Positions 1 to 64,000 of a stretch of 64,000 nt of DNA are shown here, one piece after another (within the stretch, counting starts at the first letter, position 1; each line of letters begins with the position of its first letter). Where the stretch lies: NCBI RefSeq assembly GCF_051903065.1, contig NZ_CP178438.1. One strand, written 5' to 3'. The notes under the pieces are model-generated. The model searched no databases and was not told the origin of the DNA. It saw only the letters and a list, made by a program, of their open reading frames with translations. The translations under genes and the position numbers were made by a program. Source of the DNA: Escherichia coli (GTDB lineage Bacteria > Pseudomonadota > Gammaproteobacteria > Enterobacterales > Enterobacteriaceae).

Positions 1-660
1 CACCGGATTGTTTTTACGGCGGCGGCAGAGAATGTCGATCATCAGGTCGATTTCGTGGTCGCGGCACAGTACCGGGTCAAGTTTTCCGTTACGGGCGTCT
101 GCGGTCATGTTTTTGGCGTAGCGGGCCAGCAGGGTGTCGCTGGTTTCCGTTGCGCGGGGCGTTTGCCCGCCAGCCAGATCCACGGATTCGGCGGATTCTT
201 TTGTCCATGCGGCGAAATCCTGCTGTAACTGGTCGCGGTTTATGGCCGTCAGCAGACGGGCAGCAGCGGGTGGAATATAGCGCAGCGGTGAATGCAACAG
301 AGTAAGCAGCAGGACGCCGCTGCGCAGTTCGCTGTGCTGCATCTGGGCTGAGGCCAGCAGCCATGACTCCTTGAGCCATTCGATCAGCATCGGGGAGAAG
401 CTGGGATAGCCATCGGCGGAACGTCCGCCGGGATAACTCTCCACGGTCAGCGCCTGGCGTAAATCCTCCGCACTGATGCCTGTGCGTTCGGCAATCACCC
501 TTACGTCGTTGCGCGGGATTGCCAGCATCTGTAACAGCACATGGGCAACGGTGATCTCACTGGCCTGCTGGCTCATACACTCCGAGGCAGCCACTTCCAG
601 CGCCTGTTTTGCAAAGGGGTTAAGCCGCTTTACCAGCGTGGCTAAATCAATCTGGATCAT
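1..660 (-). CDS. tssH: T6SS AAA+ ATPase ClpV/TssH, N-terminal ~220 codons only (gene continues past window start)
   Basis: Minus-strand frame open to the window edge, ATG at 660-658. Translation [32 protein letters not shown]...[23 protein letters not shown] matches the ClpV N-domain. Absent from the ORF track because there is no stop inside the window. Confidence 0.85.
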
Positions 661-669
661 AAGATGTCC

Positions 670-1443
670 TTATCGGAGTAATTTATTGAGCTGATGCAGA
701 ATATCCTGTGTCTGGCTGTCCAGACGCAGCAGATAAAACAGATAAAATACGGCCAGCACAACAAGACCTCCGCACATTACATGCCTGATGGTCAGCCGCC
801 GGATTAACTGATAACGCCCACCCTGTATGTTGTTCTTCTGGTGAAGCAGCGGAAATGGCGCATCGCCGCGCAGTTTGTGCAGGGCATGGTGCAGGCGCTG
901 GTAGATCCGCTCAAATTCATCCTGTTGCTGAATGGCAACCTTGTAGCGCCCGCGAAAGCCGAGCGAAAAACAAAGGTATAAAAATTCCAGCAGATCCTGG
1001 TAACGTACCGGCTCCCGGATAAGGCGTTCGAGCAGGATAAACACTTTCTCGCCGCCCCAGGCTTCGTTATGAAAATGAACCAGCAGCGACTGTTTGATCC
1101 ATTCGTTTTTGTTGGACCAGCCGTTGCCCAGCGCCGCTTCATCAATAAACGTGCAGAGAATGTAACGGAACGAAACAATGACGCCCGGTTCGTATCCCTG
1201 TTCCTGGAGTAGTTGTTCTACGGCCTGGACATCGGTTACCACCTGGGCAAACAGATGTTCTGGCATGGCCTGGCTGTTCATGGTGGACAGACGCATCACC
1301 ATGCCGAGCAACGGCGTGGCGGCGTCAATCATTGGGTTCAGGCTGTTGCCGCGAAGGGCGAGACGGTACTGACGTCCTGATGTTCCGCTCTCCGGCTCCA
1401 TGGGAAAAACCGACGGTTCACCCATACCGCTGATATCGCTCAT
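670..1443 (-). CDS. tssL: T6SS membrane protein TssL (DotU/IcmH family)
   Basis: 257-aa ORF with a C-terminal hydrophobic helix (LVVLAVFYLFYLL) and DotU-like N-domain; sits in a T6SS gene string. Confidence 0.85.
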   Translation of the reverse strand: MSDISGMGEPSVFPMEPESGTSGRQYRLALRGNSLNPMIDAATPLLGMVMRLSTMNSQAMPEHLFAQVVTDVQAVEQLLQEQGYEPGVIVSFRYILCTFIDEAALGNGWSNKNEWIKQSLLVHFHNEAWGGEKVFILLERLIREPVRYQDLLEFLYLCFSLGFRGRYKVAIQQQDEFERIYQRLHHALHKLRGDAPFPLLHQKNNIQGGRYQLIRRLTIRHVMCGGLVVLAVFYLFYLLRLDSQTQDILHQLNKLLR

Positions 1444-1447
1444 TCAC

Positions 1448-2794
1448 TTATCCCCTTATCGCCCAGAGCTGAAGGTTCAGATCGGGGAAGGTGCCGGAGA
1501 TATGCAGCGCCAGCGCGCCCGCTTTTATCACGTCCTGCCAGGCTGGGGTGCCTTTTTCCAGTTCGAAGTAAACATAACCTTCATGCCAGGGCAACTGACG
1601 CGGCGCAGCGGTAAGCGTGTGCAGCGGAATACCCGGCACCTGCACGCTGACCACGCTGCGGATTTTGTCGGTAGCGGCCACTTTCGACTGCTGGATGAAC
1701 TGGCGTTGTACCTGGTCGTAGGGCATCCTGGCGCGCACTGCCAGTACCAGCTTGCAGGACTGCAACAGTGTGGGATCGTTGATGGTGGCGATCCAGGTCC
1801 CCTCTGAAAAGAACAGCGGCAGATTCTGCGCACGCGGCACCAGTACGGTATTGAGCGCGCGCCGCAGTTCCGGGATCACGGTTCTGGTGAAGGTCGCGGT
1901 AAGATCCCTGTGATTATATGGCTCCACGGTGCAGGGCAGGCGATTACCTTCGGTAAAGGTCATCAGTTCTCCCAGCAGCCCCACCAGATCCCGGTAGAAG
2001 GCTTCCGGATGCAGCGTGTGCAGTTGGGAACGATGCGTGAACTGCATTTGATGGCGGTTAAGCATCTGCAACATCATAAATTCGGCTACATCGGCGATCC
2101 CGCTCTGTTCAGGCGAACCAATGCGCCCGGCCAGGTCAGCGGCGCGGGTGGCAAGCAGTCCCTGCACCTCGCCGGAGAATGCCCCGAGCAACCCGCTGAC
2201 ACGGACGGCCTGAATGGTGGGAATAAAGGTGTTGTCCAGCACCAGCGCGCCGGTGGCATTTTTATTGAGGATAAGGCACAGGGGGAGAGTCACCATCGCG
2301 CTGAGATCATCTGCGCCGCTGACTATCCTGGGGATCAACTGTCCCAGACCGACTGGCTGTTCGTCGCCTTCGTCAGTGTGAAAATCACGGACGCGGGTAT
2401 GGGTGAGGCGGTAACGCTCCGTACCCTGACCGGCGCTGTGCAACCCCTGGATTTCATTGATCACGTCGCTTATCACCGGCAGCGCCAGATAAATACTGTG
2501 GCTCTCTTTCGATGAAAGGGTTCCCGGCTGGAAAGGTTCCGGCAGCAGATCTTGGTCGGGAATACTGAATACGGTGCCGTCAGGCATGCAGCCCGCCGCA
2601 CGGTCAATCATAATTTTGCCCTGAGCAAGCAGTTCGGTATTGATGGAGAGTTCCGTAAAGCCCCAGAAAAAATCACCCAGTGCATCCAGACGACGGGTCA
2701 GCAGGTACTCGCAGTGACGCTGCTGTTGCTGAAAATGCTGCGGCAGGGCAAACAGCCCTTCCTGCCAGATCACCTTGTTTTTCATTGTTGCCAT
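1448..2794 (-). CDS. tssK: T6SS baseplate protein TssK
   Basis: 448 aa; N-terminus MATMKNKVIWQEGLFALPQHFQQQ is the typical TssK start; synteny. Confidence 0.9.
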   Translation of the reverse strand: MATMKNKVIWQEGLFALPQHFQQQQRHCEYLLTRRLDALGDFFWGFTELSINTELLAQGKIMIDRAAGCMPDGTVFSIPDQDLLPEPFQPGTLSSKESHSIYLALPVISDVINEIQGLHSAGQGTERYRLTHTRVRDFHTDEGDEQPVGLGQLIPRIVSGADDLSAMVTLPLCLILNKNATGALVLDNTFIPTIQAVRVSGLLGAFSGEVQGLLATRAADLAGRIGSPEQSGIADVAEFMMLQMLNRHQMQFTHRSQLHTLHPEAFYRDLVGLLGELMTFTEGNRLPCTVEPYNHRDLTATFTRTVIPELRRALNTVLVPRAQNLPLFFSEGTWIATINDPTLLQSCKLVLAVRARMPYDQVQRQFIQQSKVAATDKIRSVVSVQVPGIPLHTLTAAPRQLPWHEGYVYFELEKGTPAWQDVIKAGALALHISGTFPDLNLQLWAIRG

Positions 2795-2796
2795 CG

Positions 2797-3321
2797 TCAG
2801 TTTTCCTCTTTTTTCATCTCAATCGCACTGGCGCGGATGTGCACCAGCAGGCGATAGTGGTGGCCGATACTTTCTACCGGCTCAATTTGTTTCCATTCTG
2901 TGGACTGGTCGTCTGAAAAATAGGCAATGACGCCGATATAACCGGTTTTCTCATCCAGCTTGATCGGCGGCAGTGTTTTTACGGTATCCGGCAACAGGTT
3001 GAAGTCCTGGTGATCGATATAGTTTTTCCCTAGCACGTCGGGCAGCGCGGTGGTGGCAACCTGGTCGTAGTCGGCGGCCTGGAATTTGGAGTCGTCGCTC
3101 AGATAAATCAGCTGGACATCCACCGGCGCGGCTTCGCCGTCCGCCGTCAGGTTGCTGTCCGGCTCGGTCAGCAGCGTGACGGTTAGCTCGGTTGACTGAT
3201 CCATCAGCTTTCCGACCTGAATATCCGGATTGCGGATCACCTGGCTGATTTTTTTCGCTGTTTCACAGCCAGTTAATACGACGCTCATCAGAACGCAGGC
3301 CAGAAACGCTTTGCCGTTCAT
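2797..3321 (-). CDS. tssJ: T6SS outer-membrane lipoprotein TssJ
   Basis: 174 aa; signal peptide with lipobox LTGC; 1-bp spacing to tssK. Confidence 0.85.
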   Translation of the reverse strand: MNGKAFLACVLMSVVLTGCETAKKISQVIRNPDIQVGKLMDQSTELTVTLLTEPDSNLTADGEAAPVDVQLIYLSDDSKFQAADYDQVATTALPDVLGKNYIDHQDFNLLPDTVKTLPPIKLDEKTGYIGVIAYFSDDQSTEWKQIEPVESIGHHYRLLVHIRASAIEMKKEEN

Positions 3322-4610
3322 GCTTCCGGCTCCCGCTGTTTTTCTCGCAGCACCCGGTCATAGACCTGGGCATAAACTTCATTGAACAGCATTTCAAATC
3401 CTTGCTGTCGGCTGGAGGCCAGCTCATCGTAATAGTTGCTGTACATCTGCCATGCCCAGGCGTCGTCCATTTTCTGGCGCAGTTCATGGCTGCGGCGGTA
3501 TTGCGCAAAGCGGCGCATCAGGTTGCCCGGCGAGAAGGCCTCCAGCATGACACGCAACGCTTCCACAATCGCCGCCCGGTTAGCCTCTTCATGATGCCGG
3601 ATGTTGCGCAGGCTTTCGCCGATGGCCGCGGGTGCTGCGAGATGTACCGGACTTTTACCCTCAGCGAACATGACGTTCAGCGCAGTGGCGTAGTCCATAT
3701 CAAGGCGAAGCGGGTTGTCTTCCAGTGGACGCAGGTGTTTATCCGACAGGCTGTTCTGTTGTTGTTGCAGGCTCAGCAATCCCTTAATGGCAGCCTGCAA
3801 CGCCCGTCCGGCCTCTTCGAGAAACTCATCCGCATCCTGAGAATCGTGCAGCGTCAGCGGGCACTCCATACCGCGCAGCAGCGGGGTCACGGCCAGGTGG
3901 TACTGCGCCATGGCAGAAAATTCATCGTCGTCCTCATAACGGGCATTGCCGGGCGGCAGATCCATAAACGGCGTATTGATCCCGTTTGCACCTGTCAGTT
4001 CGGAGGCGAGGGCGACGGGCCGGGAAACGCGTGGTGCGATCGGATCATCTGCCACCATCAGGCTTTCCGTCTGGAGTGCCTGGAGCGGATCGCTGGAAAA
4101 ACCGTGCGCCACCGTGGGGGCAAGCTGATGCTGGAACGGCATTCCCGGATAGGACGGTTGTCCCTCGGTGGTCAGCAGGGTGTCCGCCAGACTGTCGCGG
4201 TTCATCACAATCGTTTCCGGGGTTGCCATCCGCTCGTCGTAGGTGACAGCCGCGCCGTCATGCAGAAACGCTTTCAACGCCAGTGCACCGAGCTGGATCT
4301 CATCCCCTTGGCGCAGGCGGATGAGCGCACCGGAAGAAACCGGGGCCAGATTAATCATCAGTCCCGGCGTCAGGCACCGCAGGCAATAGGCTCCGTCGTG
4401 CCGGATAACGGTACAGGCACGCGCAGCAATGCTTCCCGCCCGATCCTGTACCTGCCAGTGACATTCCGGCGTATGACCAATATCACCGCCGTTTTCGCTG
4501 AACAGGCATTTTGCGGCGCGTCCGCTTTCCAGTTCGTTGCCATTCATCACCTGTAAAGTCAGTGAGGCCTGGCGGGATTGCTGTTTTTCCTCAGCCATAA
4601 GTGGTTCCAT
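3318..4610 (-). CDS. tagH: T6SS-associated FHA-domain protein (TagH-like)
   Basis: Start moved to the internal ATG at 4610 (MEPLMAEEKQQ...), which follows the tssG stop; FHA-like N-domain (GHTPECHW...IRHDGAYCLRCLTPGLMINL). Confidence 0.75.
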   Translation of the reverse strand: MEPLMAEEKQQSRQASLTLQVMNGNELESGRAAKCLFSENGGDIGHTPECHWQVQDRAGSIAARACTVIRHDGAYCLRCLTPGLMINLAPVSSGALIRLRQGDEIQLGALALKAFLHDGAAVTYDERMATPETIVMNRDSLADTLLTTEGQPSYPGMPFQHQLAPTVAHGFSSDPLQALQTESLMVADDPIAPRVSRPVALASELTGANGINTPFMDLPPGNARYEDDDEFSAMAQYHLAVTPLLRGMECPLTLHDSQDADEFLEEAGRALQAAIKGLLSLQQQQNSLSDKHLRPLEDNPLRLDMDYATALNVMFAEGKSPVHLAAPAAIGESLRNIRHHEEANRAAIVEALRVMLEAFSPGNLMRRFAQYRRSHELRQKMDDAWAWQMYSNYYDELASSRQQGFEMLFNEVYAQVYDRVLREKQREPEA

Positions 4611-4614
4611 AGAA

Positions 4615-5664
4615 TTATTCCCTGATTCGGATGGTGATGGCGGGCGGTACTTTCGGCTGACCAATAAAGCTGGTTCTGCCGAGGCGGGAGCTGGCCGGAT
4701 CGCCAAGGCGCATCCCTTTAGCCTGCTGTGGTGCCAGGCACAGCCGTAAATCCCAGGCAAACTGGTCGCGCAGAATAAAGGAAAGGAACATGGTCAGCGG
4801 CAGGTGATTTTCGCCATCGGGTAAAAATGAGAGATAACGCTCCCGCGACAGGTTGCCAATCTGCAACAGAAATTTTCCGCTGCGATCCGGCACCCGTGCG
4901 CCGAGCGTAAAATTAACGCCAAGTATGGAGCGTCCGGGAATATGTCCAGCCGTTTTTCCTTTCGGATTACGTACACCCAGCCGGTTCTGGTGTGCCGAAT
5001 CAATGGCGACTTTACGTAGTTGCCAGCGTTCAATGGTGACATCCGGCAAATCAAAACAGTGCGACACCAGATTACAGATAACCTCCGGCGCGCGGCCTGG
5101 TGTTGCCAGAATTCCGGCGTAAGCCAGCATTTTGCTGTGGTTAATGGCAAGCCTGTCACGCACGCTCTGATTACCCAGCCCGACCAGCGCGTACATGCGC
5201 TGTGAAAAGGTGTCAGTGCCGCCATTACGAAAGCAGATGTAGTAGCGGTATTTGCGCCAGGCATGATAGGCAAACTGTGTCCAGCGGTGGCTGAACAGAT
5301 CGAGAAATTCTTTAAGGCCGTCTTCGTTCTGTGCGGACTCCTGCGCCATCTGATCCAGATAATAGCCCGGTAGCGGCGACTGGCTGCCGGAAAAGCCCAG
5401 GAAACGGGTTTGCAGTACATACTGTCCGTTCTGGCTACGGGAAAGCACACTCAGGTCCGTACCCGGAAAACCGATATTGGCGTCAGAGCTGAAACGCACG
5501 ATCTCTTGGGCTGGCTCGGTACGCAGGGAAATATCCTGGCCCGGAGCGCCATACCGACGGTACAGCGCCTCCATCAGCACATAGAAATTGCAGTTGCGCA
5601 CATCCGCCGATAACGGCGGTTTTACCGCTATATAAGGGCGTGCTGACCCATTTTCTCCTGCCAT
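4615..5664 (-). CDS. tssG: T6SS baseplate protein TssG
   Basis: 349-aa ORF, TssG/ImpH-like; overlaps the tssF 3' end as is typical. Confidence 0.85.
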   Translation of the reverse strand: MAGENGSARPYIAVKPPLSADVRNCNFYVLMEALYRRYGAPGQDISLRTEPAQEIVRFSSDANIGFPGTDLSVLSRSQNGQYVLQTRFLGFSGSQSPLPGYYLDQMAQESAQNEDGLKEFLDLFSHRWTQFAYHAWRKYRYYICFRNGGTDTFSQRMYALVGLGNQSVRDRLAINHSKMLAYAGILATPGRAPEVICNLVSHCFDLPDVTIERWQLRKVAIDSAHQNRLGVRNPKGKTAGHIPGRSILGVNFTLGARVPDRSGKFLLQIGNLSRERYLSFLPDGENHLPLTMFLSFILRDQFAWDLRLCLAPQQAKGMRLGDPASSRLGRTSFIGQPKVPPAITIRIRE

Positions 5665-7487
5665 TCCCAGGCCTCCTGACTTTCCGTGTTGATGATTTTC
5701 AGACAGTGGTACGAATTGATGCTGGCGTAGAGAGCAAAAAAGTGCGAGAGCACTGTACCAAGAAGATAAATTTCACCTTCGCAGATAAATGGATCGGGAC
5801 GTATCCACAACGTGGTCGCCAGCCCGCGAACCGGCACGCCTTTAAACAACCTGTCAACAGGTTTGGTTTCGAGTTTTTCTATGGCATCCAGTTTCTGGCG
5901 CGACAGTCTGGCCCGCTGCGGATGGTGAGCGCCTGGCAGGTCGAAGGTCCGCAGGATCTGGATCAGTGTCTCCCTGTCCAGCAGGGAGAGGTAGTTCAGG
6001 TTCATCGCGGAAATCAGCGACCAGTGCATGTCGCCGTCCGTGACTGGCCAGAGCGGCTGCGTTGGGCGTGTGACATTATGAAATGAGGCCACCGCCGGGT
6101 TTTTGTTGACGGCCACGCAGATATCGCCGATATGCAGCCGAGCAGGGATCATACGGTTGGTACAGATTAATGACGTGGTGATCACATCATCATTAAACCG
6201 TGAGCTGTCCGGAATGCTGCCGTCCGCATGGACAAAGGCGATACTATGTTCAAGCCCGCGGTGAAACAGGGATGTTTTAGTCCGGTGATGCCAGTAAACG
6301 ACTTCCCGCTGGCGGCTGTACTCCATCTGGTGCTGGAAGCTTTCAAATTCGGGCCAGACACGCGCCTGGCTGCCAGGGTTGGATTCAGTACCTGAAACTT
6401 TGACTTTGCTGGTGACTGTGCTTATCTGAAAAATGTCATAAGCGTCGGGATGCCGGTGGCTGGCGCGCAGCGGGTATTCCGCTATCCGTCCATCAGGCCT
6501 GACGGGTTCCGCATAATGCGTAAACAGGTTAATGGCTGGCGTACAGTGCAGACGCAGTGAGTCCTGGCGTAGCTTGATGTCGGCAGGTAACGGGCGGTTA
6601 AAGTGCAGGCGCAGCGTAAACGCGCTGACCGGGAAATCGTCCGGTAGTGGCGCAACATCGCGCAGATGGAAAAAAAAGAAGGCTTCGGGATAGCAGAAAT
6701 ACTCCTGGAGTACCCGATAGCCGCTGTGGACATTTTTCGGCCACGGTAGCAGGGCGTCCTGGTTTTCAAATCCGGCGGCCTCCAGCCACAGATCCGGCAG
6801 CGGCAGGCGGTACTCTCCGGCAATCAGTTCCGCATCCATCAGGCATTCGCAAAACCACAGATAAAGCTGGTGTCGGGTATAATCGTCTTCATTACCCAGC
6901 CAGAACGTTATTTTGTTCAGGTCAAGCATGGCGGGGGAGACATTGTTATCTGCGGTAAAACTGATATCTATGATGCCTTCTTTCAGGCTGCTGGCGTTGC
7001 GGGTGTCGAGAATGCGCAGTGGTTGCAGCCAGATATCGCGCGCCAGCGTGAAATGACAGGCTACGGAAGAAACGATTTTATCATGATTGTCAGACAGCAC
7101 CTTCTGAGCAGCCAGGGCGGACTTTTCTGAGCGGCTTCTGATCAGTTCATTACGACAGACCTGAACAGGGACTTTTAACTGATCGGTTTTGGGTTCATAG
7201 GCAATAACCGTCATGGCCGGAACCGGGCGTAAATAGTTTGCCCACAGCATACGGATTAGCCCATGAGTGAATTCGGGGAATTCGTCCTCAAGTTTCTGGC
7301 GCAGGCTACCGGACATAAAGGCAAAGGCTTCCATCAGTCGCTCCACGTCCGGATCACCCTCTTTCTCGGCCAGAAAGTGGGCCAGATGTGGTTTTTCCTG
7401 CGCCAGCAGTTTGCCAAGCTGGCGAAGATAATCCAGCTCTTCGCGGTAGTAACGTTCTTCAAAAGCCACAGAGATCACTCCACACAA
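5628..7487 (-). CDS. tssF: T6SS baseplate protein TssF
   Basis: 619-aa ORF; ...EERYYREELDYLRQLGKLLAQEKPHLAHFL is the TssF N-terminal signature. The track start is a TTG, so the exact start (7487 vs a few codons inside) is uncertain. Confidence 0.85.
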   Translation of the reverse strand: MCGVISVAFEERYYREELDYLRQLGKLLAQEKPHLAHFLAEKEGDPDVERLMEAFAFMSGSLRQKLEDEFPEFTHGLIRMLWANYLRPVPAMTVIAYEPKTDQLKVPVQVCRNELIRSRSEKSALAAQKVLSDNHDKIVSSVACHFTLARDIWLQPLRILDTRNASSLKEGIIDISFTADNNVSPAMLDLNKITFWLGNEDDYTRHQLYLWFCECLMDAELIAGEYRLPLPDLWLEAAGFENQDALLPWPKNVHSGYRVLQEYFCYPEAFFFFHLRDVAPLPDDFPVSAFTLRLHFNRPLPADIKLRQDSLRLHCTPAINLFTHYAEPVRPDGRIAEYPLRASHRHPDAYDIFQISTVTSKVKVSGTESNPGSQARVWPEFESFQHQMEYSRQREVVYWHHRTKTSLFHRGLEHSIAFVHADGSIPDSSRFNDDVITTSLICTNRMIPARLHIGDICVAVNKNPAVASFHNVTRPTQPLWPVTDGDMHWSLISAMNLNYLSLLDRETLIQILRTFDLPGAHHPQRARLSRQKLDAIEKLETKPVDRLFKGVPVRGLATTLWIRPDPFICEGEIYLLGTVLSHFFALYASINSYHCLKIINTESQEAWEWQEKMGQHALI

Positions 7488-7900
7488 TAGCGTTGATGGT
7501 TGTCCAGCAAAATGTCAAATTCAAACACTCCCCTGGTTTCGCTGACATCGACCGTAGCCACAATATGAAAACGCAGTTCCACAGGGGCGTATTCATCCGG
7601 TGCAGCAGCCGTAACAACAACATCGGTAATACGAGGTTCGTAATGTAAAATGCACTGGCTAATGGACTTACGGATTTCTCGTCTGAAATCGCTGGAGGCC
7701 AGCGATTCATCATTTAAATCAGTAATCCCCAGCTCTGGTGAGCCATAACAACTGCCGGAGCGGGTATTCAGGACCTGTTGCAGGTTACGTCTGATGGAAC
7801 GTATCAGTGCTTCTTTTGGATTCTGGTATGAAGGCGGGTTGGCCGCCTCACGGATACGTTCAAAAAGACTGCTGGTTGGCCCTGAATCCCGTCTTTGCAT
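7475..7900 (-). CDS. tssE: T6SS baseplate protein TssE (gp25-like)
   Basis: 141-aa ORF between tssC and tssF; size and position fit gp25-like TssE. Confidence 0.85.
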   Translation of the reverse strand: MQRRDSGPTSSLFERIREAANPPSYQNPKEALIRSIRRNLQQVLNTRSGSCYGSPELGITDLNDESLASSDFRREIRKSISQCILHYEPRITDVVVTAAAPDEYAPVELRFHIVATVDVSETRGVFEFDILLDNHQRYCVE

Positions 7901-7904
7901 CTGA

Positions 7905-9389
7905 TTATTCCTTATCCAGTCGTCCGACCAGACTCAGGTCGAAACTGGCACCCATGTATTTAAAATGCGGTCTGACAGAAATCGCGACCTGGTACCAGCC
8001 TGGCTCACCATCCACATCAAGTACCTCGATCTTCGCCTGACGTAATGGCCGGTGGCTGCGGACTTCGGCAGGCGGATTCTCCTGGTCGGCCACATACTGG
8101 CGAATCCAGGTGTTCAGCTCGCGCTCCAGGTCACTGCGTTCTTTCCATGAGCCAAGCTGTTCGCGCTGAATTACCTTGATGTAATGCGCTAACCTACTGA
8201 TAAAAAATAAGTATGGCAGCTGGGTGCCGAGTTTATAGTTGGTCTCCGCAGCCTTGCCTTCGGGGGTTTTGGGGAATGTTTTGGGTTTCTGCACCGAGTT
8301 GGCCGAGAAAAAGCACGCATTATCAGACCCTTTACGCATGGTCAGTGTGATAAAGCCTTCTTCCGCCAGCTCATACTCTCTCCGGTCAGTTACCAACACT
8401 TCAGTCGGAATTTTTGCCTGCATTTGCCCCATGGATTCATACAGATGCACCGGGAGGTCTTTGACTGCGCCGCCGCTGGAAGGGCCAATGATATTGGGAC
8501 ACCAGCGATATTTAGCAAAACTTTCAGCCAGGTTCGCAGCTAGTAAAAACGAGGTGTTCCCCCACAAATAAGACTCGTGACTCTGGCTGACGTCTTCATG
8601 GTAACGGAAGGTCCTGGCTGGGTTCTCATCCGGCGAGTAAGGGTGACGCAGCAGGAACCGGGGGGCGGTCAGCCCCAGGTAGCGTGAATCTTCTGATTCA
8701 CGCAAGGCACGCCAGCGGGAATAGGCCGGGCCTTCAAAGATGGCTCCTGGTTCTTTAATCCCCGGTAACTCTGTCCATGAGTCCAGACCGAAAAATTCGG
8801 ATGATACTGATGAGAGGAACGGGCTGTGCGCCATCGCACTGACCTGGCTGATATATTTCAGCAACTTCATATCCGGCGTGGTGTTCTTAAAGGCAAAGTT
8901 GCCGATTACCGCCGCCACTGGCTCACCGCCAAATTGTCCGTAACCGCTTGAATATACATGTTTGTAATATGCAGACTGCGTGATTTCAGGTGCAAATTCG
9001 AAATCATCCAGCAGTTCTTCCTGAGTGACATTCAGGAAATGGACCTTGATGTTTTCCCGTGTATCCGCGCGTTCAACCAGCAGCTTCAGCGAGCGCAGCA
9101 GGGATTCCAGTTCCTGAAACTCCGGGGCATGAATAATGGCATCCATCTGCCTGCTGGTTCGGGCATCAATATCAGCAATCATGGCGTCAACGGCCAGGAT
9201 ATTGATAGGTTCAGCGCTACTGTCACCCTGTAACATGGCGGCAATAAAGGCGCTCACGCCCTGGCGGGTGATATCGTAGCTTTCTGATTTAGGCTGGACG
9301 CGTGTTTGCGCCATGATTTCATCAAGCAGAGATGGGGGCGCGGCGGTTTGCGACGCGCTGACGGGAGCAATATCTTCCTTTACTGACAT
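7905..9389 (-). CDS. tssC: T6SS contractile sheath large subunit TssC
   Basis: 494 aa, VipB/TssC-like; immediately downstream of tssB. Confidence 0.9.
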   Translation of the reverse strand: MSVKEDIAPVSASQTAAPPSLLDEIMAQTRVQPKSESYDITRQGVSAFIAAMLQGDSSAEPINILAVDAMIADIDARTSRQMDAIIHAPEFQELESLLRSLKLLVERADTRENIKVHFLNVTQEELLDDFEFAPEITQSAYYKHVYSSGYGQFGGEPVAAVIGNFAFKNTTPDMKLLKYISQVSAMAHSPFLSSVSSEFFGLDSWTELPGIKEPGAIFEGPAYSRWRALRESEDSRYLGLTAPRFLLRHPYSPDENPARTFRYHEDVSQSHESYLWGNTSFLLAANLAESFAKYRWCPNIIGPSSGGAVKDLPVHLYESMGQMQAKIPTEVLVTDRREYELAEEGFITLTMRKGSDNACFFSANSVQKPKTFPKTPEGKAAETNYKLGTQLPYLFFISRLAHYIKVIQREQLGSWKERSDLERELNTWIRQYVADQENPPAEVRSHRPLRQAKIEVLDVDGEPGWYQVAISVRPHFKYMGASFDLSLVGRLDKE

Positions 9390-9411
9390 ACTGAAAATCC
9401 TTCTGTGAAAA

Positions 9412-9915
9412 TTATTTCTGAACGGCGATACCCAGTTCTTGGATCAGCTGCTCGCGGCTGTCTTCGTTTTCCAGTAGCGCCTGAAGTTGTGCGCGGAAGG
9501 CCGGAATATTGCCTAGTGGAGACTTAAGTGCGACCAGAGCTTCACGCAATTCGAGAAGACGTTTTATTTCTGGTACCTGGCTGGCAATATGGTCCGGAGA
9601 AAGGTCATCCATAGATTTGACTTTCAGGTTGACGTACATTTGCTCATTGGGAGCGTCACTGAGTTCAGCCGGAACAACAAACTCCCGTTCAATGTCAGCT
9701 TCTGAAATGACTGCGTTGAGGTTATAGCGGTTGATAGCAATGGCAGTTCGCTCGTCCAACGGCGTGTTATCTGGTTTCCCTTTCAGATTGCCGGTGATCA
9801 ATAAATTCAGCGGCAATTCGATATCAGCAGCCACCCCATCAACTTTTGGTGTATACCGAACGCTGATTCTTTCTTTCGGCGCGACACTGCCGCCATTGTT
9901 GTTCATTTTGCTCAT
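9412..9915 (-). CDS. tssB: T6SS contractile sheath small subunit TssB
   Basis: 167 aa, VipA/TssB-like (RISVRYTPKVDGVAADIELPLNLLITGNL...). Confidence 0.9.
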   Translation of the reverse strand: MSKMNNNGGSVAPKERISVRYTPKVDGVAADIELPLNLLITGNLKGKPDNTPLDERTAIAINRYNLNAVISEADIEREFVVPAELSDAPNEQMYVNLKVKSMDDLSPDHIASQVPEIKRLLELREALVALKSPLGNIPAFRAQLQALLENEDSREQLIQELGIAVQK

Positions 9916-10493
9916 AAAAATGTTCCCGTTCAGGCCATGAGCACAGCATTTTCGTACTGCATAAAAATACCGAAGATACCGTTTCAGTGGCAGTTAGATA
10001 ATGTAACCTTCCTTCTGTTGTGATCAGTATTCTACTCATGAAATAAAATATTAAAAGAACTATTTATATTTTAGAAAGAGATGTATTCTTCCTTGCTAAT
10101 ATATTATAGTGAAATAAATTTTGGTATTTATAGACTTGGTGAATATGATTTTACGGTCAATAAAATACCATAATATATTGATTTATATGCATTTATTAAA
10201 TTGATTAATAAGTTTTATGTATGGTTTTATCAATTAATTAATTGCTGGCAATACATCATAAGGAATTCCTTTAAGGAATGTCTTAATTGCGTGCTGGAAC
10301 GATGGCGGAGTAAGTGTCGTAATAATTTGTTTTTGACGCGGCTGTGGATTTTTATGGGGGGGGAAGATACGTTATGGATAATTGTGCTGTTGAAGTTGAT
10401 ATATTTTTAGCTTATGTGACCGTGTTCTGAAATTGACTAAAAATATATTTAAACACCATAAAAGAGTTTTTCAGTAGGTGCTAATTACGTGTG

Positions 10494-10502
10494 CCTGTAA
10501 CT
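10494..10502. repeat. 9-bp target-site duplication CCTGTAACT (left copy) of the IS903 insertion
   Basis: Identical 9-mer directly abuts both IS ends (10494-10502 and 11560-11568). Confidence 0.85.
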
Positions 10503-11559
10503 GGCTTTGTTGAATAAATCGAACTTTTGCTGAGTTGAAGGATCAGATCACGTATCTTCCCGACAACGCAGACCGTTCCGTGGCAAAGCAAAAGTTCAAA
10601 ATCACCAACTGGCCCACCTACAATAAAGCCCTCATCAACCGTGGCTCCATAACTTTCTGGCTGGATGATGAAGCTATTCAGGCCTGGTATGAGTCAGCAA
10701 CACCTTCTTCACGAGGCAGACCTCAGCGCTATTCTGACCTTGCCATCACGACTGTGCTGGTCATTAAACGCGTATTCAGGCTGACCCTGCGCGCTGCGCA
10801 GGGCTTTATTGATTCCATTTTTTCTCTGATGAACGTTCCGCTACGCTGCCCGGATTACAGCTGTGTCAGCAGGCGGGCAAAGTCGGTTAATGTCAGTTTC
10901 AAAACGCCCACCCGGGGTGAAATCGCACACCTGGTAATTGATTCCACCGGGCTGAAGGTCTTCGGTGAAGGCGAGTGGAAAGTCAAAAAGCATGGCCAGG
11001 AACGCCGCCGTATCTGGCGTAAGCTGCATCTCGCCGTTGACAGTAAAACACATGAAATCATCTGCGCTGACCTGTCGCTGAACAACGTTACGGACTCAGA
11101 GGCCTTCCCCGGGTTAATCCGGCAAACCCACCGGAAAATCAGGTCAGCCGCCGCCGATGGCGCTTACGATACCCGGCTATGTCACGATGAACTGCGGCGT
11201 AAGAAAATCAGCGCGCTTATCCCTCCCCGAAAAGGTGCGGGTTACTGGCCCGGTGAATATGCAGACCGTAACCGTGCAGTGGCTAATCAGCGAATGACCG
11301 GGAGTAATGCGCGGTGGAAATGGACAACAGATTACAACCGTCGCTCGATAGCGGAAACGGCGATGTACCGGGTAAAACAGCTGTTCGGGGGTTCACTGAC
11401 ACTGCGTGACTACGATGGTCAGGTTGCAGAGGCTATGGCCCTGGTACGAGCGCTGAACAAAATGACGAAAGCAGGTATGCCTGAAAGCGTGCGTATTGCC
11501 TGAAAACACAACCCGCTACGGGGGAGACTTACCCGAAATCTGATTTATTCAACAAAGCC
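10503..11559 (+). mobile_element. IS903-type insertion sequence (IS5 family), about 1057 bp
   Basis: Terminal inverted repeats GGCTTTGTTGAATAAATC at 10503-10520 and its reverse complement at 11542-11559; internal transposase ORF; flanked by a 9-bp direct repeat. Confidence 0.9.
10535..11503 (+). CDS. IS903-group transposase
   Basis: 322-aa ORF (TTG start in the track; true start may be slightly internal); IS5/IS903-type transposase sequence. Confidence 0.85.
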   Translation: MKDQITYLPDNADRSVAKQKFKITNWPTYNKALINRGSITFWLDDEAIQAWYESATPSSRGRPQRYSDLAITTVLVIKRVFRLTLRAAQGFIDSIFSLMNVPLRCPDYSCVSRRAKSVNVSFKTPTRGEIAHLVIDSTGLKVFGEGEWKVKKHGQERRRIWRKLHLAVDSKTHEIICADLSLNNVTDSEAFPGLIRQTHRKIRSAAADGAYDTRLCHDELRRKKISALIPPRKGAGYWPGEYADRNRAVANQRMTGSNARWKWTTDYNRRSIAETAMYRVKQLFGGSLTLRDYDGQVAEAMALVRALNKMTKAGMPESVRIA

Positions 11560-11568
11560 CCTGTAACT
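11560..11568. repeat. 9-bp target-site duplication CCTGTAACT (right copy)
   Basis: See left copy. Confidence 0.85.
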
Positions 11569-11684
11569 CGAATAAAGAAAAGGGTGTGGTTCCTGATGTG
11601 AGCCGCATCACACTCTAACCCGTCGGGGATTAACGACGGGTTGTTCGTAAAACAGCAGTTGATAATTTCACAAGGAGTTCATAA

Positions 11685-12203
11685 ATTCCAACCCCATGTT
11701 ACATTTCAATTACAGGTCAGACCCAGGGGAACATCACTGCCGGTGCTTTCACCGCAGATTCTGTCGGCAATATCTACGTGCAGGGACACGAAGATGAAAT
11801 GCTGGTGCAGGAGTTTCTGCATAACGTTACTGTTCCAACCGATCCACAGTCTGGTCAACCTTCCGGGCAGCGCGCGCACAAACCGTTCATTTTCACCGTG
11901 GCGCTGAACAAAGCCGTTCCGCTGCTGTACAACGCGCTGGCCTCCGGTGAAATGCTGCCGAAAGTGGAGCTGCACTGGTGGCGTACTTCAGTTGAAGGCA
12001 AGCAGGAGCACTACTTCACCACACGTCTTACTGACGCGACGATTGTGGACATGAACCTGCACATGCCGCACTGCCAGGACCCTGCACAGCGTGAGTTTAC
12101 GCAATTGCTCGCAGTATCACTGGCATACCGTAAGGTTGAGTGGGAGCACATCAAATCCGGTACTTCTGGTGCCGATGACTGGCGTGCACCGCTGGAAGCA
12201 TAA
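11685..12203 (+). CDS. hcp: T6SS tube protein Hcp, apparent non-ATG (ATT) start
   Basis: Frame-0 translation IPTPCYISITGQTQGNITAGAFTADSVGNIYVQGHEDEML... follows a TAA stop at 11682-11684; AGGAG at 11673-11677 is 7 nt upstream of ATT 11685. The track called only the GTG at 11778. Confidence 0.75.
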   Translation: MPTPCYISITGQTQGNITAGAFTADSVGNIYVQGHEDEMLVQEFLHNVTVPTDPQSGQPSGQRAHKPFIFTVALNKAVPLLYNALASGEMLPKVELHWWRTSVEGKQEHYFTTRLTDATIVDMNLHMPHCQDPAQREFTQLLAVSLAYRKVEWEHIKSGTSGADDWRAPLEA

Positions 12204-12215
12204 ATCTGAGTCAAC

Positions 12216-12247
12216 AACATCCTGCCTTCGTGCAGGATGTTGTTTTT
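12216..12247 (+). terminator. Rho-independent terminator-like hairpin after hcp
   Basis: AACATCCTGC-cttcg-GCAGGATGTT followed by a T-run. Confidence 0.6.
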
Positions 12248-12423
12248 GTACGTGTAAAAAATGAGTGTCAGTAAGGAGTTACGCTTACATGAGGGAGATG
12301 GCGGATGCCGGAAACCCGGGCGGTAGCGTACCTGAAAATGTAAAGATGAGTGTAACGCTGCACTGGCACCCTTTGCTGCATGGTGAGAATCATTTGGTCC
12401 GTGAATAAATCAGGGAGGTCATT

Positions 12424-14823
12424 ATGTCCTTAAAAGGTCTGCGCTTTACGCTGGAGATTGACGGCCAGGAGCCGGACACCTTTGCAGTGGTGAATTTCAG
12501 GTTAATCCAGAACCAGTCTTATCCGTTTGTGATGAGTGTGGATGTTGCCAGCGACTCTTTTATGCAGACGGCGGAGATGCTGCTGGAGAAGAAGGCGACG
12601 CTGGCCATCTGGCAGGGCGCGGTGGCGCAGCGTTATGTCACCGGCGTGGTGGCGGGTTTTGGTATGCAGGAGAACAATGGCTGGCAGATGCGTTATCACC
12701 TGCGTATTGAGCCGCCGTTATGGCGGTGCGGGCTGCGGCAGAACTTCCGTATCTTCCAGCAGCAGGATATCCGGACGATATCGGCCACGTTACTGAACGA
12801 GAACGGCGTCACGGAGTGGACGCCGCTGTTTTATGAGGACCATCCGGCGCGGGAGTTCTGTGTGCAGTACGGGGAGTCGGACCTGGCGTTTCTGGCGCGG
12901 CTGTGGGCGGAGGAGGGAATTTTCTTCTTTGAGCGGTTTGCGGCGGACAGTCCGGAGCAGAAGCTGACGCTGTGCGACGATGTGGCGGGGCTGTCACAGG
13001 CGGGAGAGCTTCCGTTTAACCCGGACACATCGGCAGGAGCGGAGACAGAGTGTGTCAGTATGTTCCGTTATGAGGCGTATGTCCGCCCGTCGTCGGTGCA
13101 GAGCCAGGATTACACGTTTAAGGTGCCGGACTGGCCGGGGATGTATGAGCAGCAGGGTGAGAACCTGAACGGACAGCTGGCGCAGTATGAGATATTTGAT
13201 TATCCGGGAAGGTTCAAGGATGAACAGCACGGTAAGGATTTCACGCTGTACCAGATGGAGAGCCTGCGCAGTGATGCGGAAAAGGCCACAGGGCAGAGTA
13301 ATTCACCGAAGCTGTGGCCGGGAACGCGGTTTACGCTGACGGGGCATCCGCAGAAGATGCTGAACCGTGAATGGCAGGTGGTACAGAGCATTCTGTCAGG
13401 GGACCAGCCGCAGGCGCTGCACGGCAGCCAGGGGAGAGGAACCACGCTGGGAAATCAGTTAGAGGTGATACCGGCGGACCGGACGTGGCGTCCACGGCTG
13501 CAAAGCAAACCGAAGGTGGACGGGCCGCAGAGTGCCATTGTGACCGGGCCGAAGGGTGAGGAGATATTCTGCGACGAACATGGCCGGGTACGGGTGAAGT
13601 TCCACTGGGACCGTTATCACGGGATGACGGAGGCGAGTTCATGCTGGGTGCGGGTATCACAGGCGTGGGCGGGGCCGGGGTTTGGTAACCTGGCGATACC
13701 GCGGGTGGGTCAGGAGGTGATTGTTGACTTCCTGAACGGAGACCCGGACCAGCCGCTGGTCATGGGCCGGACGTACCATGAGGACAACCGTTCGCCGGGG
13801 AGCCTGCCGGGGACGAAGACGCAGATGACGATACGGTCGAAGACCTATAAAGGAAGCGGATTTAACGAGTTGCGCTTTGAGGACGCCACCAGTAATGAGC
13901 AGGTGTATATCCATGCGCAGAAGAACATGGATACGGAGGTGCTCAACGACCGGACAACGGATGTGAAACATGACCATACGGAAACCATCGGTAACGACCA
14001 GAAGATAACGGTGGTGAAGGGTCAGACGGTTCAGGTCGGTACAAAAAAAGAGGGGGGCCACGACCAGAGTATCACGGTGGCGAATGACCGGTGCATCACG
14101 GTACGTAATGACCAGACGCTGCAGGTGACGAATGACCGGACGGTGAGCGTGAGTCACGATGACGGTCTGTACGTAAAAAATGACCGAAAGGTGACGGTGA
14201 AAGGGAAGCAGGAGCATAAGACGACGGGTAACCACATCAGCCTGGTGGAGGGGAAGCACAGCCTGGAGGTGAAGGGGGACCTGGCGGAGAAGGTGAGTGG
14301 CGCGCTGGGGATAAAAGTGGACGGGGATATCGTGCTGGAGAGCAGCAGCCGGATAAGCCTGAAGGTGGGTGGCTCGTTTATCGTCATTCAGCCGGGCGGA
14401 GTGGATATTGCCGGGCCGAAGATAAACCTGAACGGTGGGGGCAGTGCGGGGACACCGGTGGGGACGATGCAGCCGGCGGTGCTGGAGGCTCCGGAGGATG
14501 AGAGCAGTGATGATGGCAGTGATGACTCCGGAGAGGATAGTGGCAATCCCGCAGGGAGTGACGGAGGAGGTGATGGCGGTGACGATGAAGATGATCCTGA
14601 AAAATATACCCTCCAGTTCCATTTTACGGACGATGACGGGATACCGTATTCAGAGACGCAGTATATTGCCTTTTTTGAGGATGGCACACAGACGCGTGGT
14701 GAAACAGACAGAGAGGGATATACAGAAATATTTTATACAGATACAGCACAGGAAATTAAAGTCCAATTGTTATTTTCGGATGCTTTTTATATTGAGCCGG
14801 AGGGGCATTATGGCAGGGAATAA
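12424..14823 (+). CDS. vgrG: T6SS spike protein VgrG with acidic linker and C-terminal extension domain
   Basis: 799 aa; gp27/gp5-like body, repetitive beta-helix (VKNDRKVTV...), acidic Asp/Glu/Ser-rich linker, then a ~65-aa C-terminal domain. Confidence 0.9.
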   Translation: MSLKGLRFTLEIDGQEPDTFAVVNFRLIQNQSYPFVMSVDVASDSFMQTAEMLLEKKATLAIWQGAVAQRYVTGVVAGFGMQENNGWQMRYHLRIEPPLWRCGLRQNFRIFQQQDIRTISATLLNENGVTEWTPLFYEDHPAREFCVQYGESDLAFLARLWAEEGIFFFERFAADSPEQKLTLCDDVAGLSQAGELPFNPDTSAGAETECVSMFRYEAYVRPSSVQSQDYTFKVPDWPGMYEQQGENLNGQLAQYEIFDYPGRFKDEQHGKDFTLYQMESLRSDAEKATGQSNSPKLWPGTRFTLTGHPQKMLNREWQVVQSILSGDQPQALHGSQGRGTTLGNQLEVIPADRTWRPRLQSKPKVDGPQSAIVTGPKGEEIFCDEHGRVRVKFHWDRYHGMTEASSCWVRVSQAWAGPGFGNLAIPRVGQEVIVDFLNGDPDQPLVMGRTYHEDNRSPGSLPGTKTQMTIRSKTYKGSGFNELRFEDATSNEQVYIHAQKNMDTEVLNDRTTDVKHDHTETIGNDQKITVVKGQTVQVGTKKEGGHDQSITVANDRCITVRNDQTLQVTNDRTVSVSHDDGLYVKNDRKVTVKGKQEHKTTGNHISLVEGKHSLEVKGDLAEKVSGALGIKVDGDIVLESSSRISLKVGGSFIVIQPGGVDIAGPKINLNGGGSAGTPVGTMQPAVLEAPEDESSDDGSDDSGEDSGNPAGSDGGGDGGDDEDDPEKYTLQFHFTDDDGIPYSETQYIAFFEDGTQTRGETDREGYTEIFYTDTAQEIKVQLLFSDAFYIEPEGHYGRE

Positions 14824-15613
14824 TAATACTAGTGGGACTTCACAACCCGAGTCGCAAGTATGTGTAGTACCGCAAAAAATTACAAATAAATTTAAAATAA
14901 TGATGAGTAAGGCTTGTAAAGCACAGAAAATGGTTTTATTGAAAAGAGCAGATGATATTATGTCATGGGAGGGGGAACAACAACGAGATTTTATTAAAGT
15001 TTTTGGCCTTAAAGGCGAGGACATTATAAAAATCAGAAAAGTTGGGGAAGATACTGGGAAACGAATGCAAGCGAGACTATTCATAATGGATGGCATCAGA
15101 CGAATAATGACGATTGCAAATGGTTTGACGATCGAAAGCTATAAAGATTATACGAACTGCAATGAATTTGCTGCTTTTATTAGTCCACATCTTGATCCTC
15201 CTTACATTGTAAATATCGGAGCGCATTTTGAATACAGACATGGTATAAAACAGTCGGTTACAGGTAGAGACTCTCATGTAAGTACACTTTGCCATGAAAT
15301 GTCCCATATATTTTGGTATTGGGGTGACAATCAAAAAGGTGGTATGTGGACTCAGGATTATACGGGTATTAATAAGTTCGCAACAAGTAATAAGGATGAA
15401 GTTAGCTATGAGAAACATGTTTCAGTGGCTAATGATCTGGTTACATTGCGTAAAGATCAGTTATTTGAGAATGCATATAATGTTGAAAGATATTTTTATA
15501 TAAAATTAAATGATGAAGATATTGAAGCTCAAGATGAGAATATGTTAGCAAAAAAAGTAGAGGATAAAATAAAAGAGATAGAAAAATGTTTTGATGAGTT
15601 GACGGGGAAATAA
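14810..15613 (+). CDS. Putative T6SS cargo effector, HExxH zinc-metallopeptidase-like
   Basis: ATG at 14810 overlaps the vgrG stop; AT-rich; HEMSH motif encoded at 15293-15307. The track's longer 14435 start lies inside vgrG and is rejected. Confidence 0.55.
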   Translation: MAGNNNTSGTSQPESQVCVVPQKITNKFKIMMSKACKAQKMVLLKRADDIMSWEGEQQRDFIKVFGLKGEDIIKIRKVGEDTGKRMQARLFIMDGIRRIMTIANGLTIESYKDYTNCNEFAAFISPHLDPPYIVNIGAHFEYRHGIKQSVTGRDSHVSTLCHEMSHIFWYWGDNQKGGMWTQDYTGINKFATSNKDEVSYEKHVSVANDLVTLRKDQLFENAYNVERYFYIKLNDEDIEAQDENMLAKKVEDKIKEIEKCFDELTGK

Positions 15614-15614
15614 G

Positions 15615-16364
15615 ATGAAGAGGTTGGCTTTCTATAATCTAAATTATGTTGTACTGATGGTTTTTTTTCTTTGTTTTTTGCCATTATCTATTGCAATTGC
15701 AATAGATAATGAGAATCTTTTTGTAAAAAAATACAGATTCGGTTTTGAACGAAGAAGTGACAATGGGAAACCAATTATTTATCTTAGCCATAATTTAGCG
15801 CCAGAGGAAAATATAAGTAATGAATTAACAAATGATGTTGTTGTTAAATTGGTGGTTAAGCCACATGCTGAAAATATTTTAGCTACTATAACTTTTTATA
15901 ACAGTAGTACTAAATCGTATTTTCTCCCCAGAATATATTATCCAAAGAACTTCCAAAAAGGAAATGGAGATGTATTTGATGCTTTGTGTGATGACGAATT
16001 CTTGATTACATCAGGAAATATTAGCTTAGACTATCTAGGAGGCTTTTGTCCCTTTGAGCTTGATTTGAATTTGAGCCGATGGGTGGAAATTACGGCAGGT
16101 AAAAAAATATCTTTTGATGTAAAATTGAATGATATGCATTCATTTCTCCCCAGTTTAAATAATTATCATATAAAAACATTAAACTACAAACTTGTTAGGA
16201 GAAAATGGTTTGTATTAAAATCAATTAATGAAACATTCCTCTCTATTTTGATGAAAAGATACTCATGTAATGAATATGATTTTAGAGCTATATCATTTAG
16301 TGGAGAGGGATGTGATAATTATGAATTTGATAAAAATACGTTTTTTTTGTTAATCAAATATTAG
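15615..16364 (+). CDS. Signal-peptide protein, candidate cognate immunity protein
   Basis: Start 1 nt after the effector stop; N-terminal hydrophobic signal (VVLMVFFLCFLPLSIAIA); AT-rich. Confidence 0.5.
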   Translation: MKRLAFYNLNYVVLMVFFLCFLPLSIAIAIDNENLFVKKYRFGFERRSDNGKPIIYLSHNLAPEENISNELTNDVVVKLVVKPHAENILATITFYNSSTKSYFLPRIYYPKNFQKGNGDVFDALCDDEFLITSGNISLDYLGGFCPFELDLNLSRWVEITAGKKISFDVKLNDMHSFLPSLNNYHIKTLNYKLVRRKWFVLKSINETFLSILMKRYSCNEYDFRAISFSGEGCDNYEFDKNTFFLLIKY

Positions 16365-16600
16365 ATAAAGATGATGAGCAACATTCTGTTCATATTAGGT
16401 CTAATGAATTTTCCATCAATATCGATGGAAGCTTGGTAAAGCAACCTTATTGATTAAAATGTATCGCAGGTTTTATTTTCTGTAATGCTGGTGCATGTGC
16501 GTAAATATTTCTTAAGAGCCGGAAACACCTCTTCCGCCTTTATCGACGATAAACCTACCGCCAGAACCGGTGATGCCATTGACTGCGGTGGCGTGGTTAA

Positions 16601-16941
16601 AGGTGGAGGGCGATGTGGTGCTGGAGAGCAGCAGCCGGATAAGCCTGAAGGTGGGCGGTTCGTTTGTGGTCATCCATTCAGGGGGCGTGGACATCGTCGG
16701 GCCGAAAATCAATCTCAATAGCGGCGGTAGTCCGGGAACGCCGGTGCCGACGCTGCAACCGGCGGTTCTGAAAGCGCTGGCAGATGATAAAAGTTTAGCG
16801 GCTGAGCAAAATGATAGTAATGCATCGTCCGATCAGAATGATAACAACGATGAGGGTGAGGAAGCGCCAGAAAAATCGGTGTGTAAGGAGTGCCTGAAAA
16901 GGGCGCAGGAAGCCGCCGCCGCTTTTGCGCCTCGTGGATAA
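16601..16941 (+). pseudogene. Orphan vgrG 3' remnant with a different C-terminal tail
   Basis: Nucleotide and protein similarity to vgrG 14310-14470 (VLESSSRISLKVGGSF.V.IQ/HSGGVDI.GPKINLN.GGS.GTPV), then a divergent acidic tail; no vgrG N-terminal body upstream. Confidence 0.7.
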
Positions 16942-16947
16942 GGGAGA

Positions 16948-17718
16948 ATGACGATGATAACAGTATCGCCACGCGCTACCGATCAAGACAAATATATTAT
17001 CTGGCTGAAGCAGGCTGAATCATTCTGTTCTGCCGCTGGTTTGGATTACATAGATGTGCTTGTTGACCAGGCTGGAACCGACCAACCTTTGCAAAATGAG
17101 ATACTTCATCTGTGGCCAGCCATTCACTGGTATGCCCTGTTTGAAGGAACGCCTGAAGCTGAGACGATGGAGTATTCCCCTGTAGTGTTACGCCTGTACT
17201 TTGCGCTCAGTAGCCATCGCAAATTTCTGGCACAACTGATGGCGTCATTTGCTGATACGCCGCGTCTTACTTTGTTGATATCCCCTCTTACATTCGACCT
17301 GCTGGGGCGGCATCTTCAGGTATTGTCACAGGTTCAGTGGGAAGAACAGACCGGATTGCTGCGTTACTATGATAATCGGGTGTTCCCTTTACTGTTCACA
17401 CATGTTTTGACTAACGAGCAGCAGGCGACATTTACTGATATTGCGTTGTTCTGGAGCTGGTTAGACCGTGATGGTGAGATTAACTGGAAATCAGGAAGTT
17501 TTTCACCAGAACGCAGGCTTACTGACAACCCGGAGATGAATCGGGTGGATGATGTACAGGTGGGATTGATGGGCTGTATCTGCGACGCTGAAGTCCTGAT
17601 GAAGGAGAAAGCAGTCAGTGAACTCAGTCAGGAAAGCTATTTTGCCCACTGTCTTGATATTGCTTTCAGAGCCAATGACGCGAAATATTTCGGAGCTTTG
17701 CGGGACTTCGAAGGATAA
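16948..17718 (+). CDS. Putative T6SS effector adaptor (DUF4123-like), low confidence on family
   Basis: 256-aa ORF between the vgrG remnant and the immunity/effector pair; position and size fit adaptor/chaperone genes. Start may be the third codon (16954). Confidence 0.45.
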   Translation: MTMITVSPRATDQDKYIIWLKQAESFCSAAGLDYIDVLVDQAGTDQPLQNEILHLWPAIHWYALFEGTPEAETMEYSPVVLRLYFALSSHRKFLAQLMASFADTPRLTLLISPLTFDLLGRHLQVLSQVQWEEQTGLLRYYDNRVFPLLFTHVLTNEQQATFTDIALFWSWLDRDGEINWKSGSFSPERRLTDNPEMNRVDDVQVGLMGCICDAEVLMKEKAVSELSQESYFAHCLDIAFRANDAKYFGALRDFEG

Positions 17719-18061
17719 TATTGTGGTGATGTACGGGGAGATTTATCTGTTTAAAAGTCCGTAGCTGTTAATATCAAGAGATAATCGTGAAATAAACGGA
17801 AAATCAAGCTCGACATGTAATGGTAGTATCCATCATGTTGCATTTGTGTTCGATCGTAATGTCAGTTCACTTGGCTGCAATATATTTTGCGTAATATCAT
17901 CAATGCTCTGTCGATATTCCAATGTGTGACAATCGAAAGATATGCATTTTATTTGCTTCTTTGTCAAAACTTTATTGTCGTAGAAACAATACCCATCAAT
18001 TAAAATCTCTCAAAGTAAAAGAACCAGCAACATGTCCAGCAAAATAAGGAAAAGTATCAGT

Positions 18062-18586
18062 ATGAGAGCGATTTTCAAATGTTATTCTCTAATGATTTTA
18101 TTTGCAGTATCAGGCTGTTCAATGGCAAAAAATAGCGGTGATTACACTGCTGTGGATATTAATGGGATAAATCATACGGATAAGGATATAAATTATATAC
18201 ACATCAATGGTTACGGCGGACCAAATATTGGTCCATTCGGAGACGGTGGAGGATATTGTTGCGTTATGCTGCCAGATAAGTGGCATTCTGGATTAAAAGC
18301 CCAGGTTGAATGGGAAATTACCCCAAATACAGTACCTCCGCCACCACTCTATAAGGATTGGGATAAATATCAGGCCTGGGAGAAAAAACTAAAAGAAAGT
18401 TACATTCAACATACCGCAATTGTTGATATCCCGGAATACGATGCTGAGCTTTGTGGCCTGACCGTTCATTTTCTAACGTGTAATCAGATTAAAGTGACAA
18501 CCGTCTGCCAGAAGTATGGCACACCGAATTATCCCATCAAAGAACCCCGCGAGATGAAGGAACCAGCAACATGTCCAGCGAAATAA
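18062..18586 (+). CDS. Lipoprotein, Tli-like candidate immunity for the adjacent lipase
   Basis: MRAIFKCYSLMILFAVSGC lipoprotein signal; AAGGA ~12 nt upstream. The track start at 18032 lies inside a duplicated 3'-end repeat and is rejected. Confidence 0.6.
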   Translation: MRAIFKCYSLMILFAVSGCSMAKNSGDYTAVDINGINHTDKDINYIHINGYGGPNIGPFGDGGGYCCVMLPDKWHSGLKAQVEWEITPNTVPPPPLYKDWDKYQAWEKKLKESYIQHTAIVDIPEYDAELCGLTVHFLTCNQIKVTTVCQKYGTPNYPIKEPREMKEPATCPAK

Positions 18587-18602
18587 GTGGTCTGGCTTTT
18601 CC

Positions 18603-20663
18603 GTGTTATGCCCCCCAGCGTTTCCTGAAAATGGGCGATTAATATTATCTGAAGCGCAGGTAAACGCGAACTACCTAAAACAAATCAATAAAACAGAAGA
18701 GCACAAAACCAACTGTAGTAAACAGGCTGGATTTAGAATTGGCTTTACGTGTAATCAAAGTCTGCATATTAGTCTGTTTTTTGATGGTACAAATAATAAT
18801 GAATATAATGACACTCCTGGACACCCAATCAATATTGCCAAACTGTTTCATACGACCTATCAGAACGCAGAAGAACAGGGATATTTTAACTACTATATAC
18901 CGGGTGTAGGCACACCATTTCCCAAGATAGGTGAAATGGATTACAGCAACAGCGGGCTGGAGTTCGCTACTGGTGGTGAAGATCGAATTAATTGGGCATT
19001 ATTACGCCTCGTGGATGCCCTGAGCTATTCCATTGACCCTTCCCATAAGCGACTGGATGATAATGTGGCAAAAGAGCACATTCCTCTTATGCGCGCTCCC
19101 TGGCCTATGACTGGTGAAGTGAATCGTCGCAATGTGATTAACCCCTACCTGGAAAAATTACAGGGACTGTTAGAGCAAGCCAGTCCGCGCCTGCTAAACG
19201 TAAAGCTGTTTATCTACGGATTTTCCCGTGGCGCAGCGGAAGCACGAACTTTTGTTAACTGGTTGACTCAGTTAGCTTGCCCGCAGGAGCAACAGGTGAT
19301 GCTGGCCGGGTTAGCTGTCAGTATTGAGTTTTTGGGGCTGCTGGATACCGTAGCTTCTGTGGGGGCGGCGCATGTTTTACCGGGCGCTGCCGGTCATATG
19401 GGATGGGCCGATAGTACTCAGCAACTCCCTGATGAGAGGCAGTTTCCCGGCCTGATTAAATGCTGCCGCCACTTCGTTGCCGCGCATGAGCAGCGGCTGT
19501 GCTTTCCGCTGGATTCAATCCGTCGTCCAGACGGAAATTATCCTTTAAATGCAGAGGAAATTATCTATCCGGGGATGCACTCTGATGTCGGTGGTGGCTA
19601 TCCCGTTCGCGATCAGGGGAAGTCCTGTGGTGACTCAGGCGAAATTCTTTCTCAGATAGCACTGCATGATATGTATCTTGCTGCATTTGATTCAGGAGCA
19701 CCACTTGCTGTTTATTCTAAATTTGTTACTCCATTAATAAAAGGTGTGTCGCCTCTGCGAATTATGAGTCCTTCTAGCGTAAAGGAATTTACGATTGCTA
19801 ATTCATTAACAAAACGCTTCAACATCTGGCGACAAACGCTGCTGAACACCACCTTGCAGGGTACAGAAGAAATGATTGATACGAGGGAAGGTTATCACTC
19901 CTATCAACTTGCCCAGGTTCTTGAAAGCGCAATTAGCGATCAGATCGGCTGGATCACCGCCTGGCGTATCGGTCGCTATGCGAATAACAGCCTTCTTGTG
20001 CAACCTTTTTATATTAAGGCGCCACAGCTGGATAAAGATGGACTTGATAAAGAGGCTAAAGCGCGTAAAGAACAAATGGAAAATATTGAAAAAGAGCGGG
20101 CGAACAAGCAGAAAGGGAATGGCACACTTGATGAAAGTAATCAGGGCATTCCTATCCTTGACCCAACCAATGCTCAGTATCAGTTGCGAGAGGCAGCCCG
20201 AGAATTTCAGAGCGATTATAAAGGATGGACGCGCGATATTAACGGCAGCGTCATGGAGAAAGCCATTCAGATTCTTGTGGATGTCATTCCTAAATATCCG
20301 GTGTATCTGATTAATGGCGATGATGAAGCAAAAGAATATCAGCAAATTAAGGCTATGGGAGACGGACTCTATCCACAATTTTTTATTGATTCACTGGGAA
20401 CGGGAACGCGTACTCAGCCCTGCGCTGAATTACTGGCTCTCTATGATGACCAGGTTCACGACTCCCGCGCCTGGTTTATGCAAAGTTCGCTGGGTGGACG
20501 CGAACCCTGGGGCGGTTATTTTCGCTACCGCATGATTTACTTCGGTGATGAGGCTAATAAAGAGCTGAAGCTAATCTCTGCAGATGGCAAAGTTGTTGGT
20601 GATCAGCCCACATCCAACCGGGTCATTTATTGGATGGAATCGAAAACGGTGAGCCGAGGTTAA
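18603..20663 (+). CDS. tle1: T6SS phospholipase effector, Tle1-like (DUF2235, GxSxG)
   Basis: 686 aa; LFFDGTNNN N-terminal core motif and GFSRGA (GxSxG) at 19217-19234. Start codon uncertain: GTG 18603, no in-frame ATG upstream. Confidence 0.7.
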   Translation: MLCPPAFPENGRLILSEAQVNANYLKQINKTEEHKTNCSKQAGFRIGFTCNQSLHISLFFDGTNNNEYNDTPGHPINIAKLFHTTYQNAEEQGYFNYYIPGVGTPFPKIGEMDYSNSGLEFATGGEDRINWALLRLVDALSYSIDPSHKRLDDNVAKEHIPLMRAPWPMTGEVNRRNVINPYLEKLQGLLEQASPRLLNVKLFIYGFSRGAAEARTFVNWLTQLACPQEQQVMLAGLAVSIEFLGLLDTVASVGAAHVLPGAAGHMGWADSTQQLPDERQFPGLIKCCRHFVAAHEQRLCFPLDSIRRPDGNYPLNAEEIIYPGMHSDVGGGYPVRDQGKSCGDSGEILSQIALHDMYLAAFDSGAPLAVYSKFVTPLIKGVSPLRIMSPSSVKEFTIANSLTKRFNIWRQTLLNTTLQGTEEMIDTREGYHSYQLAQVLESAISDQIGWITAWRIGRYANNSLLVQPFYIKAPQLDKDGLDKEAKARKEQMENIEKERANKQKGNGTLDESNQGIPILDPTNAQYQLREAAREFQSDYKGWTRDINGSVMEKAIQILVDVIPKYPVYLINGDDEAKEYQQIKAMGDGLYPQFFIDSLGTGTRTQPCAELLALYDDQVHDSRAWFMQSSLGGREPWGGYFRYRMIYFGDEANKELKLISADGKVVGDQPTSNRVIYWMESKTVSRG

Positions 20664-20734
20664 GTTCATAAGATTGAGGGGGGGGTGACCGGGAAAATGT
20701 AGACATGTAGTGCCTAATCACCCCAGTTCAAACC

Positions 20735-20762
20735 CATCCGCATCCCGCCATGCCGGAAACTT
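20735..20762. repeat. 28-bp copy of the yafV 3' end (direct repeat with 23283-23310)
   Basis: CATCCGCATCCCGCCATGCCGGAAACTT is identical at both sites. Confidence 0.8.
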
Positions 20763-20920
20763 CACACTGTACTCCCAGGGAAAAATCACGTAATGCTGCT
20801 TTTTTTGTACTAAATAATTCGCATTTTATGTTCAATAATTGAGGTGTTCCTTATTACCTAAAGCTGTTTTTCATTGCTTATACATGATCAAATACTCATT
20901 GCATAATTAAGGGGGGCAAA

Positions 20921-21684
20921 ATGGAACTTAAAAAATTGATGGAACATATTTCTATTATCCCCGATTACAGGCAAGCCTGGAAAGTGGAACATAAATTGCC
21001 AGATATTCTATCTGTTAACTATTTGCGCCGTTATTTCTGGTGCATAATGCTGGGAAGATATAGAGGATTTGGGGAAACACATCCCGATTTTTTGAAGTGA
21101 TATGGTGATTTTGAAAATGGTATTCCTGTTCACGATATCATTGCCAGAGTTGTATCCTGTATCAGTCCTGAAAAATTTCATGAGTGCTTTATTAACTGGA
21201 TGCGTGACTGTCATTCTTCAGATGATAAAGACGTCATTACAATTGATGGAAAAACGCTCCGGCACTCTTATGATAAAAGTCGTCACAAGGGAGCAATTTA
21301 TGTCATTAAAATCCGTCTTCATATTGTTTGCATGTCTCTGATGAATTTATTGATTTTACGTTTGAATGGAAAGGGCTGAAGAAATTATGCATGGCAGCCT
21401 CATTTCGCTCAATAATAGCAGAACAAAAGAAAAATCCCGAAATGACGGTCAGATATTATAGCATTTCTGCTGATTTAACCGCAGAGAAGTTCGCCACAGC
21501 GAACCGAAATCACTGGCAAGTGGAGAATAAATTGCACTGGCATCTGGACGTGGTAATGAATAAAGACGACTTCAAAATAAGAAGAGGAAATGCAGCAGAA
21601 TTATTTTCAGGGATACCGAAGATCGCTATTAATATTTTAACGAAAGATAAGATAATCAAGGCAGGGGCAAGATGTAAGATGTGA
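20921..21684 (+). pseudogene. ISAs1-family (H-repeat-associated) transposase pseudogene with internal deletion and stops
   Basis: [26 protein letters not shown]... N-terminus, in-frame stop, and C-terminal part (...[11 protein letters not shown]...[11 protein letters not shown]...) in three broken frames. Confidence 0.75.
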
Positions 21685-21912
21685 AAAGCAGCTGCGGACA
21701 GAGACTACCTCGCGTCAGTCCTTGCGGGGGCGGGCTTTCGTAATCTTGTTCTGCAAGGGATGATAAAAAGTGCAACTTTATTCCACGCAGCTATTTAGAC
21801 AGCGTACAGTAAACAAACGAAAGTTGTTATTTCAATGGTCAGGGCAAGAGCATGAAGTGTTTACTACACACTATGCTCTTGTCCTGGAGTCAGGTCTTGT
21901 TTGGAGGGATAA

Positions 21913-22416
21913 ATGGTAGATATTGTCGAGGCCGATAAAACGGATATTTATTTCATTCAGGAGAGTGTTTATGGTAAAATCGGGCTGCCAGCTTTTGGTA
22001 ATACAATAGGACCATCTGCACAGCAGGTTGTTAAAAAGGTATTCGCTGTCGTTAAAGAACGAGATAAGACACATGCAAAACAGAGATTATTGTTGGAATA
22101 TAATGGTAACAAACTCTGGATGAATGCTATTGATGGCAGTGAAGCTATCCTACCAATAGAATTTTCTAAGCGATACGAACTTTCATTATTCAATACTACT
22201 AATTTTGGAGAAGATCCTTTTCCTGATGTTAATTTATATAATAATATGAAATCAAGTTTTTTTGTAAGGTTTGGTGGAACATCCCATCCCGAGGCTTGGG
22301 CTATTTATAATGCAAGTACGAAAGAGGTTAAATATATAGAAACTGCAAGAGAAATTGATAAAATATTCAGTGATTTTAACTTGAGTGGTACATTGCCAAT
22401 TCACATTGGTCAATGA
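21913..22416 (+). CDS. Hypothetical protein (AT-rich, unknown function)
   Basis: 167-aa ORF with GGAGGG RBS; no family recognised. Confidence 0.5.
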   Translation: MVDIVEADKTDIYFIQESVYGKIGLPAFGNTIGPSAQQVVKKVFAVVKERDKTHAKQRLLLEYNGNKLWMNAIDGSEAILPIEFSKRYELSLFNTTNFGEDPFPDVNLYNNMKSSFFVRFGGTSHPEAWAIYNASTKEVKYIETAREIDKIFSDFNLSGTLPIHIGQ

Positions 22417-22482
22417 TTTTTTAAATTGTGTGATTAAATAATTGAACATTAGTGATGATTTATAGCATCATTATTCTATAAC

Positions 22483-22995
22483 ATGAATAAACGGATTGAA
22501 TGTGTTATGTTAAAAATGAGTTTATACGTAATAATATTGTTATTTTCCTTTCAGATTAGTGCAGCCATTACTAGCAAGGAAAGTGAGGTTGTTTCACCAT
22601 TATTAATGGATGTTAATTCTTCACTAACAATGCAAAATATTTCTGAATTATCCACATCATCGGAACCATCGCAACAGGGGGTATTTCCTGTAATATGTAC
22701 TCGACTTCATCCTGGCTCCGTAATGAAACGCCAGTTATTAACCGGCTGGGGGCCTGTTTTTATAATTGGTGATGATCCTTTTTCTCTGCGCTGGATGAGT
22801 GAACATCTGGAGATCCTTAAATCGCTAAATGCCCTTGGTTTGGTTGTTAATGTTGAATCAGTAGAACGAATGGAGGTATTACAGCAGCGGGCTGATGGGT
22901 TATTGTTATTGCCAGTTATCTGCGATAATTTCGTGCAAACTCTGCAATTAAATGCTTATCCGGTATTAATCACAGAGATGGAAATATCACAATGA
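22483..22995 (+). CDS. Hypothetical secreted protein (signal peptide)
   Basis: 170-aa ORF; N-terminal hydrophobic signal MSLYVIILLFSFQISAAIT; AT-rich. Confidence 0.5.
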   Translation: MNKRIECVMLKMSLYVIILLFSFQISAAITSKESEVVSPLLMDVNSSLTMQNISELSTSSEPSQQGVFPVICTRLHPGSVMKRQLLTGWGPVFIIGDDPFSLRWMSEHLEILKSLNALGLVVNVESVERMEVLQQRADGLLLLPVICDNFVQTLQLNAYPVLITEMEISQ

Positions 22996-23017
22996 TTAAT
23001 AACATAATTACTGCAAA

Positions 23018-23222
23018 TAATATCGTAATTTTGAAAATGGTAATCCTGTTCACGGCACCATAATTAGAGTTATGTCTTGTATCCGTTCAGTATAATTTCA
23101 CGAATGCTTTATTAACTGGATGCGTGACTGCCATTCATCAAATGACAAAGACGTCATCGCGATTGATGGAAAAGCACTTCCACACTCCTATGATAAAAGT
23201 GGTCGCAGGAGAGCGGGCTTTC
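23018..23222 (+). pseudogene. Second ISAs1-family transposase fragment (about 200 bp, direct repeat of 21095-21300)
   Basis: YGDFENG...[24 protein letters not shown]... segment is duplicated at both locations. Confidence 0.7.
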
Positions 23223-23268
23223 GTAGTCTTCCCCGACTCTCCCCAGCCCTAAACACAACACCCACTCA

Positions 23269-24045
23269 CTACAACCTAAACTCATCCGCATCCCGCCATG
23301 CCGGAAACTTATCGCGATATTCCCTTAACACCGCCATCGACAGCTCCGCATCAATGCGCGTTGCCTGATGCGCGTCGGCAGTAGCGATAATCTCGCCCTG
23401 TGGATTAATCACCCGGCTGTCACCGCGATAATGGCAGCCGTTGCCATCGCTGCCGACGCGATTGCATCCCGCCACATACGCCTGATTCTCAATCGCGCGG
23501 GCCGTCAGCAATGCCTGCCAGTGCAGAGAGCGCGGAGCAGGCCAGTTGGCAACGTAGATGGCGAGGTCATAATCGTTGAGATTGCGCGACCACACCGGAA
23601 AACGTAAGTCGTAGCACACCAACGGCAAAATACGCCAGCCGCGCCATTCCACAATCACTCGCGCATTGCCCGCTTTATAATGCAGATGCTCATCTGCCAT
23701 GCGGAACAGATGACGCTTATCATAAAAATGTACCGTGCCGCCCGGCTCAACCAGCAAAAAGCGGTTAACCGAACCAGACTCCGTTTGTAATGCAACACTG
23801 CCTGCAATCAGCGCATTGCACTGCTGCGCTTTGGCTGTCATCCAGTTCACTACGTCATCTTGTGCTAGCGACGAAGCAGCCGCTTCCATGGCAAAGCCGC
23901 TGGTAAACATCTCCGGTAGAACGATCACATCGCGCCCGGTAATACCTTCCAGTTGACGATCAAAATGACGCAGGTTGGCAGGGCCATCCATCCACACCAG
24001 TGGTTGCTGCAAAAGCGTAATCTTCAAACCAGGCACGGTGTACAA
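23269..24045 (-). CDS. yafV: Carbon-nitrogen hydrolase family protein YafV
   Basis: 258-aa ORF, nitrilase-superfamily sequence; true start may be 3 codons internal. Confidence 0.9.
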
Positions 24046-24189
24046 CTCCTTTATGCGAAGGGTTTTATAACTTTAACACCTTATCAGGCAGTTGCCTTAG
24101 CGCAGAATAAATTGATAACAAATGCTGATATTGGAAATATCTGATTTGCAAATTATCGTGTTATCGCCAGGCTTTAGGAGGTTAATAAC

Positions 24190-24663
24190 ATGGGCAGGAT
24201 AAGCTCGGGAGGAATGATGTTTAAGGCAATAACGACAGTCGCCGCTCTGGTCATCGCCACCAGTGCAATGGCGCAGGATGATTTAACCATTAGTAGCCTT
24301 GCAAAGGGCGAAACCACCAAAGCTGCGTTTAATCAGATGGTGCAAGGGCATAAGCTGCCTGCCTGGGTGATGAAAGGCGGTACTTATACCCCTGCACAAA
24401 CCGTAACGTTGGGAGATGAGACGTATCAGGTGATGAGCGCGTGCAAACCGCATGACTGTGGCTCGCAACGTATCGCTGTGATGTGGTCCGAGAAATCTAA
24501 TCAGATGACGGGGCTGTTCTCGACTATTGATGAGAAAACGTCGCAAGAGAAACTCACCTGGTTGAATGTGAACGATGCGCTTTCGATTGATGGTAAAACG
24601 GTGCTGTTCGCGGCGTTGACCGGCAGCCTGGAAAACCATCCGGATGGCTTTAATTTTAAATAA
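24190..24663 (+). CDS. ivy: Inhibitor of vertebrate lysozyme
   Basis: 157 aa, signal peptide, CKPHDC motif. Confidence 0.95.
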   Translation: MGRISSGGMMFKAITTVAALVIATSAMAQDDLTISSLAKGETTKAAFNQMVQGHKLPAWVMKGGTYTPAQTVTLGDETYQVMSACKPHDCGSQRIAVMWSEKSNQMTGLFSTIDEKTSQEKLTWLNVNDALSIDGKTVLFAALTGSLENHPDGFNFK

Positions 24664-24677
24664 TTAGCGGATAAAGA

Positions 24678-24699
24678 AACGGAGCCTTTCGGCTCCGTT
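24678..24699. terminator. Bidirectional terminator hairpin between ivy and fadE
   Basis: AACGGAGCC-tttc-GGCTCCGTT between convergent genes. Confidence 0.7.
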
Positions 24700-24705
24700 A
24701 TTCAA

Positions 24706-27150
24706 TTACGCGGCTTCAACTTTCCGCACTTTCTCCGGCAACTTTACCGGCTTCGTCGCCAGCTCTTCCGGATCAAAGTCATCAACGTTAATACTGCGCA
24801 GACGGCTTTCTTCCGCTTTCACCAGAATAGCGGCTTCATCTTTATCAATCAGCCCCTTCGCCAGCGCGTTGTGCGCCAGTTCATCCAGACGGGTAAATGG
24901 CAGATTTTTACCCAGCTCTTTACAGATCCGCTGATGAATCGGGTCGGCGGCAATCACATCCACCAACGCCTCTTCCAGTAAACCAACCGGGTTATGCTCG
25001 CTTGGCGTCAGGTACTGACCGCGACCAATACGTGAACGAGTGGCGTTCGGCACTTGTAAAATCTTCGCCACTTTATGATCCAGCTTGTCAGACGGTGCCA
25101 GATAATGACGTCCGGTCGGGAAGATCACCACATTCAGCAGCCCGGCAACCACGCGGTTCGGGAAGTTTTGCAGTAAATCGTCCATCGCCTGTTCTGCCTG
25201 ATACAGCGCATCCTGTACGCCCCAGTGCACCAGCGGCAGATCGGCTTCATTACGGCCTTCGTCGTCATAACGCTTCAGAACGGCAGAGGCGAGGTAAAGC
25301 TGGCTTAAAATATCACCCAGACGTGCCGAGATACGCTCACGACGTTTCAGGCTGCCGCCCAGCACTGCCATCGAGACATCAGAAAGCAGGGCGAGGTTGG
25401 CGCTCAGGCGGTTCAGGTGCTGATAGTAGCGTTTAGTGGCATCGCCGGTTGGCGTGCTGCTGGTTAAACCGCGCGTCAGGCCCAGCCAGAAGCTGCGAAC
25501 TTTGTTGCTACCGACGTGACCGATATGTTTGAACAACAGTTTATCGAACGCGTTGACGTCATTGTTCTTCGCCGCTTCCATCTCTTCCAGCACGTACGGA
25601 TGGCAACGAATCGCTCCTTGTCCGAAGATCATCATGCTGCGGGTCAGAATGTTAGCCCCTTCAACGGTGATGGCAATCGGTGCGCCCTGGTAAGCACGCG
25701 CCAGGAAGTTGCTTTGCCCGAGCATAATGCCTTTACCGCCGGTAATATCCATCGCATCAATAATCGACTGCTGCCCGCGGTGGGTACAGTGATACTTAAC
25801 GATAGCCGACAGCACGGCAGGTTTTTCGCCGAGCATAATGCCGTAGGTAATCAGCGATGCCGCAGCATCCATTACATAAGCGTTCCCGGCAATACGCGCC
25901 AGCGGCTCTTCAATCCCTTCCATCTTACCGATAGAGATTTTGAACTGACGGCGAATGTGAGCATACGCGCCCGTTGCCAGCGCTACCGATTTCACGCCGC
26001 CGGTTGAGTTGGAAGGCAGGGTGATGCCGCGGCCTACCGAGAGGCACTCCACCAGCATCCGCCAGCCTTGCCCGGCCATTTTGGGTCCGCCGATGATGTA
26101 ATCGATCGGTACGAAGACATCTTTACCGCGCGTCGGTCCGTTCTGGAAAGGTACGTTCAGCGGGAAGTGGCGACGACCAATTTCCACGCCCGGCGTGGTG
26201 GTCGGGATCAGCGCACAGGTAATACCTAAATCTTCTGCACCACCCAGCAATTTTTCCGGGTCGGAGAGTTTAAACGCCAGACCAAGCACGGTCGCAATCG
26301 GTGCCAGCGTAATGTAGCGTTTGTTCCAGGTCAGACGCATCCCCAGCACCTGCTGGCCCTGCCATTCACCCATGCAGACAATCCCGGTATCCGGGATAGC
26401 GCCCGCATCGGAACCCGCTTCCGGGCTGGTTAGTGCAAAGCAAGGGATTTCCTGACCACGCGCCAGACGCGGCAGATAGTGATCTTTCTGCTCGTCAGTG
26501 CCGTAATGTTGCAGCAGCTCGCCCGGGCCTAATGAGTTCGGCACGCCGACGGTAATCGCCAGGATCCCGCTCACGCCGGAGAGTTTTTGCAGCACGCGAG
26601 ACTGGGCATAAGCCGAGAACTCCAGCCCGCCGTACTCTTTTTTGATGATCATCGCGAAGAAACGATGCTCTTTAAGGTACGCCCACAACTCCGGCGGCAG
26701 ATCCGCCAGCTCATGAGTAATCTGGAAATCATTCGCCATCCGGCAGGCTTCTTCTACCGGGCCGTCGAGAAACGCTTGCTCTTCAGCGGTCAGGCGCGGC
26801 TGCGGATAGTTATGCAGCTTTTTCCAGTCCGGCTTGCCCTGGAACAAGTCGCCCTCCCACCAGGTGGTGCCCGCATCAATCGCTTCTTTCTCAGTGCGCG
26901 ACATCGGCGGCATCACCTTACGGAAACCGCGAAATACCGGCGCGGAAATCATCGACTTACGCATAGGCGCAAAGTTAAATGGCACGAGGATAATGGCCAG
27001 AGGCACCAGTACCCACACCGACCACAGACCAGCAACGCCGAGGGCGGCTGTCCAGGCGAGCAAAATCAGACTGCTGATAAATAAGCTCACGCGGTGATAG
27101 AACAACGCGCCGAGCAGGACAACCGTAGCGAGAATACTCAAAATCATCAT
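24706..27150 (-). CDS. fadE: Acyl-CoA dehydrogenase FadE
   Basis: Track ORF is 840 aa; start trimmed to [11 protein letters not shown] (814 aa) by comparison with the known FadE N-terminus. Confidence 0.95.
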
Positions 27151-27389
27151 AACGAAAAGCCCCTTACTTGTAGGAGGTCTGACCACTTGTGATGATATGG
27201 TTGTAGTGGATGTAAAAACATTTAGCAATGTGTTTACAATATAATTACAACAAAGCTCACATTGTTGCTGTTTTTATCCGCACTTCAGGTCAAAAAGTCC
27301 TGGTCATAGCACCGGCCCGTACTTCTCGCTTTTGGCGGTATCCGGTACACTGCATTTTGTCTATTACATTTATGCTGAAGGATATCCTC

Positions 27390-27968
27390 ATGTACCAGGA
27401 TCTTATTCGTAACGAACTGAACGAAGCGGCGGAAACGCTGGCTAACTTTTTAAAAGATGACGCCAATATTCACGCCATTCAGCGCGCGGCGGTCCTGTTA
27501 GCAGACAGCTTTAAAGCCGGTGGCAAAGTGCTTTCCTGCGGCAACGGCGGTTCCCATTGCGACGCTATGCACTTTGCCGAAGAGTTGACCGGTCGCTACC
27601 GTGAAAACCGTCCGGGCTACCCGGCGATTGCTATTTCTGACGTTAGTCATATTTCATGCGTCGGTAACGATTTCGGTTTCAATGATATTTTCTCCCGTTA
27701 CGTTGAAGCGGTAGGTCGCGAAGGCGATGTACTGCTGGGGATCTCCACCTCCGGTAACTCTGCAAACGTGATCAAAGCGATCGCAGCGGCGCGTGAGAAG
27801 GGAATGAAAGTGATCACCCTGACCGGTAAAGACGGCGGCAAAATGGCTGGCACGGCGGATATCGAAATTCGCGTACCGCACTTTGGTTATGCCGACCGCA
27901 TTCAGGAGATTCACATTAAAGTGATCCATATCCTGATCCAGTTGATTGAAAAAGAGATGGTTAAGTAA
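27390..27968 (+). CDS. gmhA: Phosphoheptose isomerase GmhA
   Basis: 192 aa from the internal start [17 protein letters not shown]... Confidence 0.95.
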
Positions 27969-28130
27969 GTCTGGCGTAGGCCGGATAAGACGTTTACGCC
28001 GCATCCGGCAATTGTGCACCGATGCCTGATGCGACGCTGACGCGTCTTATCATGCCTACAAATCTGTACGCGAACCGTAGGCCGAATAATGCGTTCACGC
28101 CGCATCCGACCTGAAAATTCTTAAATCAAT
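27969..28130. repeat. REP/BIME cluster
   Basis: Repeated palindromic units GCCGGATAAG...GCCGCATCCGGCA and GCCTGATGCGACGCTGACGCGTCTTATCA. Confidence 0.85.
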
Positions 28131-28176
28131 CTTCGCCGGGGGCCATGCGCTCCCGCTGTTGTGGAGGTTACCCATG

Positions 28177-28941
28177 TGCGAATTGCTCGGGATGAGCGCC
28201 AACGTCCCTACCGATATCTGCTTTAGTTTCACCGGTCTGGTGCAGCGTGGTGGTGGAACCGGGCCACATAAAGATGGCTGGGGCATTACCTTTTACGAAG
28301 GTAAAGGCTGTCGCACATTTAAAGATCCGCAACCCAGCTTTAACTCACCTATCGCCAAACTGGTCCAGGACTACCCGATAAAATCCTGTTCGGTGGTGGC
28401 TCATATTCGCCAGGCTAATCGGGGCGAGGTGGCGCTGGAAAATACTCACCCATTTACCCGCGAGTTATGGGGGCGTAACTGGACTTATGCCCATAACGGA
28501 CAACTGACGGGCTACAAATCACTGGAAACCGGCAACTTCCGCCCGGTAGGCGAAACCGACAGTGAAAAAGCCTTCTGCTGGCTCCTGCATAAATTAACGC
28601 AGCGTTACCCGCGCACACCGGGCAACATGGCGGCGGTATTTAAATATATCGCCTCACTGGCGGATGAACTGCGGCAGAAGGGCGTTTTCAACATGCTGCT
28701 TTCGGACGGGCGCTATGTAATGGCGTATTGCTCGACTAATTTACACTGGATCACCCGCCGCGCGCCGTTTGGCGTGGCAACGTTGCTGGATCAGGATGTG
28801 GAAATCGACTTCAGCTCGCAGACCACACCGAATGATGTGGTCACGGTGATTGCGACACAGCCGCTGACGGGCAATGAAACCTGGCAAAAAATTATGCCAG
28901 GCGAATGGCGCTTATTTTGCCTCGGGGAGCGTGTAGTTTGA
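28177..28941 (+). CDS. yafJ: Class II glutamine amidotransferase-like protein YafJ
   Basis: MCELLGMS... N-terminal Cys nucleophile; 255 aa. Confidence 0.9.
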
Positions 28942-29652
28942 TGCCAGCTGTGGTTGCACAACTTCGTGGCTTAACGGCTTGCTGACCACGTAACGACCAT
29001 TGACCACAGAAACGGTCGGTGGCTTACGGGTTTGCTCAAAGTAGTCGTAACCCGGCTTCAGTTGCTCCCAGAAGTCCTTAAAGTTGGAATATTTGTGGCG
29101 CTTCATATTAGCGTCGGTCATGCGGAACGGGTAAATGCTCACTTGCACGCTCGGCTGACCAAATACCAGTGCGCCAGTAACGAACTGGAAAATCTCGTCA
29201 ATGCCCTGATTGGTCATCGCGTAGCAGCCGATGGAAACACAATCGCCGTGGATCATCAGGTATTTCCCTTCATAACCATGCGCACGGTCATAGGCATTGG
29301 GGAAACCAATATTAATCGCTTTGTAGTAACGGCTGTCTGGTTTTAACTGATTACGCTGGACGCTATAAAACCCTTCCGGGCTTTTGAAATCGCCCTGACG
29401 CTGTTTTGGCCCTAAGCCGCCGGAATATTTACAGATTTTATAGCTGTCGAGCAGTTGATATTGCTCGCCCATTTTGACGTAGAGATCGAGCGTACGTTCT
29501 TCCTTGAAGATCTGGATGTAGACAGGGGATCCCATCAACTGCTGCTTATACTCTTTGCTCACTGGCGTGGTCGAGCTACTGCTGCCCAGCAAACCGGCAA
29601 ACGAAACGCACGGGATCAACAACATCGCAAGAATTAATGCGATTTTACGCAT
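28912..29652 (-). CDS. yafK: L,D-transpeptidase-like periplasmic protein YafK
   Basis: 246 aa with signal peptide, YkuD-type. Confidence 0.9.
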
Positions 29653-29807
29653 ACTGCTTATTCCTTGATAAAACGGTTACACACGCCAGGACGGCAAAAT
29701 GGATCCCAAATCGGAATAGTCTGGATTTGGAAGGCTCACATTATCACCAAAAGAGTTTTACGCAAGCCTGTCGGCGCAGGGTTTACAAATTTCATCGGAA
29801 GCGGGCT

Positions 29808-30086
29808 TTACCCAAAGAGCGCCGCGTGAGTTCCAGTTCTCTCAAATCGTAAAAGTTTATCGGTAAGTTTGTAAATCAGGAGCCAGTCCGGTTCGACATG
29901 AGCATCGCGATAACCTTTCCATGAACCTTGCAGCGGGTGGTCTTTATAAACAGCTGGAATCGGTAAAGTATTATTGATAAGAAGCGTCATAAGATATTTC
30001 AATTTATTCATATCCTTATGACGCTTTTGTGCAAGTTTTACATCCTTTGAAAATTGTCCCGAGTATTCAATATCCCTTTGAATCAT
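29808..30086 (-). CDS. yafQ: Type II toxin YafQ (RelE-like mRNA interferase)
   Basis: 92 aa, matches YafQ. Confidence 0.95.
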   Translation of the reverse strand: MIQRDIEYSGQFSKDVKLAQKRHKDMNKLKYLMTLLINNTLPIPAVYKDHPLQGSWKGYRDAHVEPDWLLIYKLTDKLLRFERTGTHAALFG

Positions 30087-30088
30087 AT

Positions 30089-30349
30089 TTAAATTCCTAA
30101 TTTATCAAATAAATCATCGGCGTCTTTGGCCTTATGAACATCAACGCCAGCTTCGCTGTTTTTGATTGATTGAATGGTTAATTGATTAGGCTCGCGTAAA
30201 TCAAACGGCAATGCCTTTTCACGCGCGACCTTTGTGAGGGTTATGCGAACCAGGTCAGAGATGGTCAGCCCCATCCCGGCCAGTACGTCCGCCGCCTGAT
30301 TCTTCAGATCTTCATCGATTCGGGCGCGAACAAACGCGTTAGCAGCCAT
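30089..30349 (-). CDS. dinJ: Antitoxin DinJ
   Basis: 86 aa, matches DinJ; 2-bp spacing to yafQ. Confidence 0.95.
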   Translation of the reverse strand: MAANAFVRARIDEDLKNQAADVLAGMGLTISDLVRITLTKVAREKALPFDLREPNQLTIQSIKNSEAGVDVHKAKDADDLFDKLGI

Positions 30350-30365
30350 TGGGGTATCTCCTGTG

Positions 30366-30381
30366 CTGTATATTTATTCAG
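30366..30381. promoter_or_regulatory. LexA box upstream of dinJ
   Basis: CTGTATATTTATTCAG (CTGT-N8-CAG) 17 bp upstream of the dinJ start. Confidence 0.7.
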
Positions 30382-30558
30382 CTTGAATTGTAGCTCAAAT
30401 GAGCAACAGCGACAATCTATGAGTAATTTAATAAACGGATGTTTTTACATAATTAACTGAAATATATTTATTAATTTTATAATAATGGTTTATTAAGTTT
30501 GTTCAGGTACGGGCCGGGATACACTGTAACATCAATGCATGACCAGCCATTATTCAAT

Positions 30559-31308
30559 ATGTCCTTGCCATCGATTCCATCCTTTGTATTGTCGGGATTA
30601 CTGTTGATTTGTTTGCCGTTTTCTTCATTTGCCAGCGCCACCACATCACATATCTCTTTCAGCTACGCCGCCCGCCAGCGGATGCAAAACCGTGCGCGTT
30701 TATTAAAACAGTACCAAACCCATCTGAAAAAGCAGGCCAGCTATATTGTGGAAGGCAATGCCGAAAGCAGAAGGGCGCTGCGCCAGCACAACCGCGAACA
30801 GATAAAACAGCATCCAGAATGGTTTCCTGCGCCGCTCAAGGCGAGTGACAGACGCTGGCAGGCGCTGGCGGAAAACAACCACTTTTTAAGCAGCGACCAT
30901 TTGCATAACATTACCGAAGTGGCGATTCACCGCCTGGAGCAGCAGCTTGGCAAGCCTTACGTCTGGGGCGGCACGCGGCCTGATAAAGGCTTTGACTGTA
31001 GCGGGTTGGTTTTTTATGCCTACAACAAGATCCTCGAGGCGAAGCTCCCGCGTACGGCTAATGAGATGTATCACTACCATCGGGCAACGATTGTGGCGAA
31101 TAACGACCTGCGCCGGGGAGATTTGCTGTTTTTCCATATCCACAGCCGCGAGATTGCCGACCATATGGGGGTGTATCTGGGCGATGGGCAATTTATCGAG
31201 TCGCCGCGTACGGGGGAAACCATTCGGGTAAGCCAGTTAGCAGAACCTTTCTGGCAGGATCATTTTTTAGGCGCGCGCCGGATTTTGACGGAAGAGACGA
31301 TTTTGTAG
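30559..31308 (+). CDS. yafL: NlpC/P60-family peptidase YafL
   Basis: NlpC/P60 Cys-His core (DCSGLVFYAY...HMGVYLG); start placed at MSLPSIPSF. Confidence 0.85.
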   Translation: MSLPSIPSFVLSGLLLICLPFSSFASATTSHISFSYAARQRMQNRARLLKQYQTHLKKQASYIVEGNAESRRALRQHNREQIKQHPEWFPAPLKASDRRWQALAENNHFLSSDHLHNITEVAIHRLEQQLGKPYVWGGTRPDKGFDCSGLVFYAYNKILEAKLPRTANEMYHYHRATIVANNDLRRGDLLFFHIHSREIADHMGVYLGDGQFIESPRTGETIRVSQLAEPFWQDHFLGARRILTEETIL

Positions 31309-31395
31309 GACGGATAAGGCATTCACGCCGCATCCGGCAGTTGTACGCAGGTGCCTGATGCGACGCTGGCGCGTCTTATCATGCCTACGAGCCCG
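31309..31395. repeat. REP elements (left of rayT)
   Basis: GGATAAGGCATTCACGCCGCATCCGGCA ... GCCTGATGCGACGCTGGCGCGTCTTATCATGCCTAC. Confidence 0.85.
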
Positions 31396-31483
31396 CGAAT
31401 ATTTGCGAGCCGCTTTCCCGATATAAAACAACCTCATTGCCAACCTTTCCTTTTCTTCTTACCGTTGAGAAAAAGGAGTCGCT

Positions 31484-31981
31484 ATGTCTGAATATCGTCG
31501 TTATTACCTCAAGGGGGGAAGCTGGTTTTTCACGGTGAATTTACGGAATCGTCGAAGCCAACTTTTGACTACCCAGTACCAGACGCTCCGTAACGCCATT
31601 ATTAAAGTTAAGCGAGCCAGACCTTTTGAAATTAATGCCTGGGTAGTTTTGCCGGAGCATATGCATTGCATATGGACATTACCCGAAAGCGATGATGATT
31701 TTTCCTCCCGCTGGCGGGAGATTAAAAAGCAGTTCACCCATGCTTGCGGATTGAAAAATATCTGGCAACCGCGTTTTTGGGAGCACGCCATTCGCAATAC
31801 CACAGATTATCGCCATCATGTTGATTATATTTATATAAATCCAGTGAAACATGGCTGGGTAAAGCAGGTGAGAGATTGGCCATTCTCAACGTTCCATCGC
31901 GATGTCGCGCGAGGGTTATATCCCATCAATTGGGCGGGAGACATAACGGATTTGAGCGCTGGGGAGCGTATCATTTTATAA
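31484..31981 (+). CDS. rayT: REP-associated tyrosine transposase RayT (TnpA_REP)
   Basis: 165 aa, matches RayT/YafM; flanked by REP clusters. Confidence 0.9.
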   Translation: MSEYRRYYLKGGSWFFTVNLRNRRSQLLTTQYQTLRNAIIKVKRARPFEINAWVVLPEHMHCIWTLPESDDDFSSRWREIKKQFTHACGLKNIWQPRFWEHAIRNTTDYRHHVDYIYINPVKHGWVKQVRDWPFSTFHRDVARGLYPINWAGDITDLSAGERIIL

Positions 31982-31990
31982 TTTTGCGCT

Positions 31991-32100
31991 GGTGCCGGAT
32001 GTGCTTACGCTTATCCGGCCTACGAATCGTGCTTTAACGGTAGGCCGGATAAGGCGTTCACGCCGCATCCGGCAATTGTGCACCAATGCCGGATGCGCCC
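31991..32100. repeat. REP elements (right of rayT)
   Basis: Inverted REP pair GCCGGATAAG...GCCGCATCCGGCA. Confidence 0.85.
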
Positions 32101-32112
32101 CTTAAAGGCCAA

Positions 32113-33843
32113 TCAACTCAACGCCCCCATAATCTTCAACTCCAGCTCATCCGGCACTTCGTTATACGACAGCACATGCAGCCCCGGCGCAAACAATCTT
32201 GCATAACGCGCCAGCAAAGGGCGCAGCTGCGGCGGCACCAGCAGCACCGGGTCTTTCCCCGCTGCTTTCATCTGCTCCTTCACCTGCGGCATCGTGCTCT
32301 GGAACTGGTTGAGCATGTTCGGGTCGACCGGCACGCTGTCGAGCATCACTTTACCGCCCTGTTGCGCCTGATTCACCACATTGGTGAGCAGATTTTCCAG
32401 CTCATTATTCAGCGTATACACCGTCAGCTCCTGCTTGCGAACGAACGGATGGGTAATGCTGCGCCGCAGCGCCAGGCGTACATCGACCGCCAGCAGAATA
32501 TGATCTTTAGTCACCGCGCTACTGGCGACCAGCACGGTGGCGATGGTGACGATATCGCGCAGGGAAACGCCTTCGGTCAGTAGTGTGCGGTACACTTTCA
32601 GCAACTGGCTGTAATTCAGCGCCGCGCTTAAGTCTTCTGCCAGGCGCGGTGCCATCGACGACAAACGGTTATGCAACTGTGTGATGTCGTCATAGTTAAA
32701 CAAATCAGGAATATAGCTGCGTACAATCTTATTCACATGGGTGGCAATCACGCTGGCGCTGTCGATCACCTGATACCCCATATTCAGCGCCTTCGCTTTC
32801 TGCGCAGGCTGGATCCAGGTCACCGGCATCCCGTACGCCGGGTCGTTCCCCAGCACGCCGTCAATCTCGCCGTAGGTTTCGCTGGAGGGCAGGGCCATCA
32901 GTTTATCCGCCGGAATATCCGCTTCATCAGCCTTAATGCCGTTGATGAAAATAGCGTACTGGCTGGGCTTAAGGCGGAAGTTTTCCCGAATGCGGATCTC
33001 CGGCAGCAGCACGCCGTTGCCGTCGGATATCACCTGTCGCACGCCGCGAATACGCTGGGTGAGCGGGTTGCCCTGGGCTTTGTCCACCAGCGCCACCAGC
33101 TTGTAACCGAGGCTTAAACTGATAGGCTCGATCAGCGGTATCGTTTCCCAACTGACCTGTTGCTCGCTGGTTTCGGTGATGGTGCGGGTCAGCGTTTCGA
33201 GACTTTTCTCCTCCGCCTCCGCTGCCTGCGGGCGTTTGCTCATCCGCCAGCCGGTAAAGCCAAGCAGGGCGCTGAACAGCAAAAACGGCAGATGCGGCAT
33301 TCCCGGCACCACCGCCAGCACAAACATAATCCCGGTGGCGGTGTAGAGCACCGACGGGCTTGCCAGCAGCTGGTGGCGCACGTCATGGGCGATATCGCCG
33401 TTGTCGCTGACGCGGGTGACGATAATCGCCGCCGCGGTGGAGAGCAGCAGGGAAGGGATCTGCGCCACCAGCCCGTCGCCGATGGTCATCAGCACATATT
33501 GCTGGAAGGCAGCATCGGCGCTCAGGTTGTATTTGAAGATCCCGATACAGACACCGCCGATCAGGTTGATCGCCAGAATCATCATCCCGGCGATGGCGTC
33601 CCCGCGCACAAACTTTGATGCCCCGTCCATCGCGCCGTAGAAATCGGCCTCGCTGGCGACATCTTTACGCCGGGTTTGCGCCTGCGCCTGGTTGATCAAC
33701 CCGGCGTTAAGGTCGGCGTCAATCGCCATCTGTTTGCCGGGCATCGCGTCCAGGGTAAAGCGGGCAGAAACCTCGGAAATACGCTCGGCCCCTTTGGTGA
33801 CGACGATAAAGTTGATTGTCAACAGCGTCAGTAAATCCGAGCG
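32113..33843 (-). pseudogene. lfhA: Flag-2 flhA homologue remnant, 5'-truncated
   Basis: FlhA-like from about residue 135 onward (VTKGAERISEVSARFTLDAMPGKQMAIDADLNAGLI...); N-terminal membrane region absent. Confidence 0.8.
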
Positions 33844-34582
33844 TGAAAGCATTATCGCCGCGCTGCACGGGCAGTCGATTTTCAACGGTGGCGGGTTGTC
33901 GCCGTTAAATAAAATCAGCCCGTCTCATCCGCCAAAACCTGCCACCGTGGCGGTGCCGGAAGAGACGGAGAAAAAAGCGCGCGACGTCAACGAGAAAACG
34001 GCGCTGCTGAAGAAGAAATCCGCCACCGAGCTTGGTGAGCTGGCAACCAGTATCAACACCATTGCCCGTGATGCGCATATGGAAGCGAATCTGGAGATGG
34101 AGATTGTCCCGCAGGGATTACGCGTGCTGATTAAAGACGACCAGAATCGCAATATGTTCGAACGCGGCAGCGCGCAGATTATGCCGTTCTTTAAAACGCT
34201 GCTGGTGGAGTTAGCGCCAGTGTTCGACTCGCTCGATAATAAAATTATTATTACCGGGCATACCGATGCGATGGCCTACAAAAACAATATCTACAACAAC
34301 TGGAACCTTTCGGGTGACCGCGCGCTTTCGGCTCGTCGGGTGCTGGAAGAGGCCGGAATGCCGGAAGATAAAGTGATGCAGGTAAGCGCAATGGCGGACC
34401 AGATGCTGCTGGATGCCAAAAATCCGCAAAGCGCGGGCAATCGGCGTATTGAGATTATGGTGCTGACCAAAAGTGCGTCCGATACGCTGTATCAATACTT
34501 TGGTCAGCATGGGGATAAAGTGGTGCAGCCGCTGGTGCAAAAGCTGGATAAGCAGCAGGTGCTTTCGCAGCGAACGCGCTAA
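33844..34582 (+). pseudogene. lafU: Flag-2 motB-like remnant, 5'-truncated (junction coordinate approximate)
   Basis: OmpA/MotB C-domain (IIITGHTDAM...NWNLSGDRALSARRVLEEAG...NRRIEIMVL); no MotB N-terminal TM segment. Confidence 0.7.
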
Positions 34583-34620
34583 ATGCTGAATCTTTACGCA
34601 TTTCTCAAACCCTGAAATCA

Positions 34621-34636
34621 CTGTATACTTTACCAG
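34621..34636. promoter_or_regulatory. LexA box upstream of dinB
   Basis: CTGTATACTTTACCAG 17 bp upstream of the dinB ATG. Confidence 0.8.
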
Positions 34637-34652
34637 TGTTGAGAGGTGAGCA

Positions 34653-35708
34653 ATGCGTAAAATCATTCATGTGGATATGGACTGCTTTTTCGCCGCAGTG
34701 GAGATGCGCGACAATCCCGCCCTGCGCGATATCCCTATTGCTATTGGCGGCAGCCGCGAACGTCGGGGGGTGATCAGCACCGCCAATTATCCCGCGCGTA
34801 AATTTGGCGTACGCAGCGCTATGCCGACAGGGATGGCGCTCAAATTATGCCCACATCTCACCTTGCTTCCGGGGCGCTTTGACGCCTACAAAGAAGCCTC
34901 AAATCATATCCGTGAAATCTTCTCGCGCTACACCTCTCGCATTGAGCCGTTGTCACTGGATGAGGCTTATCTCGATGTCACCGACAGCGTCCATTGCCAC
35001 GGTTCTGCGACCCTCATCGCCCAGGAAATCCGCCAGACGATTTTCAGCGAGCTGCAACTGACGGCGTCTGCGGGCGTGGCGCCAGTAAAGTTTCTCGCCA
35101 AAATCGCCTCCGACATGAATAAACCCAACGGCCAGTTTGTGATTACGCCGGCAGAAGTTCCGACATTTTTACAAACCTTACCACTGGCAAAAATCCCCGG
35201 CGTCGGCAAAGTCTCGGCGGCAAAACTGGAAGCGATGGGGCTGCGGACCTGCGGTGATGTACAAAAGTGTGATCTGGTGATTCTGCTTAAACGCTTTGGC
35301 AAATTTGGCCGCATTTTGTGGGAGCGTAGTCAGGGGATTGACGAGCGCGACGTTAACAGCGAACGGTTACGAAAATCCGTCGGCGTGGAACGCACGATGG
35401 CGGAAGATATTCATCACTGGTCTGAATGTGAAGCGATTATCGAGCGGCTGTATCCGGAACTTGAACGCCGTCTGGCAAAGGTAAAACCTGATTTACTGAT
35501 TGCTCGCCAGGGAGTGAAATTAAAGTTCGACGATTTTCAGCAAACCACTCAGGAGCACGTCTGGCCGCGGCTGAATAAAGCTGACTTAATCGCCACCGCG
35601 CGTAAAACCTGGGATGAACGCCGCGGCGGGCGAGGTGTGCGACTGGTGGGGCTGCATGTGACGTTGCTTGACCCGCAAATGGAAAGACAACTGGTGCTGG
35701 GATTATGA
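34653..35708 (+). CDS. dinB: DNA polymerase IV
   Basis: 351 aa, [20 protein letters not shown]... Confidence 0.97.
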
Positions 35709-36157
35709 ATAACATACAAATAAGAAACTATCAGCCTGGCGATTTTCAGCAACTATGCGCTATTTTCATTAGAGCGGTTATGATGACCGCCAGTCAGCAT
35801 TATTCACCACAACAAATTGCCGCCTGGGCGCAGATTGACGAATCTCGCTGGAAGGAGAAACTCGCGAAATCACAAGTGCGGGTTGCAGTCATTAATGCAC
35901 AACCGGTTGGTTTTATTTCCCGCATTGAACATTATATCGATATGTTATTTGTTGACCCTGAATACACCCGCCGTGGGGTTGCCAGTGCTTTGTTAAAACC
36001 TTGGATTAAGTCTGAATCCGAACTTACGGTGGACGCCAGCATAACCGCAAAACCCTTTTTTGAACGTTATGGTTTTCAGACAGTTAAGCAGCAGCGCGTT
36101 GAATGCCGGGGAGCGTGGTTTACTAATTTTTCTATGCGATATAAACCGCAACATTAA
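35705..36157 (+). CDS. yafP: GNAT-family acetyltransferase YafP
   Basis: 150 aa; ATG overlaps the dinB stop (ATGA). Confidence 0.85.
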
Positions 36158-36462
36158 ATCCAGCTTGCAAGGAAAATAACGCCCGCTTGGTATGTGCGCG
36201 TTTTCTTATTCCACAAACTGCAAGGAGGTAAATCATGACAAATCCTTTATCAATGACTCTTTGCAGACCTTTCCAGGATTAATTCTTTTTTTCTTGCCCT
36301 GGATTCGTCTGCCATTTCCTGATTTTTATATTTATATACTCTAAATAATTCGAGTTGCAGGAAGGCGACAAGCGAGTGAATCCCCAGGAGCTTACATAAG
36401 TAAGTGACTGGGGTGAACGAACGCAGTCGCAGTTCATGCAACTTGAAGTATGACGAGTATAA

Positions 36463-37011
36463 ATGGAATGGTACATGGGCAAATATATTCGTCCCTTATC
36501 CGATGCGGTATTTACCATCGCATCTGATGACCTGTGGATCGAGAGTTTAGCGATCCAACAATTACACACCACGGCAAATTTACCCAACATGCAGCGCGTA
36601 GTGGGGATGCCAGATTTACACACCCCGGACGCGGCTACCCGATTGGCGCAGCGTTCTTCTCTGTTGGTCGTTTTTACCCGGCAAGACGTCGCGGTAACGG
36701 TGCTGGAAACCGAAGCCGGGCGTTATCCTGACACGCTGCGTTCGTCGGGGCCGGGCGGTCAACATGTCAATAAAACCGACTCGACGGTACGCGCCACGCA
36801 TTTGGCATCCGGTATTAGCGTGAAGGTTCAGTCAGAGCGTAGTCAGCATGCTAACAAGCGGCTGGCACGATTGCTGATTGCCTGGAAGCTGGAGCAACAG
36901 CAACAGGAAAATAGCGCAGTGCTGAAATCGCAGCGGCGAATGTTCCATCACCAGATTGAACGTGGCAACCCGCGACGGACATTCACAGGGATGGCTTTTA
37001 TCGAAGGATAA
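36463..37011 (+). pseudogene. prfH: rtcB'-prfH' fusion remnant (release-factor homologue RF-H with GGQ motif, truncated)
   Basis: N-terminal ~50 aa resemble the RtcB N-terminus (...VVGMPDLH...); the rest is release-factor-like ([20 protein letters not shown]...). Confidence 0.6.
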
Positions 37012-37023
37012 TGAAGGATGAAA

Positions 37024-37055
37024 CTGCCGGAAGGCGATTAAACGCCATCCGGCAG
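37024..37055. terminator. Palindromic hairpin between prfH' and pepD (bidirectional terminator-like)
   Basis: CTGCCGGA...TCCGGCAG with inner GGCG/CGCC. Confidence 0.5.
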
Positions 37056-37067
37056 CAAATCAAATAA

Positions 37068-38525
37068 TTACTTCGCCGGAATTTCTTTCAGCAGTTCAGT
37101 CAGCAGTGTCCAGTAATGACCTACGCTTTCGATGTGAACTTGCTCATCCGGAGAGTGTGGACCGGTGATTGTTGGCCCGATAGAAACCATGTCCATTTCC
37201 GGATACGGTTTTTTGAACAGACCACATTCCAGGCCCGCGTGGATAATCTGGATGTTCGGCGTCTTGTTGAACAGGCGCTGATAGGTTTCACGTACCAGAT
37301 GCATCACCGGAGAATTAGCGTCCGGCTGCCAGCCAGGATATGCGCCTTTTGCTTCGGTTTTCGCGCCAGCCAGTTTACCCAGCGAATCCAGCATGCTCAC
37401 CACGTAGTCTTTACCGCTGTCGATCAGAGAACGGATCAGGCAGTGAATTTCTACGTTATTGTCAGTCATGGTCACCACACCGACGTTCAGGGAGGTTTCG
37501 ACCACACCTTTTGCCACGTCGGAATTGCGGATCACACCGTTCGGGGTGGCGTTCAGCAGACGAATAAAGGTATCGCGAGATTTCGCAATCAGGGCAGCTT
37601 TATCGTTCGCAACAGAGTCCAGCAGCAATGCCAGATTCTTCTCTTTTTCTGCCAGCTCGTTTTTCAGGATCTCCTGATAGGTATTCACCAGAGATTTCAG
37701 TGCGTCGACTTTATCAGCTGCGACAGCAATGGTCGCAAAGGCTTCACGCGGGATGGCGTTACGCAGTGTACCGCCGTTGAAATCGATAAGGCGCAGATCC
37801 AGTTCTTCTGCATGACCCGCCAGGAAGCGCACCAGCAGTTTGTTGGCATTACCGAGGCCAACGTGGATTTCACCGCCGGAGTGACCGCCTTTCAGACCTT
37901 TTAAGGTTAACTTGAAGGTTTCAAAACCAGCTGGAACCGCTTCACGATCTAAATGCAGGTTGGAGGTGAAGTCGATACCCCCCGCGCAACCCATGTAGAT
38001 TTCACCTTCTTCTTCGGAGTCGGTGTTAATCAGAATATCAGCCTGCAACCAGTTGCTCTGTAAGCCAAAAGCACCGTCCATACCGGCTTCTTCGGTCATG
38101 GTCAGCAGCACTTCCAGCGGACCGTGAACCACGTTTTCGTCAGCCAGAACCGCCAGTGCAGAGGCCATACCAATGCCGTTATCCGCACCCAGCGTGGTGC
38201 CGCGCGCTTTAACCCATTCGCCATCAATATAAGGCTGGATAGGATCTTTCGTGAAGTCATGCACGGTGTCGTTATTTTTCTGCGGCACCATATCGAGGTG
38301 GGCCTGCAAGACGACCGGTTTACGATTTTCCATACCTGCTGTAGCAGGTTTACGAATCAGGATATTACCTACCTGATCGCGTTCGACATGGAAACCTTTC
38401 TCTTTTGCCCAACCAACAATGTATTCAGCGAGTTGCTCTTCATGATAGGACGGGTGAGGAATAGAACAGATTTTGGCAAAAATATCCCACAGCGGCTGTG
38501 GAGATAATTGAGACAGTTCAGACAC
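37068..38525 (-). CDS. pepD: Cytosol nonspecific dipeptidase PepD
   Basis: 485 aa, matches PepD. Confidence 0.97.
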   Translation of the reverse strand: MSELSQLSPQPLWDIFAKICSIPHPSYHEEQLAEYIVGWAKEKGFHVERDQVGNILIRKPATAGMENRKPVVLQAHLDMVPQKNNDTVHDFTKDPIQPYIDGEWVKARGTTLGADNGIGMASALAVLADENVVHGPLEVLLTMTEEAGMDGAFGLQSNWLQADILINTDSEEEGEIYMGCAGGIDFTSNLHLDREAVPAGFETFKLTLKGLKGGHSGGEIHVGLGNANKLLVRFLAGHAEELDLRLIDFNGGTLRNAIPREAFATIAVAADKVDALKSLVNTYQEILKNELAEKEKNLALLLDSVANDKAALIAKSRDTFIRLLNATPNGVIRNSDVAKGVVETSLNVGVVTMTDNNVEIHCLIRSLIDSGKDYVVSMLDSLGKLAGAKTEAKGAYPGWQPDANSPVMHLVRETYQRLFNKTPNIQIIHAGLECGLFKKPYPEMDMVSIGPTITGPHSPDEQVHIESVGHYWTLLTELLKEIPAK

Positions 38526-38785
38526 GTTAAGTCTCCTTGTCGATCACCCGCAAAACAGTATTGCAGGTCACAGGGTTAGCAGAAAATGTTGTCAACACAA
38601 GACAGGCTTGCGAGATATGTTTGAGAATACCACTTTATCCCGCGTCAGGGAGAGGCAGTGCGTAAAAAGACGCGGACTCATGTGAAATACTGGTTTTTAG
38701 TGCGCCAGATCTCTATAATCTCGCGCAACCTATTTTCCCCTCGAACACTTTTTAAGCCGTAGATAAACAGGCTGGGACACTTCAC

Positions 38786-39244
38786 ATGAGCGAAAAATAC
38801 ATCGTCACCTGGGACATGTTGCAGATCCATGCACGTAAACTCGCAAGCCGACTGATGCCTTCTGAACAATGGAAAGGCATTATTGCCGTAAGCCGTGGCG
38901 GTCTGGTACCGGGTGCGTTACTGGCGCGTGAACTGGGTATTCGTCATGTCGATACCGTTTGTATTTCCAGCTACGATCACGACAACCAGCGCGAGCTTAA
39001 AGTGCTGAAACGCGCAGAAGGCGATGGCGAAGGCTTCATCGTTATTGATGACCTGGTGGATACCGGTGGTACTGCGGTTGCGATTCGTGAAATGTATCCA
39101 AAAGCGCACTTTGTCACCATCTTTGCAAAACCGGCTGGTCGTCCGCTGGTTGATGATTATGTTGTTGATATCCCGCAAGATACCTGGATCGAACAGCCGT
39201 GGGATATGGGCGTCGTATTCGTCCCGCCAATCTCCGGTCGCTAA
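38786..39244 (+). CDS. gpt: Xanthine-guanine phosphoribosyltransferase
   Basis: 152 aa, matches Gpt. Confidence 0.97.
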
Positions 39245-39335
39245 TCTTTTCAACGCCTGGCACTGCCGGGCGTTGTTCTTTTTAACTTCAGGCGGGTTAC
39301 AATAGTTTCCAGTAAGTATTCTGGAGGCTGCATCC

Positions 39336-40580
39336 ATGACACAGGCAAACCTGAGCGAAACCCTGTTCAAACCCCGCTTTAAACATCCTGAAACCTCGAC
39401 GCTAGTCCGCCGCTTTAATCACGGCGCACAACCGCCTGTGCAGTCGGCCCTTGATGGTAAAACCATCCCTCACTGGTATCGCATGATTAACCGTCTGATG
39501 TGGATCTGGCGCGGCATTGACCCACGCGAAATCCTCGACGTCCAGGCACGTATTGTGATGAGCGATGCCGAACGTACCGACGATGATTTATACGATACGG
39601 TGATTGGCTACCGTGGCGGCAACTGGATTTATGAGTGGGCCACCCAGGCGATGGTGTGGCAACAAAAAGCCTGTGCGGAAGAAGATCCGCAACTCAGTGG
39701 TCGTCACTGGCTGCATGCGGCTACGTTGTACAACATTGCCGCCTATCCTCATCTGAAAGGAGATGACCTGGCCGAGCAAGCGCAGGCTTTGTCAAACCGC
39801 GCCTATGAAGAGGCCGCTCAGCGTCTGCCGGGCACGATGCGGCAGATGGAGTTTACCGTACCTGGCGGTGCGCCCATCACCGGCTTTTTGCATATGCCGA
39901 AAGGCGATGGCCCGTTCCCGACGGTATTAATGTGTGGTGGTCTGGATGCGATGCAGACGGACTATTACAGCCTGTATGAACGTTATTTTGCGCCGCGCGG
40001 CATTGCGATGCTGACTATTGATATGCCGTCGGTGGGCTTTTCTTCAAAATGGAAGCTCACCCAGGACTCCAGCCTGTTGCATCAGCACGTCTTAAAGGCA
40101 CTGCCTAACGTACCGTGGGTGGATCACACTCGCGTCGCGGCCTTTGGTTTCCGTTTCGGCGCTAACGTTGCCGTGCGTCTGGCATACCTTGAATCACCGC
40201 GTCTGAAAGCGGTTGCCTGTCTTGGTCCGGTAGTTCATACCCTGTTGAGTGATTTTAAGTGCCAGCAACAGGTGCCGGAAATGTATCTTGACGTTCTGGC
40301 CAGTCGTTTGGGGATGCATGATGCTTCCGACGAAGCGTTGCGCGTGGAGCTGAATCGCTATTCATTAAAAGTGCAAGGATTGCTGGGACGTCGCTGCCCA
40401 ACGCCAATGTTATCAGGCTACTGGAAGAACGATCCGTTCAGCCCGGAAGAGGACTCACGCTTAATCACCTCATCATCTGCTGACGGTAAATTATTAGAGA
40501 TCCCATTTAACCCGGTGTATCGGAATTTTGACAAAGGTCTTCAGGAAATCACAGAATGGATCGAAAAACGTTTGTGTTAA
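39336..40580 (+). CDS. frsA: Esterase FrsA
   Basis: 414 aa, matches FrsA. Confidence 0.95.
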
Positions 40581-41039
<459 letters not shown>

Positions 41040-41048
41040 GTGAAATGT

Positions 41049-41069
41049 GCCGGATGCATCACATCCGGC
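41049..41069. terminator. Bidirectional terminator hairpin between crl and phoE
   Basis: GCCGGATG-catca-CATCCGGC between convergent genes. Confidence 0.65.
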
Positions 41070-41077
41070 AATAATCA

Positions 41078-42133
41078 TTAAAACTGATAGGTCATGCCAA
41101 CCGCGACAATATCATCATTATTAATATTCAATTTGTTATCGCTATCCAGTTGGTTGATTTTATAATCAACAAACGCTGACATATTTTTGTTGAAATAATA
41201 TGTAGCCCCGACATCGATATAATTGACCAGATCTTCATCACCGATACCTTCAATATCTTTCCCTTTCGATAAGACATAACCCAGCGATGGACGCAGACCA
41301 AAATCAAACTGGTATTGAGCGACCGCTTCAAAGTTCTGTGTCTTATTGGCAAAGCCGCCAGTTATTGGCGTCATTTTGCGTGTTTCAGAATAAAAAGTTG
41401 CCAGATAAATATTATTGGCATCGTATTTCAGACCTGTAGCCCATGCTTCTGCACGCTTGCCTGTGCCACGGCTTTGCAGGTTCTGCTCGTTGGTGCGATC
41501 TGAGTTGGTATAGGCCCCACTAATGGCGAAATCGCTGCCGCCAAAGTCATATGTCAATGACGTGCCGAAGCCATCGCCGTTTTGCTTTTTAACGTCGCGG
41601 TTTTCGTTTTTCCCTTGATATTGCAGGGTTAAGTTCAGGCCATCGATAACGCCGAAGAAGTCGGTGTTCCGATACGTCGCCAGACCGCTGGCGCGTTTGG
41701 TCATAAAGTTGTCGGTCTGCGCCGAGGAGTCGCCACCAAATTCCGGGAACATATCGGTCCAGGCTTCCACGTCATACAACGCGCCCAGGTTACGACCATA
41801 ATCGAAAGAACCCAAATCTTTATATTTCAACCCGGCAAAAGCGAGACGCGTTTTTTGCTGTGCAGTATCACTCTCCGCTTTATTACCGGCAAACTCCGCT
41901 TCCCAGCGGCCATAACCAGTCAGTTGATCGTTAATTTGTGTTTCGCCTTTAAAACCAAAACGGATATAACTCTGGTCGCCATCTTTACTGTCATTATCAC
42001 TCATATAATGCATGGCTTTAACTTTGCCATAGACATCCAGTTTATTACCGTCTTTGTTATATACTTCTGCGGCCTGTACGGATGCAGATGCCACAATGCC
42101 CATCACCACTAATGCCAGAGTGCTCTTTTTCAT
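41078..42133 (-). CDS. phoE: Outer-membrane phosphoporin PhoE
   Basis: Porin sequence; start at [21 protein letters not shown]. Confidence 0.95.
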
Positions 42134-42213
42134 TTTCATTCCTGATTTTAATTAACGCGCGAATATTCAGCGGGAGAGTCCCGTTGAAAACAGGAAAGTT
42201 TTTAACCTGAGAT

Positions 42214-42231
42214 TGTTAAAGATATATTACG
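42214..42231 (-). promoter_or_regulatory. Pho box (PhoB-binding site) in the phoE promoter
   Basis: Reverse complement reads CGTAATATATCTTTAACA, about 80 bp upstream of phoE. Confidence 0.6.
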
Positions 42232-42420
42232 GATTAATAATATTCTTAAAATGTGGTAATTTATTAAATCTGTAATAAAAGCGTAAACAACTGCCGCTAG
42301 GCTTGCTGATCCCGCGCAACAAAACGCCATGCTTTGCTCGCAGATGGTTGGCAACCGACGACAGTCCTGCTAAAACGTTCGTTTGATATCATTTTTCCTA
42401 AAATTGAATGGCAGAGAATC

Positions 42421-43524
42421 ATGAGTGACAGCCAGACGCTGGTGGTAAAACTCGGCACCAGTGTGCTAACAGGCGGATCGCGCCGCCTGAACCGTGCCCA
42501 TATCGTTGAACTTGTTCGCCAGTGCGCGCAGTTACATGCCGCCGGGCATCGGATTGTTATTGTGACGTCGGGCGCGATCGCCGCCGGACGTGAGCACCTG
42601 GGTTACCCGGAACTGCCAGCGACTATCGCCTCGAAACAACTGCTGGCGGCGGTAGGGCAGAGTCGACTGATTCAACTGTGGGAACAGCTGTTTTCGATTT
42701 ATGGCATTCACGTCGGGCAAATGCTGCTGACTCGTGCTGATATGGAAGACCGTGAACGCTTCCTGAACGCCCGCGACACCCTGCGTGCGTTGCTCGATAA
42801 CAATATCGTTCCGGTAATCAATGAGAACGATGCTGTCGCTACGGCAGAGATTAAGGTCGGCGATAACGATAACCTTTCTGCGCTGGCGGCGATTCTGGCG
42901 GGTGCCGATAAACTGTTGCTGCTGACCGATCAAAAAGGTTTGTATACCGCTGACCCGCGCAGCAATCCGCAGGCAGAACTGATTAAAGATGTTTACGGCA
43001 TTGATGACGAACTGCGCGCGATTGCCGGTGACAGCGTTTCAGGCCTCGGAACTGGCGGCATGAGTACCAAATTGCAGGCCGCTGACGTGGCTTGCCGTGC
43101 GGGTATCGACACCATTATTGCCGCGGGCAGCAAGCCGGGCGTTATTGGTGATGTGATGGAAGGCATTTCCGTCGGTACGCTGTTCCATGCCCAGGCGACT
43201 CCGCTTGAAAACCGTAAACGCTGGATTTTCGGTGCGCCGCCGGCGGGTGAAATCACGGTAGATGAAGGGGCAACCGCCGCGATTCTTGAACGTGGCAGCT
43301 CCCTGTTGCCGAAAGGAATTAAAAGCGTGACTGGCAATTTCTCGCGTGGTGAAGTCATCCGCATTTGTAACCTCGAAGGTCGCGATATCGCCCACGGCGT
43401 CAGTCGTTACAACAGCGATGCATTACGCCGTATTGCCGGACACCACTCGCAAGAAATTGATGCAATACTGGGATATGAATATGGCCCGGTTGCCGTTCAC
43501 CGTGATGACATGATTACCCGTTAA
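42421..43524 (+). CDS. proB: Glutamate 5-kinase
   Basis: 367 aa from [16 protein letters not shown]... Confidence 0.97.
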
Positions 43525-43535
43525 GGAGCAGGCAA

Positions 43536-44789
43536 ATGCTTGAACAAATGGGCATTGCCGCGAAGCAAGCCTCGTATAAATTAGCGCAACTCTCCAGCCG
43601 CGAAAAAAATCGTGTGCTGGAAAAAATCGCCGATGAACTGGAAGCACAAAGCGAAATCATCCTCAACGCTAACGCCCAGGATGTTGCTGACGCGCGTGCC
43701 AATGGCCTTAGCGAAGCGATGCTTGACCGTCTGGCACTGACGCCCGCACGGCTGAAAGGCATTGCCGACGATGTACGTCAGGTGTGCAACCTCGCCGACC
43801 CGGTGGGGCAGGTAATCGATGGCGGCGTACTGGACAGCGGCCTGCGTCTTGAGCGTCGTCGCGTACCGCTGGGGGTTATTGGCGTGATTTATGAAGCGCG
43901 CCCGAACGTGACGGTTGATGTCGCTTCGCTGTGCCTGAAAACCGGTAATGCGGTGATCCTGCGTGGTGGCAAAGAAACCTGTCGCACTAACGCGGCAACG
44001 GTGGCGGTGATTCAGGACGCCCTGAAATCCTGTGGCTTACCGGCTGGTGCCGTGCAGGCGATTGATAATCCTGACCGTGCGTTGGTCAGTGAAATGCTGC
44101 GTATGGATAAATACATCGACATGCTGATCCCGCGCGGCGGGGCTGGTTTGCATAAACTGTGCCGCGAACAGTCGACGATCCCGGTGATCACAGGTGGTAT
44201 AGGCGTATGCCATATTTACGTTGATGAAAGTGCAGAGATCGCTGAAGCATTAAAAGTGATCGTCAACGCGAAAACTCAGCGTCCGAGCACATGTAATACG
44301 GTAGAAACGTTGCTGGTGAATAAAAACATCGCCGATAGCTTCCTGCCCGCATTAAGCAAACAAATGGCGGAAAGCGGCGTGACATTACACGCAGATGCAG
44401 CTGCGCTGACACAGTTGCAGGCAGGCCCCGCGAAGGTGGTGGCGGTTAAAGCCGAAGAGTATGACGATGAGTTTCTGTCATTAGATTTGAACGTCAGAAT
44501 CGTCAGCGATCTTGACGATGCCATCGCCCATATTCGTGAACACGGCACACAACACTCCGATGCGATCCTGACCCGCGATATGCGCAACGCCCAGCGTTTT
44601 GTTAACGAAGTGGATTCGTCCGCTGTTTACGTTAACGCCTCTACGCGTTTTACCGACGGCGGCCAGTTTGGACTGGGTGCGGAAGTGGCGGTAAGCACAC
44701 AAAAACTCCACGCGCGTGGCCCAATGGGGCTGGAAGCACTGACCACTTACAAGTGGATCGGCATTGGTGATTACACCATTCGTGCGTAA
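43536..44789 (+). CDS. proA: Gamma-glutamyl phosphate reductase
   Basis: 417 aa, matches ProA. Confidence 0.97.
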
Positions 44790-44903
44790 ATAAAATCGGG
44801 TGATGCAAAAGTAGCCATTTGATTCACAAGGCCATTGACGCATCGCCCGGTTAGTTTTAACCTTGTCCACCGTGATTCACGTTCGTGAACATGTCCTTTC
44901 AGG

Positions 44904-44979
44904 GCCGATATAGCTCAGTTGGTAGAGCAGCGCATTCGTAATGCGAAGGTCGTAGGTTCGACTCCTATTATCGGCACCA
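44904..44979 (+). tRNA. thrW: tRNA-Thr (anticodon CGT)
   Basis: GCCGATATAGCTCAGTTGGTAGAGCAGCGCATTCGTAATGCGAAGGTCGTAGGTTCGACTCCTATTATCGGCACCA; cloverleaf with CGT anticodon. Confidence 0.95.
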
Positions 44980-44993
44980 TTTAAATCAATAAG

Positions 44994-46157
44994 TTACACA
45001 TCATTAGTACCTTCCTTATTTTTTGACTGGGACAAATTTGGGACCGATGGGTTCAGGATCGAGTCTATTTGCCGTGCGTGTTCGGTAAGGTGATTAGGTG
45101 CAAGGTGAGCATATCGACGAACCATTTCGATAGACTCCCAGCCTCCCATTTCCTGTAACACTGACAACGGGACTCCGGCTTGAACTAGCCAACTTGCCCA
45201 GGTGTGTCTCAAGTCGTGAAATCTGAAATCATCAATACCAGCCCGTCTCAGCGCCGCTTTCCAGGCTGTGTTTGCGTCATACCGCATCTTCCTTACTGTT
45301 GGCGCTTTCGTTCCGTCTGGTTTGGTACAGCTTTCCTTGTACACAAATACCCAACGGTGATGATTCCCGATTTGTTTTTTCAAAACGCGACATGCAGTAT
45401 CATTCAGCGCAACGCCAATTGCGCGGTTTGATTTACTCTCTTCCGGGTTTATCCATGCCACCCGGCGCTGCATGTCTATTTGTTGCCATTCAAGGTTGAT
45501 GATGTTCGAGCGTCTTAAGCCTGTTGCCAGTGCAAATTCAACAACAGACTTTAATGGCTCCGGACATTCATCAATCAGCCTTTGTGCTTCATGGGGCTCC
45601 AGCCAGCGGATCCGTTTATTCTTTGGTTGAGGCACTTTAATAATTGGTGCCTTATCCAGCATTTTCCATTCACGCTCTGCGGCTCTTAGTAGGGCCTTTA
45701 TAAATGAAAGATGCGTAGCCTTCGTTGCAACGGACGCTGGTTTTGGCGTGTATTCTGGAACAGGTTTCCCTTTTTTTCTGCATGCTTCTGCCCTGAGTCT
45801 CCAGTTTTCCTCATGACGCCGGTTCGTCATTTTCTGCATTGCTGAATAAATTTTTGATTCAGTAATGTCTCTTAGTTGCATTCCTGCGAAATGTTGAAGC
45901 CAGAATCCGATCCGGCTTTTGTCATCGTCCAGTGATTTTTTATGTGCTTTCTCTTCAAGCCACCTGACACACGCTTCCTCGAACGTTATATCAGGTATTT
46001 CACCAAGTTTGCTGACCCGCCATGCTTCAGCCTTTAGCTTGTCATGGAGTTCTGTCGCCTGCCTTTTGTCCTTTGTTCCAAGAGACTGTTTAAATCTTTT
46101 ACCGTTCGGCAATGTGAAACTGGCGTACCATATTTCACCTCTGCGGAAGAGTGACAT
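44994..46157 (-). CDS. int: Phage tyrosine integrase (P22-type, thrW-specific)
   Basis: 387 aa, [31 protein letters not shown]...; C-terminal catalytic domain ([10 protein letters not shown]...RYAH); directly adjacent to the tRNA 3' end. Confidence 0.93.
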
Positions 46158-46384
46158 TTTCTTTCCTCTGTTATGCCATCACCCGCGCTCACCTGGACAG
46201 TATGCAGCGGAGACTGAAGAGCCGCAATGCAGGCTTGTCGTGTTGTGAGGTAAGGAGATTTATTCTTAGTGGGATCTTTGCGTGTTGCCTGAAGACGCCC
46301 TGTGCGTATCCAGTTAATGGCAGTCGGTCTGGATATCTTGAGAAAATGACAGGCCTCATCGAGTGTGAGGCTGTATGGCTCCAT
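46034..46384 (-). CDS. xis: Phage excisionase (P22 Xis-like)
   Basis: Start at internal [32 protein letters not shown]; overlaps the int 5' end. Confidence 0.8.
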
Positions 46385-46689
46385 TATTTCACCTCTTGCT
46401 GTGACATTGTTGAAAAATGGATACCAGCTCGTTGCTGCCAGACGATCCAACCGAGAGTCATATCCCATGCCATGTATTCGTTATCGCCGTTTTTTGCTCT
46501 CCGACGATCTACTAAGTCACCGAAACGCTTTTCCATGAATAATTCATAAGCTTCGCGTTCATCTGGTTCTACTTCCAGAGATAGGAGTGCGATTTCATAA
46601 GCACGGCGCTCAATATCGTCTCGCACGTCAAGGCTGCTGATACGCTCTTTAATTTCTTTAATCAGTTCTTTGTCGGTAAAAGTGGTCAT
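46384..46689 (-). CDS. Phage hypothetical protein
   Basis: 101-aa ORF tightly packed in the early-left operon. Confidence 0.5.
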   Translation of the reverse strand: MTTFTDKELIKEIKERISSLDVRDDIERRAYEIALLSLEVEPDEREAYELFMEKRFGDLVDRRRAKNGDNEYMAWDMTLGWIVWQQRAGIHFSTMSQQEVK

Positions 46690-47051
46690 TATGCTCCAGC
46701 CTCCGGTGCTTTTGGCATTACTGCCCAGTGAGTGATATTGACGTTTTCAAGGTCCCCGACCTGAAATGTCCACTGCCATTCTCCGGTTTCTTTTTGTCCC
46801 CAGGTGTACCAGAGAGAACGCCAGCCAATTAGCCAGCCTTCTCCGTTAGCATCGAATAACAAAACACTTTCATTTGCTGGTGGCAGTTCAGTTGACACTG
46901 GTATTACTTTGTTTTCCTGTGCTGCACATTTAGCTTCAAGCGCATCGAATTTACGCACTAGGTATTCAGCATCTGTTTCATTTACTTTCAGATCTCGCGG
47001 TACACATCTCCCACGAAGAAACCCTTCCATTTCGAAAACATTCATGCGCAT
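46689..47051 (-). CDS. Phage DUF551-like protein
   Basis: 120-aa ORF with a Trp-rich C-terminus typical of DUF551 prophage proteins. Confidence 0.6.
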   Translation of the reverse strand: MRMNVFEMEGFLRGRCVPRDLKVNETDAEYLVRKFDALEAKCAAQENKVIPVSTELPPANESVLLFDANGEGWLIGWRSLWYTWGQKETGEWQWTFQVGDLENVNITHWAVMPKAPEAGA

Positions 47052-47578
47052 TTGCGTAACTCCGATAACTCGTTAAAGCGTTCCATAAACATCCCGTAGG
47101 CATGGCCCGGTGCCAGTGGAATCACGTTGAACATCTCTGTTGCCGGGATACCTTCCAGTACAGGCCAGAAAGAGCCATCATCAAGCCCGAGATCGCGGCG
47201 TTCGGTTGCCAGCATGATGAGATCGGCATATTTCACGGGCGTACTCATAACTGGGGGTAACCCGTATTTCTCACGGATTACGGCGTCTATTTTTTCTTCC
47301 ATTTGTTTATAGTCAGGAAGAAGGCGTTTCAGTGGTGCGGGAATGTCCTGGCAATACGCTTCTGTTGCATCATGCATTAACGCTTCAAAAGCAAATTCCT
47401 GCGGCACCAGCTGGCTGCAAAGAACCGCATGTTGGGCGACGCTGTAGAAGTGCGAAAGATGACCGGCAAAGCGACAGATATTTGAAAGGGAAACCGCGAT
47501 ATCGTTAATATCGATGTCGTCTTTATTTATCCTGTCATAATAAAAATGCTTCCCGGAAAAAGTTTTAATAAATGACAT
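47042..47578 (-). CDS. HD-domain phosphohydrolase (5'-deoxynucleotidase-like)
   Basis: HD motif (...ALMHDATEAY...); start at ATG 47578 with GGAG RBS (MSFIKTFSG...). Confidence 0.7.
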   Translation of the reverse strand: MSFIKTFSGKHFYYDRINKDDIDINDIAVSLSNICRFAGHLSHFYSVAQHAVLCSQLVPQEFAFEALMHDATEAYCQDIPAPLKRLLPDYKQMEEKIDAVIREKYGLPPVMSTPVKYADLIMLATERRDLGLDDGSFWPVLEGIPATEMFNVIPLAPGHAYGMFMERFNELSELRKCA

Positions 47579-47705
47579 TTTGTTCTCCACGTATATGCGC
47601 TGCACCGCGCTGAATTCTGGTAAAAAGAATCCCTCACCATCCGGCGATTATTGAGTAAATTACGTTTCCATAAATGCCCCCGCAGGGGCATTTGCAGTAA
47701 TGAAA

Positions 47706-48530
47706 TCAGGCGGTGAAAGTACCAATAAAGGTTTCTACTTTGCTGTCCTTGAATTTCTCAACAAGCAGATCACGAAATTCGTTAGCCATTTCTTCCTGCA
47801 CCGCCTCCAGCTGAATAATGCGCAGAACCAGTACAGGACGATCGCCAGTGATAATACTGAGGCGTAATTTAAACGGACGTTCTTTCAGACCTTCAAACGG
47901 AACGCATTTAAATTCAAATGCCACTGGCATAATGTCTTTGGTCTTCGCTTCGACAGACTCCATCAGGGAGCGTTTGCCGCTGAAGTCATTATCTTCAAAA
48001 TCAGCGGTCTGGTTTGCTTCAATCGTGATTTTACGGACAGCCGCAGCCGCTTTTGTTGCCTGAATAGCGTCACCATTAGCATCAAAGCCCACAAGATAGT
48101 CGGCCCAGTCTTCAATCCATTCTGCTAGTGACTTCTGGGAGTTACGCTCGCCGTTAACAGACAACAGAGCAGAGAACGGTGCTGTCTTTTTCAGTTTGAG
48201 TGTGGCGGTGTTATCTGCGTGACCTGGTTCATCAATAGTACCCAGGTTAAGCACACTGACGGCACGCATATTATCAGCATCGATAAAGCAGCGGGTGCCT
48301 TCATCTGCAAGATCTTTAGAATAACGGGTAAAGTCATCGATGCTGGCAGTGGAAAGCGCACCACGGAAACGGAAGCGATTTAAATTAAATTTTTCCAGAT
48401 CATGAATGCGGAAATTCTCAGGCAATGCCACAGCATCGGCACCAATCTTACTGATAATTTCATTAACACCCTGAGCAGAAATAAGGGCATGGATTTGATT
48501 AATTGCGGTTGCGTCTAAGTTCTGAGACAT
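47706..48530 (-). CDS. Phage protein, YfdQ-like (DUF2303 family)
   Basis: 274-aa ORF resembling prophage YfdQ. Confidence 0.6.
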
Positions 48531-48595
48531 AATAAGTCCTCACTATATAAAGATATTCAGTGATGAGATAAATAATCAGTTAATTAAAAACGATA

Positions 48596-48958
48596 TTAAC
48601 GACCTGCTGCGCGGAGTTTTCCGTCAGGTTCACCGGCAAGAGTCAGTAACTGTCCCTGGTCTTCCTGCAGAATAGTCAGGCGACCACCGCGATTGACATA
48701 CATCGGCGTTTCGGTGGTGTCTTCTTCGGAAATTTTCCCGCGGTTAGTCGGGCGAACATATGAGAGTTTGTGTTTGATTTTCACTCGGTTCTCATCAAAC
48801 GGTTCGATTTCCAGGTTGAGCGAGACCTTACCTTTGGTTTTCGTGTTCATCACACCGGAAGCGACTTCACTGAGAACTGCGCCGATTTTGGTTTCAAATA
48901 CGCCGCCGTCCAGCTCCCCGATAAATGCCTGCACATCAGTACTGCGTTCGCTAGCCAT
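48596..48958 (-). CDS. Phage protein, YfdP-like
   Basis: Start at ATG 48958 (MASERSTDVQ...) preceded by AGGAG; the track's longer ORF upstream is rejected. Confidence 0.55.
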   Translation of the reverse strand: MASERSTDVQAFIGELDGGVFETKIGAVLSEVASGVMNTKTKGKVSLNLEIEPFDENRVKIKHKLSYVRPTNRGKISEEDTTETPMYVNRGGRLTILQEDQGQLLTLAGEPDGKLRAAGR

Positions 48959-49426
48959 TTTGCTGCTCCTCATCATATCGACCCTGCAAGGTCGGTTAGT
49001 TTCTCCACAAAACAGAGAAGAACACCTGCGGTGACTGCCGCCCGGATGGATTGGGTTATGAGCCCGTCGTCCGGTGATGCTCTTCTCTGTTTTGTAAAAA
49101 GGACGGTACCAGCCGGAAGCAAGAGTACAAGCTGGTACCGCCAAGACTACACACAGCATAAAGTTGTGGTGCCGGGTGCCTCCCGGTGCCTGGCGAAGGT
49201 TGCACACCAGGCGGGTGGGTATCCACAGAAGGTCGACTGTCAGCCTCAACCTTAACCCGCGTGCGCTGAGCCGCATTCACCACAACGCTAAGGATTCTCT
49301 CTGGTTGAAAATACTTAGCTGTTATGTGCCTGCTTTTAGCCACATCAGGCGAGGTGGACCTAGTTATTCCCCAACAACAAGGATTCGGTTAATCTGGTTA
49401 TCCCCAACAACGCAAAAGGAAAAGAA

Positions 49427-49861
49427 ATGTCCGGTAATATCTATACGCTGTACAAATCCCACTGTGAAAATGTTGGAAAGTATCGGGGCATTGAAATCAG
49501 TGGGGTAGTGTCATCAGTCGAAATAAGCAAAGTTGAATCAAGGGCAACATTACTTACTCTTTTGGACCTTGTCTTACATGAGCACCGGAAGAAATTCGGC
49601 ACTCCCTATAATCAGTTGAATGGGAAAAAGGCTCTGGTTCACCTTATTCTGATGAAGCATCACTGGATGCCAAAACAGATTAATGAGATGAAATTTGATG
49701 AACTTCTTCTTTCAATTCAGGATGAACTCACACTTGATAAAATAAGCGTAACCGCCCAGAAATTTTTAGATTATCGAGACTGGAGATCACAAATTCATCA
49801 CTTTGATGATTTTGACGAAAATGAATGGGATCCTAATTTGTCTGCACAATATCTAAAGTAA
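49427..49861 (+). CDS. Hypothetical protein (AT-rich moron, opposite to the leftward operon)
   Basis: 144-aa ORF with AAAGGAAAAG RBS region; tandem 34-nt-spaced repeats upstream and a terminator downstream. Confidence 0.55.
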   Translation: MSGNIYTLYKSHCENVGKYRGIEISGVVSSVEISKVESRATLLTLLDLVLHEHRKKFGTPYNQLNGKKALVHLILMKHHWMPKQINEMKFDELLLSIQDELTLDKISVTAQKFLDYRDWRSQIHHFDDFDENEWDPNLSAQYLK

Positions 49862-50039
49862 CATCCTGTGATAAAACCGTGATTTCCTGATCCAGTTTTT
49901 TTAAGGAGTCTATTGTTTCCTGTCGATAAGACAGCACTTCACGAAGCTGGTTTATAGCTGCCAGCTTCTTTGTCATCCACTCATAAATTTCCTCATCTGT
50001 GTAGCCAGGCGCGACGATTTTGGGTTCTGTTTTGTGCAT
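49833..50039 (-). CDS. Hypothetical small protein, first gene downstream of the putative pL
   Basis: 68 aa from ATG 50039 (MHKTEPKIVAPGYTDEEIYEW...) with AGGAG 7 nt upstream; 3' end overlaps the convergent 49427 gene by 29 bp. Confidence 0.4.
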   Translation of the reverse strand: MHKTEPKIVAPGYTDEEIYEWMTKKLAAINQLREVLSYRQETIDSLKKLDQEITVLSQDVTLDIVQTN

Positions 50040-50078
50040 TTCACATCTCCTCAAGTTATCAGTTACTTGTTGATGGGG

Positions 50079-50106
50079 ACCAGATTGTTAAAGAGCTAAG
50101 CGTCCT
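50079..50106 (+). terminator. Rho-independent terminator-like hairpin (plus strand)
   Basis: GCGTCC-tgta-GGGCGC followed by TTTTTT. Confidence 0.5.
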
Positions 50107-50188
50107 GTAGGGCGCTTTTTTGTTGCTAACGAATCATCCTGGACTTCATATGCTCCAGGCGGCTACTTCGTGGGCGTCCTGCCTGTTC

Positions 50189-50227
50189 GTTGTTTCGCTT
50201 GGGTACATTATGTATCTCAAAGGTACA
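50189..50227 (-). promoter_or_regulatory. Putative pL/OL: leftward promoter with GTAC-containing operator half-sites
   Basis: Minus-strand TTGACA (50223-50218), 17-nt spacer, ATAATG (50200-50195); GGTACAT motifs at 50191 and 50211 resemble the OR palindromes. Confidence 0.5.
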
Positions 50228-50233
50228 TTGTCA

Positions 50234-50257
50234 AGTATAAAAAAACCTGCCGAAGCA
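50234..50257 (-). terminator. Terminator of the repressor transcript
   Basis: Minus-strand AACCTGC-ttcg-GCAGGTT followed by TTTTTTT, just downstream of the cI stop. Confidence 0.6.
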
Positions 50258-50273
50258 GGTTCATAAACATTGA

Positions 50274-50948
50274 TTAGGCTTTGATTTTGTATCTTCTTGG
50301 TTTTCCTGAGAAAATCACTGTACCAATTATAGAGCAATTACCGTTGATCTTAATGTAAGGCTCAGGCCAGTTTGGGTTTAACGCTTTGAGATAACGCTGT
50401 GTCCCATCTTCTATCAACCTTTTGAAGGTGGTTTCGCCTGTATCGTGCATCAATGCAATAACGTCGTCACCGTGGCAGGCAGGTACTTCAGGATCGACAA
50501 AAATCATGTCTCCCGGGCGGTACTCATCAATCATTGAATCACCTATCACCCGCAAGATATAAGTCATTTCCCCACAGGGTACAGGGCAGGGATACGTTTC
50601 TGCTGTGCTCAAATCAACCTCAGAATATCCAACTTCTTTCCATGCTCCGGCCTGTACCCATGATATGACAGGGACTAATGTGATTTGTTTATTAGTGATT
50701 GAAACATCAGGTTTTTTTGTGATGTTCGTTGTCTGGTGTTCTTGATCGAGCCATCCGACAGGCAGGTCGAAACATTTTTCGATGTGTCGTGCCATGCTGT
50801 CACCGATATTTTTAGTAGCACCATCTCCCATAAACCTGCTGGTCTGGGTTGGCTCGCGATCAATCATAGTGGCAAAGGAAGAATTCCCGCCAACACCATC
50901 TCTCAGTTTTCTGGCGTTAGACCGCCGGATGTCATGGATTGTTTTCAT
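50274..50948 (-). CDS. cI: Phage CI-type repressor (HTH plus S24 LexA-like peptidase domain)
   Basis: 224 aa; C-terminal S24 motifs (GDSM...K); ATG has no upstream RBS, consistent with a leaderless transcript. Confidence 0.85.
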   Translation of the reverse strand: MKTIHDIRRSNARKLRDGVGGNSSFATMIDREPTQTSRFMGDGATKNIGDSMARHIEKCFDLPVGWLDQEHQTTNITKKPDVSITNKQITLVPVISWVQAGAWKEVGYSEVDLSTAETYPCPVPCGEMTYILRVIGDSMIDEYRPGDMIFVDPEVPACHGDDVIALMHDTGETTFKRLIEDGTQRYLKALNPNWPEPYIKINGNCSIIGTVIFSGKPRRYKIKA

Positions 50949-50962
50949 AACGAAATTAAAAC

Positions 50963-51033
50963 CCTTGTACCGTTAAGGTACAAGTATCTTGAAGGTTCAT
51001 TTCAATCATGTAATATGTACACCGGAGGTACAT
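50963..51033. promoter_or_regulatory. OR region: two palindromic operators and the rightward promoter
   Basis: CTTGTACC-gttaa-GGTACAAG (50963-50983) and ATGTAC-accggag-GTACAT (51015-51033); TTGAAG-16-TAATAT promoter at 50987-51014. Confidence 0.65.
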
Positions 51034-51038
51034 ATTGT

Positions 51039-51239
51039 ATGAAAGCGTATTGGGACTCTTTAACCAAAGAACAGCAGGGCGAGTTGGCCGGAAAAGTTGG
51101 CTCAACACCTGGCTACTTACGGCTGGTTTTCAATGGCTATAAAAAAGCCAGTTTTGTGCTGGCTAAAAAACTTGAGCAATGCACGTCAGGTGCAATTACG
51201 AAATCTGACTTAAGACCGGATATCTATCCGAAAGATTAG
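51039..51239 (+). CDS. cro: Cro-like HTH repressor
   Basis: 66 aa from ATG 51039 with GGAGG RBS (MKAYWDSLTKEQQGELAGKVGSTPGYL...). Confidence 0.75.
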   Translation: MKAYWDSLTKEQQGELAGKVGSTPGYLRLVFNGYKKASFVLAKKLEQCTSGAITKSDLRPDIYPKD

Positions 51240-51270
51240 CAGAACACTTTCAATTTTTAACCACAGAACG

Positions 51271-51834
51271 ATGAGGCTAACCGTGGGTAAGCATCACTGG
51301 AAAATAGAAAAACAGCCTGAGTGGTACGTGAAAGCTGTCAGAAAAACTATCGCGGCGTTGCCGGGTGGTTACGCTGAAGCGGCTGACTGGCTCGATGTAA
51401 CAGAAAACGCTTTATTCAACCGCCTTCGTGCAGATGGCGATCAGATTTTCCCGCTGGGATGGGCAATGGTTTTACAGCGTGCTGGTGGCACTCACTTCAT
51501 TGCTGATGCTGTGGCGCAGTCTGCAAATGGCGTCTTTGTGTCTCTTCCTGACGTCGAGGATGTGGACAACGCCGATATCAACCAACGCCTGCTGGAAGTC
51601 ATTGAACAGATCGGCAGTTATTCAAAACAGATTCGTTCAGCAATTGAAGACGGTGTAGTGGAACCGCATGAGAAGACAGCAATTAACGATGAGCTGTACC
51701 TCTCAATTTCGAAGCTGCAGGAGCATGCAGCACTGGTCTACAAAATCTTTTGCGTTTCAGAAAGTAGTGACGCCCGCGAGTGTGCAGCTCCGGGCGCCGT
51801 GGCGTGTCGTGACTGTGGAGAAACTAACGCATGA
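51271..51834 (+). CDS. Phage CII/YdaT-like regulatory protein
   Basis: 187-aa ORF directly after cro. Confidence 0.5.
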
Positions 51835-52189
51835 ACAGTTTAACAACACACTACCGTCGCTCGCAACTGATTGCGCTTCCTGTACCGGGTGGAAAAGCGA
51901 AGGTGGAGTATTGCTATGCAGTAAATGTACCAGGTGACAGGGAAATTGTAACCCACAGCTTTGCAGAGTGGGCTGTGGGTGATTTCAACCGGCAGAAGGA
52001 GACAGTCCTTTGCGACAAGTTAACCGCTGGTTCAAAGATCACTACGGAGTGCCCGTCAGAGTCATTCGTTGGGAGCCGGAAACACAACGGGTTATCTACC
52101 TCCGTGAAGGCTATGAGCATGAGTGCTTCAGCCCGCTCGAACAGTTTCGTCGTAAATTCAGGGAAATAGAGGTCGGTCATGAGCACTAA
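51831..52189 (+). pseudogene. Phage gene with an apparent single-base frameshift in a T-run
   Basis: Frame 0 ([10 protein letters not shown]...QKETVL) is protein-like up to about 52010; frame 2 from 52010 ([59 protein letters not shown]) is protein-like and ends abutting the next gene. Confidence 0.5.
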
Positions 52190-53120
52190 ATTAACCGGCT
52201 ATGTATGGGATGGTTGCGCTGCGTCAGGCATGAAATTATCCAGCGTGGCAATTATGGCCCGCCTGGCTGATTTCAGTAATGACGAAGGTGTGTGCTGGCC
52301 ATCAATTGAAACCATTGCCCGTCAGATTGGCGCGGGGATGAGTACCGTCAGAACGGCTATCGCACGGCTGGAAGCAGAAGGCTGGTTAACGCGTAAGGCG
52401 CGTCGCCAGGGTAACCGCAATGCGTCGAATGTTTATCAGCTTAACGTTGCGAAGCTTCAGGCAGCGGCATTTTCTCAACTGTCAGATTCTGACCCGTCAA
52501 AATCTGACGCATCAAAATCTGACCCGTCAAAATTTGATGCGTCGAAATCTGGCAAAAAAGCGGGTTTTCACCCGTCAGAATCTGGCGGGGATCCGTCAGT
52601 AAAATCAAAACATGATCCGTCAGATAAAAAAACTTCTCGTCCGGACGCTTCGCAACCGGACACGCAGACGGCTGAACAGGAGTTTTTAACTCGCCATCCT
52701 GATGCGGTTGTATTCAGCCCTAAAAAGCGCCAGTGGGGAACGCAGGATGATTTGACCTGCGCACAGTGGCTCTGGAAAAAAATCATCGCCCTGTACGAGC
52801 TGGCCGCCGAATGTGACGGCGAGGTGGTTCGTCCCAAAGAACCGAACTGGACAGCCTGGGCAAACGAAATTCGCCTGATGTGTGTGCAGGATGGTCGTAC
52901 TCACAAACAAATCTGCGAGATGTACAGCCGCGTCAGCCGCGATCCGTTCTGGTGCCGTAACGTGCTCAGCCCGTCGAAGCTGCGGGAAAAATGGGATGAG
53001 CTTTCCCTGCGCTTATCGCCGTCCATCAGCACATACACAGAAAAACGCGAAGACCCGTATTTCAAATCCAGTTACGACAACGTGGACTACAGCCAGATCC
53101 CGGCAGGATTCAGGGGGTGA
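52179..53120 (+). CDS. Phage replication initiation protein (lambda O-like) with internal iterons
   Basis: 313 aa; N-terminal winged-helix region, repeat-encoded Ser/Asp/Lys-rich linker. Confidence 0.7.
   Translation: MSTKLTGYVWDGCAASGMKLSSVAIMARLADFSNDEGVCWPSIETIARQIGAGMSTVRTAIARLEAEGWLTRKARRQGNRNASNVYQLNVAKLQAAAFSQLSDSDPSKSDASKSDPSKFDASKSGKKAGFHPSESGGDPSVKSKHDPSDKKTSRPDASQPDTQTAEQEFLTRHPDAVVFSPKKRQWGTQDDLTCAQWLWKKIIALYELAAECDGEVVRPKEPNWTAWANEIRLMCVQDGRTHKQICEMYSRVSRDPFWCRNVLSPSKLREKWDELSLRLSPSISTYTEKREDPYFKSSYDNVDYSQIPAGFRG
52485..52625 (+). repeat. Iteron array, candidate phage origin of replication
   Basis: Tandem imperfect repeats (GACCCGTCAAAATCTGAC / GCATCAAAATCTGAC / CCGTCAAAATTTGATGCGTCGAAATCTGGC / CCGTCAGAATCTGGC / TCCGTCAG). 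Confidence 0.65.
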
Positions 53121-53611
53121 GCATGAGTCTTTTGAATGAAGTTCAGAAATTCATTGAAGCCCATCCGGGCTGTACTTCCGGAGACATTGCGGATGCTTTT
53201 GCAGGTTACTCACGGCAGCGCGTTCTGCAGTCAGCAAGCAAGTTACGTCAGAGTGGGCGTGTGGCTCACCGTTGTGAAGGGGATACACGCAGACATTTCC
53301 CGCGCCTGACTGAGAGAGCGCAGGAGCCGGAACCACAACCAGTTCGTGAAACCAGACCTGTGCGCAATTTCTATGTCGGCACTAACGATCCACGGGTGAT
53401 TTTGTGCCTGACCCGCCAGGCTGAAGAACTGGAGTCCAGGGGCCTATACCGTCGTGCTGCAACGGTGTGGATGGCGGCATTCCGTGAAAGCCACTCCCAG
53501 CCAGAACGAAACAATTTTCTGGCGCGTCGTGAGCAGTGCTTACAGAAAAGCAGCAAGCGCGCTGCATCGGGTGAAGAGTGGTATCTGTCAGGGAATTACG
53601 TGGGGGCGTAA
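53117..53611 (+). CDS. Phage hypothetical protein (possible HTH)
   Basis: 164-aa ORF overlapping the stop of the O-like gene. Confidence 0.5.
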   Translation: MSMSLLNEVQKFIEAHPGCTSGDIADAFAGYSRQRVLQSASKLRQSGRVAHRCEGDTRRHFPRLTERAQEPEPQPVRETRPVRNFYVGTNDPRVILCLTRQAEELESRGLYRRAATVWMAAFRESHSQPERNNFLARREQCLQKSSKRAASGEEWYLSGNYVGA

Positions 53612-53937
53612 TGACGACGTTAACTCAATGCCAGCAGCAGGTGCTGGATATGCTGATTTCTTATCAGAAAGAACGTGGCTTCCCGCCAACCAATCAGGAG
53701 GTGGCTACCATGCTGGGATACCGTTCAGTGAATGCAGCGGTGGAGCATCTTCGCGCACTGGAGAAAAAAGGCGTCATCACGATAAAGCGTGGCGTGGCAC
53801 GGGGGATAACGCTTCATACCGCGGTGAAGGACGACGACAGCGAGGCGGTCGGGATTATCCGCTCACTGCTTGCCGGTGAGGAAAACGCCAGGCTGCGTGC
53901 AGCCCACTGGTTACATGAGAGGGGCCTGAAAGTATGA
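53611..53937 (+). CDS. LexA N-terminal DNA-binding-domain-like protein (no peptidase domain)
   Basis: Start at ATG 53611 (MTTLTQCQQQVLDMLISYQKERGFPPTNQEVATMLGYRSVNAAVEHLRALEKKGVI), resembling the LexA winged-helix domain. Confidence 0.6.
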   Translation: MTTLTQCQQQVLDMLISYQKERGFPPTNQEVATMLGYRSVNAAVEHLRALEKKGVITIKRGVARGITLHTAVKDDDSEAVGIIRSLLAGEENARLRAAHWLHERGLKV

Positions 53938-54323
53938 AGCTGATCCTGCCTTTTCCGCCCAGCGTGAACACGTACTGGCGACACCCCAACAAAGGGGCGT
54001 TTGCTGGTAAGAGCCTGATAAGCGCGGCGGGGCGCAAATTCCAGAGCGCGGCGTGTGCAGCAATAGTTGAGCAGTTACGTCGTCTGCCAAAACCAACGTC
54101 GGCACCTGCTTCAGTGGAGATCGTGTTGTTTCCTCCGGATAACCGGATCCGCGATCTGGACAACTATAACAAGGCGCTGTTTGACGCCCTGACCCACGCG
54201 GGGGTGTGGGAAGACGACAGCCAGGTGAAAAGAATGCTGGTGGAGTGGGGGCCGGTTATCCCGGAAGGGAAGGTCGAGATCACTATCAGTAAGTACGAGA
54301 AAACGGCGGGTGCAGCCGCCTGA
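53934..54323 (+). CDS. rusA: Holliday-junction resolvase RusA-like
   Basis: 129 aa with conserved RDLDN motif. Confidence 0.85.
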   Translation: MKLILPFPPSVNTYWRHPNKGAFAGKSLISAAGRKFQSAACAAIVEQLRRLPKPTSAPASVEIVLFPPDNRIRDLDNYNKALFDALTHAGVWEDDSQVKRMLVEWGPVIPEGKVEITISKYEKTAGAAA

Positions 54324-54342
54324 TTAAGAGGAGAAACGAAGT

Positions 54343-55140
54343 ATGAATAATCTGATGGTCATTGATGGTATTGAAGTTCGTCGTGATGCTTATGGGCGTT
54401 ACAGCCTGAACGATCTGCACAGGGCTGCCGGTTCTCAGGATAAGCATAAGCCTGCATTCTGGCTCCGCAATGAGCAAACCGAACGTTTAATACGCGAGTT
54501 GCAGATTTGCAACTCGGTCAATATAGAGCCAGTTAACGTTAGTCGTGGCGGAAATAACCAGGGGACGTATGTCTGCAAAGAACTGGTGTATGCCTATGCA
54601 ATGTGGATCAGCCCGTCATTCCATCTGAAGGTGATCCGTACTTTCGATATGGTAACCAGCGCACCGGAAAAATTATACGGGCAGGCTGCTGACAAGATGC
54701 AGGCTGGCGTGATTCTGCTGGACTTTATGCGCCGGGAGTTAAACCTGTCTAACTCATCTGTGCTTGGGGCCTGTCAGAAACTCCAGGAGGCTGTTGGCTT
54801 ACCGAATCTGGCACCACGCTATGCCATTGATGCTCCTGCTGACGCGCCTGATGGCTCAAGTCGCCCGACACTGTCACTGAGTGCACTGCTGAAACAGTAT
54901 GGTATCTGCCTGACGGCTAATCAGGCATATCACCAGATGGCGAAGCTGGGGATCGTGGAACAACGCGAACGATACAGCCGTACCGCGATTAACAACATCA
55001 AAAAATTCTGGTCGCTGACAGCGAAAGGCTGCATGTTCGGCAAGAACATCACCAGTCCCGCAAATCCGCGCGAGACGCAGCCGCATTTCTTCGAATCCCG
55101 ATTCCCTGAGCTGTTAAAGCTGCTCGATACCGTTCATTGA
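54343..55140 (+). CDS. KilA-N domain protein (antirepressor-like)
   Basis: 265-aa ORF; KilA-N-type N-terminus. Confidence 0.6.
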   Translation: MNNLMVIDGIEVRRDAYGRYSLNDLHRAAGSQDKHKPAFWLRNEQTERLIRELQICNSVNIEPVNVSRGGNNQGTYVCKELVYAYAMWISPSFHLKVIRTFDMVTSAPEKLYGQAADKMQAGVILLDFMRRELNLSNSSVLGACQKLQEAVGLPNLAPRYAIDAPADAPDGSSRPTLSLSALLKQYGICLTANQAYHQMAKLGIVEQRERYSRTAINNIKKFWSLTAKGCMFGKNITSPANPRETQPHFFESRFPELLKLLDTVH

Positions 55141-55141
55141 G

Positions 55142-56137
55142 GTGACCGTGAGAGCACTACTGACCCCTGAAATAGCCCCGCGTATGGGGATCGTATTGTT
55201 CAGACCCGGTTCAGAGCTGATGCCCCTGTTTATGCAGGGGCGTGTCCTGCTGGAGCCTGAGCCGGAACGTTATTCATCTTTCGCCAGTGGTGCCGTTCCC
55301 GCGGCATCACAACCGCTGGCGGATGATCCTGCCGTTCGGGCCGTGTTCTGCAATGAGGCAGTGATCCGTCGTACTGGTGGCGTGGAATGTCTTGAAAGCT
55401 GGTTACTTCGTGAAAAGGGCTGTCAGTGGCCTCATTCCGACTGGCACAGCGAGAACATGACCACAATGCGACACGCGCCGGGCGCGATCCGTCTGTGCTG
55501 GCACTGCGATAACCAGCTGCGCGATCAGTTCACGGAACGGTTGGAATCAATGGCAACGGATAACTGTGCCCGCTGGGTGTTGTCTGTTGTGCGTCGGGAT
55601 CTCGGTTTTGATGACAGTCACGTTGTGACAATGCCGGAACTGTGCTGGTGGCTGATTCGTAATGACCTGGCGGATGCCTTACCGGAAAGTGCAGCCCGTA
55701 AGGCACTGAGATTACCGAAGCCTGTTGTGCCGTCTGTCACCCGGGAAAGTGACCTTGTTCCTTCGGTTCCTGCCACCAGCATTATCCAGGATAAAGCGAA
55801 AAAGGTGCTGGCGCTGAAAGTGGATCCAGAGTCGCCGGAGTCTTTTATGTTACGCCCAAAACGTCGCCGCTGGGTTAATGAAAAGTACACGCGCTGGGTT
55901 AAGACACAGCCGTGTGCATGTTGTGGAAAGCCTGCTGATGATCCCCACCACCTGATAGGTCACGGTCAGGGTGGAATGGGTACAAAAGCGCATGACCTCT
56001 TTGTGTTGCCTTTGTGCAGAAAGCATCACGACGAGCTGCATGCGGATACCGTGGCATTTGAAGAGATGTATGGCTCCCAGTTGGAGCTGATATTTCGTTT
56101 TATTGATCGTGCGCTGGCAATTGGCGTGCTGGCCTGA
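55142..56137 (+). CDS. Phage DUF968-like protein
   Basis: 331 aa; Cys/His-rich C-terminus (CACCGKPADDPHHLIGH...CRKHHDELH). Confidence 0.6.
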   Translation: MTVRALLTPEIAPRMGIVLFRPGSELMPLFMQGRVLLEPEPERYSSFASGAVPAASQPLADDPAVRAVFCNEAVIRRTGGVECLESWLLREKGCQWPHSDWHSENMTTMRHAPGAIRLCWHCDNQLRDQFTERLESMATDNCARWVLSVVRRDLGFDDSHVVTMPELCWWLIRNDLADALPESAARKALRLPKPVVPSVTRESDLVPSVPATSIIQDKAKKVLALKVDPESPESFMLRPKRRRWVNEKYTRWVKTQPCACCGKPADDPHHLIGHGQGGMGTKAHDLFVLPLCRKHHDELHADTVAFEEMYGSQLELIFRFIDRALAIGVLA

Positions 56138-56154
56138 TTTGGTGGAGAAAGTTG

Positions 56155-56502
56155 ATGCGTGATATGTATGAAGTATTGGACCGCTGGGGAGCATGGGCTG
56201 CAGCAGAAAATAGTGGTGTGGACTGGCAGCCGATAGCGGCTGGTTTCAAGGGACTTTTACCACACGGTAAAAAGTCACGTCTCCAGTGTGATGATGATGA
56301 AGGCATCATGATAGATAGTTGTGTGGCTAGGTTGCGTAAATATAAGCCGGAAGAGTATGAGCTGATAATTGCTCACTTTGTTATCGGTATCTCATTACGC
56401 ACTATTGCGAAGAAGAGAAAATGCTCTGATGGGACTATAAGAAAAAAGTTGCAAGCTGCATTGGGATTTATTGATGCAGTTATATATATAATACATGGGT
56501 AA
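56155..56502 (+). CDS. Late-gene antiterminator Q (QuuD-like)
   Basis: MRDMYEVLDRWGAWAAAENSGVDWQPIAAGFKGL... resembles DLP12 QuuD; GGAG RBS before ATG 56155. Confidence 0.8.
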   Translation: MRDMYEVLDRWGAWAAAENSGVDWQPIAAGFKGLLPHGKKSRLQCDDDEGIMIDSCVARLRKYKPEEYELIIAHFVIGISLRTIAKKRKCSDGTIRKKLQAALGFIDAVIYIIHG

Positions 56503-56526
56503 TTTATTAGACGGCCATATTGGCCG

Positions 56527-57714
56527 TCAGCTAAATAAATATGTAATAGCATAAGGCGTAAGTAAAAAGTAGAACCTAAATGTAAGATATAAGCCACATA
56601 AAACTATAATTCCTAATGAGGCAAAAACAACTTTCTGAACAAGCAATCTTGTGGTTAAACTATCAAATGTATCCTTTATATCTTCGTAAATAGCCTTGAA
56701 GTTATATTCTGCTTGTTGTTTTTTATGATTTAACTCATCATTTATTGCTGTTAAAGTTTGCCATTGATTAAATAGAACAAATAGAATCATAATAGTGAAG
56801 AACAATGCACCCAACACTACAGCTGTATTTATTAATGCTTGACTATCCCAACCATTAGCCTGCTTCATTTGAGTCGCAACGATAATTGTTGCGACGGGGA
56901 TACCTAATATCTGATTTTGTATGTCACTGAATACTTTATGTATTTTTCCCATCTCTTCTATTTTGGCTACTCGTAACTGATCCAGTATTTTCTCGTAAGA
57001 AAAACCAGAAACGAATACTTTGTATCCTTTTTGATAACTTTCATAAAGTTGTCCTAAATCCCTTAACATGAAGGAAAAAGAGGTTTCTTTAGTTTTAGAT
57101 TCACATGATGATTTTATGCTACTTGCTAAAATAGTAAGTTTTTGATCTTTATGCGTATCTTCTGCAAAGTTTGCGATCAAATTATGAATCAGATCTCCAT
57201 TAACATTCATAAGATCATCGCTAGAATAATTTACTGGAATTTTTAGTACGTTGGATTCGACGAATACCAATTCAAAATTTGTTTCATCTAAATAAGCAGA
57301 ACAATCTTTGAATAAAGTAATTAAGCTCAAAACATCTCTGTACTTGGATATAATAGCAGGCGACTTTTTATCCCTGTTGTGATAATTAAGTTCGATTATA
57401 AAGAAGTTACTGGCTTCCTTTATCCTATTTTTAGGATTTTTTAAATACTCATTAAAAGAGAAATGTAGCTGCCCCAATCGTAATTTGGGGGGGGTTATAT
57501 GTAAGGTTATAGTTTGGCCTAACTCAATGTTGCCAGATTCAAGGGTGATGCCAAAATCATGGGGATTCTCTGTGATATCGTTGATGATGTCACAGAGCTC
57601 CTCGTTTGAAAGAATGAGTGATGCTTCAGATAGGGTACCTGCAAATGTAGCGGCCTTGTAAATAGTCACTAAGTCTTTGAAGGTTCTCTGATTGTTACTG
57701 CTCATCCTCTTCAC
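56527..57714 (-). CDS. Hypothetical protein with two C-terminal transmembrane helices (cassette gene 2)
   Basis: 395 aa; hydrophobic segments ALINTAVVLGALFFTIMILFVLF and VVFASLGIIVLCGLYLTFRFYFLL; 20-bp overlap with the upstream gene; AT-rich. Confidence 0.6.
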   Translation of the reverse strand: MKRMSSNNQRTFKDLVTIYKAATFAGTLSEASLILSNEELCDIINDITENPHDFGITLESGNIELGQTITLHITPPKLRLGQLHFSFNEYLKNPKNRIKEASNFFIIELNYHNRDKKSPAIISKYRDVLSLITLFKDCSAYLDETNFELVFVESNVLKIPVNYSSDDLMNVNGDLIHNLIANFAEDTHKDQKLTILASSIKSSCESKTKETSFSFMLRDLGQLYESYQKGYKVFVSGFSYEKILDQLRVAKIEEMGKIHKVFSDIQNQILGIPVATIIVATQMKQANGWDSQALINTAVVLGALFFTIMILFVLFNQWQTLTAINDELNHKKQQAEYNFKAIYEDIKDTFDSLTTRLLVQKVVFASLGIIVLCGLYLTFRFYFLLTPYAITYLFS

Positions 57715-58729
57715 CTAATTCTGATAAAATCTCTGATCTTAGCGTATCCGGAATCTCGGTAAGTATCAATTTATCGTTTTCTGAATCATAAAGAACGCTG
57801 CCATCATGCAAGGCCGCACGCTCGAATTTCAGAGACCAATGTTTGGACTTTCCTTTGAAACTAACAAGCCCACGTATAACGTTGCCATCAGGCACGAACC
57901 CATCAGAGAACTCCAGATCGTCATTGGTTAACTTTTCAACTAACAACTCAGGAGCAGTTGGCCATATCTCGTTTGCAAAAACTTGAGTGTCGAAAGCTTC
58001 ACCAGAACGATTTAAATTTTTTAATTTTTCATGAGCCTTATTTAGGAACTCTTCACGTGCCTCTGGTTCAAAACCTCTTTCAGTAGCAAATTCTAAAAGT
58101 GCATTCCGTAATTTTGTTGTTTCTTGTTTGGCAATTAGAATATCGTTACAACCTAAAAACTTTTTGAAATAACCTGCTACTGAATTTTGCCCCTTTAGAA
58201 AGCTAATATATCTCTCTTTGCCATTCTGGCGCCCAGTTAAGTCAATTCGTCCCGCTACTCGAAGTTTAGCAATGTCTAGATATTCACTTTCTTGAATTTC
58301 AAAATCGTGGACTGAAGAGCCAACTGCTGATGTTAGGATTGCAACCATCAAATAATGATTTCCATTTACCTCATTATGGGCAATTATTACATAACCACCA
58401 GTAGACATTGATTCATCATCGGCTCTGGCTTTTAAATGATTGATCATTCGGATACTAGTATCATAAAAACTATGTGTTTTATTTACGAAATAATCATCAA
58501 CGATATTACCCATAGGGTAACTATCGCGGTCATCTTCAAATTTACCATATCCTTTACCTGCTCTCCCAGAGTACCTTTCAGTAAGTGCGTTAGAGAGGTC
58601 TTTTGATGCTTGCTGAACAGGTTTTTCTGAAGGACAAGGAATAATGGTGGCTAACCCCTGTTGTTCCTTGTTCATAATGTGAACAATAAACTTATGAGTG
58701 ATATTAGTGGGGGTCGCTGATGCAGTCAT
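57695..58729 (-). CDS. NdpA/YejK-like nucleoid-associated protein homologue (cassette gene 1)
   Basis: 344 aa; blocks GGYVIIAH...YLMVAILTS, LDIAKLRVAGRIDLTGRQNGKERYISFLKGQN...FKKFLG and a C-terminal LILTEIPDTLRSEI mirror YejK (GGFVLFCH, LDLDKMQLASRIDLTAWQTNSDRYLSFLKGKNG...FLHFLG, LTIKGTPPNLRDQL). Confidence 0.7.
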   Translation of the reverse strand: MTASATPTNITHKFIVHIMNKEQQGLATIIPCPSEKPVQQASKDLSNALTERYSGRAGKGYGKFEDDRDSYPMGNIVDDYFVNKTHSFYDTSIRMINHLKARADDESMSTGGYVIIAHNEVNGNHYLMVAILTSAVGSSVHDFEIQESEYLDIAKLRVAGRIDLTGRQNGKERYISFLKGQNSVAGYFKKFLGCNDILIAKQETTKLRNALLEFATERGFEPEAREEFLNKAHEKLKNLNRSGEAFDTQVFANEIWPTAPELLVEKLTNDDLEFSDGFVPDGNVIRGLVSFKGKSKHWSLKFERAALHDGSVLYDSENDKLILTEIPDTLRSEILSELGEEDEQ

Positions 58730-58845
58730 AACAACATCCTTTTAATGGTTTTGAACAATTGGTGTTGATAATACTTCAAAAAATACTAATGCGTACGCAA
58801 AAAATACAGTACTCTGTTAAGAGTGGTTACTTCGCCACACAGCTT

Positions 58846-58868
58846 AAACCCGCCGTCGAGCGGGTTTT
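58846..58868 (+). terminator. Short GC hairpin plus T-run (tR'-like terminator candidate upstream of the lysis genes)
   Basis: AAACCCG-ccgtcgag-CGGGTTTT; possible promoter TTGATA-17-TAATGC about 60 bp upstream. Confidence 0.35.
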
Positions 58869-59019
58869 GTCGTTTCTGGGCTTTGGTATTCGTTGGGCTT
58901 GGTCTATCTAGCTCTTATCCATTGGCTCGGCTTCTTTTACGTTTCCGCTTCTGATTTGCGGTTCGTGGTACTCCCTCAATTTGCACCTCTTGTATCGGCG
59001 AGGTGAGAGATAACTACAA

Positions 59020-59346
59020 ATGCCTCATAACCCAAATACCTGGCTGGAGTTGGTCCAGAGCTGGTGGCGTGGAGACACACCGCTGGGCGCAGTGATTATG
59101 TCGATTGTTATGGCTGGTTTGCGCATTGCCTATTTTGGCGGTGGTGGTGGCTGGAAGCGAAAAACACTCGAAATTCTACTCTGTGGCGCTCTGACGCTGA
59201 CTTTTGCATCCGCTCTTGAGTATGTCGGATGGCCTAAATCGCTTTCTGTTGCCATTGGTGGTGGGGTGGGGCTGATCGGTGTCGATGCTATTCGTGGGGC
59301 TGCAATGAGAGTAATCGGTAATAAGTTTGGTGGCTCTAAGGAGTAA
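59020..59346 (+). CDS. Putative holin
   Basis: 108 aa with several hydrophobic segments, immediately upstream of the endolysin. Confidence 0.65.
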   Translation: MPHNPNTWLELVQSWWRGDTPLGAVIMSIVMAGLRIAYFGGGGGWKRKTLEILLCGALTLTFASALEYVGWPKSLSVAIGGGVGLIGVDAIRGAAMRVIGNKFGGSKE

Positions 59347-59349
59347 TTT

Positions 59350-59826
59350 ATGCAGGTACTAAATTCCCAGCGTAAAGCTTTCCTCGATATGGTGGCATGG
59401 TCAGAAGGAACGGATAACGGGCGACAACCGACACGTAACCACGGTTATGATATTATTGTTGGTGGTGAACTATTCACTGATTACTCCGATCACCCTCGCA
59501 AACTTGTCACGCTAAACCCCAAACTCAAATCAACAGCTGCAGGCCGTTATCAACTTCTTTCACGCTGGTGGGATGCTTACCGCAAGCAGCTTGGGCTGAA
59601 AGACTTCTCTCCAAAAAGCCAGGATGCTGTGGCATTGCAGCAGATTAAAGAGCGTGGCGCTTTACCGATGATTGATCGCGGCGATATTCGTCAGGCTATC
59701 GATCGTTGCAGCAATATCTGGGCTTCACTGCCGGGCGCTGGTTACGGTCAATATGAACATAAAATAGGTGACCTGATTGCCCGATTCAAAGAGGCTGGCG
59801 GGGTGGTAAATGAAGTTGAGCTATAA
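59350..59826 (+). CDS. Endolysin, lambda R-type lytic transglycosylase
   Basis: 158 aa; NQRKAFLDMVAWSEGTDNGRQ...DRCSNIWASLPGAGYGQ matches lambda R. Confidence 0.93.
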   Translation: MQVLNSQRKAFLDMVAWSEGTDNGRQPTRNHGYDIIVGGELFTDYSDHPRKLVTLNPKLKSTAAGRYQLLSRWWDAYRKQLGLKDFSPKSQDAVALQQIKERGALPMIDRGDIRQAIDRCSNIWASLPGAGYGQYEHKIGDLIARFKEAGGVVNEVEL

Positions 59827-60202
59827 GCTGGTTATCGCAGCATTCTTCTCTACTGTCATCGGTTCTTTCATCTGGTCTGCTAACCACTACTACAGCAAAT
59901 ATCAGCACGAAAAGAAACGTGCTGATGAGGCTGTACAAAATGCTGAATCCGCAACCGCTATTACCAATAATGTCCTGCAATCACTGCAAATCGTCAATAC
60001 AGTTCTGGAGGCTAACCAGCATGCAAAACAGCAGATCGCACTGGAGTCACAGAGAACCCAGGAAGATATCAAAGTGGCTGTTGAGAATGATGATTGCGCT
60101 TCCCGTCTTGTTCCTGCTCGTGCAACTGAGCGGCTGCGCCGGTACGCGGACAATTTACGTACCAGTTCCGGCGGTACCACTACCGGCGAACCTGACCGCT
60201 GA
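59810..60202 (+). CDS. Spanin inner-membrane subunit (Rz-like)
   Basis: 130 aa, N-terminal TM helix then coiled-coil; overlaps the R 3' end. Confidence 0.75.
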   Translation: MKLSYKLVIAAFFSTVIGSFIWSANHYYSKYQHEKKRADEAVQNAESATAITNNVLQSLQIVNTVLEANQHAKQQIALESQRTQEDIKVAVENDDCASRLVPARATERLRRYADNLRTSSGGTTTGEPDR

Positions 60203-60344
60203 AACCCCACAGCCAGCTATTCCTGATCCGCTGACTTACAGAGATAGTCTGGATTTAAACGTGAGCCTGCTGTCAGTGCTGGCTGCCTGTAATAGGGATA
60301 AGGCTGATATTCGTAAAATTGAAGCAGAGAAGAGTGAGCCATGA
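60087..60344 (+). CDS. Spanin outer-membrane lipoprotein (Rz1-like), overlapping Rz in another frame
   Basis: Internal start MMIALPVLFLLVQLSGC (lipobox), Pro-rich mature part; extends past the Rz stop. Confidence 0.65.
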   Translation: MMIALPVLFLLVQLSGCAGTRTIYVPVPAVPLPANLTAETPQPAIPDPLTYRDSLDLNVSLLSVLAACNRDKADIRKIEAEKSEP

Positions 60345-60538
60345 AGCAGTAAAGTGGAAAGATCGCAGCAAGAAGTGCCTGTTCAGAATTAATGAAGATG
60401 CCTCAAATACCTAAAATAGCGAGTAGCCAGATGCACGTCAACTACGAGTGTGTGGCCAGCATAACGTTGTATAAACTAAGTGATAGCAGAGTTCAATATA
60501 CGTATACTGAGAGAACTATTTCTATTTGAGAACTGAAA

Positions 60539-61132
60539 ATGACGGACTATACTTTTTTTTACTGGATAGAGATGCTTCTTAAAGAAGGCAATGTTTTATT
60601 TATTGTTCTTGCTTGTTTGATTGTCTTTTTTACTTTAAAAAAAGAAATAATAATGGTTTTAGGTCGTCTTAATACAGTTAAGCTAGGTGACTATGAGATT
60701 AAATTTAAAAAAGAAATGTTTGAAATAGAATCTAAAAGTATAGAGGTTATTAAAAATTTACCTGGAACAAATCCTGTCCTGCCGACACAACTCATTGAGA
60801 ATTTCAATATTTTTGAGAGTCTTGCTAGTACTCAGCCTAATGTTGCTGTACTTTCAGCTTGGCGCGAATTGGAGTTAACCGCTATAACGCTTGCATCTAA
60901 AAAGGGGGTTGAGATCAACGGGACATCTTTAGGGCGGGCTTCAGGTATCGCTGCCTTGAAAAATGTCCAATCTGCAAACAAAATTTCTAGTGACATTGTT
61001 AAGCTTTATGAAAAAACAGGAGAGTCTATTAAGCCTATATCCCAAGGAAAGCTCTTATGTACTCAGGAAGATGCTTTGGCATTCTGTAAGAATGCAAAAA
61101 GACTTAGCAATTATTTAACATCCATATTTTAG
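60539..61132 (+). CDS. Hypothetical protein with N-terminal TM helix (AT-rich moron after the lysis cassette)
   Basis: 197-aa ORF, about 30% GC against a ~50% GC phage background. Confidence 0.5.
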   Translation: MTDYTFFYWIEMLLKEGNVLFIVLACLIVFFTLKKEIIMVLGRLNTVKLGDYEIKFKKEMFEIESKSIEVIKNLPGTNPVLPTQLIENFNIFESLASTQPNVAVLSAWRELELTAITLASKKGVEINGTSLGRASGIAALKNVQSANKISSDIVKLYEKTGESIKPISQGKLLCTQEDALAFCKNAKRLSNYLTSIF

Positions 61133-61208
61133 TATGTATCCATAGAGCATCCATTATTATTGGAGTAGTCGTTACAGCAGGCATTCACTGAGTGCCTGCT
61201 GCTGAACT

Positions 61209-61421
61209 CTAATAGCAAGATGGAGAATCTGCATTAAATTTTTGAGAGAGATTACTTATTTCATTCACTCCCTTATGATTAAGTAATAGCCTAATATTTT
61301 CTGGAGCCTTGAATATAAATGGGCCTTTTAGATCCTCGATGATTCCTCCTGCGACGCAGATCAAATGCTTGAAATCAACATCTTCAATTGTGGGCTTGGA
61401 GTCCAGATTATCGCTTGTCAT
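61209..61421 (-). CDS. Hypothetical small protein
   Basis: 70-aa ORF, AT-rich, convergent with the 60539 gene. Confidence 0.3.
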   Translation of the reverse strand: MTSDNLDSKPTIEDVDFKHLICVAGGIIEDLKGPFIFKAPENIRLLLNHKGVNEISNLSQKFNADSPSCY

Positions 61422-61550
61422 TTAAAAACATCCTTTCTTGCCATTAGCAGCATTGAGCATGTTATGGAATCTGTAATTTAGGATGCTGGTACTACCAGTA
61501 CTTTTTTTGTTTCATTTTGTGAATCACCTCATTTACGAGGGGAGCCTATC

Positions 61551-61901
61551 ATGCCACCACGAACACCAAAAGCCTGCCGTGTTCGCGGCTGCCGCTCTAC
61601 AACCACAGACCCTTCAGGCTACTGCGAAAGCCACAAAAGCGAAGGCTGGAAGCAATACAAAACTGGACAATCCCGTCATCAGCGCGGCTACGGTTCGAAG
61701 TGGGACAGTATCCGCGCGCGTGTCCTGAAGCGTGACAAAGGCCTGTGTCAGTTATGTCTGCGTGCTGGTGTGGTGCGTGAGGCGAAGACCGTTGACCACA
61801 TCATCCCTAAATCGCATGGCGGCACTGATGTCGACAGTAATCTGCAGAGTTTGTGCTGGCCGTGTCATAAGGCGAAGACGGCCCGTGAACGGCTGAAGTA
61901 A
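61551..61901 (+). CDS. Phage HNH endonuclease (terminase-associated)
   Basis: 116 aa; Cys-rich HNH motif (CQLC...VDHIIPKSHGGTDVDSNLQSLCWPCH). Confidence 0.85.
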   Translation: MPPRTPKACRVRGCRSTTTDPSGYCESHKSEGWKQYKTGQSRHQRGYGSKWDSIRARVLKRDKGLCQLCLRAGVVREAKTVDHIIPKSHGGTDVDSNLQSLCWPCHKAKTARERLK

Positions 61902-62017
61902 GAACCAGTTCCCACTGCCAGAGGGGAGGGGCGGGTCAAATCCCTGTGACCTGACGTCTTCCGGACTGCCCGCCCCATCGTTTTTTTATACCCGCGAAAA
62001 ATGAAATTTAACCAGGA

Positions 62018-62521
62018 GTGCCGCATATGGCTGGAACGGCGGGGCGTTCCGGGCGTCGCCCCAAGCCAACGGCGCGCAAGGCGCTGGCCGGAAACCCCGG
62101 CAAGCGAGCCCTGAACAAAGATGAACCTGTTTTTACGCCCATCAAAGGTGTTGAGCCACCGGAGTGGTTCGCTGAAGAGGATCTCCCTCTCGCCACGATC
62201 ATGTGGCAACTGACAACCAAAGAACTCTGCGGTCAGGGCCTGCTGTGCGTGACTGACCTAGCGGTACTTGAGCGGTGGTGCGTGGCCTATGAGTTCTGGC
62301 GACGTGCCGTGAAAAATATTGCCAAACAGGGCAACACCATCACCGGTGCAATGGGCGGTATGGTCAAAAATCCGGAGCTGACCGCCAAAAAAGAACAGGA
62401 GTCCGAGATGAGCAGTACGGGGGCAATGCTCGGACTCGACCCCAGCAGCCGCCAGCGTCTGATTGGCCTGGCGGGGAAGAAGAAAGCCACTAACCCGTTT
62501 CTGAAAATCATCGAATCATGA
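62018..62521 (+). CDS. Terminase small subunit (P27-family-like)
   Basis: 167-aa ORF directly upstream of the large subunit. Confidence 0.75.
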
Positions 62522-64000
62522 GCCGGAAATCTTACCCCAACGTAAATGCTGCCAATCAGTATGCCCGGGATGTCGTGCGCGGAAAGATTGTGGCCTGCCA
62601 GTTTGTGATTCAGGCCTGCCAGCGCCATCTTGATGACCTGATGGCGGAAAAAAGTAAGTCGTTTCGTTACCGCTTCGACAAGGACCTGGCTGAACGGGCC
62701 GCCAAATTTATTCAGCTGTTGCCGCACACCAAGGGTGAGTGGGCATTCAAGAGGATGCCCATCACGCTGGAGCCGTGGCAGCTCTTTGTGATCTGCTGCG
62801 CGTTTGGCTGGGTCAATAAAGGCTCCCGGCTGCGCCGCTTCCGTGAGGTGTATACCGAAATCCCCCGTAAGAACGGCAAATCGGCAATCTCTGCCGGTGT
62901 CGCCCTGTATTGTTTTGCCTGTGATAACGAGTTTGGCGCGGAAGTGTATTCCGGTGCCACGACAGAGAAACAGGCGTGGGAAGTCTTTCGCCCGGCGCGA
63001 CTGATGTGTAAACGCACACCCATGCTGACGGAAGCGTTCGGGATTGAGGTTAACGCCTCAAACATGAACCGTCCGGAGGATGGCGCGCGGTTTGAACCGC
63101 TGATCGGTAACCCCGGTGATGGATCATCACCCCACTGTGCGGTGGTGGATGAATATCACGAGCACGCCACCGATGCGCTTTACACCACGATGCTTACCGG
63201 GATGGGGCGCGACGTCAGCCACTGATGTGGGCCATTACTACTGCCGGGTACAACATTGAGGGGCCGTGCTACGACAAGCGGCGGGAAGTCATCGAGATGC
63301 TCAACGGCTCGGTGCCCAACGATGAACTGTTCGGGATCATCTATACCGTTGATGAAGGTGACGACTGGACCGACCCGCAGGTGCTGGAAAAAGCCAATCC
63401 AAATATTGGCGTGTCGGTTTATCGCGAATTTTTGTTAAGTCAGCAGCAGCGTGCGAAAAATAACGCCCGTCTGGCAAACGTCTTTAAAACAAAACACCTC
63501 AATATCTGGGTGTCGGCGCGTTCGGCGTATTTCAACCTGGTGAGCTGGCAGAGCTGCGAGGATAAATCACTGACCCTTGAGCAGTTCGAGGGGCAGCCGT
63601 GCATTCTGGCCTTTGACCTGGCGCGTAAGCTGGATATGAACAGCATGGCGCGACTTTATACCCGCGAGATTGACGGTAAAACGCATTACTACAGTGTGGC
63701 CCCGCGTTTCTGGGTACCGTATGACACGGTGTACAGCGTCGAGAAAAATGAAGATCGACGGACAGCCGAACGCTTTCAGAAATGGGTGGAAATGGGCGTT
63801 CTGACCGTTACCGATGGTGCAGAGGTGGATTATCGCTACATCCTCGAAGAGGCCAAAGCGGCGAACAAAATCAGCCCGGTCAGTGAGTCACCCATCGACC
63901 CTTTCGGAGCGACCGGGCTCTCACATGACCTTGCTGATGAAGACCTGAACCCCATCACTATCATTCAGAACTACACCAACATGTCCGACCCGATGAAAGA
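62518..64000 (+). CDS. Terminase large subunit, disrupted by a 1-nt frameshift near 63204-63207, 3'-partial at window end
   Basis: Frame 1 carries Walker A (IPRKNGKS) and Walker B (AVVDEYHEH) and stops at 63225; frame 0 from 63153 continues terminase-like to the window end. Confidence 0.8.

Follow-up and report, generated by a model that had tools for sequence, protein, structure and literature searches.

A rarer and more decayed allele of the known rtcB2-prfH pseudogene pair in Escherichia coli, preceded by an intact leader uORF

The RtcB2-PrfH module, encoded in intact form by E. coli ATCC 25922, acts on ribosomes that have been cut in the 16S decoding centre (i.e., colicin E3-type cleavage): PrfH frees the peptide, and RtcB2 religates the rRNA (PMC9304027, PMC9223846). 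In the intact module, the ligase has 379 aa and the release factor 204 aa, and their genes are translationally coupled by an ATGA overlap. In E. coli PrfH (EcPrfH), residues 2 to 98 and 180 to 204 form the rRNA-recognition domain and residues 108 to 161 form the GGQ domain, with Q122 as the catalytic residue; H294 of RtcB2 was mutated in the same study (PMC9304027). A deletion of ~1,000 nt in K-12, W3110, and O157:H7 was described by Baranov et al. in 2006, and the K-12 locus was termed a pseudogene (PMC1586002). The K-12-type truncation alone is enough to abolish protection against colicin E3, to which BW25113 was sensitive while the intact ATCC 25922 was protected (PMC9223846).

The orthologous operon in Pseudomonas aeruginosa, consisting of armZ (RtcB-like) and PA5470 (prfH), is preceded by the leader peptide PA5471.1 and is regulated by stalling-dependent attenuation; the induction of downstream genes by stalling on a leader uORF is known only for P. 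aeruginosa (PMC12057347, PMC13041342).

We analysed a window of 64,000 nt from E. coli (NZ_CP178438.1; i.e., the whole stretch of DNA under study), in which a locus of unambiguous rtcB2-prfH ancestry occupies the E. coli chromosomal site flanked by dinB/yafP and by pepD-gpt-frsA (Table 1). The gene order is lfhA' (truncated), lafU, dinB, yafP, the locus, pepD, gpt, and frsA, and it is syntenic with that of the intact loci, a synteny that extends to Salmonella. The kilobase at 36100-37100 is 100% identical to the sequence of strain ECNB21-M121, and just 3 of 5,449 matching records reach at least 99% identity over it. For this identical sequence, PGAP calls two pseudogenes, namely an "RtcB family protein" (frameshifted, C-terminus missing) and a "peptide chain release factor-like protein" (N-terminus missing). 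The locus is the already known pseudogene pair in a rarer, more decayed allele. It shares with the K-12 ykfJ/prfH pseudogenes (PMC1586002) the chromosomal site, a 1,027-bp junction, an ERIC insertion, and the leader, but it additionally lacks 189 bp, has gained two nucleotides (AC), carries six substitutions, and is without yafN-yafO. With the intact module of ATCC 25922 (PMC9304027, PMC9223846), it shares orthologous DNA that is 96 to 98% identical, the leader, the start, and the GGQ domain, but neither of the two activities would be expected of it.

Several features of the surroundings were recorded alongside the locus. The window lacks the yafN-yafO toxin-antitoxin pair that separates dinB from yafP in K-12, and the dinB stop and yafP start overlap by ATGA at 35705-35708; the same overlap occurs in four of the compared genomes (L004, L007, L009, and L011). 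Another genome (L010) contains yafN without yafO, so the yafN-yafO module is polymorphic among E. coli genomes. The segment at 32113-34582 is a remnant of the Flag-2 lateral flagellar cluster, where lafU lies next to a truncated, minus-strand ORF resembling flhA; in the matching RefSeq record, this remnant is annotated as a pseudogene plus lafU. The prfH remnant and pepD converge on a GC-rich inverted repeat, which is likely to be their shared terminator, to judge from its sequence; a simple terminator scan did not pick it up. A promoter scan of 36100-37100 found none, and ORFs on the minus strand or in alternative frames (114, 61, and 65 aa) had no family matches. Besides a sub-threshold ERIC-like match, Rfam gave only a weak match to the Salmonella sRNA candidate STnc350 (23.4 bits against a cut-off of 60; E = 0.2; 36169-36241, minus strand), which is antisense to the start of the leader and is probably due to chance.

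Table 1. Features of the rtcB2-prfH remnant, its leader, and its surroundings (positions are those of the window unless another sequence is named)
Feature	Position	Strand	Details	Basis
dinB	34653-35708			
yafP	35705-36157			
Leader	36218-36327	+	110 nt	
SD helix	36218-36227 with 36257-36266	+	5' arm CTGCAAGGAG with uORF codons 8-10 CTCTTTGCAG	folds
uORF Shine-Dalgarno	36222-36229	+	AAGGAGGT	sequence
Leader uORF	36235-36282	+	MTNPLSMTLCRPFQD and stop; 15 codons, intact	sequence
Helix P2 (predicted)	36263-36278 with 36297-36312	+	GCAGAC/CCAGG with CCTGG/GTCTGC	RNAalifold
Helix P3 (predicted)	36312-36319 with 36465-36471	+	5' arm CCATTTCC; partner GGAATGG, just before the rtcB2 start	
ERIC/IRU-type palindromic repeat	36334-36457	+		alignment gap; hairpin
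ORF	36463-37011	+	182 aa	
rtcB2 codons 1-49	36475-36621	+	in frame	100% identity to L003; NCBIfam NF007153, profile 1-50
AC expansion	36618-36623	+	ACAC to ACACAC, 2 bp	alignment
rtcB2 codons 50-69	36622-36681	+	out of frame, ~18-19 residues	alignment to intact loci
1,027-bp deletion junction	36675-36683	+	junction at ~36681/36682; microhomology TACCCGRCA	alignment
prfH codons ~32-49	36682-36732	+	rRNA-recognition domain fragment	alignment
Remaining repeat copy	36733-36744	+	lone ACRCTGCGTTCG; 189-bp junction at 36732/36733	alignment
prfH codons 117-204 and stop	36745-37011	+	GGQ domain, linker 2, C-terminal piece of rRNA-recognition domain	
GGQ motif	36754-36762	+	ORF residues 98-100	
GC-rich inverted repeat	37024-37055	.	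between convergent prfH remnant and pepD	sequence only
pepD	37068-38525		convergent	
8-mer GCCGGGCG	prfH nt 354	direct	6 nt past the 3' repeat	
8-mer GATAACGC	prfH nt 181	inverted	inside the deleted segment	
169-bp deletion, example	L011 (E. coli AR24.2b), 1346-1755			

A sequence-only reading of the window had described an ORF of 182 aa that begins like RtcB and continues as a release-factor homologue with a GGQ motif, and comparison with intact sequences bore out both parts. ORF residues 5 to 53 are 100% identical to residues 1 to 49 of RtcB2 (379 aa) from the intact locus L003, and residues 90 to 172 match the Pfam RF-1 domain (PF00472; E = 8e-23). In order, the ORF contains RtcB2 residues 1 to 49, ~19 out-of-frame residues, PrfH residues ~31 to 49, and PrfH residues 113 to 204. 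The annotated RtcB2 start (MGKYIRPL) is at 36475, and the mechanical ORF start lies 12 nt earlier (the products being 178 and 182 aa, respectively). The solved EcPrfH chain (7sa4_8) aligns with the ORF in two blocks (i.e., residues 25 to 54 and 106 to 204) with nothing between them. Some features speak against a dead locus. The prfH-derived frame has no stop over 110 codons, and most of the GGQ domain survives, its first five residues being replaced by the repeat-derived GRYPD. Since neither the start signals of rtcB2 nor the leader ahead of them has been damaged, the fusion protein could be made.

We aligned the window with the K-12-like locus of strain JME67 (L002) and with the intact loci of strains AR_0017 (L003; rtcB2 at 4248-5387, prfH at 5384-5998) and CP131_Sichuan (L004). 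The alignment with the intact loci was heavily gapped and gave no full-length match, and it resolved three lesions. The largest is a deletion of 1,027 bp that joins rtcB2 codon ~70 to prfH codon ~31 (L003 positions 4453-5479 are missing) and leaves the first ~69 codons of rtcB2, which agrees with the earlier statement that the ligase gene has been reduced to fragments. Its junction is identical in the K-12-like genomes, and it is the deletion published for K-12. The next lesion is an in-frame loss of 189 bp (63 codons; PrfH residues 50 to 112), located as predicted between two TLRS-encoding repeats: in intact prfH, the 12-bp sequence ACRCTGCGTTCG occurs as a direct repeat at nt 148 and 337, its two copies encoding T-L-R-S at PrfH residues 50-53 and 113-116. 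The smallest is a 2-bp expansion of an AC repeat, which shifts the rtcB2 frame after codon 49 and places the RtcB2 start in the prfH frame. The insertion joins the two frames because the K-12 prfH remnant is in the +1 frame relative to rtcB2, and when the AC was taken out in silico, the RtcB2 sequence was restored. In all, 310 RtcB2 residues and 94 PrfH residues have been lost. Within 36160-37011, the sequence-only reading had mentioned neither the identity of the large deletion with that of K-12, nor the AC insertion, the ERIC repeat, or the leader uORF.

Of the parts that define the two proteins, the GGQ domain is the one retained, as evident in the Pfam RF-1 match and in the aligned block of 7sa4_8 from residue 106 to residue 204. 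Against the PrfH model TIGR03072 (cut-off, 166.65 bits), the ORF scored 145.8 bits over profile positions 111 to 200 only, while intact PrfH scored 328.9 bits and the K-12 remnant scored 272.1 bits. The RtcB models were matched at their N-terminal ends only: NF007153 gave 63.9 bits over profile positions 1 to 50 (cut-off, 407; intact protein, 641.9), and TIGR03073 gave 53.4 bits (cut-off, 271.8). About 19 of the 97 N-terminal residues of the PrfH rRNA-recognition domain are left (i.e., ~31 to 49), with residues 1 to 30 lost to the 1,027-bp deletion and residues 50 to 112 lost to the 189-bp deletion; the C-terminal piece is kept. RtcB2 is gone beyond residue 69, including the catalytic core (metal ligands and nucleophilic His), and the ATGA overlap that couples the rtcB2 stop to the prfH start (L003 positions 5384-5387) lies inside the deleted 1,027 bp. 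Because the ORF product lacks the ligase active site and nearly all of the rRNA-recognition domain, it would be unable to perform either step of the pathway. With both parts below the NCBIfam cut-offs and two pseudogenes called by PGAP on the identical allele, the description of the locus as a fused pseudogene was correct.

We are therefore confident that the locus is a non-functional remnant of the chromosomal rtcB2-prfH operon. The lesions and the missing domains are observed, and from them we infer the loss of function and an origin of the deletions in slippage or recombination. The 1,027-bp deletion, flanked by microhomology, took RtcB2 residues ~70 to 379 and PrfH residues 1 to ~30; a second, rarer deletion of 189 bp between the 12-bp direct repeats took PrfH residues 50 to 112; and the 2-bp expansion of the AC repeat brought the RtcB2 start into frame with PrfH. 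In this reading, the 182-codon ORF is an accidental by-product of the lesions. The window-specific substitutions in the remnant number four (two nonsynonymous and two synonymous), a small sample for a selection test.

A palindromic repeat of the ERIC type separates the leader from the rtcB2 start and falls within the loop of the predicted helix P3. The K-12-like genomes carry it, L003 lacks it, and L004 has part of it. The repeat forms a long imperfect hairpin (-59.2 kcal/mol; z = -10), and its match to an Rfam family (V_AS5, 50.9 bits) is below the threshold. When the region was used as a query, a median of six places per genome was recovered (one match, H40, being core-only), and the extra places are due to the ERIC repeat; the window contains one copy. 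Thus, the element has the properties of the ERIC/IRU class, i.e., it is an imperfect palindrome of ~125 bp that occurs in several copies per genome and is variably present.

The lesions differ widely in their distribution among 5,426 complete E. coli genomes. At least 80% of the 1,751-bp operon is kept in 2,675 of them (about half), and the K-12 junction, traced by a 50-mer across it, occurs in at least 1,552, which is a lower bound. Thirty-two genomes have the 189-bp deletion junction and 11 have the AC insertion, all 11 being listed among the 32; consequently, the fusing frameshift is absent from 21 of the 32 carriers. A separate class, with 32% operon coverage, has undergone an independent secondary deletion of 169 bp in the K-12-type remnant that removes the GGQ-coding region, so the same pseudogene has decayed further in parallel lines. 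Since several independent secondary lesions have occurred and most carriers of the 189-bp deletion lack the frameshift, neutral erosion is indicated rather than selection for the fusion, and the population pattern fits neutral decay. A side observation concerns E. coli O157:H7 TR01 (L012, NZ_CP033605.1), in which the window-type junction occurs twice at 3461-3800, and 105 bp of the segment that the window has lost lie between the copies of an 84-bp duplication. In other O157:H7 genomes, the locus is of the plain K-12 type, and the duplicated arrangement may be an assembly or polishing artefact.

These data bear on two other accounts of the fused ORF. The ORF might be a neo-functional small release factor that carries the GGQ domain on a new N-terminal scaffold and acts on stalled ribosomes in the manner of ArfB (YaeJ)/ICT1, which it resembles in having a GGQ domain without a codon-recognition domain. 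The GGQ domain, the C-terminal helix, and the open frame are indeed kept, as are the leader and the start context that a functional gene would have, and one metagenome contig encodes a PrfH of 141 aa in which this internal deletion is combined with an intact N-terminus. However, the ArfB model NF006718 reached 27.7 bits against a cut-off of 100 and matched the GGQ motif alone (residues 91 to 110), the ORF lacks the C-terminal tail of ArfB, and the EcPrfH subfamily is without a C-terminal tail that probes the mRNA channel (PMC12829566). Moreover, the ~19 residues at the fusion are out-of-frame rtcB2, other lineages lose the GGQ region itself, and the fusion is not what the lineage retains, because two-thirds of the carriers of the internal deletion (the 21 noted above) are without the fusing frameshift. 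We therefore consider a new function very unlikely. Errors of sequencing or assembly in the source genome, to which the AC insertion and the 189-bp deletion might be ascribed given that dinucleotide-repeat length errors and repeat collapse are common artefacts and that the related TR01 record has an odd duplicated arrangement, are less credible still. Three independent complete genomes share one 301-bp sequence at 100% identity, and the genomes that carry the junction or the insertion come from differing hosts and countries and are joined by metagenome contigs. Given this independent recurrence, the error account is effectively refuted, and decay of the operon by successive lesions is the reading that we retain.

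How the 189-bp deletion arose is less clear-cut, owing to a cluster of six substitutions beside its junction (36715, 36717, 36720, 36723, 36726, and 36727) that spans 13 bp and lies 5 to 17 bp from the junction, whereas the sequence around it shows ~98% identity to other alleles. All 32 deletion carriers have the cluster, and no complete E. coli genome has it without the 189-bp deletion. Rather than by simple slippage, the deletion may have formed in a complex template-switch event that also wrote the six substitutions, although we regard this as doubtful. In its favor are the perfect linkage of cluster and deletion in the 32 carriers, the presence of the cluster on another haplotype background (L013 versus L018), and the fact that all six changed bases lie inside two 8-mers found elsewhere in intact prfH (Table 1), an outcome seen in 115 of 20,000 shuffles in a test devised post hoc. 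A single 8-mer match arose in 18% of the shuffles, which weakens the argument. Further, four of the six changes are synonymous and at third positions, and Salmonella PrfH likewise has Pro at the S48P site, which hints at a leftover of a diverged functional allele. Such an origin would be marked by GAAGCCGGGCGTTATCCTGAC in an undeleted prfH, with GAAGCCGGGYGTTATCCTGACACNCTGCGTTCNGCGCT representing the cluster joined to sequence that is not deleted. When 100,044 species genomes were scanned for an exact 21-mer, no donor of the cluster turned up, an absence that favors the template switch. A degenerate scan of the same genomes for E-A-G-[RC]-Y-P-D-T-L-R returned a lone chance match in an unrelated Bacillota gene, which was rejected as a donor. 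We also considered whether the contexts of the two TLRS repeats could have been mixed to give the cluster and set this aside, only approximately half of the changes fitting by eye.

The metagenome contig mentioned above (L013; ERZ27303400 k141_1586817, 767 bp) encodes the 141-aa PrfH with an intact N-terminus and contains an intact rtcB 3' end. It has the 189-bp deletion, the cluster, and an extra CGT-to-TGT change that gives EAGCYPD, and its flanks match L018, a common intact type found in 241 genomes. No complete E. coli genome has this arrangement, and the contig represents a recombinant that is rare or else a chimera of the assembly.

The 110-nt leader upstream of the remnant presents a different picture. 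It is at least 99% identical in 5,371 of 5,399 E. coli records, whereas the kilobase next to it varies much more; when E. coli is compared with Salmonella, ~95 nt (i.e., the 3' half of the uORF and the next block) are nearly invariant, and the flanks do not align. RefSeq has no feature annotated at the leader, Rfam 15 contains no family that matches it, and the PrfH/RtcB2 literature, as far as accessible, does not mention it. The uORF is identical in the K-12-like and intact E. coli loci. We scanned 420 nt upstream of rtcB in eight loci for ORFs of 6 to 40 codons that are preceded by a Shine-Dalgarno (SD) sequence, and each of the eight had exactly one, of 13 to 16 codons. The encoded peptides include MTVYSLNALCRPFQD (Salmonella), MQQLITLCRSRLA (P. 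putida), and MNRYNIFCRSFFE (Aliikangiella), as well as MNYQALFTLCGSYPQA, MRRAFTLCRSCQA, and the divergent MRHTASFLAERAQA in further loci. The SD context GCAAAGGAG..ATCATG is found upstream of rtcB in all eight loci, CTTTGCAG is kept in five, and the 7-mer TTTGCAG is kept in six. LCR or FCR occurs in six of the eight (five distinct peptides, both E. coli loci sharing one); the uORF of L021 has LCG, and that of L022 is without an LCR/FCR-type motif.

Folds were also predicted for the leader RNA. In minimum free energy folds, the SD region pairs with the uORF segment CUUUGCAG in E. coli, Salmonella, P. putida, Aliikangiella, L021, and L023. RNAalifold proposed two further helices, one pairing the Cys-Arg codons with a downstream GYCUGC and the other pairing CCAUUUCC or CCAAUCC with GGAAUGG or GGAUUGG before the rtcB start. 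Over an alignment of just five species, 23 pairs were predicted, 4 of them with compensatory changes, which fall in both helices.

These features are those of a PA5471.1-type leader, namely a short uORF with a strong SD and a conserved motif upstream of rtcB-prfH. The locus has in common with the PA5471.1 operon a uORF of 13 to 16 codons with a strong SD, 110 to 240 nt upstream of an rtcB-family gene that is followed by prfH, together with an ...LCR(S/P)... motif and predicted leader helices. CAG (Gln) is reported as codon 3 of PA5471.1 (PMC13041342), which we compared by description only, and the P. putida uORF has the same codon. Unlike in the PA5471.1 operon, the genes in the window are dead, and the ERIC element lies between the leader and the rtcB2 start. 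By this analogy, the E. coli uORF is probably a counterpart of PA5471.1. The fuller proposal, i.e., that the leader is the sole part of the locus still under constraint, that it is a PA5471.1 counterpart, and that stalling on it switches the enterobacterial ribosome-repair operon on, we hold to have an even chance of being right. Under this proposal, one helix would pair the Cys-Arg codons with downstream RNA, and the other would sequester the rtcB2 start.

The allele described here represents one further step in the documented decay of rtcB2-prfH, which is seen in about half of E. coli, and its carriers should match K-12 in their sensitivity to colicin E3-type 16S rRNA cleavage. It provides an example of serial pseudogene erosion, from a microhomology deletion through a repeat-mediated deletion to a dinucleotide slip, and it illustrates that accident alone can yield a long ORF with two genuine domain signatures. 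The observation on the leader might matter more than the pseudogene itself and is perhaps the sole item that would repay further work. If the stalling proposal is true, the window contains an orphaned sensor, and the leader might link the regulatory logic of P. aeruginosa armZ to the enterobacterial ribosome-repair module.

Follow-up and report, generated by a model that had tools for sequence, protein, structure and literature searches.

The integration site

The window analysed here is a stretch of 64,000 nucleotides from Escherichia coli (contig NZ_CP178438.1). Its end is occupied by about 19 kb of a prophage, beginning at attL and reaching 1.5 kb into terL, with a GC content of 0.474. The chromosomal side is that of K-12, with proB and proA upstream of a tRNA-Thr, which is annotated after proA both in K-12 and in a near-identical genome. 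The junction carries the following features:

44904-44979, plus strand: thrW, tRNA-Thr(CGU), anticodon CGT (ARAGORN; Rfam tRNA, 71.8 bits)
44934-44996, plus strand: attL core, its first 46 bp being the SfIV/SfV attP core and the whole 63 bp the attR repeat of strain 2014C-3075
44994-46157, minus strand: P22-type tyrosine integrase, 387 aa (99.7% aa identity to SfIV Int, 89.7% to the 387-aa P22 Int)
46034-46384, minus strand: excisionase (100% aa identity to that of SfIV, 85.7% to P22 Xis over residues 26-144, 119 aa)

The att core opens with the 46 nucleotides at the 3' end of thrW, a stretch that SfIV carries unchanged at 23198-23243, and the int gene ends 15 nt past the tRNA. The excisionase is probably a 116-aa protein starting at Met29 of a 144-aa ORF that reaches 46468. 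This P22-type Int/Xis/attP module is the route of entry into the 3' end of thrW, as in other members of the phage group described below. The original prediction had placed a prophage with P22-type Int and Xis at thrW, in place of the K-12 element: the att core and int gene directly after tRNA-Thr bear this out, and in K-12 the site is occupied by CP4-6.

It had also proposed finding attR through the repeated tRNA segment. This works in the related strain 2014C-3075, which has an exact 63-bp repeat (L003 10345-10407), but not in the two closest complete genomes, from which attR is gone. One of these, NZ_AP045789.1, has an IS1 without target-site duplication abutting the betA region; the IS1 junction is common to both, and attR was removed beside it together with about 22 kb of flanking chromosome. 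attR is thus missing because of an IS1-associated deletion rather than an assembly artefact, and the prophage in these two genomes therefore cannot excise.

The window stops inside terL; near-identical genomes supply what is said here of the virion genes, of the right end and of the lost attR. Over 22.3 kb, NZ_AP045789.1 and the window are set apart by two homopolymer indels (an A4/A5 and a G4/G5 run). Past the window it encodes portal, HK97 protease, capsid, sheath, tube, tape measure and Mu-like baseplate proteins, followed by pinE, a GIY-YIG gene, the retron Ec67 RT and IS1. Absence of attR or of phage genes beyond the window had been named as the sign of an artefact; in the near-identical genome another 21 kb or so of phage genes follow, while attR is absent. 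Nothing was found in favour of a false fusion of chromosome and phage reads at the tRNA, whose probability is practically negligible: the boundary coincides exactly with the known 46-bp att core, two complete genomes contain this junction and the 19.2 kb in full (100% coverage), and 18 genomes reach at least 80% coverage. The artefact reading is ruled out by the recurrence of this junction in other complete genomes.

Gene content of the left arm

Beyond the excisionase, and setting aside three AT-rich cassettes described below, the window contains:

46384-48958, minus strand: early-left operon yfdT, yfdS, yfdR (5'-deoxynucleotidase), yfdQ (DUF2303; PHROG 210) and yfdP (RefSeq names from the near-identical genome; 100% aa identity to SfIV gp30-33)
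49093-49316, minus strand: STnc100-like sRNA candidate (Rfam RF02076, 43.4 bits against a gathering score of 47, E 1.3e-6, full-length model match)
50234-50207, minus strand: candidate PL (11/12, top sigma-70-like match in the scanned stretch 49200-62100)
50274-50948, minus strand: cI (LexA/S24 type)
51039-51239, plus strand: cro
51283-51834, plus strand: YmfL-family regulator
52179-53120, plus strand: O-like replication gene
53117-53611, plus strand: PerC-family gene
53611-53937, plus strand: LexA-N-like gene
53934-54323, plus strand: rusA
54343-55140, plus strand: KilA-N gene
55142-56137, plus strand: DUF968/HNH gene
56155-56502, plus strand: antiterminator Q
58792-59005, plus strand: conserved holin-gene leader (blastn, 72-87% to SfII, SfIV, PA-2 and lambda-like phages)
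59020-59346, plus strand: holin (NCBIfam holin_lambda)
59350-59826, plus strand: GH24 endolysin
59810-60202, plus strand: Rz i-spanin, 130 aa (full-length alignment to SfIV Rz at 85%)
60087-60344, plus strand: Rz1 o-spanin lipoprotein (lipobox LSGC)
61551-61901, plus strand: HNH endonuclease (92% aa identity to SfIV gp54)
61959/61960: cos junction, where the SfIV genome ends map (97% identity over 300 nt)
62027-62521, plus strand: P27-family small terminase (98% aa identity to SfIV gp01; TIGR01558 above its cutoff)
62518-64000, plus strand: large terminase, frameshifted at the G4 run 63204-63207 and running off the window

The predicted lambdoid order can be read directly: yfdT-yfdP, cI, cro, ymfL, O-like, PerC, LexA-N-like, rusA, KilA-N, DUF968 and Q, then the lambda-family holin, GH24 endolysin, Rz/Rz1, HNH, P27-family TerS and TerL. 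The early-left operon is homologous to the K-12 CPS-53 genes and not to lambda red or P22 erf/abc. The STnc100-like candidate lies under an ORF that is coding according to the SfIV annotation and frameshifted according to PGAP, and contains an A5 run (49096-49100) that is A4 in strain 23CRST027. The immunity region (50274-51834) is 97-100% identical at the amino acid level to SfIV gp37-39, with NCBIfam LexA/UmuD and YmfL matches, and a terminator-like hairpin stands 3' of cI.

The leader upstream of the holin gene is common to many lambdoid phages; a terminator scan finds a tR'-like hairpin with a T-run within it (58846-58867), and the late promoter would lie just upstream of the leader. The holin and endolysin share 98-99% of their amino acids with SfIV.

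A relative of SfIV

The nearest phages are SfIV (97.3% nucleotide identity at 66% query coverage), SfV and SfII. The phages of the SfI/SfII/SfIV/SfV group are myoviruses that package from cos sites, build an HK97-type head and a Mu-type contractile tail, and keep a lambda-like gene order; SfIV itself is a myovirus that integrates at thrW and has a 46-bp attP and a cos site (PMC3851460). Twenty-six SfIV proteins are colinear on the window, the majority being 95-100% identical. The segment from int to the LexA-like gene, the lysis genes and the packaging genes are nearly identical in the two. The window departs from SfIV in its KilA-N and Q alleles, in an additional rusA, which is unmatched in the set of annotated SfIV proteins used for comparison, and in the contents of two moron slots. 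Less alike than the majority are HNH (92%), Rz (85%), Rz1 (74%), KilA-N (66%) and Q (51%), and the low values of the last two mark mosaic joints.

The prophage had been called P22-like. This holds for the int/xis/attP module, in which protein identity, the thrW site and the int-xis layout are all as in P22, but not for the rest: when 31 proteins of the window were compared with the P22 genome by tblastn, matches were confined to Int, Xis and, at 40%, the C-terminal peptidase half of cI. Packaging also separates them. P22 packages from a pac site, marked on its record, by the headful mechanism (PMC3851460), while here the order is HNH gene, cos site and P27-family TerS, and TerL shares 98-99% of its residues with the cos terminase of SfIV. 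With tail sheath, tail tube and Mu-type baseplate genes in the near-identical genome, membership of the podoviral genus Lederbergvirus is highly improbable, and a P22-like identity is rejected for the window in favour of the SfIV group.

Frameshifts, decay and inducibility

Two essential genes had been taken as frameshifted, and only terL stands. At 130 aa, Rz has the length normal for this phage group, equal to that of the viable phages SfIV and vB_EcoM-689R6, and Rz/Rz1 is a normal overlapped-type spanin pair. The second frameshift flagged by PGAP in the near-identical genome (window 48973-49282) affects a hypothetical, non-essential ORF overlapping the sub-threshold STnc100 match. In terL, SfIV TerL aligns by tblastn in frame 1 for residues 1-230 and in frame 3 for residues 230-494. 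The N-terminal ORF stops at a TGA (63223-63225), and the C-terminal part restarts at an overlapping ATG (63225-63227); apart from having G5 instead of G4, the intact copy in strain 23CRST027 is the same.

Could the prophage nevertheless be intact and inducible in the source strain, with a homopolymer error in terL and attR lying past the window? Changes in homopolymer length are the typical signature of consensus sequencing errors, and both differences from NZ_AP045789.1 are of this kind, so the source-strain terL might be intact. Moreover, at least 1000 contigs encode an intact 577-aa TerL, whereas the short form is seen on 11-22, and all other genes match those of the inducible SfIV. Yet the exact 235-aa fragment and its 341-aa remainder recur in independent assemblies from different sequencing runs, spanning several synonymous-SNP backgrounds and different prophage variants; the G4 allele is therefore natural or recurrent. 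Since both nearest complete genomes also lack attR and share the IS1 junction, an intact prophage is doubtful, though it keeps more weight than the other alternatives considered here.

The suspicion of decay is supported: terL is frameshifted in the window, and in the two nearest complete genomes attR is lost and ymfQ frameshifted. The prophage is recently disabled, not old, as most of its proteins with a counterpart in the inducible phage SfIV share 95-100% identity with it, and it would probably no longer be inducible.

Three AT-rich cassettes

The prediction of three autonomous AT-rich cassettes is upheld by their GC content, well below that of the prophage part as a whole, and by their independent assortment among related prophages. 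Their genes are as follows:

49427-50054, no strand assigned: cassette 1 (GC 0.38-0.41), an ECs1072-family gene and a convergent 73-aa gene
49427-49861, plus strand: ECs1072-family gene of cassette 1
49833-50054, minus strand: 73-aa gene of cassette 1
56527-57714, minus strand: putative effector gene of cassette 2 (56527-58729, GC 0.33-0.39), 392-395 aa, with an N-terminal alpha/beta domain and two C-terminal hydrophobic helices (PHROG 5023)
57695-58729, minus strand: putative sensor gene of cassette 2, a YejK/NA37-family nucleoid-associated protein, 344 aa (Pfam PF04245, E 1.7e-68)
60345-61500, no strand assigned: cassette 3 (GC 0.36), a 197-aa protein gene and a 70-aa ORF
60539-61132, plus strand: 197-aa protein of cassette 3, with an N-terminal hydrophobic stretch read from sequence (PHROG 30030 only)
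61209-61421, minus strand: 70-aa ORF of cassette 3

SfIV lacks cassette 3 and carries a different cassette between Q and holin. Among 5426 complete E. coli genomes, cassette 2 occurs in 15 and cassette 3 in 19, with only two holding both. Cassette 1 matches NCBIfam NF033230 above its cutoff (157.8 bits) and PHROGs 5286 and 1744; its place, between cI/PL and the early-left genes, and its orientation are those of sieB in P22. Cassette 3 gave no Pfam, PADLOC or NCBIfam match and was not found in any phage record. Its protein has only 7 protein clusters, and in both homologue contigs examined it lies directly 3' of spanin genes. This slot would provide a membrane-anchored protein transcribed together with the late genes.

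Cassette 2, a two-gene operon that runs on the opposite strand between Q and the holin leader, looks like a distant relative, judged by its sequence, of the recently described DS-1, whose anti-phage activity has been validated experimentally (PMC13092281), and of the type II PANGU abortive-infection systems, for which a mechanism has been described (bioRxiv 10.64898/2026.04.06.716658). The effector, with hydropathy peaks at residues 293-317 and 357-387, resembles Pag2B/DS-1B. It aligns with DS-1B at 90% probability in hhalign and matches NCBIfam DS1_2_antiphage at E 1.6e-19, below its cutoff; it has no Pfam or PADLOC match, and its AF2 model (pLDDT 80) has no PDB fold match. The sensor scores 165 bits with YejK and 56 bits with DS1_1_antiphage in NCBIfam, each below its cutoff. 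The scores of both proteins fall far short of what the curated DS-1 models require (56 bits where the cutoff is 330, and 70 where it is 315), the nucleoid-associated protein is just 25% identical to DS-1A, and the effector's N-terminal domain is not markedly acidic (pI 6.0), whereas the DNA-mimic domain of Pag2B is described as acidic.

These sub-threshold scores and the absence of a PADLOC match would also suit a phage-encoded nucleoid protein that serves housekeeping or lysogeny, for example by silencing prophage genes, beside an unrelated membrane protein; YejK is a chromosomal nucleoid protein, and PHROGs files the family under DNA metabolism. Such a non-defensive role is nonetheless rather improbable. 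The genes overlap by 20 nt, and an NA37 gene lies directly 5' of a TM-protein gene in Methylotenera, a Klebsiella Mu-like element and a Xenorhabdus prophage, so that the pair is kept in unrelated surroundings, once beside DNA methyltransferases. Both proteins match their respective counterparts in the validated DS-1, which itself occupies the same slot, in the same orientation, in another SfV-like prophage. Finally, WP_000097747.1, identical to the effector, is listed as a "Predicted novel defense gene" with a DefensePredictor log-odds of about 12.

Conclusion

Positions 44934-64000 are very probably the left arm of a temperate prophage of about 40 kb, a mosaic SfIV variant of the SfI/SfII/SfIV/SfV group that was recently disabled. 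It is of an ordinary, already catalogued E. coli kind, related to the Shigella serotype-converting phages SfIV and SfV. Within it, cassette 2 may provide an abortive-infection defence of the DS-1/type II PANGU kind: when an infecting phage degrades the host DNA, the nucleoid protein would leave the chromosome, and its release may then activate the membrane effector.

Identity and Integration Site of the Prophage

The element is an SfIV/SfV-type myovirus prophage, inserted at thrW and equipped with a P22-type integration module, and as such it is of a well-understood kind. The gene order proB, proA, thrW is that of K-12; in the window the integrase gene follows directly on the tRNA gene.

44904-44979, + strand, tRNA-Thr(CGU) (thrW), the sole tRNA gene called by ARAGORN and Rfam
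44994-46157, - strand, tyrosine recombinase (integrase) of 387 aa, whose gene ends 15 nt beyond the tRNA

From the integrase to the end of the window the GC content is 0.474, against 0.503 upstream, and it shows three marked troughs. A 46-bp att core, located in thrW, is identical between the window and Shigella phage SfIV. As predicted, K-12 has another element at this site: CP4-6 also sits in the thrW attachment site, bounded by the same 46-bp repeat. On annotated gene content only, CP4-6 differs in having its intF integrase at the far end, in its toxin-antitoxin and metabolic genes, and in its many IS, and the two look like unrelated elements.

An assembly artefact, with no phage genes past the window, had been put forward as the alternative. 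It is ruled out by the recurrence of the 19.2-kb prophage part in other genomes (full length in 2 complete E. coli genomes, at a coverage of at least 80 % in 18), and phage genes do continue in the near-identical genome of strain 23CRST027 (NZ_AP045789.1). This best match departs from window positions 41689-64000 by just two single-base homopolymer indels, A5 in the window versus A4 at 49096-49100, and G4 in the window versus G5 at 63204-63207.

The closest sequenced phages are Shigella SfIV, SfV and SfII, together with some E. coli “vB_EcoM” isolates. Once the annotated SfIV genes had been translated and mapped onto the window, 26 of their proteins were found to be colinear with it, most at 95-100 % amino acid identity.

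Table. Amino acid identity of window proteins to their SfIV counterparts.
Int: 99.7 %
Xis, gp30-33 (four early-left proteins), cI, cro: 100 %
gp34: 98.7 %
O-like protein: 99 %
PerC-family protein: 95 %
LexA-N-like protein: 99 %
DUF968: 98 %
Holin: 99 %
Endolysin: 98 %
Rz: 85 %
HNH: 92 %
TerS: 98 %
TerL: 98-99 %

SfIV is an inducible contractile-tailed myovirus with a 46-bp attP, thrW integration and lambda-like cos packaging (PMC3851460). Its genome ends map between positions 61959 and 61960 of the window, between the HNH gene and terS, and the cos region there shows 97 % identity across 300 nt. The two have the same gene order, the same cos junction and an Rz of 130 aa, and the window matches the serotype-converting myoviruses found at thrW (SfI, SfII, SfIV and SfV) in the 46-bp attP core with adjacent int and xis. 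It differs from SfIV in several respects: none of the annotated SfIV proteins compared matches its rusA product; its KilA-N (66 % identical) and Q (51 %) are other alleles; the slot between Q and the holin gene holds an NA37 + transmembrane operon instead of IS1 and gp48/gp49; an additional 1.2-kb cassette lies past Rz1; and terL is frameshifted.

Past the window, NZ_AP045789.1 carries portal, HK97-type protease and capsid, sheath, tube, tape measure and Mu-type baseplate genes. Read there, outside the window, and compared with the SfIV gene table, an HK97-type head and a Mu-type contractile tail are present. Neither NZ_AP045789.1 nor strain 2014C-3075 has the O-antigen modification genes gtrA-gtrB-gtr(type), which in SfIV stand beside attP, between the tail-fibre genes and attR. 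In both genomes pinE, a gene of the GIY-YIG type and one for a retron Ec67 RT take that place, and the prophage is therefore a non-serotype-converting relative.

The early-left genes are yfdT-yfdP homologues of the CPS-53 type. The stretch 53117-53937 (+) encodes a 164-aa regulator of the PerC family, along with a protein of 108 aa made of a LexA-type DNA-binding domain only; both are conserved in SfIV. The O-like gene (52179-53120, +) is followed by no recognisable helicase or helicase-loader gene and by no analogue of lambda P or P22 gene 12; SfIV is alike in this.

Extent of the Resemblance to P22

When 31 window proteins were run by tblastn against the P22 genome, three matches only were obtained: Int (89.7 % identical across all 387 residues), Xis (85.7 %, 119 aa) and the peptidase half of cI (40 % to c2). 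From the extent of the Xis match, the window Xis is probably 116 aa long, with its start at 46384. The original prediction of a prophage at thrW with P22-type int and xis is borne out by these values and by the att core in thrW. Most of the original observation holds, but its title, “P22-like,” gave the wrong family name: Lederbergvirus identity is ruled out by the same search, and since just Int, Xis and half of cI match P22, the label fits the integration module alone.

TerS and both TerL halves had no tblastn match in P22, and a pac/headful terminase (gp3/gp2) is lacking; the TerS is of the P27 family and is encoded beside the HNH gene and the cos junction. Of the P22 early and lysis genes (erf/abc, 24, c2-cro-c1, 18/12, nin, 23, 13-19-15), c2 alone was matched by the window proteins tested, through the C-terminal half of cI. 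Downstream, in the near-identical genome, the P22 virion genes (portal gp1, scaffold gp8, coat gp5, tailspike gp9) are replaced by HK97, sheath and Mu-baseplate genes. With P22 the window has Int, Xis and the target gene thrW in common, and in both the integration module stands at the left end of the prophage. Both also carry an opposite-strand moron between the repressor and the early-left genes, which in P22 is sieB. A P22-type integration module on an SfIV-type backbone is ordinary lambdoid mosaicism, and the sister phage vB_EcoM-689R6 has the same backbone with a different integrase, beside icd.

Three AT-Rich Cassettes

The prophage was predicted to carry at least three autonomous AT-rich cassettes, and this reading agrees with the three GC troughs.

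49427-50054, cassette 1, an ECs1072-family gene (+ strand; NCBIfam match above cutoff) with a convergent gene of 73 aa
56527-58729, - strand, cassette 2, a NAP gene overlapping an effector gene by 20 nt on the same strand
60345-61500, cassette 3, a protein of 197 aa that is hydrophobic over an N-terminal stretch (read from sequence)

Cassette 2 is rare (15/5426 complete E. coli genomes), cassette 3 occurs in 19/5426, and the two are found together only in strains 23CRST027 and 23CRST031; the cassettes are independent morons, as had been proposed. Cassette 1 has a strong PL-like promoter (50234-50207) on one side and the early-left genes on the other, which is the layout of sieB in P22, and SfIV shares its ECs1072-family gene (gp36, 100 %). 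The 197-aa protein of cassette 3 has no Pfam match and belongs to a family of 7 clusters. In the two homologue contigs examined its gene comes directly after lambdoid spanin genes, and no phage record gave a match to this cassette.

The first product of cassette 2, NAP, is a 344-aa protein that matches PF04245 (NA37/YejK) over residues 15-330 (E 1.7e-68). Its partner, the effector, has 392-395 aa, with hydrophobic helices at 293-317 and 357-387 and long C-terminal helices in its AF2 model, while residues 1-265 (pI 6.0, 35 acidic versus 31 basic) are modelled as a mixed alpha/beta domain. The effector has no Pfam match, a Foldseek search of its AF2 model (392 aa) against the PDB returned nothing at E <= 0.001, and PADLOC reported nothing meaningful across all the cassette proteins.

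Two recently described systems are relevant here. In type II PANGU, a nucleoid-protein sensor, Pag2A, is paired with a membrane effector, Pag2B, and the outcome is abortive infection; Pag2A left the nucleoid upon T4 infection, for which the authors' model invokes phage-induced degradation of host DNA, and the N-terminal DMK domain of the PANGU effector, which binds the NAP, is described as acidic and DNA-mimicking (bioRxiv 10.64898/2026.04.06.716658). DS-1, obtained from DefensePredictor (Science 2026), is an experimentally validated anti-phage system of the same architecture (PMC13092281). Cassette 2 resembles both in having a YejK/NA37-like gene first, then a gene for a protein of about 400 aa with a C-terminal transmembrane region, the ORFs overlapping or abutting; the likeness to PANGU(Ecu) is by described architecture only. 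The NCBIfam models DS1_1 and DS1_2 each match the corresponding window protein, at 56.4 bits (cutoff 330) and 70.3 bits (cutoff 315), and hhalign of the effector-family profile against DS-1B gave 90 % probability (E 1.5e-6). By these scores the cassette 2 proteins are homologous to DS-1A and DS-1B yet not equivalogs. The relationship to DS-1 is remote, at about 20-25 % identity (NAP is 25 % identical to DS-1A), and the N-terminal zinc-ribbon extension of DS-1A is absent from the window NAP (344 versus 391 aa). In addition, the N-terminal domain of the window effector is not clearly acidic, a possible difference from DS-1 and type II PANGU.

The effector is identical to WP_000097747.1, which has a DefensePredictor log-odds of about 12 and figures among the predicted novel defence genes, and the NAP and effector gene pair is kept in Methylotenera, in a Klebsiella Mu-like element and in a Xenorhabdus prophage. 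Cassette 2 is best described, on sequence grounds, as probably a remote variant of the DS-1 / type II PANGU class and a probable accessory cassette, which PADLOC 2.0 misses.

Cargo Slots and Late Transcription

Cassettes 2 and 3 occupy two classical lambdoid slots, as known from Stx phages, PA-2 and lambda. The Q-S interval is where Stx phages carry stx and PA-2 carries lc, and the slot of cassette 3 is that of bor in lambda, after Rz/Rz1. The differences lie in the cargo itself and in the orientation of cassette 2, which runs against the late operon. In sister prophages these slots contain Bor, a KAP NTPase, DUF3800 or DS-1. On a metagenome scaffold with an SfV-like prophage (L015, 4236-6628), DS-1 takes up the slot of cassette 2, reverse-oriented and with Q and the holin gene as its neighbours, and consists of a 404-aa protein 99 % identical to WP_000150292.1 and a 391-aa NA37 protein. 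The same slot holds the KAP NTPase in a sister prophage (L020) and DUF3800 in a less closely related lambdoid contig (L013). In this prophage family the Q-holin interval acts as an exchange site whose cargo is reverse-oriented and, in large part, defence or defence-like.

The Q stop codon is separated from the convergent effector gene by 24 nt, which include a hairpin. On the other side of cassette 2 lies a conserved leader.

58792-59005, + strand, holin leader of about 210 nt, with a tR'-like terminator hairpin at 58846-58867

This leader is conserved at 72-87 % in SfII, SfIV, the PA-2 lc region (J02580.1) and many lambda-like phages. No sigma-70-like match for the late promoter PR' was found on the + strand between cassette 2 and the holin gene. 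PR' would be expected just upstream of the tR'-like terminator, a position with which cassette 2 would lie between Q and PR' and leave late transcription uninterrupted.

terL and Other Putative Frameshifts

Two essential genes were originally thought to be frameshifted; the claim stands for terL, with its G4 run, and fails for the second. Residues 1-230 of SfIV TerL align in one frame up to position 63207, and residues 230-494 in another frame from 63204. The run is G4 in the window and G5 in 23CRST027, SfIV and vB_EcoM-689R6, and apart from it the terL of the window and that of 23CRST027 are identical over 1483 nt. The N-terminal ORF stops at a TGA (63223-63225), and an overlapping in-frame ATG (TGATG) opens the remaining 341 codons. 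By motif reading, the break probably falls between Walker B (VVDE) and a probable coupling motif (ITTAG), for which reason the split TerL is unlikely to work.

The G4 of this copy may be a true mutation or an error of the consensus, but the allele itself is found elsewhere: the exact 235-aa TerL fragment is carried by 11-22 contigs from independent assemblies, in several synonymous-SNP backgrounds and different mosaic prophage variants, which makes G4 a minor allele, either recurrent or spread by recombination. Intact TerL of 577 aa is present in at least 1000 contigs, and further truncations of terL exist elsewhere. Could the G run (63204-63207) then be a recurrent, reversible contingency site rather than a random lesion? 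Nothing but the -1 allele sets the terL of the window apart from that of an otherwise identical genome, the TGATG stop-start overlap leaves both TerL halves translatable, and the wild-type TerL sequence would be regained if tRNA-Gly slipped by -1 on AUG-GGG-C. Were this so, lysogens would toggle or throttle virion production while retaining their defence cargo. We nevertheless hold a contingency site to be very improbable. A +1 (G6) allele had also been guessed for P0132, a 247-aa cluster member, whose sequence turned out to be truncated at another place.

Rz, a candidate for the second frameshifted gene, was ruled out: at 130 aa it has the length found in the viable phages SfIV and vB_EcoM-689R6, and it forms a normal overlapped spanin pair with Rz1.

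60087-60344, Rz1, from its Met to its end, with lipobox LSGC

The gene annotated by PGAP as frameshifted in the near-identical genome (48973-49282) is a low-complexity ORF, annotated as coding in SfIV, and does not represent an essential-gene lesion. Underneath it, at 49093-49316 (-), lies a full-length but sub-threshold Rfam match to the STnc100 sRNA (43.4 versus a gathering threshold of 47 bits, E 1.3e-6), and the A4/A5 indel relative to 23CRST027 falls within this match. Outside the window, the annotation of 23CRST027 (NZ_AP045789.1; L001, 36831-37414) gives a frameshift in ymfQ, a tail/baseplate gene homologous to Mu gp48, which is a second possible virion-gene lesion.

The Right End of the Prophage

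The attR predicted downstream of the window could be located in one genome and not in the closest one. In 2014C-3075 the right end reads pinE, the GIY-YIG gene, the retron Ec67 RT gene, then an exact 63-bp copy of window 44934-44996, followed by yagU. In 23CRST027, no second copy of the att core exists in the 41.7 kb past thrW. Instead, a 768-bp IS1 with no target-site duplication lies 286 bp short of the expected attR (L001 43661-44428) and directly adjoins the region just outside betA. Compared with 2014C-3075 and the K-12 order, this genome lacks attR as well as yagU-ykgH, a segment that measures about 22 kb in K-12 and includes the ecp fimbrial operon, the rcl genes and ykgEFG. The sequence to the right of IS1 had no match in K-12 within 3 mismatches. 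A 5.1-kb right-end alignment suggests the same layout in 23CRST031. If the window belongs to the 23CRST lineage, its prophage is unable to excise.

Outside the window, L001 39684-43616 contains pinE, a LEM-3-like GIY-YIG gene and a retron Ec67-family RT/endonuclease, where SfIV and P22 have gtrABC; no msr/msd RNA was detected in the retron region at the Rfam gathering threshold.

Significance

The prophage is probably freshly disabled, with one probable and two possible accessory cassettes. What is new here is confined to cargo in an uncommon combination and to a putative, remote variant of a defence class described very recently; otherwise the element is of a known kind. Its correct filing is the main value of the analysis, since integrase typing alone misassigns such mosaic prophages. 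The element also shows how a prophage can become trapped at its site with the accessory genes still whole, here with loss of attR beside IS1 and a homopolymer frameshift in terL. Finally, if cassette 2 works, it would extend the class of systems in which a nucleoid protein serves as infection sensor, and would place that class on temperate phages.

Follow-up and report, generated by a model that had tools for sequence, protein, structure and literature searches.

The region analysed here lies in a stretch of 64,000 nucleotides of an Escherichia coli contig (NZ_CP178438.1, assembly GCF_051903065.1), hereafter the window, whose coordinates are used throughout. The interval 48959-49426 is flanked on one side by a minus-strand yfdP-like gene and on the other by a plus-strand gene of 144 aa (49427-49861). 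An integrase gene adjoins a tRNA-Thr gene at a boundary that is a thrW-type prophage junction, and a cI-like repressor gene lies on the other side of the interval. The features that define this setting are the following.

44904-44976, tRNA-Thr gene, adjoining the integrase gene
44994-46157, minus strand, integrase gene, adjoining the tRNA-Thr gene
48596-48958, minus strand, yfdP-like gene of 120 aa, with its ATG at 48958 and a Shine-Dalgarno sequence GAGGAG (48966-48971) 7 bases before the ATG
50207-50234, minus strand, probable pL promoter, TTGACA-16-CATAAT, 11/12 consensus matches, just past the terminator of the cI-like gene
50274-50948, minus strand, cI-like repressor gene, followed by a terminator at 50262-50243

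The host element is an SfV/e14-type lambdoid prophage, and the block lies inside its early-left (pL) operon. The yfdP-like gene is the first protein gene 3' of the block and is followed by yfdQ- and yfdR-like genes, then by xis and int. Judging from its position, the promoter at 50234-50207 probably acts as pL, and the repeats of ATGTACC found on both of its sides are a possible operator. The block starts about 0.9 kb downstream of this promoter, with a 73-aa gene and the oppositely oriented 144-aa gene in between. A promoter scan of the minus strand between 49293 and 49640 found no sigma-70 promoter belonging to the block itself. The sole nearby minus-strand match (49673-49646, 9/12) lies within the 144-aa gene, in antisense. 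On the minus strand, nothing else convincing as a promoter was found closer to the block than the probable pL. The YfdP-like protein (PHROG 204, E 1e-49) and the YfdQ-like, 144-aa and 73-aa proteins are all in PHROGs of unknown function.

A preliminary description of this DNA presented the interval as a GC-rich, hairpin-dense block of 470 bp, without plausible ORFs, with three pairs of complementary segments and with more structure than a spacer needs. It offered as explanations a structured noncoding RNA, a cluster of terminators or processing sites, or a recombination site, and suggested a covariance-model search and a comparative alignment as checks. The three pairs of segments are all present where they had been placed. 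The 13-bp arms are part of longer ones of 25 nt (49007-49031 and 49071-49095, 84% complementary), the 9-bp pair becomes one of 10 bp (CGGTACCAGC/GCTGGTACCG at 49104-49113 and 49131-49140, 100% complementary), and CCGGG...CCCGG is found at 49173-49187. The GC content is indeed high, 0.52-0.59 over 48900-49300 versus 0.35-0.47 in the flanks. The excess of structure also holds: folded as a minus-strand RNA, the 468-nt block reaches -188.4 kcal/mol, with z = -6.08 and none of 100 dinucleotide shuffles as good, compared with z = -2.98 for the plus strand. The signal is strongest for the long hairpin (z -8.56), followed by the terminator module (-3.64) and the core (-2.41). The length of the hairpin-dense region had been overestimated. 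The upstream third (49293-49426, 134 nt) has no significant fold (z = +1.0), so that the structured block covers about 290 nt (49001-49292) instead of 470. The minus strand, the relation to STnc100 and DicF, the annotated ORFs and the unstructured 130 nt upstream are all absent from the preliminary description. Read along the minus strand, the elements of the block are the following.

49321-49357, minus strand, conserved upstream element CCACCUCGCCUGAUGUGGCUAAAAGCAGGCACAUAAC, no significant fold
49287-49319, minus strand, 5' stem-loop GCUAAGUAUUUUC...GAGAAUCCUUAGC with 13-nt arms, 85% complementary, immediately before the core
49157-49292, minus strand, module 1, a five-way-junction RNA of 136 nt (the core) of the STnc100/PasD superfamily, from Rfam, our own model R1 and covariation
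49142-49162, minus strand, conserved and predicted unpaired single strand UUUAUGCUGUGUGUAGUCUUG between core and terminator
49095-49141, minus strand, module 2, a terminator-type hairpin of 12 bp with a U bulge and a 17-nt loop, then UCCUUUUU, with the U-run at 49096-49100
49001-49100, minus strand, module 3, a three-way-junction RNA of 100 nt with a 25-bp stem (49007-49031 with 49071-49095), z -8.56
48977-48996, minus strand, a short hairpin, ACCGACCUUGCAGGGUCGAU, separating module 3 from the ribosome-binding site, by itself without a significant fold (z -0.8)

The two outer elements are also found in relatives. The upstream element CCACCUCGCCUGAUGUGGCUAAAAGCAGGCACAUAAC recurs in e14, phiES15 and many IMG/VR loci, where it precedes the cassette or immediately precedes the terminator, and homologues have a hairpin of different sequence at the position of ACCGACCUUGCAGGGUCGAU.

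The block is widespread. Phages Kati, SfIV and others have it at 97-99.6% identity, and parts of it are found in SfII and SKA5 (48990-49357), in Stx2c phages and mEp460 (48900-49144), and in ST64B (48995-49302, at 79%). Since these phages share only parts of it, the block is mosaic. Of the 5426 complete E. coli genomes, 2781 have the block or parts of it, and their records label it as a hypothetical protein, as ymfH in the e14 prophage of K-12, or not at all, and never as an RNA.

The family of module 1 was revealed by the covariance-model search. The Rfam model of STnc100 (RF02076) aligns over its full length (1-206) with the minus strand from 49316 to 49093, with 43.4 bits and an E value of 6.7e-7, which does not reach the gathering threshold of 47 bits. 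Because the score lies just under this threshold, standard Rfam annotation misses the block. In this alignment the 49287-49319 stem-loop corresponds to model positions 1-30. The closing helix P1 pairs GUUGUGGUG (49278-49286) with CACCACAAC (49163-49171), and P5 is CCGGG-AGGCA-CCCGG. Matches to other Rfam families at E <= 10 are at chance level only (ftsZ-DE at 18 bits, Hairpin ribozyme at 14.5 bits).

The comparative alignment revealed compensatory changes both in the core (28 sequences) and in module 3 (21 homologues, see below). We aligned 28 diverse cores, mixing canonical STnc100 and variant types, with plain MAFFT, so that the alignment was not fitted to any structure, and built from it our covariance model R1. 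With this model a single copy is detected in the window, with 95.9 bits (E 7e-26) and on no strand but the minus. In the alignment, 92.6% of the cells are paired, versus 36-45% when the partners are slid. Double changes affect 17 of the 29 pairs, the covariation score is 0.47 versus at most 0.13, and none of 500 shuffles reached the observed pairing or score. The compensatory variants include CAUGGUG/CACCAUG, GUUGUGGUG/CACCACAAC and GAUGCGGUG/CACCGCAUC in P1, CCGGG/CCCGG and CCUGG/CCAGG in P5, and three pairs of P2 that are flipped between subtypes. Hence, the window variant and canonical STnc100 have a common, covariation-supported consensus secondary structure in this alignment. The five-way junction has about 29 invariant nucleotides.

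Where do the relatives of this core reside? Sub-threshold STnc100 matches, always in the sense of the operon, occur in SfII, ST64B, e14, phage 118970_sal3, phiES15, P1, RCS47 and Qin. Among them are copies before kil in the Cronobacter phage phiES15, before tciA in the ban operon of P1 and RCS47, and between dicF and dicB in Qin. Related early-left copies score 29-41 bits with the STnc100 model. A scan of viral contigs yielded at least 120 loci with the invariant motif, in clear subtypes. In some of these loci the core starts right at a strong promoter (TTGACx-17-TAAAT). These are bona fide STnc100 (79-93 bits), located in the late region between a Q-like antiterminator gene and holin/endolysin genes, with a terminator after them. 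This is the position of the lambda 6S / StxS late leader. The Q genes beside these late-region copies belong to four different PHROG families. Given the scores of the bona fide STnc100 and their home in late leaders, the core of the window represents a branch of the STnc100 superfamily that has diverged and resides in an early operon. It has in common with STnc100 and PasD a full-length alignment, the invariant junction nucleotides GGUGAAU... and CACCGGGAGGCACCCGGCACC, and five helices with covariation across both groups. Like STnc100, it is prophage-borne, sense to its operon and followed by a terminator. It differs from STnc100 in P2, where all three variable pairs are flipped (C-G to G-C), in the interiors of P3 and P4, and in its location in an early-left operon without a promoter of its own, whereas bona fide copies have the strong Q/holin promoter. 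PasD was assigned to the STnc100 superfamily in a recent preprint and is Hfq-bound in RIL-seq data (bioRxiv 10.64898/2026.05.13.724894). The STnc100 copies of EHEC are transcribed as discrete RNAs, one of which was confirmed by Northern blot, and it is for these canonical copies only that a discrete RNA of about 160-210 nt is described (PMC5331693).

The second module links the block to another known locus. The hairpin of module 2 (-23 kcal/mol, fold z -3.64) has a U5 run directly 3' on the minus strand, which gives it the anatomy of an intrinsic terminator, i.e., a G+C-rich hairpin and a U-run on the transcribed strand. We thus predict that it acts as one, with an efficiency that may be high. 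Its 17-nt loop is unusually large, and a simple terminator scan missed the hairpin because the loop exceeds the 8-nt limit of the scan. A hairpin and a U-run are found at this position in about 108 of 113 early-left loci, with stems that differ between homologues. The Rfam DicF model (RF00039) matches 49101-49155 on the minus strand with 20.2 bits (E 0.058), under its gathering threshold of 48 bits. For comparison, the e14 copy scores 28.5 bits and genuine DicF 76.7 bits. The 5' arm of the hairpin shares 20 of 22 positions with that of DicF. The stretch UUUAUGCUGUGUGUAGUCUUG, which separates core and hairpin, is a candidate seed of a DicF-like small RNA. Part of it, GCUGUGUGUAGUCUU, is kept in the window, phiES15, phiNP and many IMG/VR loci. 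Phages of E. coli, Cronobacter and Citrobacter have it, and the Salmonella phage ST64B is one base away from it (GCUGUGUGAAGUCUU). Targeting of ftsZ as by DicF was considered and rejected. The complementarity to the ribosome-binding region of ftsZ (-32.2 kcal/mol) is equalled by 71% of shuffles, in a crude test in which DicF itself is marginal, at 8%.

The relation to dicF goes beyond the hairpin. We compared 113 early-left loci with module 3 and found that the helix GUUGUGG...CCACAAC holds different interiors depending on the phage: 33 have the STnc100-like core, 19 have the mEp460 type or a few others that keep a GGUGAAU-type start, and the rest have another cassette or none. One type of interior is 94% identical (112/119) to the Qin sequence immediately upstream of dicF. 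The presence of this Qin-type interior inside the same closing helix implies that the block and the dicF locus of Qin are alleles of one modular slot, made of a cassette, a single strand and a terminator. Both have this layout (in Qin, the cassette lies in a GUUGUGG...CAAC helix, then come the single strand and the terminator hairpin), and both lie in an early-left operon under a cI/cro-like switch. The hairpin of the window sits where DicF sits, in the early-left operon, downstream of a structured cassette, at a Rho-independent terminator. Qin also has an STnc100-like core, between dicF and dicB, but the order of the modules differs, with the core before the terminator in the window and after it in Qin. 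The single-stranded "seed" and the loop differ as well. In Qin, processing by RNase III as well as RNase E was shown experimentally (bioRxiv 10.1101/2023.04.14.536235; PMC5069750). For the Qin DicF alone, Hfq dependence and production by either enzyme are known (bioRxiv 10.1101/2023.04.14.536235). Its 3' end is generated by termination (53 nt) or by an RNase III cut of the read-through RNA (72 nt), about 19 nt past the terminator (bioRxiv 10.1101/2023.04.14.536235; PMC5069750). We mapped the 72-nt end to the STnc100-like core of Qin, where it lies on the 5' strand of helix P1.

In module 3, the long hairpin of the preliminary description forms the stem of a three-way junction. Its two arms, A (CCGGA...UCCGG) and B (GCGG-CAGUCA-CCGC), branch from the 25-bp stem. 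Among 21 diverse homologues, 96.6% of the cells are paired versus 41-54% when slid, and eight pairs have double changes. R2, our model of this module, gives 110 bits for the minus strand of the window versus 36 bits for the plus strand, and the Rfam search returned no family for it. Since the 5' arm of the stem includes the U-tract of the terminator, the stem can form only in read-through transcripts. RNase III processing hairpins are known in the left operons of lambdoid phages, e.g., lambda sib and the rIII site of the N leader. Module 3 resembles them in being a long near-perfect duplex (25 bp) ahead of xis-int. It differs from sib in lying upstream of the regulated genes and not downstream, and from both in being a branched three-way junction with a tRNA-fMet-like arm, for which cleavage is predicted. 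The compensatory changes in two modules, the strand-specific models and the membership of one module in the STnc100 superfamily support the first explanation of the preliminary description, a structured noncoding RNA. The second, terminators or processing sites, is partially supported by the GGTACC hairpin followed by UCCUUUUU, the position in the pL operon and the processing precedent of Qin.

We propose, with a probability of about 0.6, that the block is a modular noncoding RNA locus on the minus strand of the pL operon, an allele of the Qin dicF locus, which yields a terminated or processed small RNA and gates read-through into the downstream genes. Upon loss of the repressor, transcription from pL (around 50200) would proceed leftward into the block. 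The nascent RNA would first fold the 136-nt five-way junction of the STnc100 superfamily, then expose the conserved single strand of 17-20 nt, then form the strong hairpin with its U5. Most polymerases would stop there and release a stable RNA of about 200 nt, which RNase E or RNase III could shorten to about 70 nt, giving a DicF-like small RNA that would act in trans by its single-stranded stretch. Polymerases that read through would produce the 100-nt three-way junction, whose 25-bp stem takes in the U-tract of the terminator. This duplex would be a natural substrate for an RNase III-type enzyme, separating the RNA from the yfdP...xis-int message and setting the amount of the latter. A small RNA combined with a read-through gate into yfdP-xis-int thus seems the most likely function, a scenario which supposes a certain termination efficiency, processing, Hfq dependence, targets in trans and a biochemical role for the five-way junction. 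Small RNAs are known from the 3' external transcribed spacers of tRNA operons, e.g., 3'ETS-leuZ, in which a structured RNA is followed by a single strand and an intrinsic terminator. The block has the same arrangement of a compact RNA closed by an acceptor-type helix, a short single strand and the intrinsic terminator of the operon, although its upstream structure is not a recognisable tRNA.

Several observations do not fit easily with this scenario: the Rfam scores are sub-threshold (43.4 versus 47 bits for STnc100, 20.2 versus 48 for DicF), no promoter of the block's own was found, the loop of the terminator hairpin is unusually large at 17 nt and the hairpin escaped the simple terminator scan, the candidate seed is unlike that of DicF, and the complementarity to the start of ftsZ is no better than that of shuffles. 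Furthermore, the five-way junction, in which about 29 nucleotides are invariant, goes far beyond what a small RNA acting by base pairing would require, which points to a further function that the small-RNA model does not explain.

Could the block be a purely cis-acting leader, without any RNA acting in trans? It would then be an attenuator or insulator that silences yfdP...xis-int unless the polymerase is terminator-resistant, or a signal stabilising or processing the mRNA. We regard this as unlikely, albeit worth serious consideration. The core is always sense and ahead of genes, and dicB in Qin, tciA in phage P1 and kil in phiES15 have their start codons 25-35 nt after it; bona fide STnc100 begins at a late promoter between Q-like and holin genes and has a terminator after it; and a published RNase III cut is located at the base of the core in Qin (PMC5069750). 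Yet the downstream genes are mutually unrelated, and what comes next, be it a terminator or a start codon, lies anywhere from about 25 to over 200 nt away, with no consistent expression platform. A role in cis hardly accounts for the conserved single strand ahead of the terminator. The prophage has no evident antiterminator partner, the 73-aa protein at the position of N being in a PHROG of unknown function. Finally, the STnc100 and PasD RNAs accumulate as discrete species that are associated with Hfq (PMC5331693; bioRxiv 10.64898/2026.05.13.724894).

Two more specific identities were rejected. The put antiterminator RNA of HK022 is also a structured sense-strand RNA near the head of terminator-containing phage operons, but it consists of two stem-loops whereas the core is a five-way junction. 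R1 has no match in the early region of HK022 (20000-32000 of the record) at E <= 1, and the late-region copies coexist with four Q families. A riboswitch with an expression platform was discarded since neither the distance nor the sequence between P1 and the terminator or start codon is conserved.

The resemblance to tRNA raises an additional intriguing question. The apex of arm A of module 3 (49053-49066), CGGGCUCAUAACCC, is identical over its 14 nt to positions 29-42 of the E. coli metZ tRNA-fMet, the anticodon stem-loop. The match extends to 16 of 17 over positions 26-42, with the GGG/CCC stem included. It is invariant in more than 100 loci, in a scan whose pattern itself held 11 of the 14 bases. 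The window has no other 12-mer of the tRNA-fMet anticodon arm, and one unrelated T-arm 12-mer is present. The block could thus consist of tRNA-derived mimics or decoys, module 1 being a relative of the cloverleaf and module 3 a mini-tRNA with the initiator anticodon arm, which would engage host factors that recognise tRNAs, such as RNase P for a punctuation-type processing or VapC-like anticodon nucleases cutting tRNA-fMet, instead of base-pairing. A second form of module 3 (35-42 bits) agrees with this, since it is found in late-region tRNA arrays, directly after the CCA end of a tRNA-Arg, and has a 6-bp acceptor-like stem followed by GCCA. So does the cassette slot of phage L218, which has recognisable D- and T-arm sequences inside the GUUGUGG/CCACAAC helix. 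Helix P5 of the core directly adjoins P1, on its 3' strand and without a linker, like a T-arm; the core has a five-helix topology that resembles class-II tRNA; and the copy of phage P1 has tRNA genes around it in the ban operon. The topology of the core and its neighbours are a hint of descent from tRNA. However, such descent would by itself account for the resemblance, with no need for present-day mimicry, and the form in the window has no CCA end. A true tRNA or tmRNA was rejected: ARAGORN detects nothing in 48500-49600 or in the homologues, including both forms of module 3, and the Rfam tRNA model has no match to the block even at E <= 10. R2, in turn, does not match real tRNA-fMet genes. 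We therefore find mimicry doubtful. Slightly more doubtful still is a more specific version, in which both modules are tRNA-derived mimics in the early and late leaders of temperate enterobacterial phages and the three-way junction is a decoy or sensor, with a perfect initiator anticodon arm, for VapC/MvpT-type nucleases, for the 30S P-site with IF3, or for MetRS. In that version, the three-way junction would represent an RNA-based counter-defence or a device for translation takeover, and the swappable cassettes in an acceptor-like helix would be a diversifying set of mimics.

It is very improbable that the region is selected as a coding sequence, be it for a small YmfH-like protein or for an N-terminally extended YfdP. 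The preliminary description had seen no plausible ORF. There are, however, mechanical ORFs of 95-226 aa that run across the block and are annotated publicly, two of them being the following.

49056-49343, minus strand, ORF of 95 aa with a GTG start
48596-49276, minus strand, ORF of 226 aa

RefSeq calls ymfH in K-12, many genomes have "hypothetical protein" features that overlap with the match, and ribosome footprints were reported on some EHEC copies of STnc100 (PMC5331693). The frames are nevertheless not conserved. The 95-aa ORF and YmfH have their N-terminal halves (about 35 residues) in common, after which the frames diverge because of an indel, and none of the homologues in phiES15, P1, Qin and sal3 has a stop-free stretch of more than 65 aa. 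The ORFs of the block have no PHROG match, the variation is compensatory at the RNA level, with indels that are not multiples of three, and the yfdP-like gene starts from a GAGGAG-ATG of its own (48958). Hence, we rejected the coding potential of the 95-aa ORF and YmfH, and the block is effectively noncoding, as the preliminary description had concluded. An element acting as DNA, i.e., the recombination site of the preliminary description, a cruciform or an origin-like site, is hardly credible: the long inverted repeats and the mosaic joints between phages at module borders would suit it, but the exchange of RNA cassettes would give the same joints, the constraint is on RNA pairing, with branched multi-helix folds kept by compensatory change and G-U pairs tolerated on the minus strand only (R2, 110 versus 36 bits; R1, 96 bits versus no match), and no att-like or crossover core repeats were found.

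STnc100 and DicF were already known. As far as the searched literature and Rfam show, the variant found in the window is new, and so are the equivalence of the core to ymfH, the dicF-dicB spacer and the P1 ban-operon segment, the cassette architecture, and the tRNA-fMet-like module. Our literature search, which looked for reports of e14 small RNAs and tables of RNase III sites, returned nothing on this element and no paper describing the tRNA-fMet-like module.

These results have implications for several elements that were formerly treated separately, since one five-way-junction RNA is common to STnc100/PasD, the dicF-dicB spacer of Qin, ymfH of e14 and a segment of the P1 ban operon. The canonical home of STnc100, a late-promoter leader between Q and holin genes, provides a clearer frame for the study of its function, with an easy model in K-12. 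The dicF locus becomes one allele of a modular RNA slot in lambdoid early-left operons, in which structured interiors can be swapped. Module 3 is a widespread conserved fold, absent from Rfam, with an exact copy of the anticodon arm of the initiator tRNA, whose relation to phage tRNAs and anticodon-nuclease defences is testable. Finally, about half of the complete E. coli genomes carry this noncoding RNA locus, usually mislabelled as a protein gene.

The core of the RNA block, an STnc100-like five-way junction, has counterparts in the dicBF operon of the K-12 prophage Qin and in phage P1, as scored with the covariance model of this module (R1):

L010 2337-2546: STnc100-like five-way junction, K-12 Qin, spacer between dicF and dicB, 104.9 bits.
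L005 2402-2537: same core, ban operon of phage P1, ahead of tciA, 91.6 bits.

The dicF-dicB spacer of Qin, 175 nt long, is this five-way junction, and its 3' limit lies about 25 nt ahead of the dicB start codon. Position mapping places the published RNase III site that gives the 72-nt DicF within the closing helix. P1-like plasmid prophages, as P1 itself, carry the core within the ban operon; its neighbors there are tRNA genes and an annotated "dicF-like region," and weaker module-3-like matches (33 and 28 bits) are found just upstream.

In seven IMG/VR loci (L016, L049, L015, L070, L080, L081, and L093), the 5' end of bona fide STnc100 coincides with the initiation site of a strong TTGACx-17-TAAAT promoter, and both sit between a gene for a Q-like antiterminator, of four different families across these loci, and the holin/endolysin genes. 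STnc100 is the late-promoter leader RNA in these phages. Some IMG/VR contigs (L030, L034, L036, L061, and L088) have two STnc100 cores in tandem, spaced by exactly 484 nt.

The cassette slot upstream of module 3 holds interchangeable structured interiors within a GUUGUGG/CCACAAC helix. In the IMG/VR locus L218, this helix encloses a large insert flanked by recognizable sequences of a tRNA D-arm, GUAGCUCAAUUGGUUAGAGC, and a T-arm, CCGGGUUCGAGUCCUGG; ARAGORN called no tRNA in this slot. The presence of both arms inside the helix suggests that the slot descended from a tRNA gene.

In the window, the following elements were also noted:

49369-49416: direct repeat, two copies about 34 bp apart (minus strand, UUGUUGGGGAWAAC; plus strand, CCCCAACAAC).
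49427-49861, plus strand: 144-aa gene, PHROG 5286, function unknown.
49943-49968, plus strand: terminator-like hairpin, downstream of the 144-aa gene.
50200-50262: cI terminator, pL-like promoter, and two ATGTACC repeats.

The 144-aa gene is inserted antisense relative to the pL operon and, with its hairpin, has the layout of a moron. The direct repeat, also found in the related loci L176 and L231, lies just upstream of this gene and may be a regulator-binding site for it. The last group of elements may constitute the left operator.

Matches above the Rfam thresholds occur in the chromosomal section of the window and, in two phages, rightward of the immunity region:

27979-28056 and 31308-31385, plus strand: naRNA4 (CssrE, REP-type nucleoid-associated RNA).
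L001 5732-5920 (ST64B) and L003 5734-5922 (mEp460): isrK and C4 antisense RNA.

Finally, the e14 copy of the RNA block in E. coli K-12 (L004 4002-4313; record 1200473-1200784) coincides with the annotated gene ymfH. The covariance models score its core at 78.4 bits and its module 3, the three-way junction, at 89.3 bits. K-12 ymfH is probably not a protein gene. Over-expression of ymfH is listed among the triggers of RcaT, the toxin of retron-Sen2 (preprint 10.1101/2020.06.22.160242). If the ymfH clone yields RNA rather than protein, this trigger result would need re-reading.

Follow-up and report, generated by a model that had tools for sequence, protein, structure and literature searches.

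Results

The locus and its prophage

At the locus described here, two small convergent genes lie between the early-left operon and the repressor gene of an Escherichia coli prophage (Table 1). The window, by which we mean the whole stretch of DNA that was analyzed (64,000 nucleotides of GCF_051903065.1 NZ_CP178438.1), contains a prophage that, judged by its sequence, is lambdoid and of the SfIV/SfV/e14 (yfd-gene) type, with cro, a ymfL-like gene and replication genes beyond the cI repressor gene. Over a 1.4-kb segment the locus shares 97.9% identity with Shigella phage SfIV and 99.9% with many E. coli chromosomes. According to the SfIV paper (PMC3851460), SfIV, SfII and SfV carry no homologue of N, cII or cIII. 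On the leftward strand just downstream of the locus there is a match to an STnc100/PasD-like sRNA with its own terminator hairpin, which scored 43.4 bits, just below the gathering threshold of 47 (E 8e-07).

The original prediction, made from the sequence alone, had described a 144-aa gene on the strand opposite to the early-left operon, overlapping by 29 bp at its 3' end the 3' end of a 68-aa gene on the minus strand. We found both reading frames (the 68-aa one with an ATG start), their orientation and their overlap (49833-49861) as described, and both are annotated by RefSeq in identical E. coli prophages; we refer to them here as gene A and gene B, respectively. Gene B had also been placed directly downstream of a putative pL, and a strong leftward promoter-like site is indeed present there (50234-50207), overlapped by two operator-like GGTACATT half-sites of the GTAC type that resemble palindromes in the cI-cro intergenic region. 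The AT-richness that had been noted is real and moderate: the GC content of the cassette formed by the two genes is 0.36-0.42, versus 0.50-0.56 on the left flank and 0.43-0.46 on the right one.

Table 1. Features of the prophage and of the cargo slot, in window coordinates.
Feature	Position	Strand	Comment
tRNA gene	44904-44976		before the integrase gene
Integrase gene	44994-46157	minus	
Early-left operon yfdT-S-R-Q-P		leftward	after the integrase gene
STnc100/PasD-like sRNA with own terminator hairpin	49093-49316	minus	immediately beyond the slot in the leftward direction
Distal repeat copy GTTATTCCCCAACAAC	49363-49378		constant part of the slot frame, whatever cassette follows
Candidate -10 element GTTAAT (weak)	49388-49393	plus	putative cassette promoter, in frame region
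Left arm AATCTGGTTATCCCCAACAAC	49391-49411		holds the second repeat copy
Proximal repeat copy GTTATCCCCAACAAC	49397-49411		inside the left arm
Gene A, 144 aa, ECs1072 family	49427-49861	plus	NF033230; PHROG 5286
Gene B, 68 aa, PHROG 1744	49833-50039	minus	first gene after the pL-like promoter, convergent with gene A
Right arm CTTGTTGATGGGGACCAGATT	50066-50086		third, inverted motif copy
boxA GCTCTTTAACAA	50085-50096	minus (leftward transcript)	abuts the right arm
Intrinsic terminator	50098-50123	plus	8-bp stem, tetraloop, T-run; conserved frame part
pL-like promoter TTGACA-16-CATAAT	50202-50234	minus	11/12 match; boxes at 50234-50207
cI gene terminator	50243-50262	minus	right boundary of the region
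cI repressor gene, LexA/S24-type	50274-50948	minus	

Cassette exchange between conserved flanks

The two genes occupy a cargo slot that is fixed in place and hypervariable in content, with the pL/OL region on one side and the early-left operon on the other. Homology to phage PhiR29_1 stops at 49411 and restarts at 50064, and homology to SfV stops at 49357 and restarts at 50128; for the other cassette types the breakpoints fall at about 49411 on the left and at 50064-50083 on the right. Unrelated cargo is present in close relatives whose cI/cro and early-left genes are identical, and at least eight alternative, unrelated cassettes were found in relatives. An exact search with the terminator/boxA segment returned at least 120 loci in IMG/VR, and among those with enough flank about two thirds carry the cassette of the window, the rest being occupied by at least four other cassettes. 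Twelve more loci include a type with a 170-aa product, a type with proline-rich peptides and a membrane protein, and the SfV, SfII and e14 (ymfI/ymfJ) types. The flanks of the slot were matched in 2895 of 5426 complete E. coli genomes, the cassette of the window in only 406 of them, carriage being defined as a match to at least 80% of the 1.4-kb query. An unoccupied slot was not seen among the matches listed when a synthetic empty-junction query was searched against the same 5426 genomes.

Each cargo protein tested was assigned to a PHROG without known function. For the proteins of the other cassettes, a PADLOC search gave only noise, and across the tested cargo NCBIfam gave nothing beyond the ECs1072 name. 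The cassettes of SfV and e14 are convergent pairs as well, with products of 81 aa and 98 aa and an overlap of 83 bp in SfV, and an overlap of 63 bp between ymfI and ymfJ in e14. A 97-aa minus-strand ORF in the L015-type cassette, which has no PHROG match, is probably spurious and was set aside.

The repeats and the terminator sit in the conserved flanks between which the cassettes are replaced, and this changes the picture of a self-contained accessory gene, or moron, near the immunity region that the original prediction had drawn. The part of it concerning accessory cargo stands, in that close relatives have unrelated genes in its place, but the repeats and the terminator are not part of the unit; relatives with a different cassette keep both.

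The frame: repeats, arms and covariation

In the commonest backbone the slot is set in a frame that reads, rightward: a constant motif copy, the left arm, the cassette, the right arm, the complement of boxA, a plus-strand terminator, and pL. The two upstream repeat copies are present as had been described, 34 nt apart from start to start, and within the 64-kb window the exact 10-mer CCCCAACAAC is confined to them. Their conservation in relatives, on which the original prediction had staked its reading, is also found, the distal copy being invariant across 23 distinct flank variants. They are, however, not tandem repeats belonging to the unit itself: the distal one is the constant copy, and the proximal one falls within the left arm of an inverted repeat between whose arms the cassette lies. 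The right arm holds a third, inverted copy of the motif that had been missed, and together the proximal and the inverted copy give rise to an inverted repeat of 17-24 bp.

The core of the arms is constant (AATCTGG / CCAGATT), and the inward extensions vary by cassette type while staying complementary. The extension found on both sides is AATCTGGATGACT in type L124, GTAACCCTC in L039 and AATCTTGATACCCCC in L015/L046, such that in these types the left and right arms change together. The inverted repeat brackets the cassette and varies concordantly with cassette type. Predicted arm duplexes range from -18 to -32 kcal/mol in every cassette type, and cognate arm pairs beat non-cognate ones (among 5040 permutations, 18 on the minus and 128 on the plus strand equalled them), with the caveat that there are only about three independent arm replacements and that several cassette types share similar arms. 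Whether the leftward (871 nt) or the rightward (741 nt) transcript is folded, the MFE and centroid structures are closed by the arm helix. As to the strand on which such a helix would act, the wobble pairs are mixed, with about four changes favoring minus versus three favoring plus.

A diverged lineage, L145, repeats this organization (boxA, arm, cassette, arm) with different arm sequences and with a gene A product that is 56% identical to that of the window. When IMG/VR was searched for the L145-type frame, one pattern had only a chance match, to a giant-virus MAG, and the second matched nothing.

In a second backbone, that of SfV, e14 and SfII, the slot is present and the arms, boxA and terminator are all missing, so the slot does not need the frame.

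The frame: boxA, terminator and promoter

On leftward transcripts from the pL-like promoter, boxA would come about 105 nt after the promoter and 45 nt before the start codon of gene B. Its core, GCTCTTTAACA (50096-50086, minus strand), agrees perfectly with the gamma-proteobacterial boxA consensus GYTCTTTAANA (bioRxiv 10.1101/091223) and has no other exact copy in the window. boxA is kept in L039, where the neighboring arm has changed, and in the diverged L145 lineage. A search of the window for a second, nutR-like boxA found none in a sensible position at two or fewer mismatches.

The plus-strand terminator that had been predicted at 50079-50106 does exist, but at another position: that span consists mainly of the complement of boxA and half of the terminator stem, and the hairpin itself, AAGCGTCCTGTAGGGCGCTT, lies at 50098-50117 and is followed by TTTTGTTG. 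It is common to all cassette types of the commonest backbone. We also considered this hairpin as a minus-strand boxB and rejected that assignment, since both its G.U pair and the C-to-T substitution of the E. albertii locus L144 preserve the pairing only on the plus strand, which argues for a plus-strand terminator. We conclude that the terminator belongs to the frame and, from this pattern of substitution, evolves as a plus-strand hairpin.

No sigma-70 promoter with at least 9 of 12 matches was found upstream of gene A on the plus strand. There is a weak candidate -10 element in the frame (Table 1), in place of which cassette type L126 has TATAAT and L039 has TATTAT.

Genes A and B as a conserved convergent module

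Gene A matches the NCBIfam model NF033230 ('ECs1072 family') over residues 4-144 with 157.8 bits, against a cut-off of 70, and an exhaustive profile search found 76 cluster representatives, nearly all of about 145-155 aa. An AlphaFold model built from a 47-sequence alignment is all-alpha and confident (pLDDT 94.7, pTM 0.89), and a fold search with this predicted model gave no confident match. In the gene B product we recognized the N-terminal motif EPxI..T.EE..WM.KK and a C-terminal region that looks coiled-coil-like by eye; it has no match beyond PHROG 1744. Profile searches with both proteins, which had been suggested as a check, assigned each of them to a family but yielded no defense, toxin or Pfam match. 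Against the PADLOC-DB defense models the two proteins had zero matches at E up to 1, and we found no functional homology for either.

Homologues of gene B that overlap a gene A homologue convergently are found in L136, L137/L138, L139/L140, the P2-like L143 and the E. albertii locus L144, with overlaps of 62-95 bp. The gene A products concerned are 18-37% identical to that of the window in the four distant cases and 72% identical in L144. The products of the partner genes share the N-terminal motif of gene B, and the one pair tested by BLASTP gave E 5e-11. The suggestion that the convergent overlap is meaningful is supported by the recurrence of this 3'-overlapping arrangement at such distances, and the cargo of the window is a conserved convergent two-gene module spread across lambdoid and P2-like prophages. 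In both L136 and L137 the module again adjoins a repressor gene of the HTH+S24 kind, in L137 gene B follows a pL-like promoter, and in L143 the two genes lie within the cox early operon. Gene B is not obligatory, because gene A is found without it in three of nine contexts (L141, L142 and L145). Flanking inverted repeats are absent around the modules of L136, L137 and L139; L143 has a single 13-nt candidate, which is not convincing.

Discussion

Our analysis suggests that the locus is a framed cargo slot holding a lysogeny-phase gene, A, that is opposed by an early-lytic gene, B, and that boxA and the arms aid leftward transcription through it. We would put the probability of this reading, taken as a whole, at roughly 0.55. 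In the lysogen pL would be repressed, and a weak frame promoter would drive rightward transcription of gene A as far as the frame terminator, such that the 3' UTR of gene A would be antisense to the whole of gene B. Upon induction, transcription from pL would make B and run antisense through A, and transcriptional collision together with the formation of RNA duplexes would then shut A off, while the B protein may also neutralize A. A would accordingly be a lysogeny-phase accessory function, and B its early-lytic off-switch. boxA and the arm helix would probably act on the leftward transcript by helping RNA polymerase to avoid Rho-dependent termination, which would allow it to cross a largely untranslated antisense cassette in a family reported to lack N. 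The helix could also close the cassette into a stem.

What gene A does for the lysogen is a matter of position: phage exclusion, defense or host modulation would be the usual cargo at such a place, and immunity regions have been reported to harbor antiviral genes frequently (PMC12724215). The role in superinfection exclusion or defense that the original prediction had favored is for us a guess from location. The position of gene A on the strand opposite to the early lytic operon is indirect evidence that it may be expressed from the prophage, and so is a microarray signal for its family namesake ECs1072.

The most serious competitor, which we nevertheless consider unlikely, is that A and B belong among the ordinary early or regulatory genes of the phage and are not a moron expressed in lysogens, for example a lysis-lysogeny or host-takeover pair that replaces the missing N, cIII and kil, with A made only transiently during infection. 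Phages of the SfIV type, being without N, cII and cIII, must have their early functions supplied by small genes near pL; B is the first pL gene both in the window and in L137; the P2-like pair lies in an early operon; and the failure to detect a plus-strand promoter also fits. Against this, the module is dispensable, being replaced by unrelated cargo in close relatives, A always lies on the strand opposing the early operon, and the frame has a dedicated terminator for that strand. Moreover, ECs1072 gave a growth-phase-dependent microarray signal in an uninduced culture of O157 Sakai (PMC2241611).

It is still less likely, in our judgment, that the arms are the terminal inverted repeats of small mobile cassettes moved by a recombinase or transposase acting in trans, in which case their covariation would reflect the common descent of both ends and not selection on an RNA helix. 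The arms do lie exactly at the homology breakpoints and differ between cassette types; the gene A homologue of L145, in an unrelated backbone, is again flanked by arms, of the TGGATATCC type; and in the window each arm has a short GTTA on its outer side. However, this GTTA flank is not reproduced in L039 or L124, the junction query turned up no empty site among the matches listed from the 5426 complete E. coli genomes, and neither within nor beside the slot is there a transposase or recombinase. The modules that lack arms in L136, L137 and L139 also speak against mobility of this kind, as does the finding that the innermost 7 nt of both arms, together with the adjacent boxA, are constant frame sequence.

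Least credible of all is a view implicit in the tandem upstream repeats of the original prediction, namely that the CCCCAACAAC motif is an operator through which a phage or host regulator, by binding the direct and inverted copies, controls both convergent promoters. Three copies with one upstream of each gene start, strict conservation in many relatives and direct copies placed about three helical turns apart (34 nt) would suit such a role, but the motif also precedes unrelated cassette genes, the cassette proteins are themselves unrelated, which makes a cassette-encoded binder implausible, and the cI operators have a different sequence (GTAC type). In L124 and L039, moreover, both sides have exchanged the motif jointly with the remaining frame unchanged, as expected if complementarity matters and not a fixed recognition sequence.

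Returning to the framed slot with its opposed genes, we can add a more specific proposal, which we offer tentatively and regard as doubtful for the present: in this N-less lambdoid family, an rrn-like boxA and a covarying long-range helix might let the pL transcript cross antisense cargo, the whole forming a standard socket for the free exchange of lysogeny-expressed genes, many of them accompanied by a convergent counter-gene of the early lytic phase. In such an rrn-like arrangement the helix could, in addition, close off or excise the cassette segment. If the proposal were correct, it would explain how lambdoid phages without N read through antisense cargo, and it would be a rare case of rRNA-style leader logic outside rRNA operons.

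The flanks of the slot are present in about half of complete E. coli genomes while its cargo is without assigned function, and the slot therefore provides a catalogue of candidate lysogeny-phase genes, with possible roles in exclusion, defense or host modulation, together with a defined insertion frame. The convergent design of A and B also suggests a general way in which a prophage function could be silenced on entering the lytic phase. The genes themselves are already catalogued as hypotheticals, namely as SfIV orf35/36, as the ECs1072 family and as PHROGs 5286 and 1744. In the literature that we searched, we did not find described the framed slot, the concordantly varying bracket beside a consensus boxA, or the conserved convergent A-B pair.

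Comparison with known systems

The orf35 and orf36 genes of SfIV are the same genes as A and B (97.9% DNA identity) and were listed as unique proteins without clear function (PMC3851460); like the NCBIfam entry 'ECs1072 family phage-associated protein', these are catalogue names only. The cargo of the window resembles lambdoid morons, in the sense of Juhala and Hendrix, and genes of phage immunity regions such as lambda rexAB, P22 sieB, BstA and Gifsy remAIN and GiPD474, in that it adjoins the repressor gene, lies on the lysogenic strand, has a lower GC content, is swapped in relatives and is followed by an intrinsic terminator. Unlike in morons, the terminator and the upstream sequences of the slot belong to a shared frame and not to each cargo, and unlike in either group the cargo here is a conserved convergent pair. 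Nor do A and B have similarity in sequence or fold to any of the known exclusion and defense proteins.

The pair can also be compared with excludon-type loci and with antisense-controlled toxin pairs, since the A and B mRNAs would have to overlap and mutually exclusive expression is predicted; this overlap is conserved over homologues that are 18-72% identical. In contrast to those systems, both A and B are conserved soluble proteins with no small hydrophobic toxin between them, and A can occur without B. Type II toxin-antitoxin systems are co-directional operons, whereas A and B are convergent and have no Pfam or fold matches.

Finally, the slot shares with lambda nutL and with the rrn leader (boxB-boxA-boxC and the 16S processing stem) a perfect boxA shortly after an early promoter. 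It differs from the lambda nut site in having no conserved boxB hairpin downstream of boxA and in the reported lack of an N homologue from SfIV, SfII and SfV. The likeness to the rrn leader extends further, as boxA is followed here by the 5' strand of a predicted helix whose 3' strand lies more than 650 nt downstream, such that largely untranslated RNA would be enclosed, and the processing stalk of rRNA transcripts is a parallel for a helix of such long range.

Candidate regulatory signals around the cargo slot

The perfect consensus boxA stands upstream of gene B, the 68-aa gene that converges on and overlaps gene A, the 144-aa ECs1072-family gene. It could also repress gene B, because the boxA of suhB, which lies at a comparable distance, brings about Nus-factor-dependent repression and not antitermination (bioRxiv 10.1101/091223). 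On the opposite strand, a hairpin kept in the E. albertii variant (L144) could serve as an earlier, partial terminator of the gene A transcript (see table).

ACAAGGA-type motifs lie at 49375-49383, in the conserved region upstream of gene A, and at 49415-49422, at its ribosome-binding site; they resemble CsrA binding sites. Two loci with diverged gene A homologues can be set beside them: in L145 one such motif is located in a hairpin loop (1440-1460), and L136 has a CsrA homologue (PF02599; 2-169), encoded by the phage, that directly adjoins the gene A homologue.

Since both a further partial inverted copy, TTGTTGCTAAC, and a CGAATC complementary to GATTCG at 49381-49386 are found outside the slot's terminator, nested outer helices may form. 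In two natural variants (L005 and L014), the GATTCG/CGAATC pairing is retained as G.U on the plus strand only.

Features of the slot and of the surrounding prophage
Feature	Position	Strand	Remarks
tRNA gene	44904-44976	+	anticodon loop ...UCGUAA...; 71.8 bits; directly adjoins integrase gene
STnc100/PasD-like prophage sRNA	49093-49316	-	43.4 bits against gathering score 47, E 8e-07
Hairpin, 9 bp, weak T-run	49943-49968	+	within gene B coding region, 82 nt past gene A stop
boxA, perfect consensus match	50085-50096	-	45 nt upstream of gene B start codon
Partial inverted copy, TTGTTGCTAAC	50112-50130	+	
Tandem short repeats, TCAAAATCTGAC-like	52480-52554	+	within replication-initiator-like gene 52179-53120

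Other features of the prophage

The STnc100/PasD-like sRNA carries a terminator hairpin of its own; a large hairpin whose arms measure 25 nt (49007-49095) comes after the sRNA. A RefSeq pseudogene, 'frameshifted hypothetical protein', overlies the region (L001 3074-3383) and is probably an annotation artefact.

The tRNA gene, probably tRNA-Thr(CGU)/thrW, is probably also the prophage attachment site. Within the replication-initiator-like gene, a mir-5880 match proved spurious, having been produced by the tandem short repeats, which themselves look like iterons or an origin.

The same slot in SfV and e14

Convergent overlapping pairs also occupy this slot in relatives. In SfV (L002 2997-3456) the pair consists of orf33 and an 81-aa plus-strand ORF (PHROG 3311), the latter unannotated in a GenBank record that gives orf33 only, and in e14 of E. 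coli K-12 (L131 730-1317) it consists of ymfI and ymfJ.
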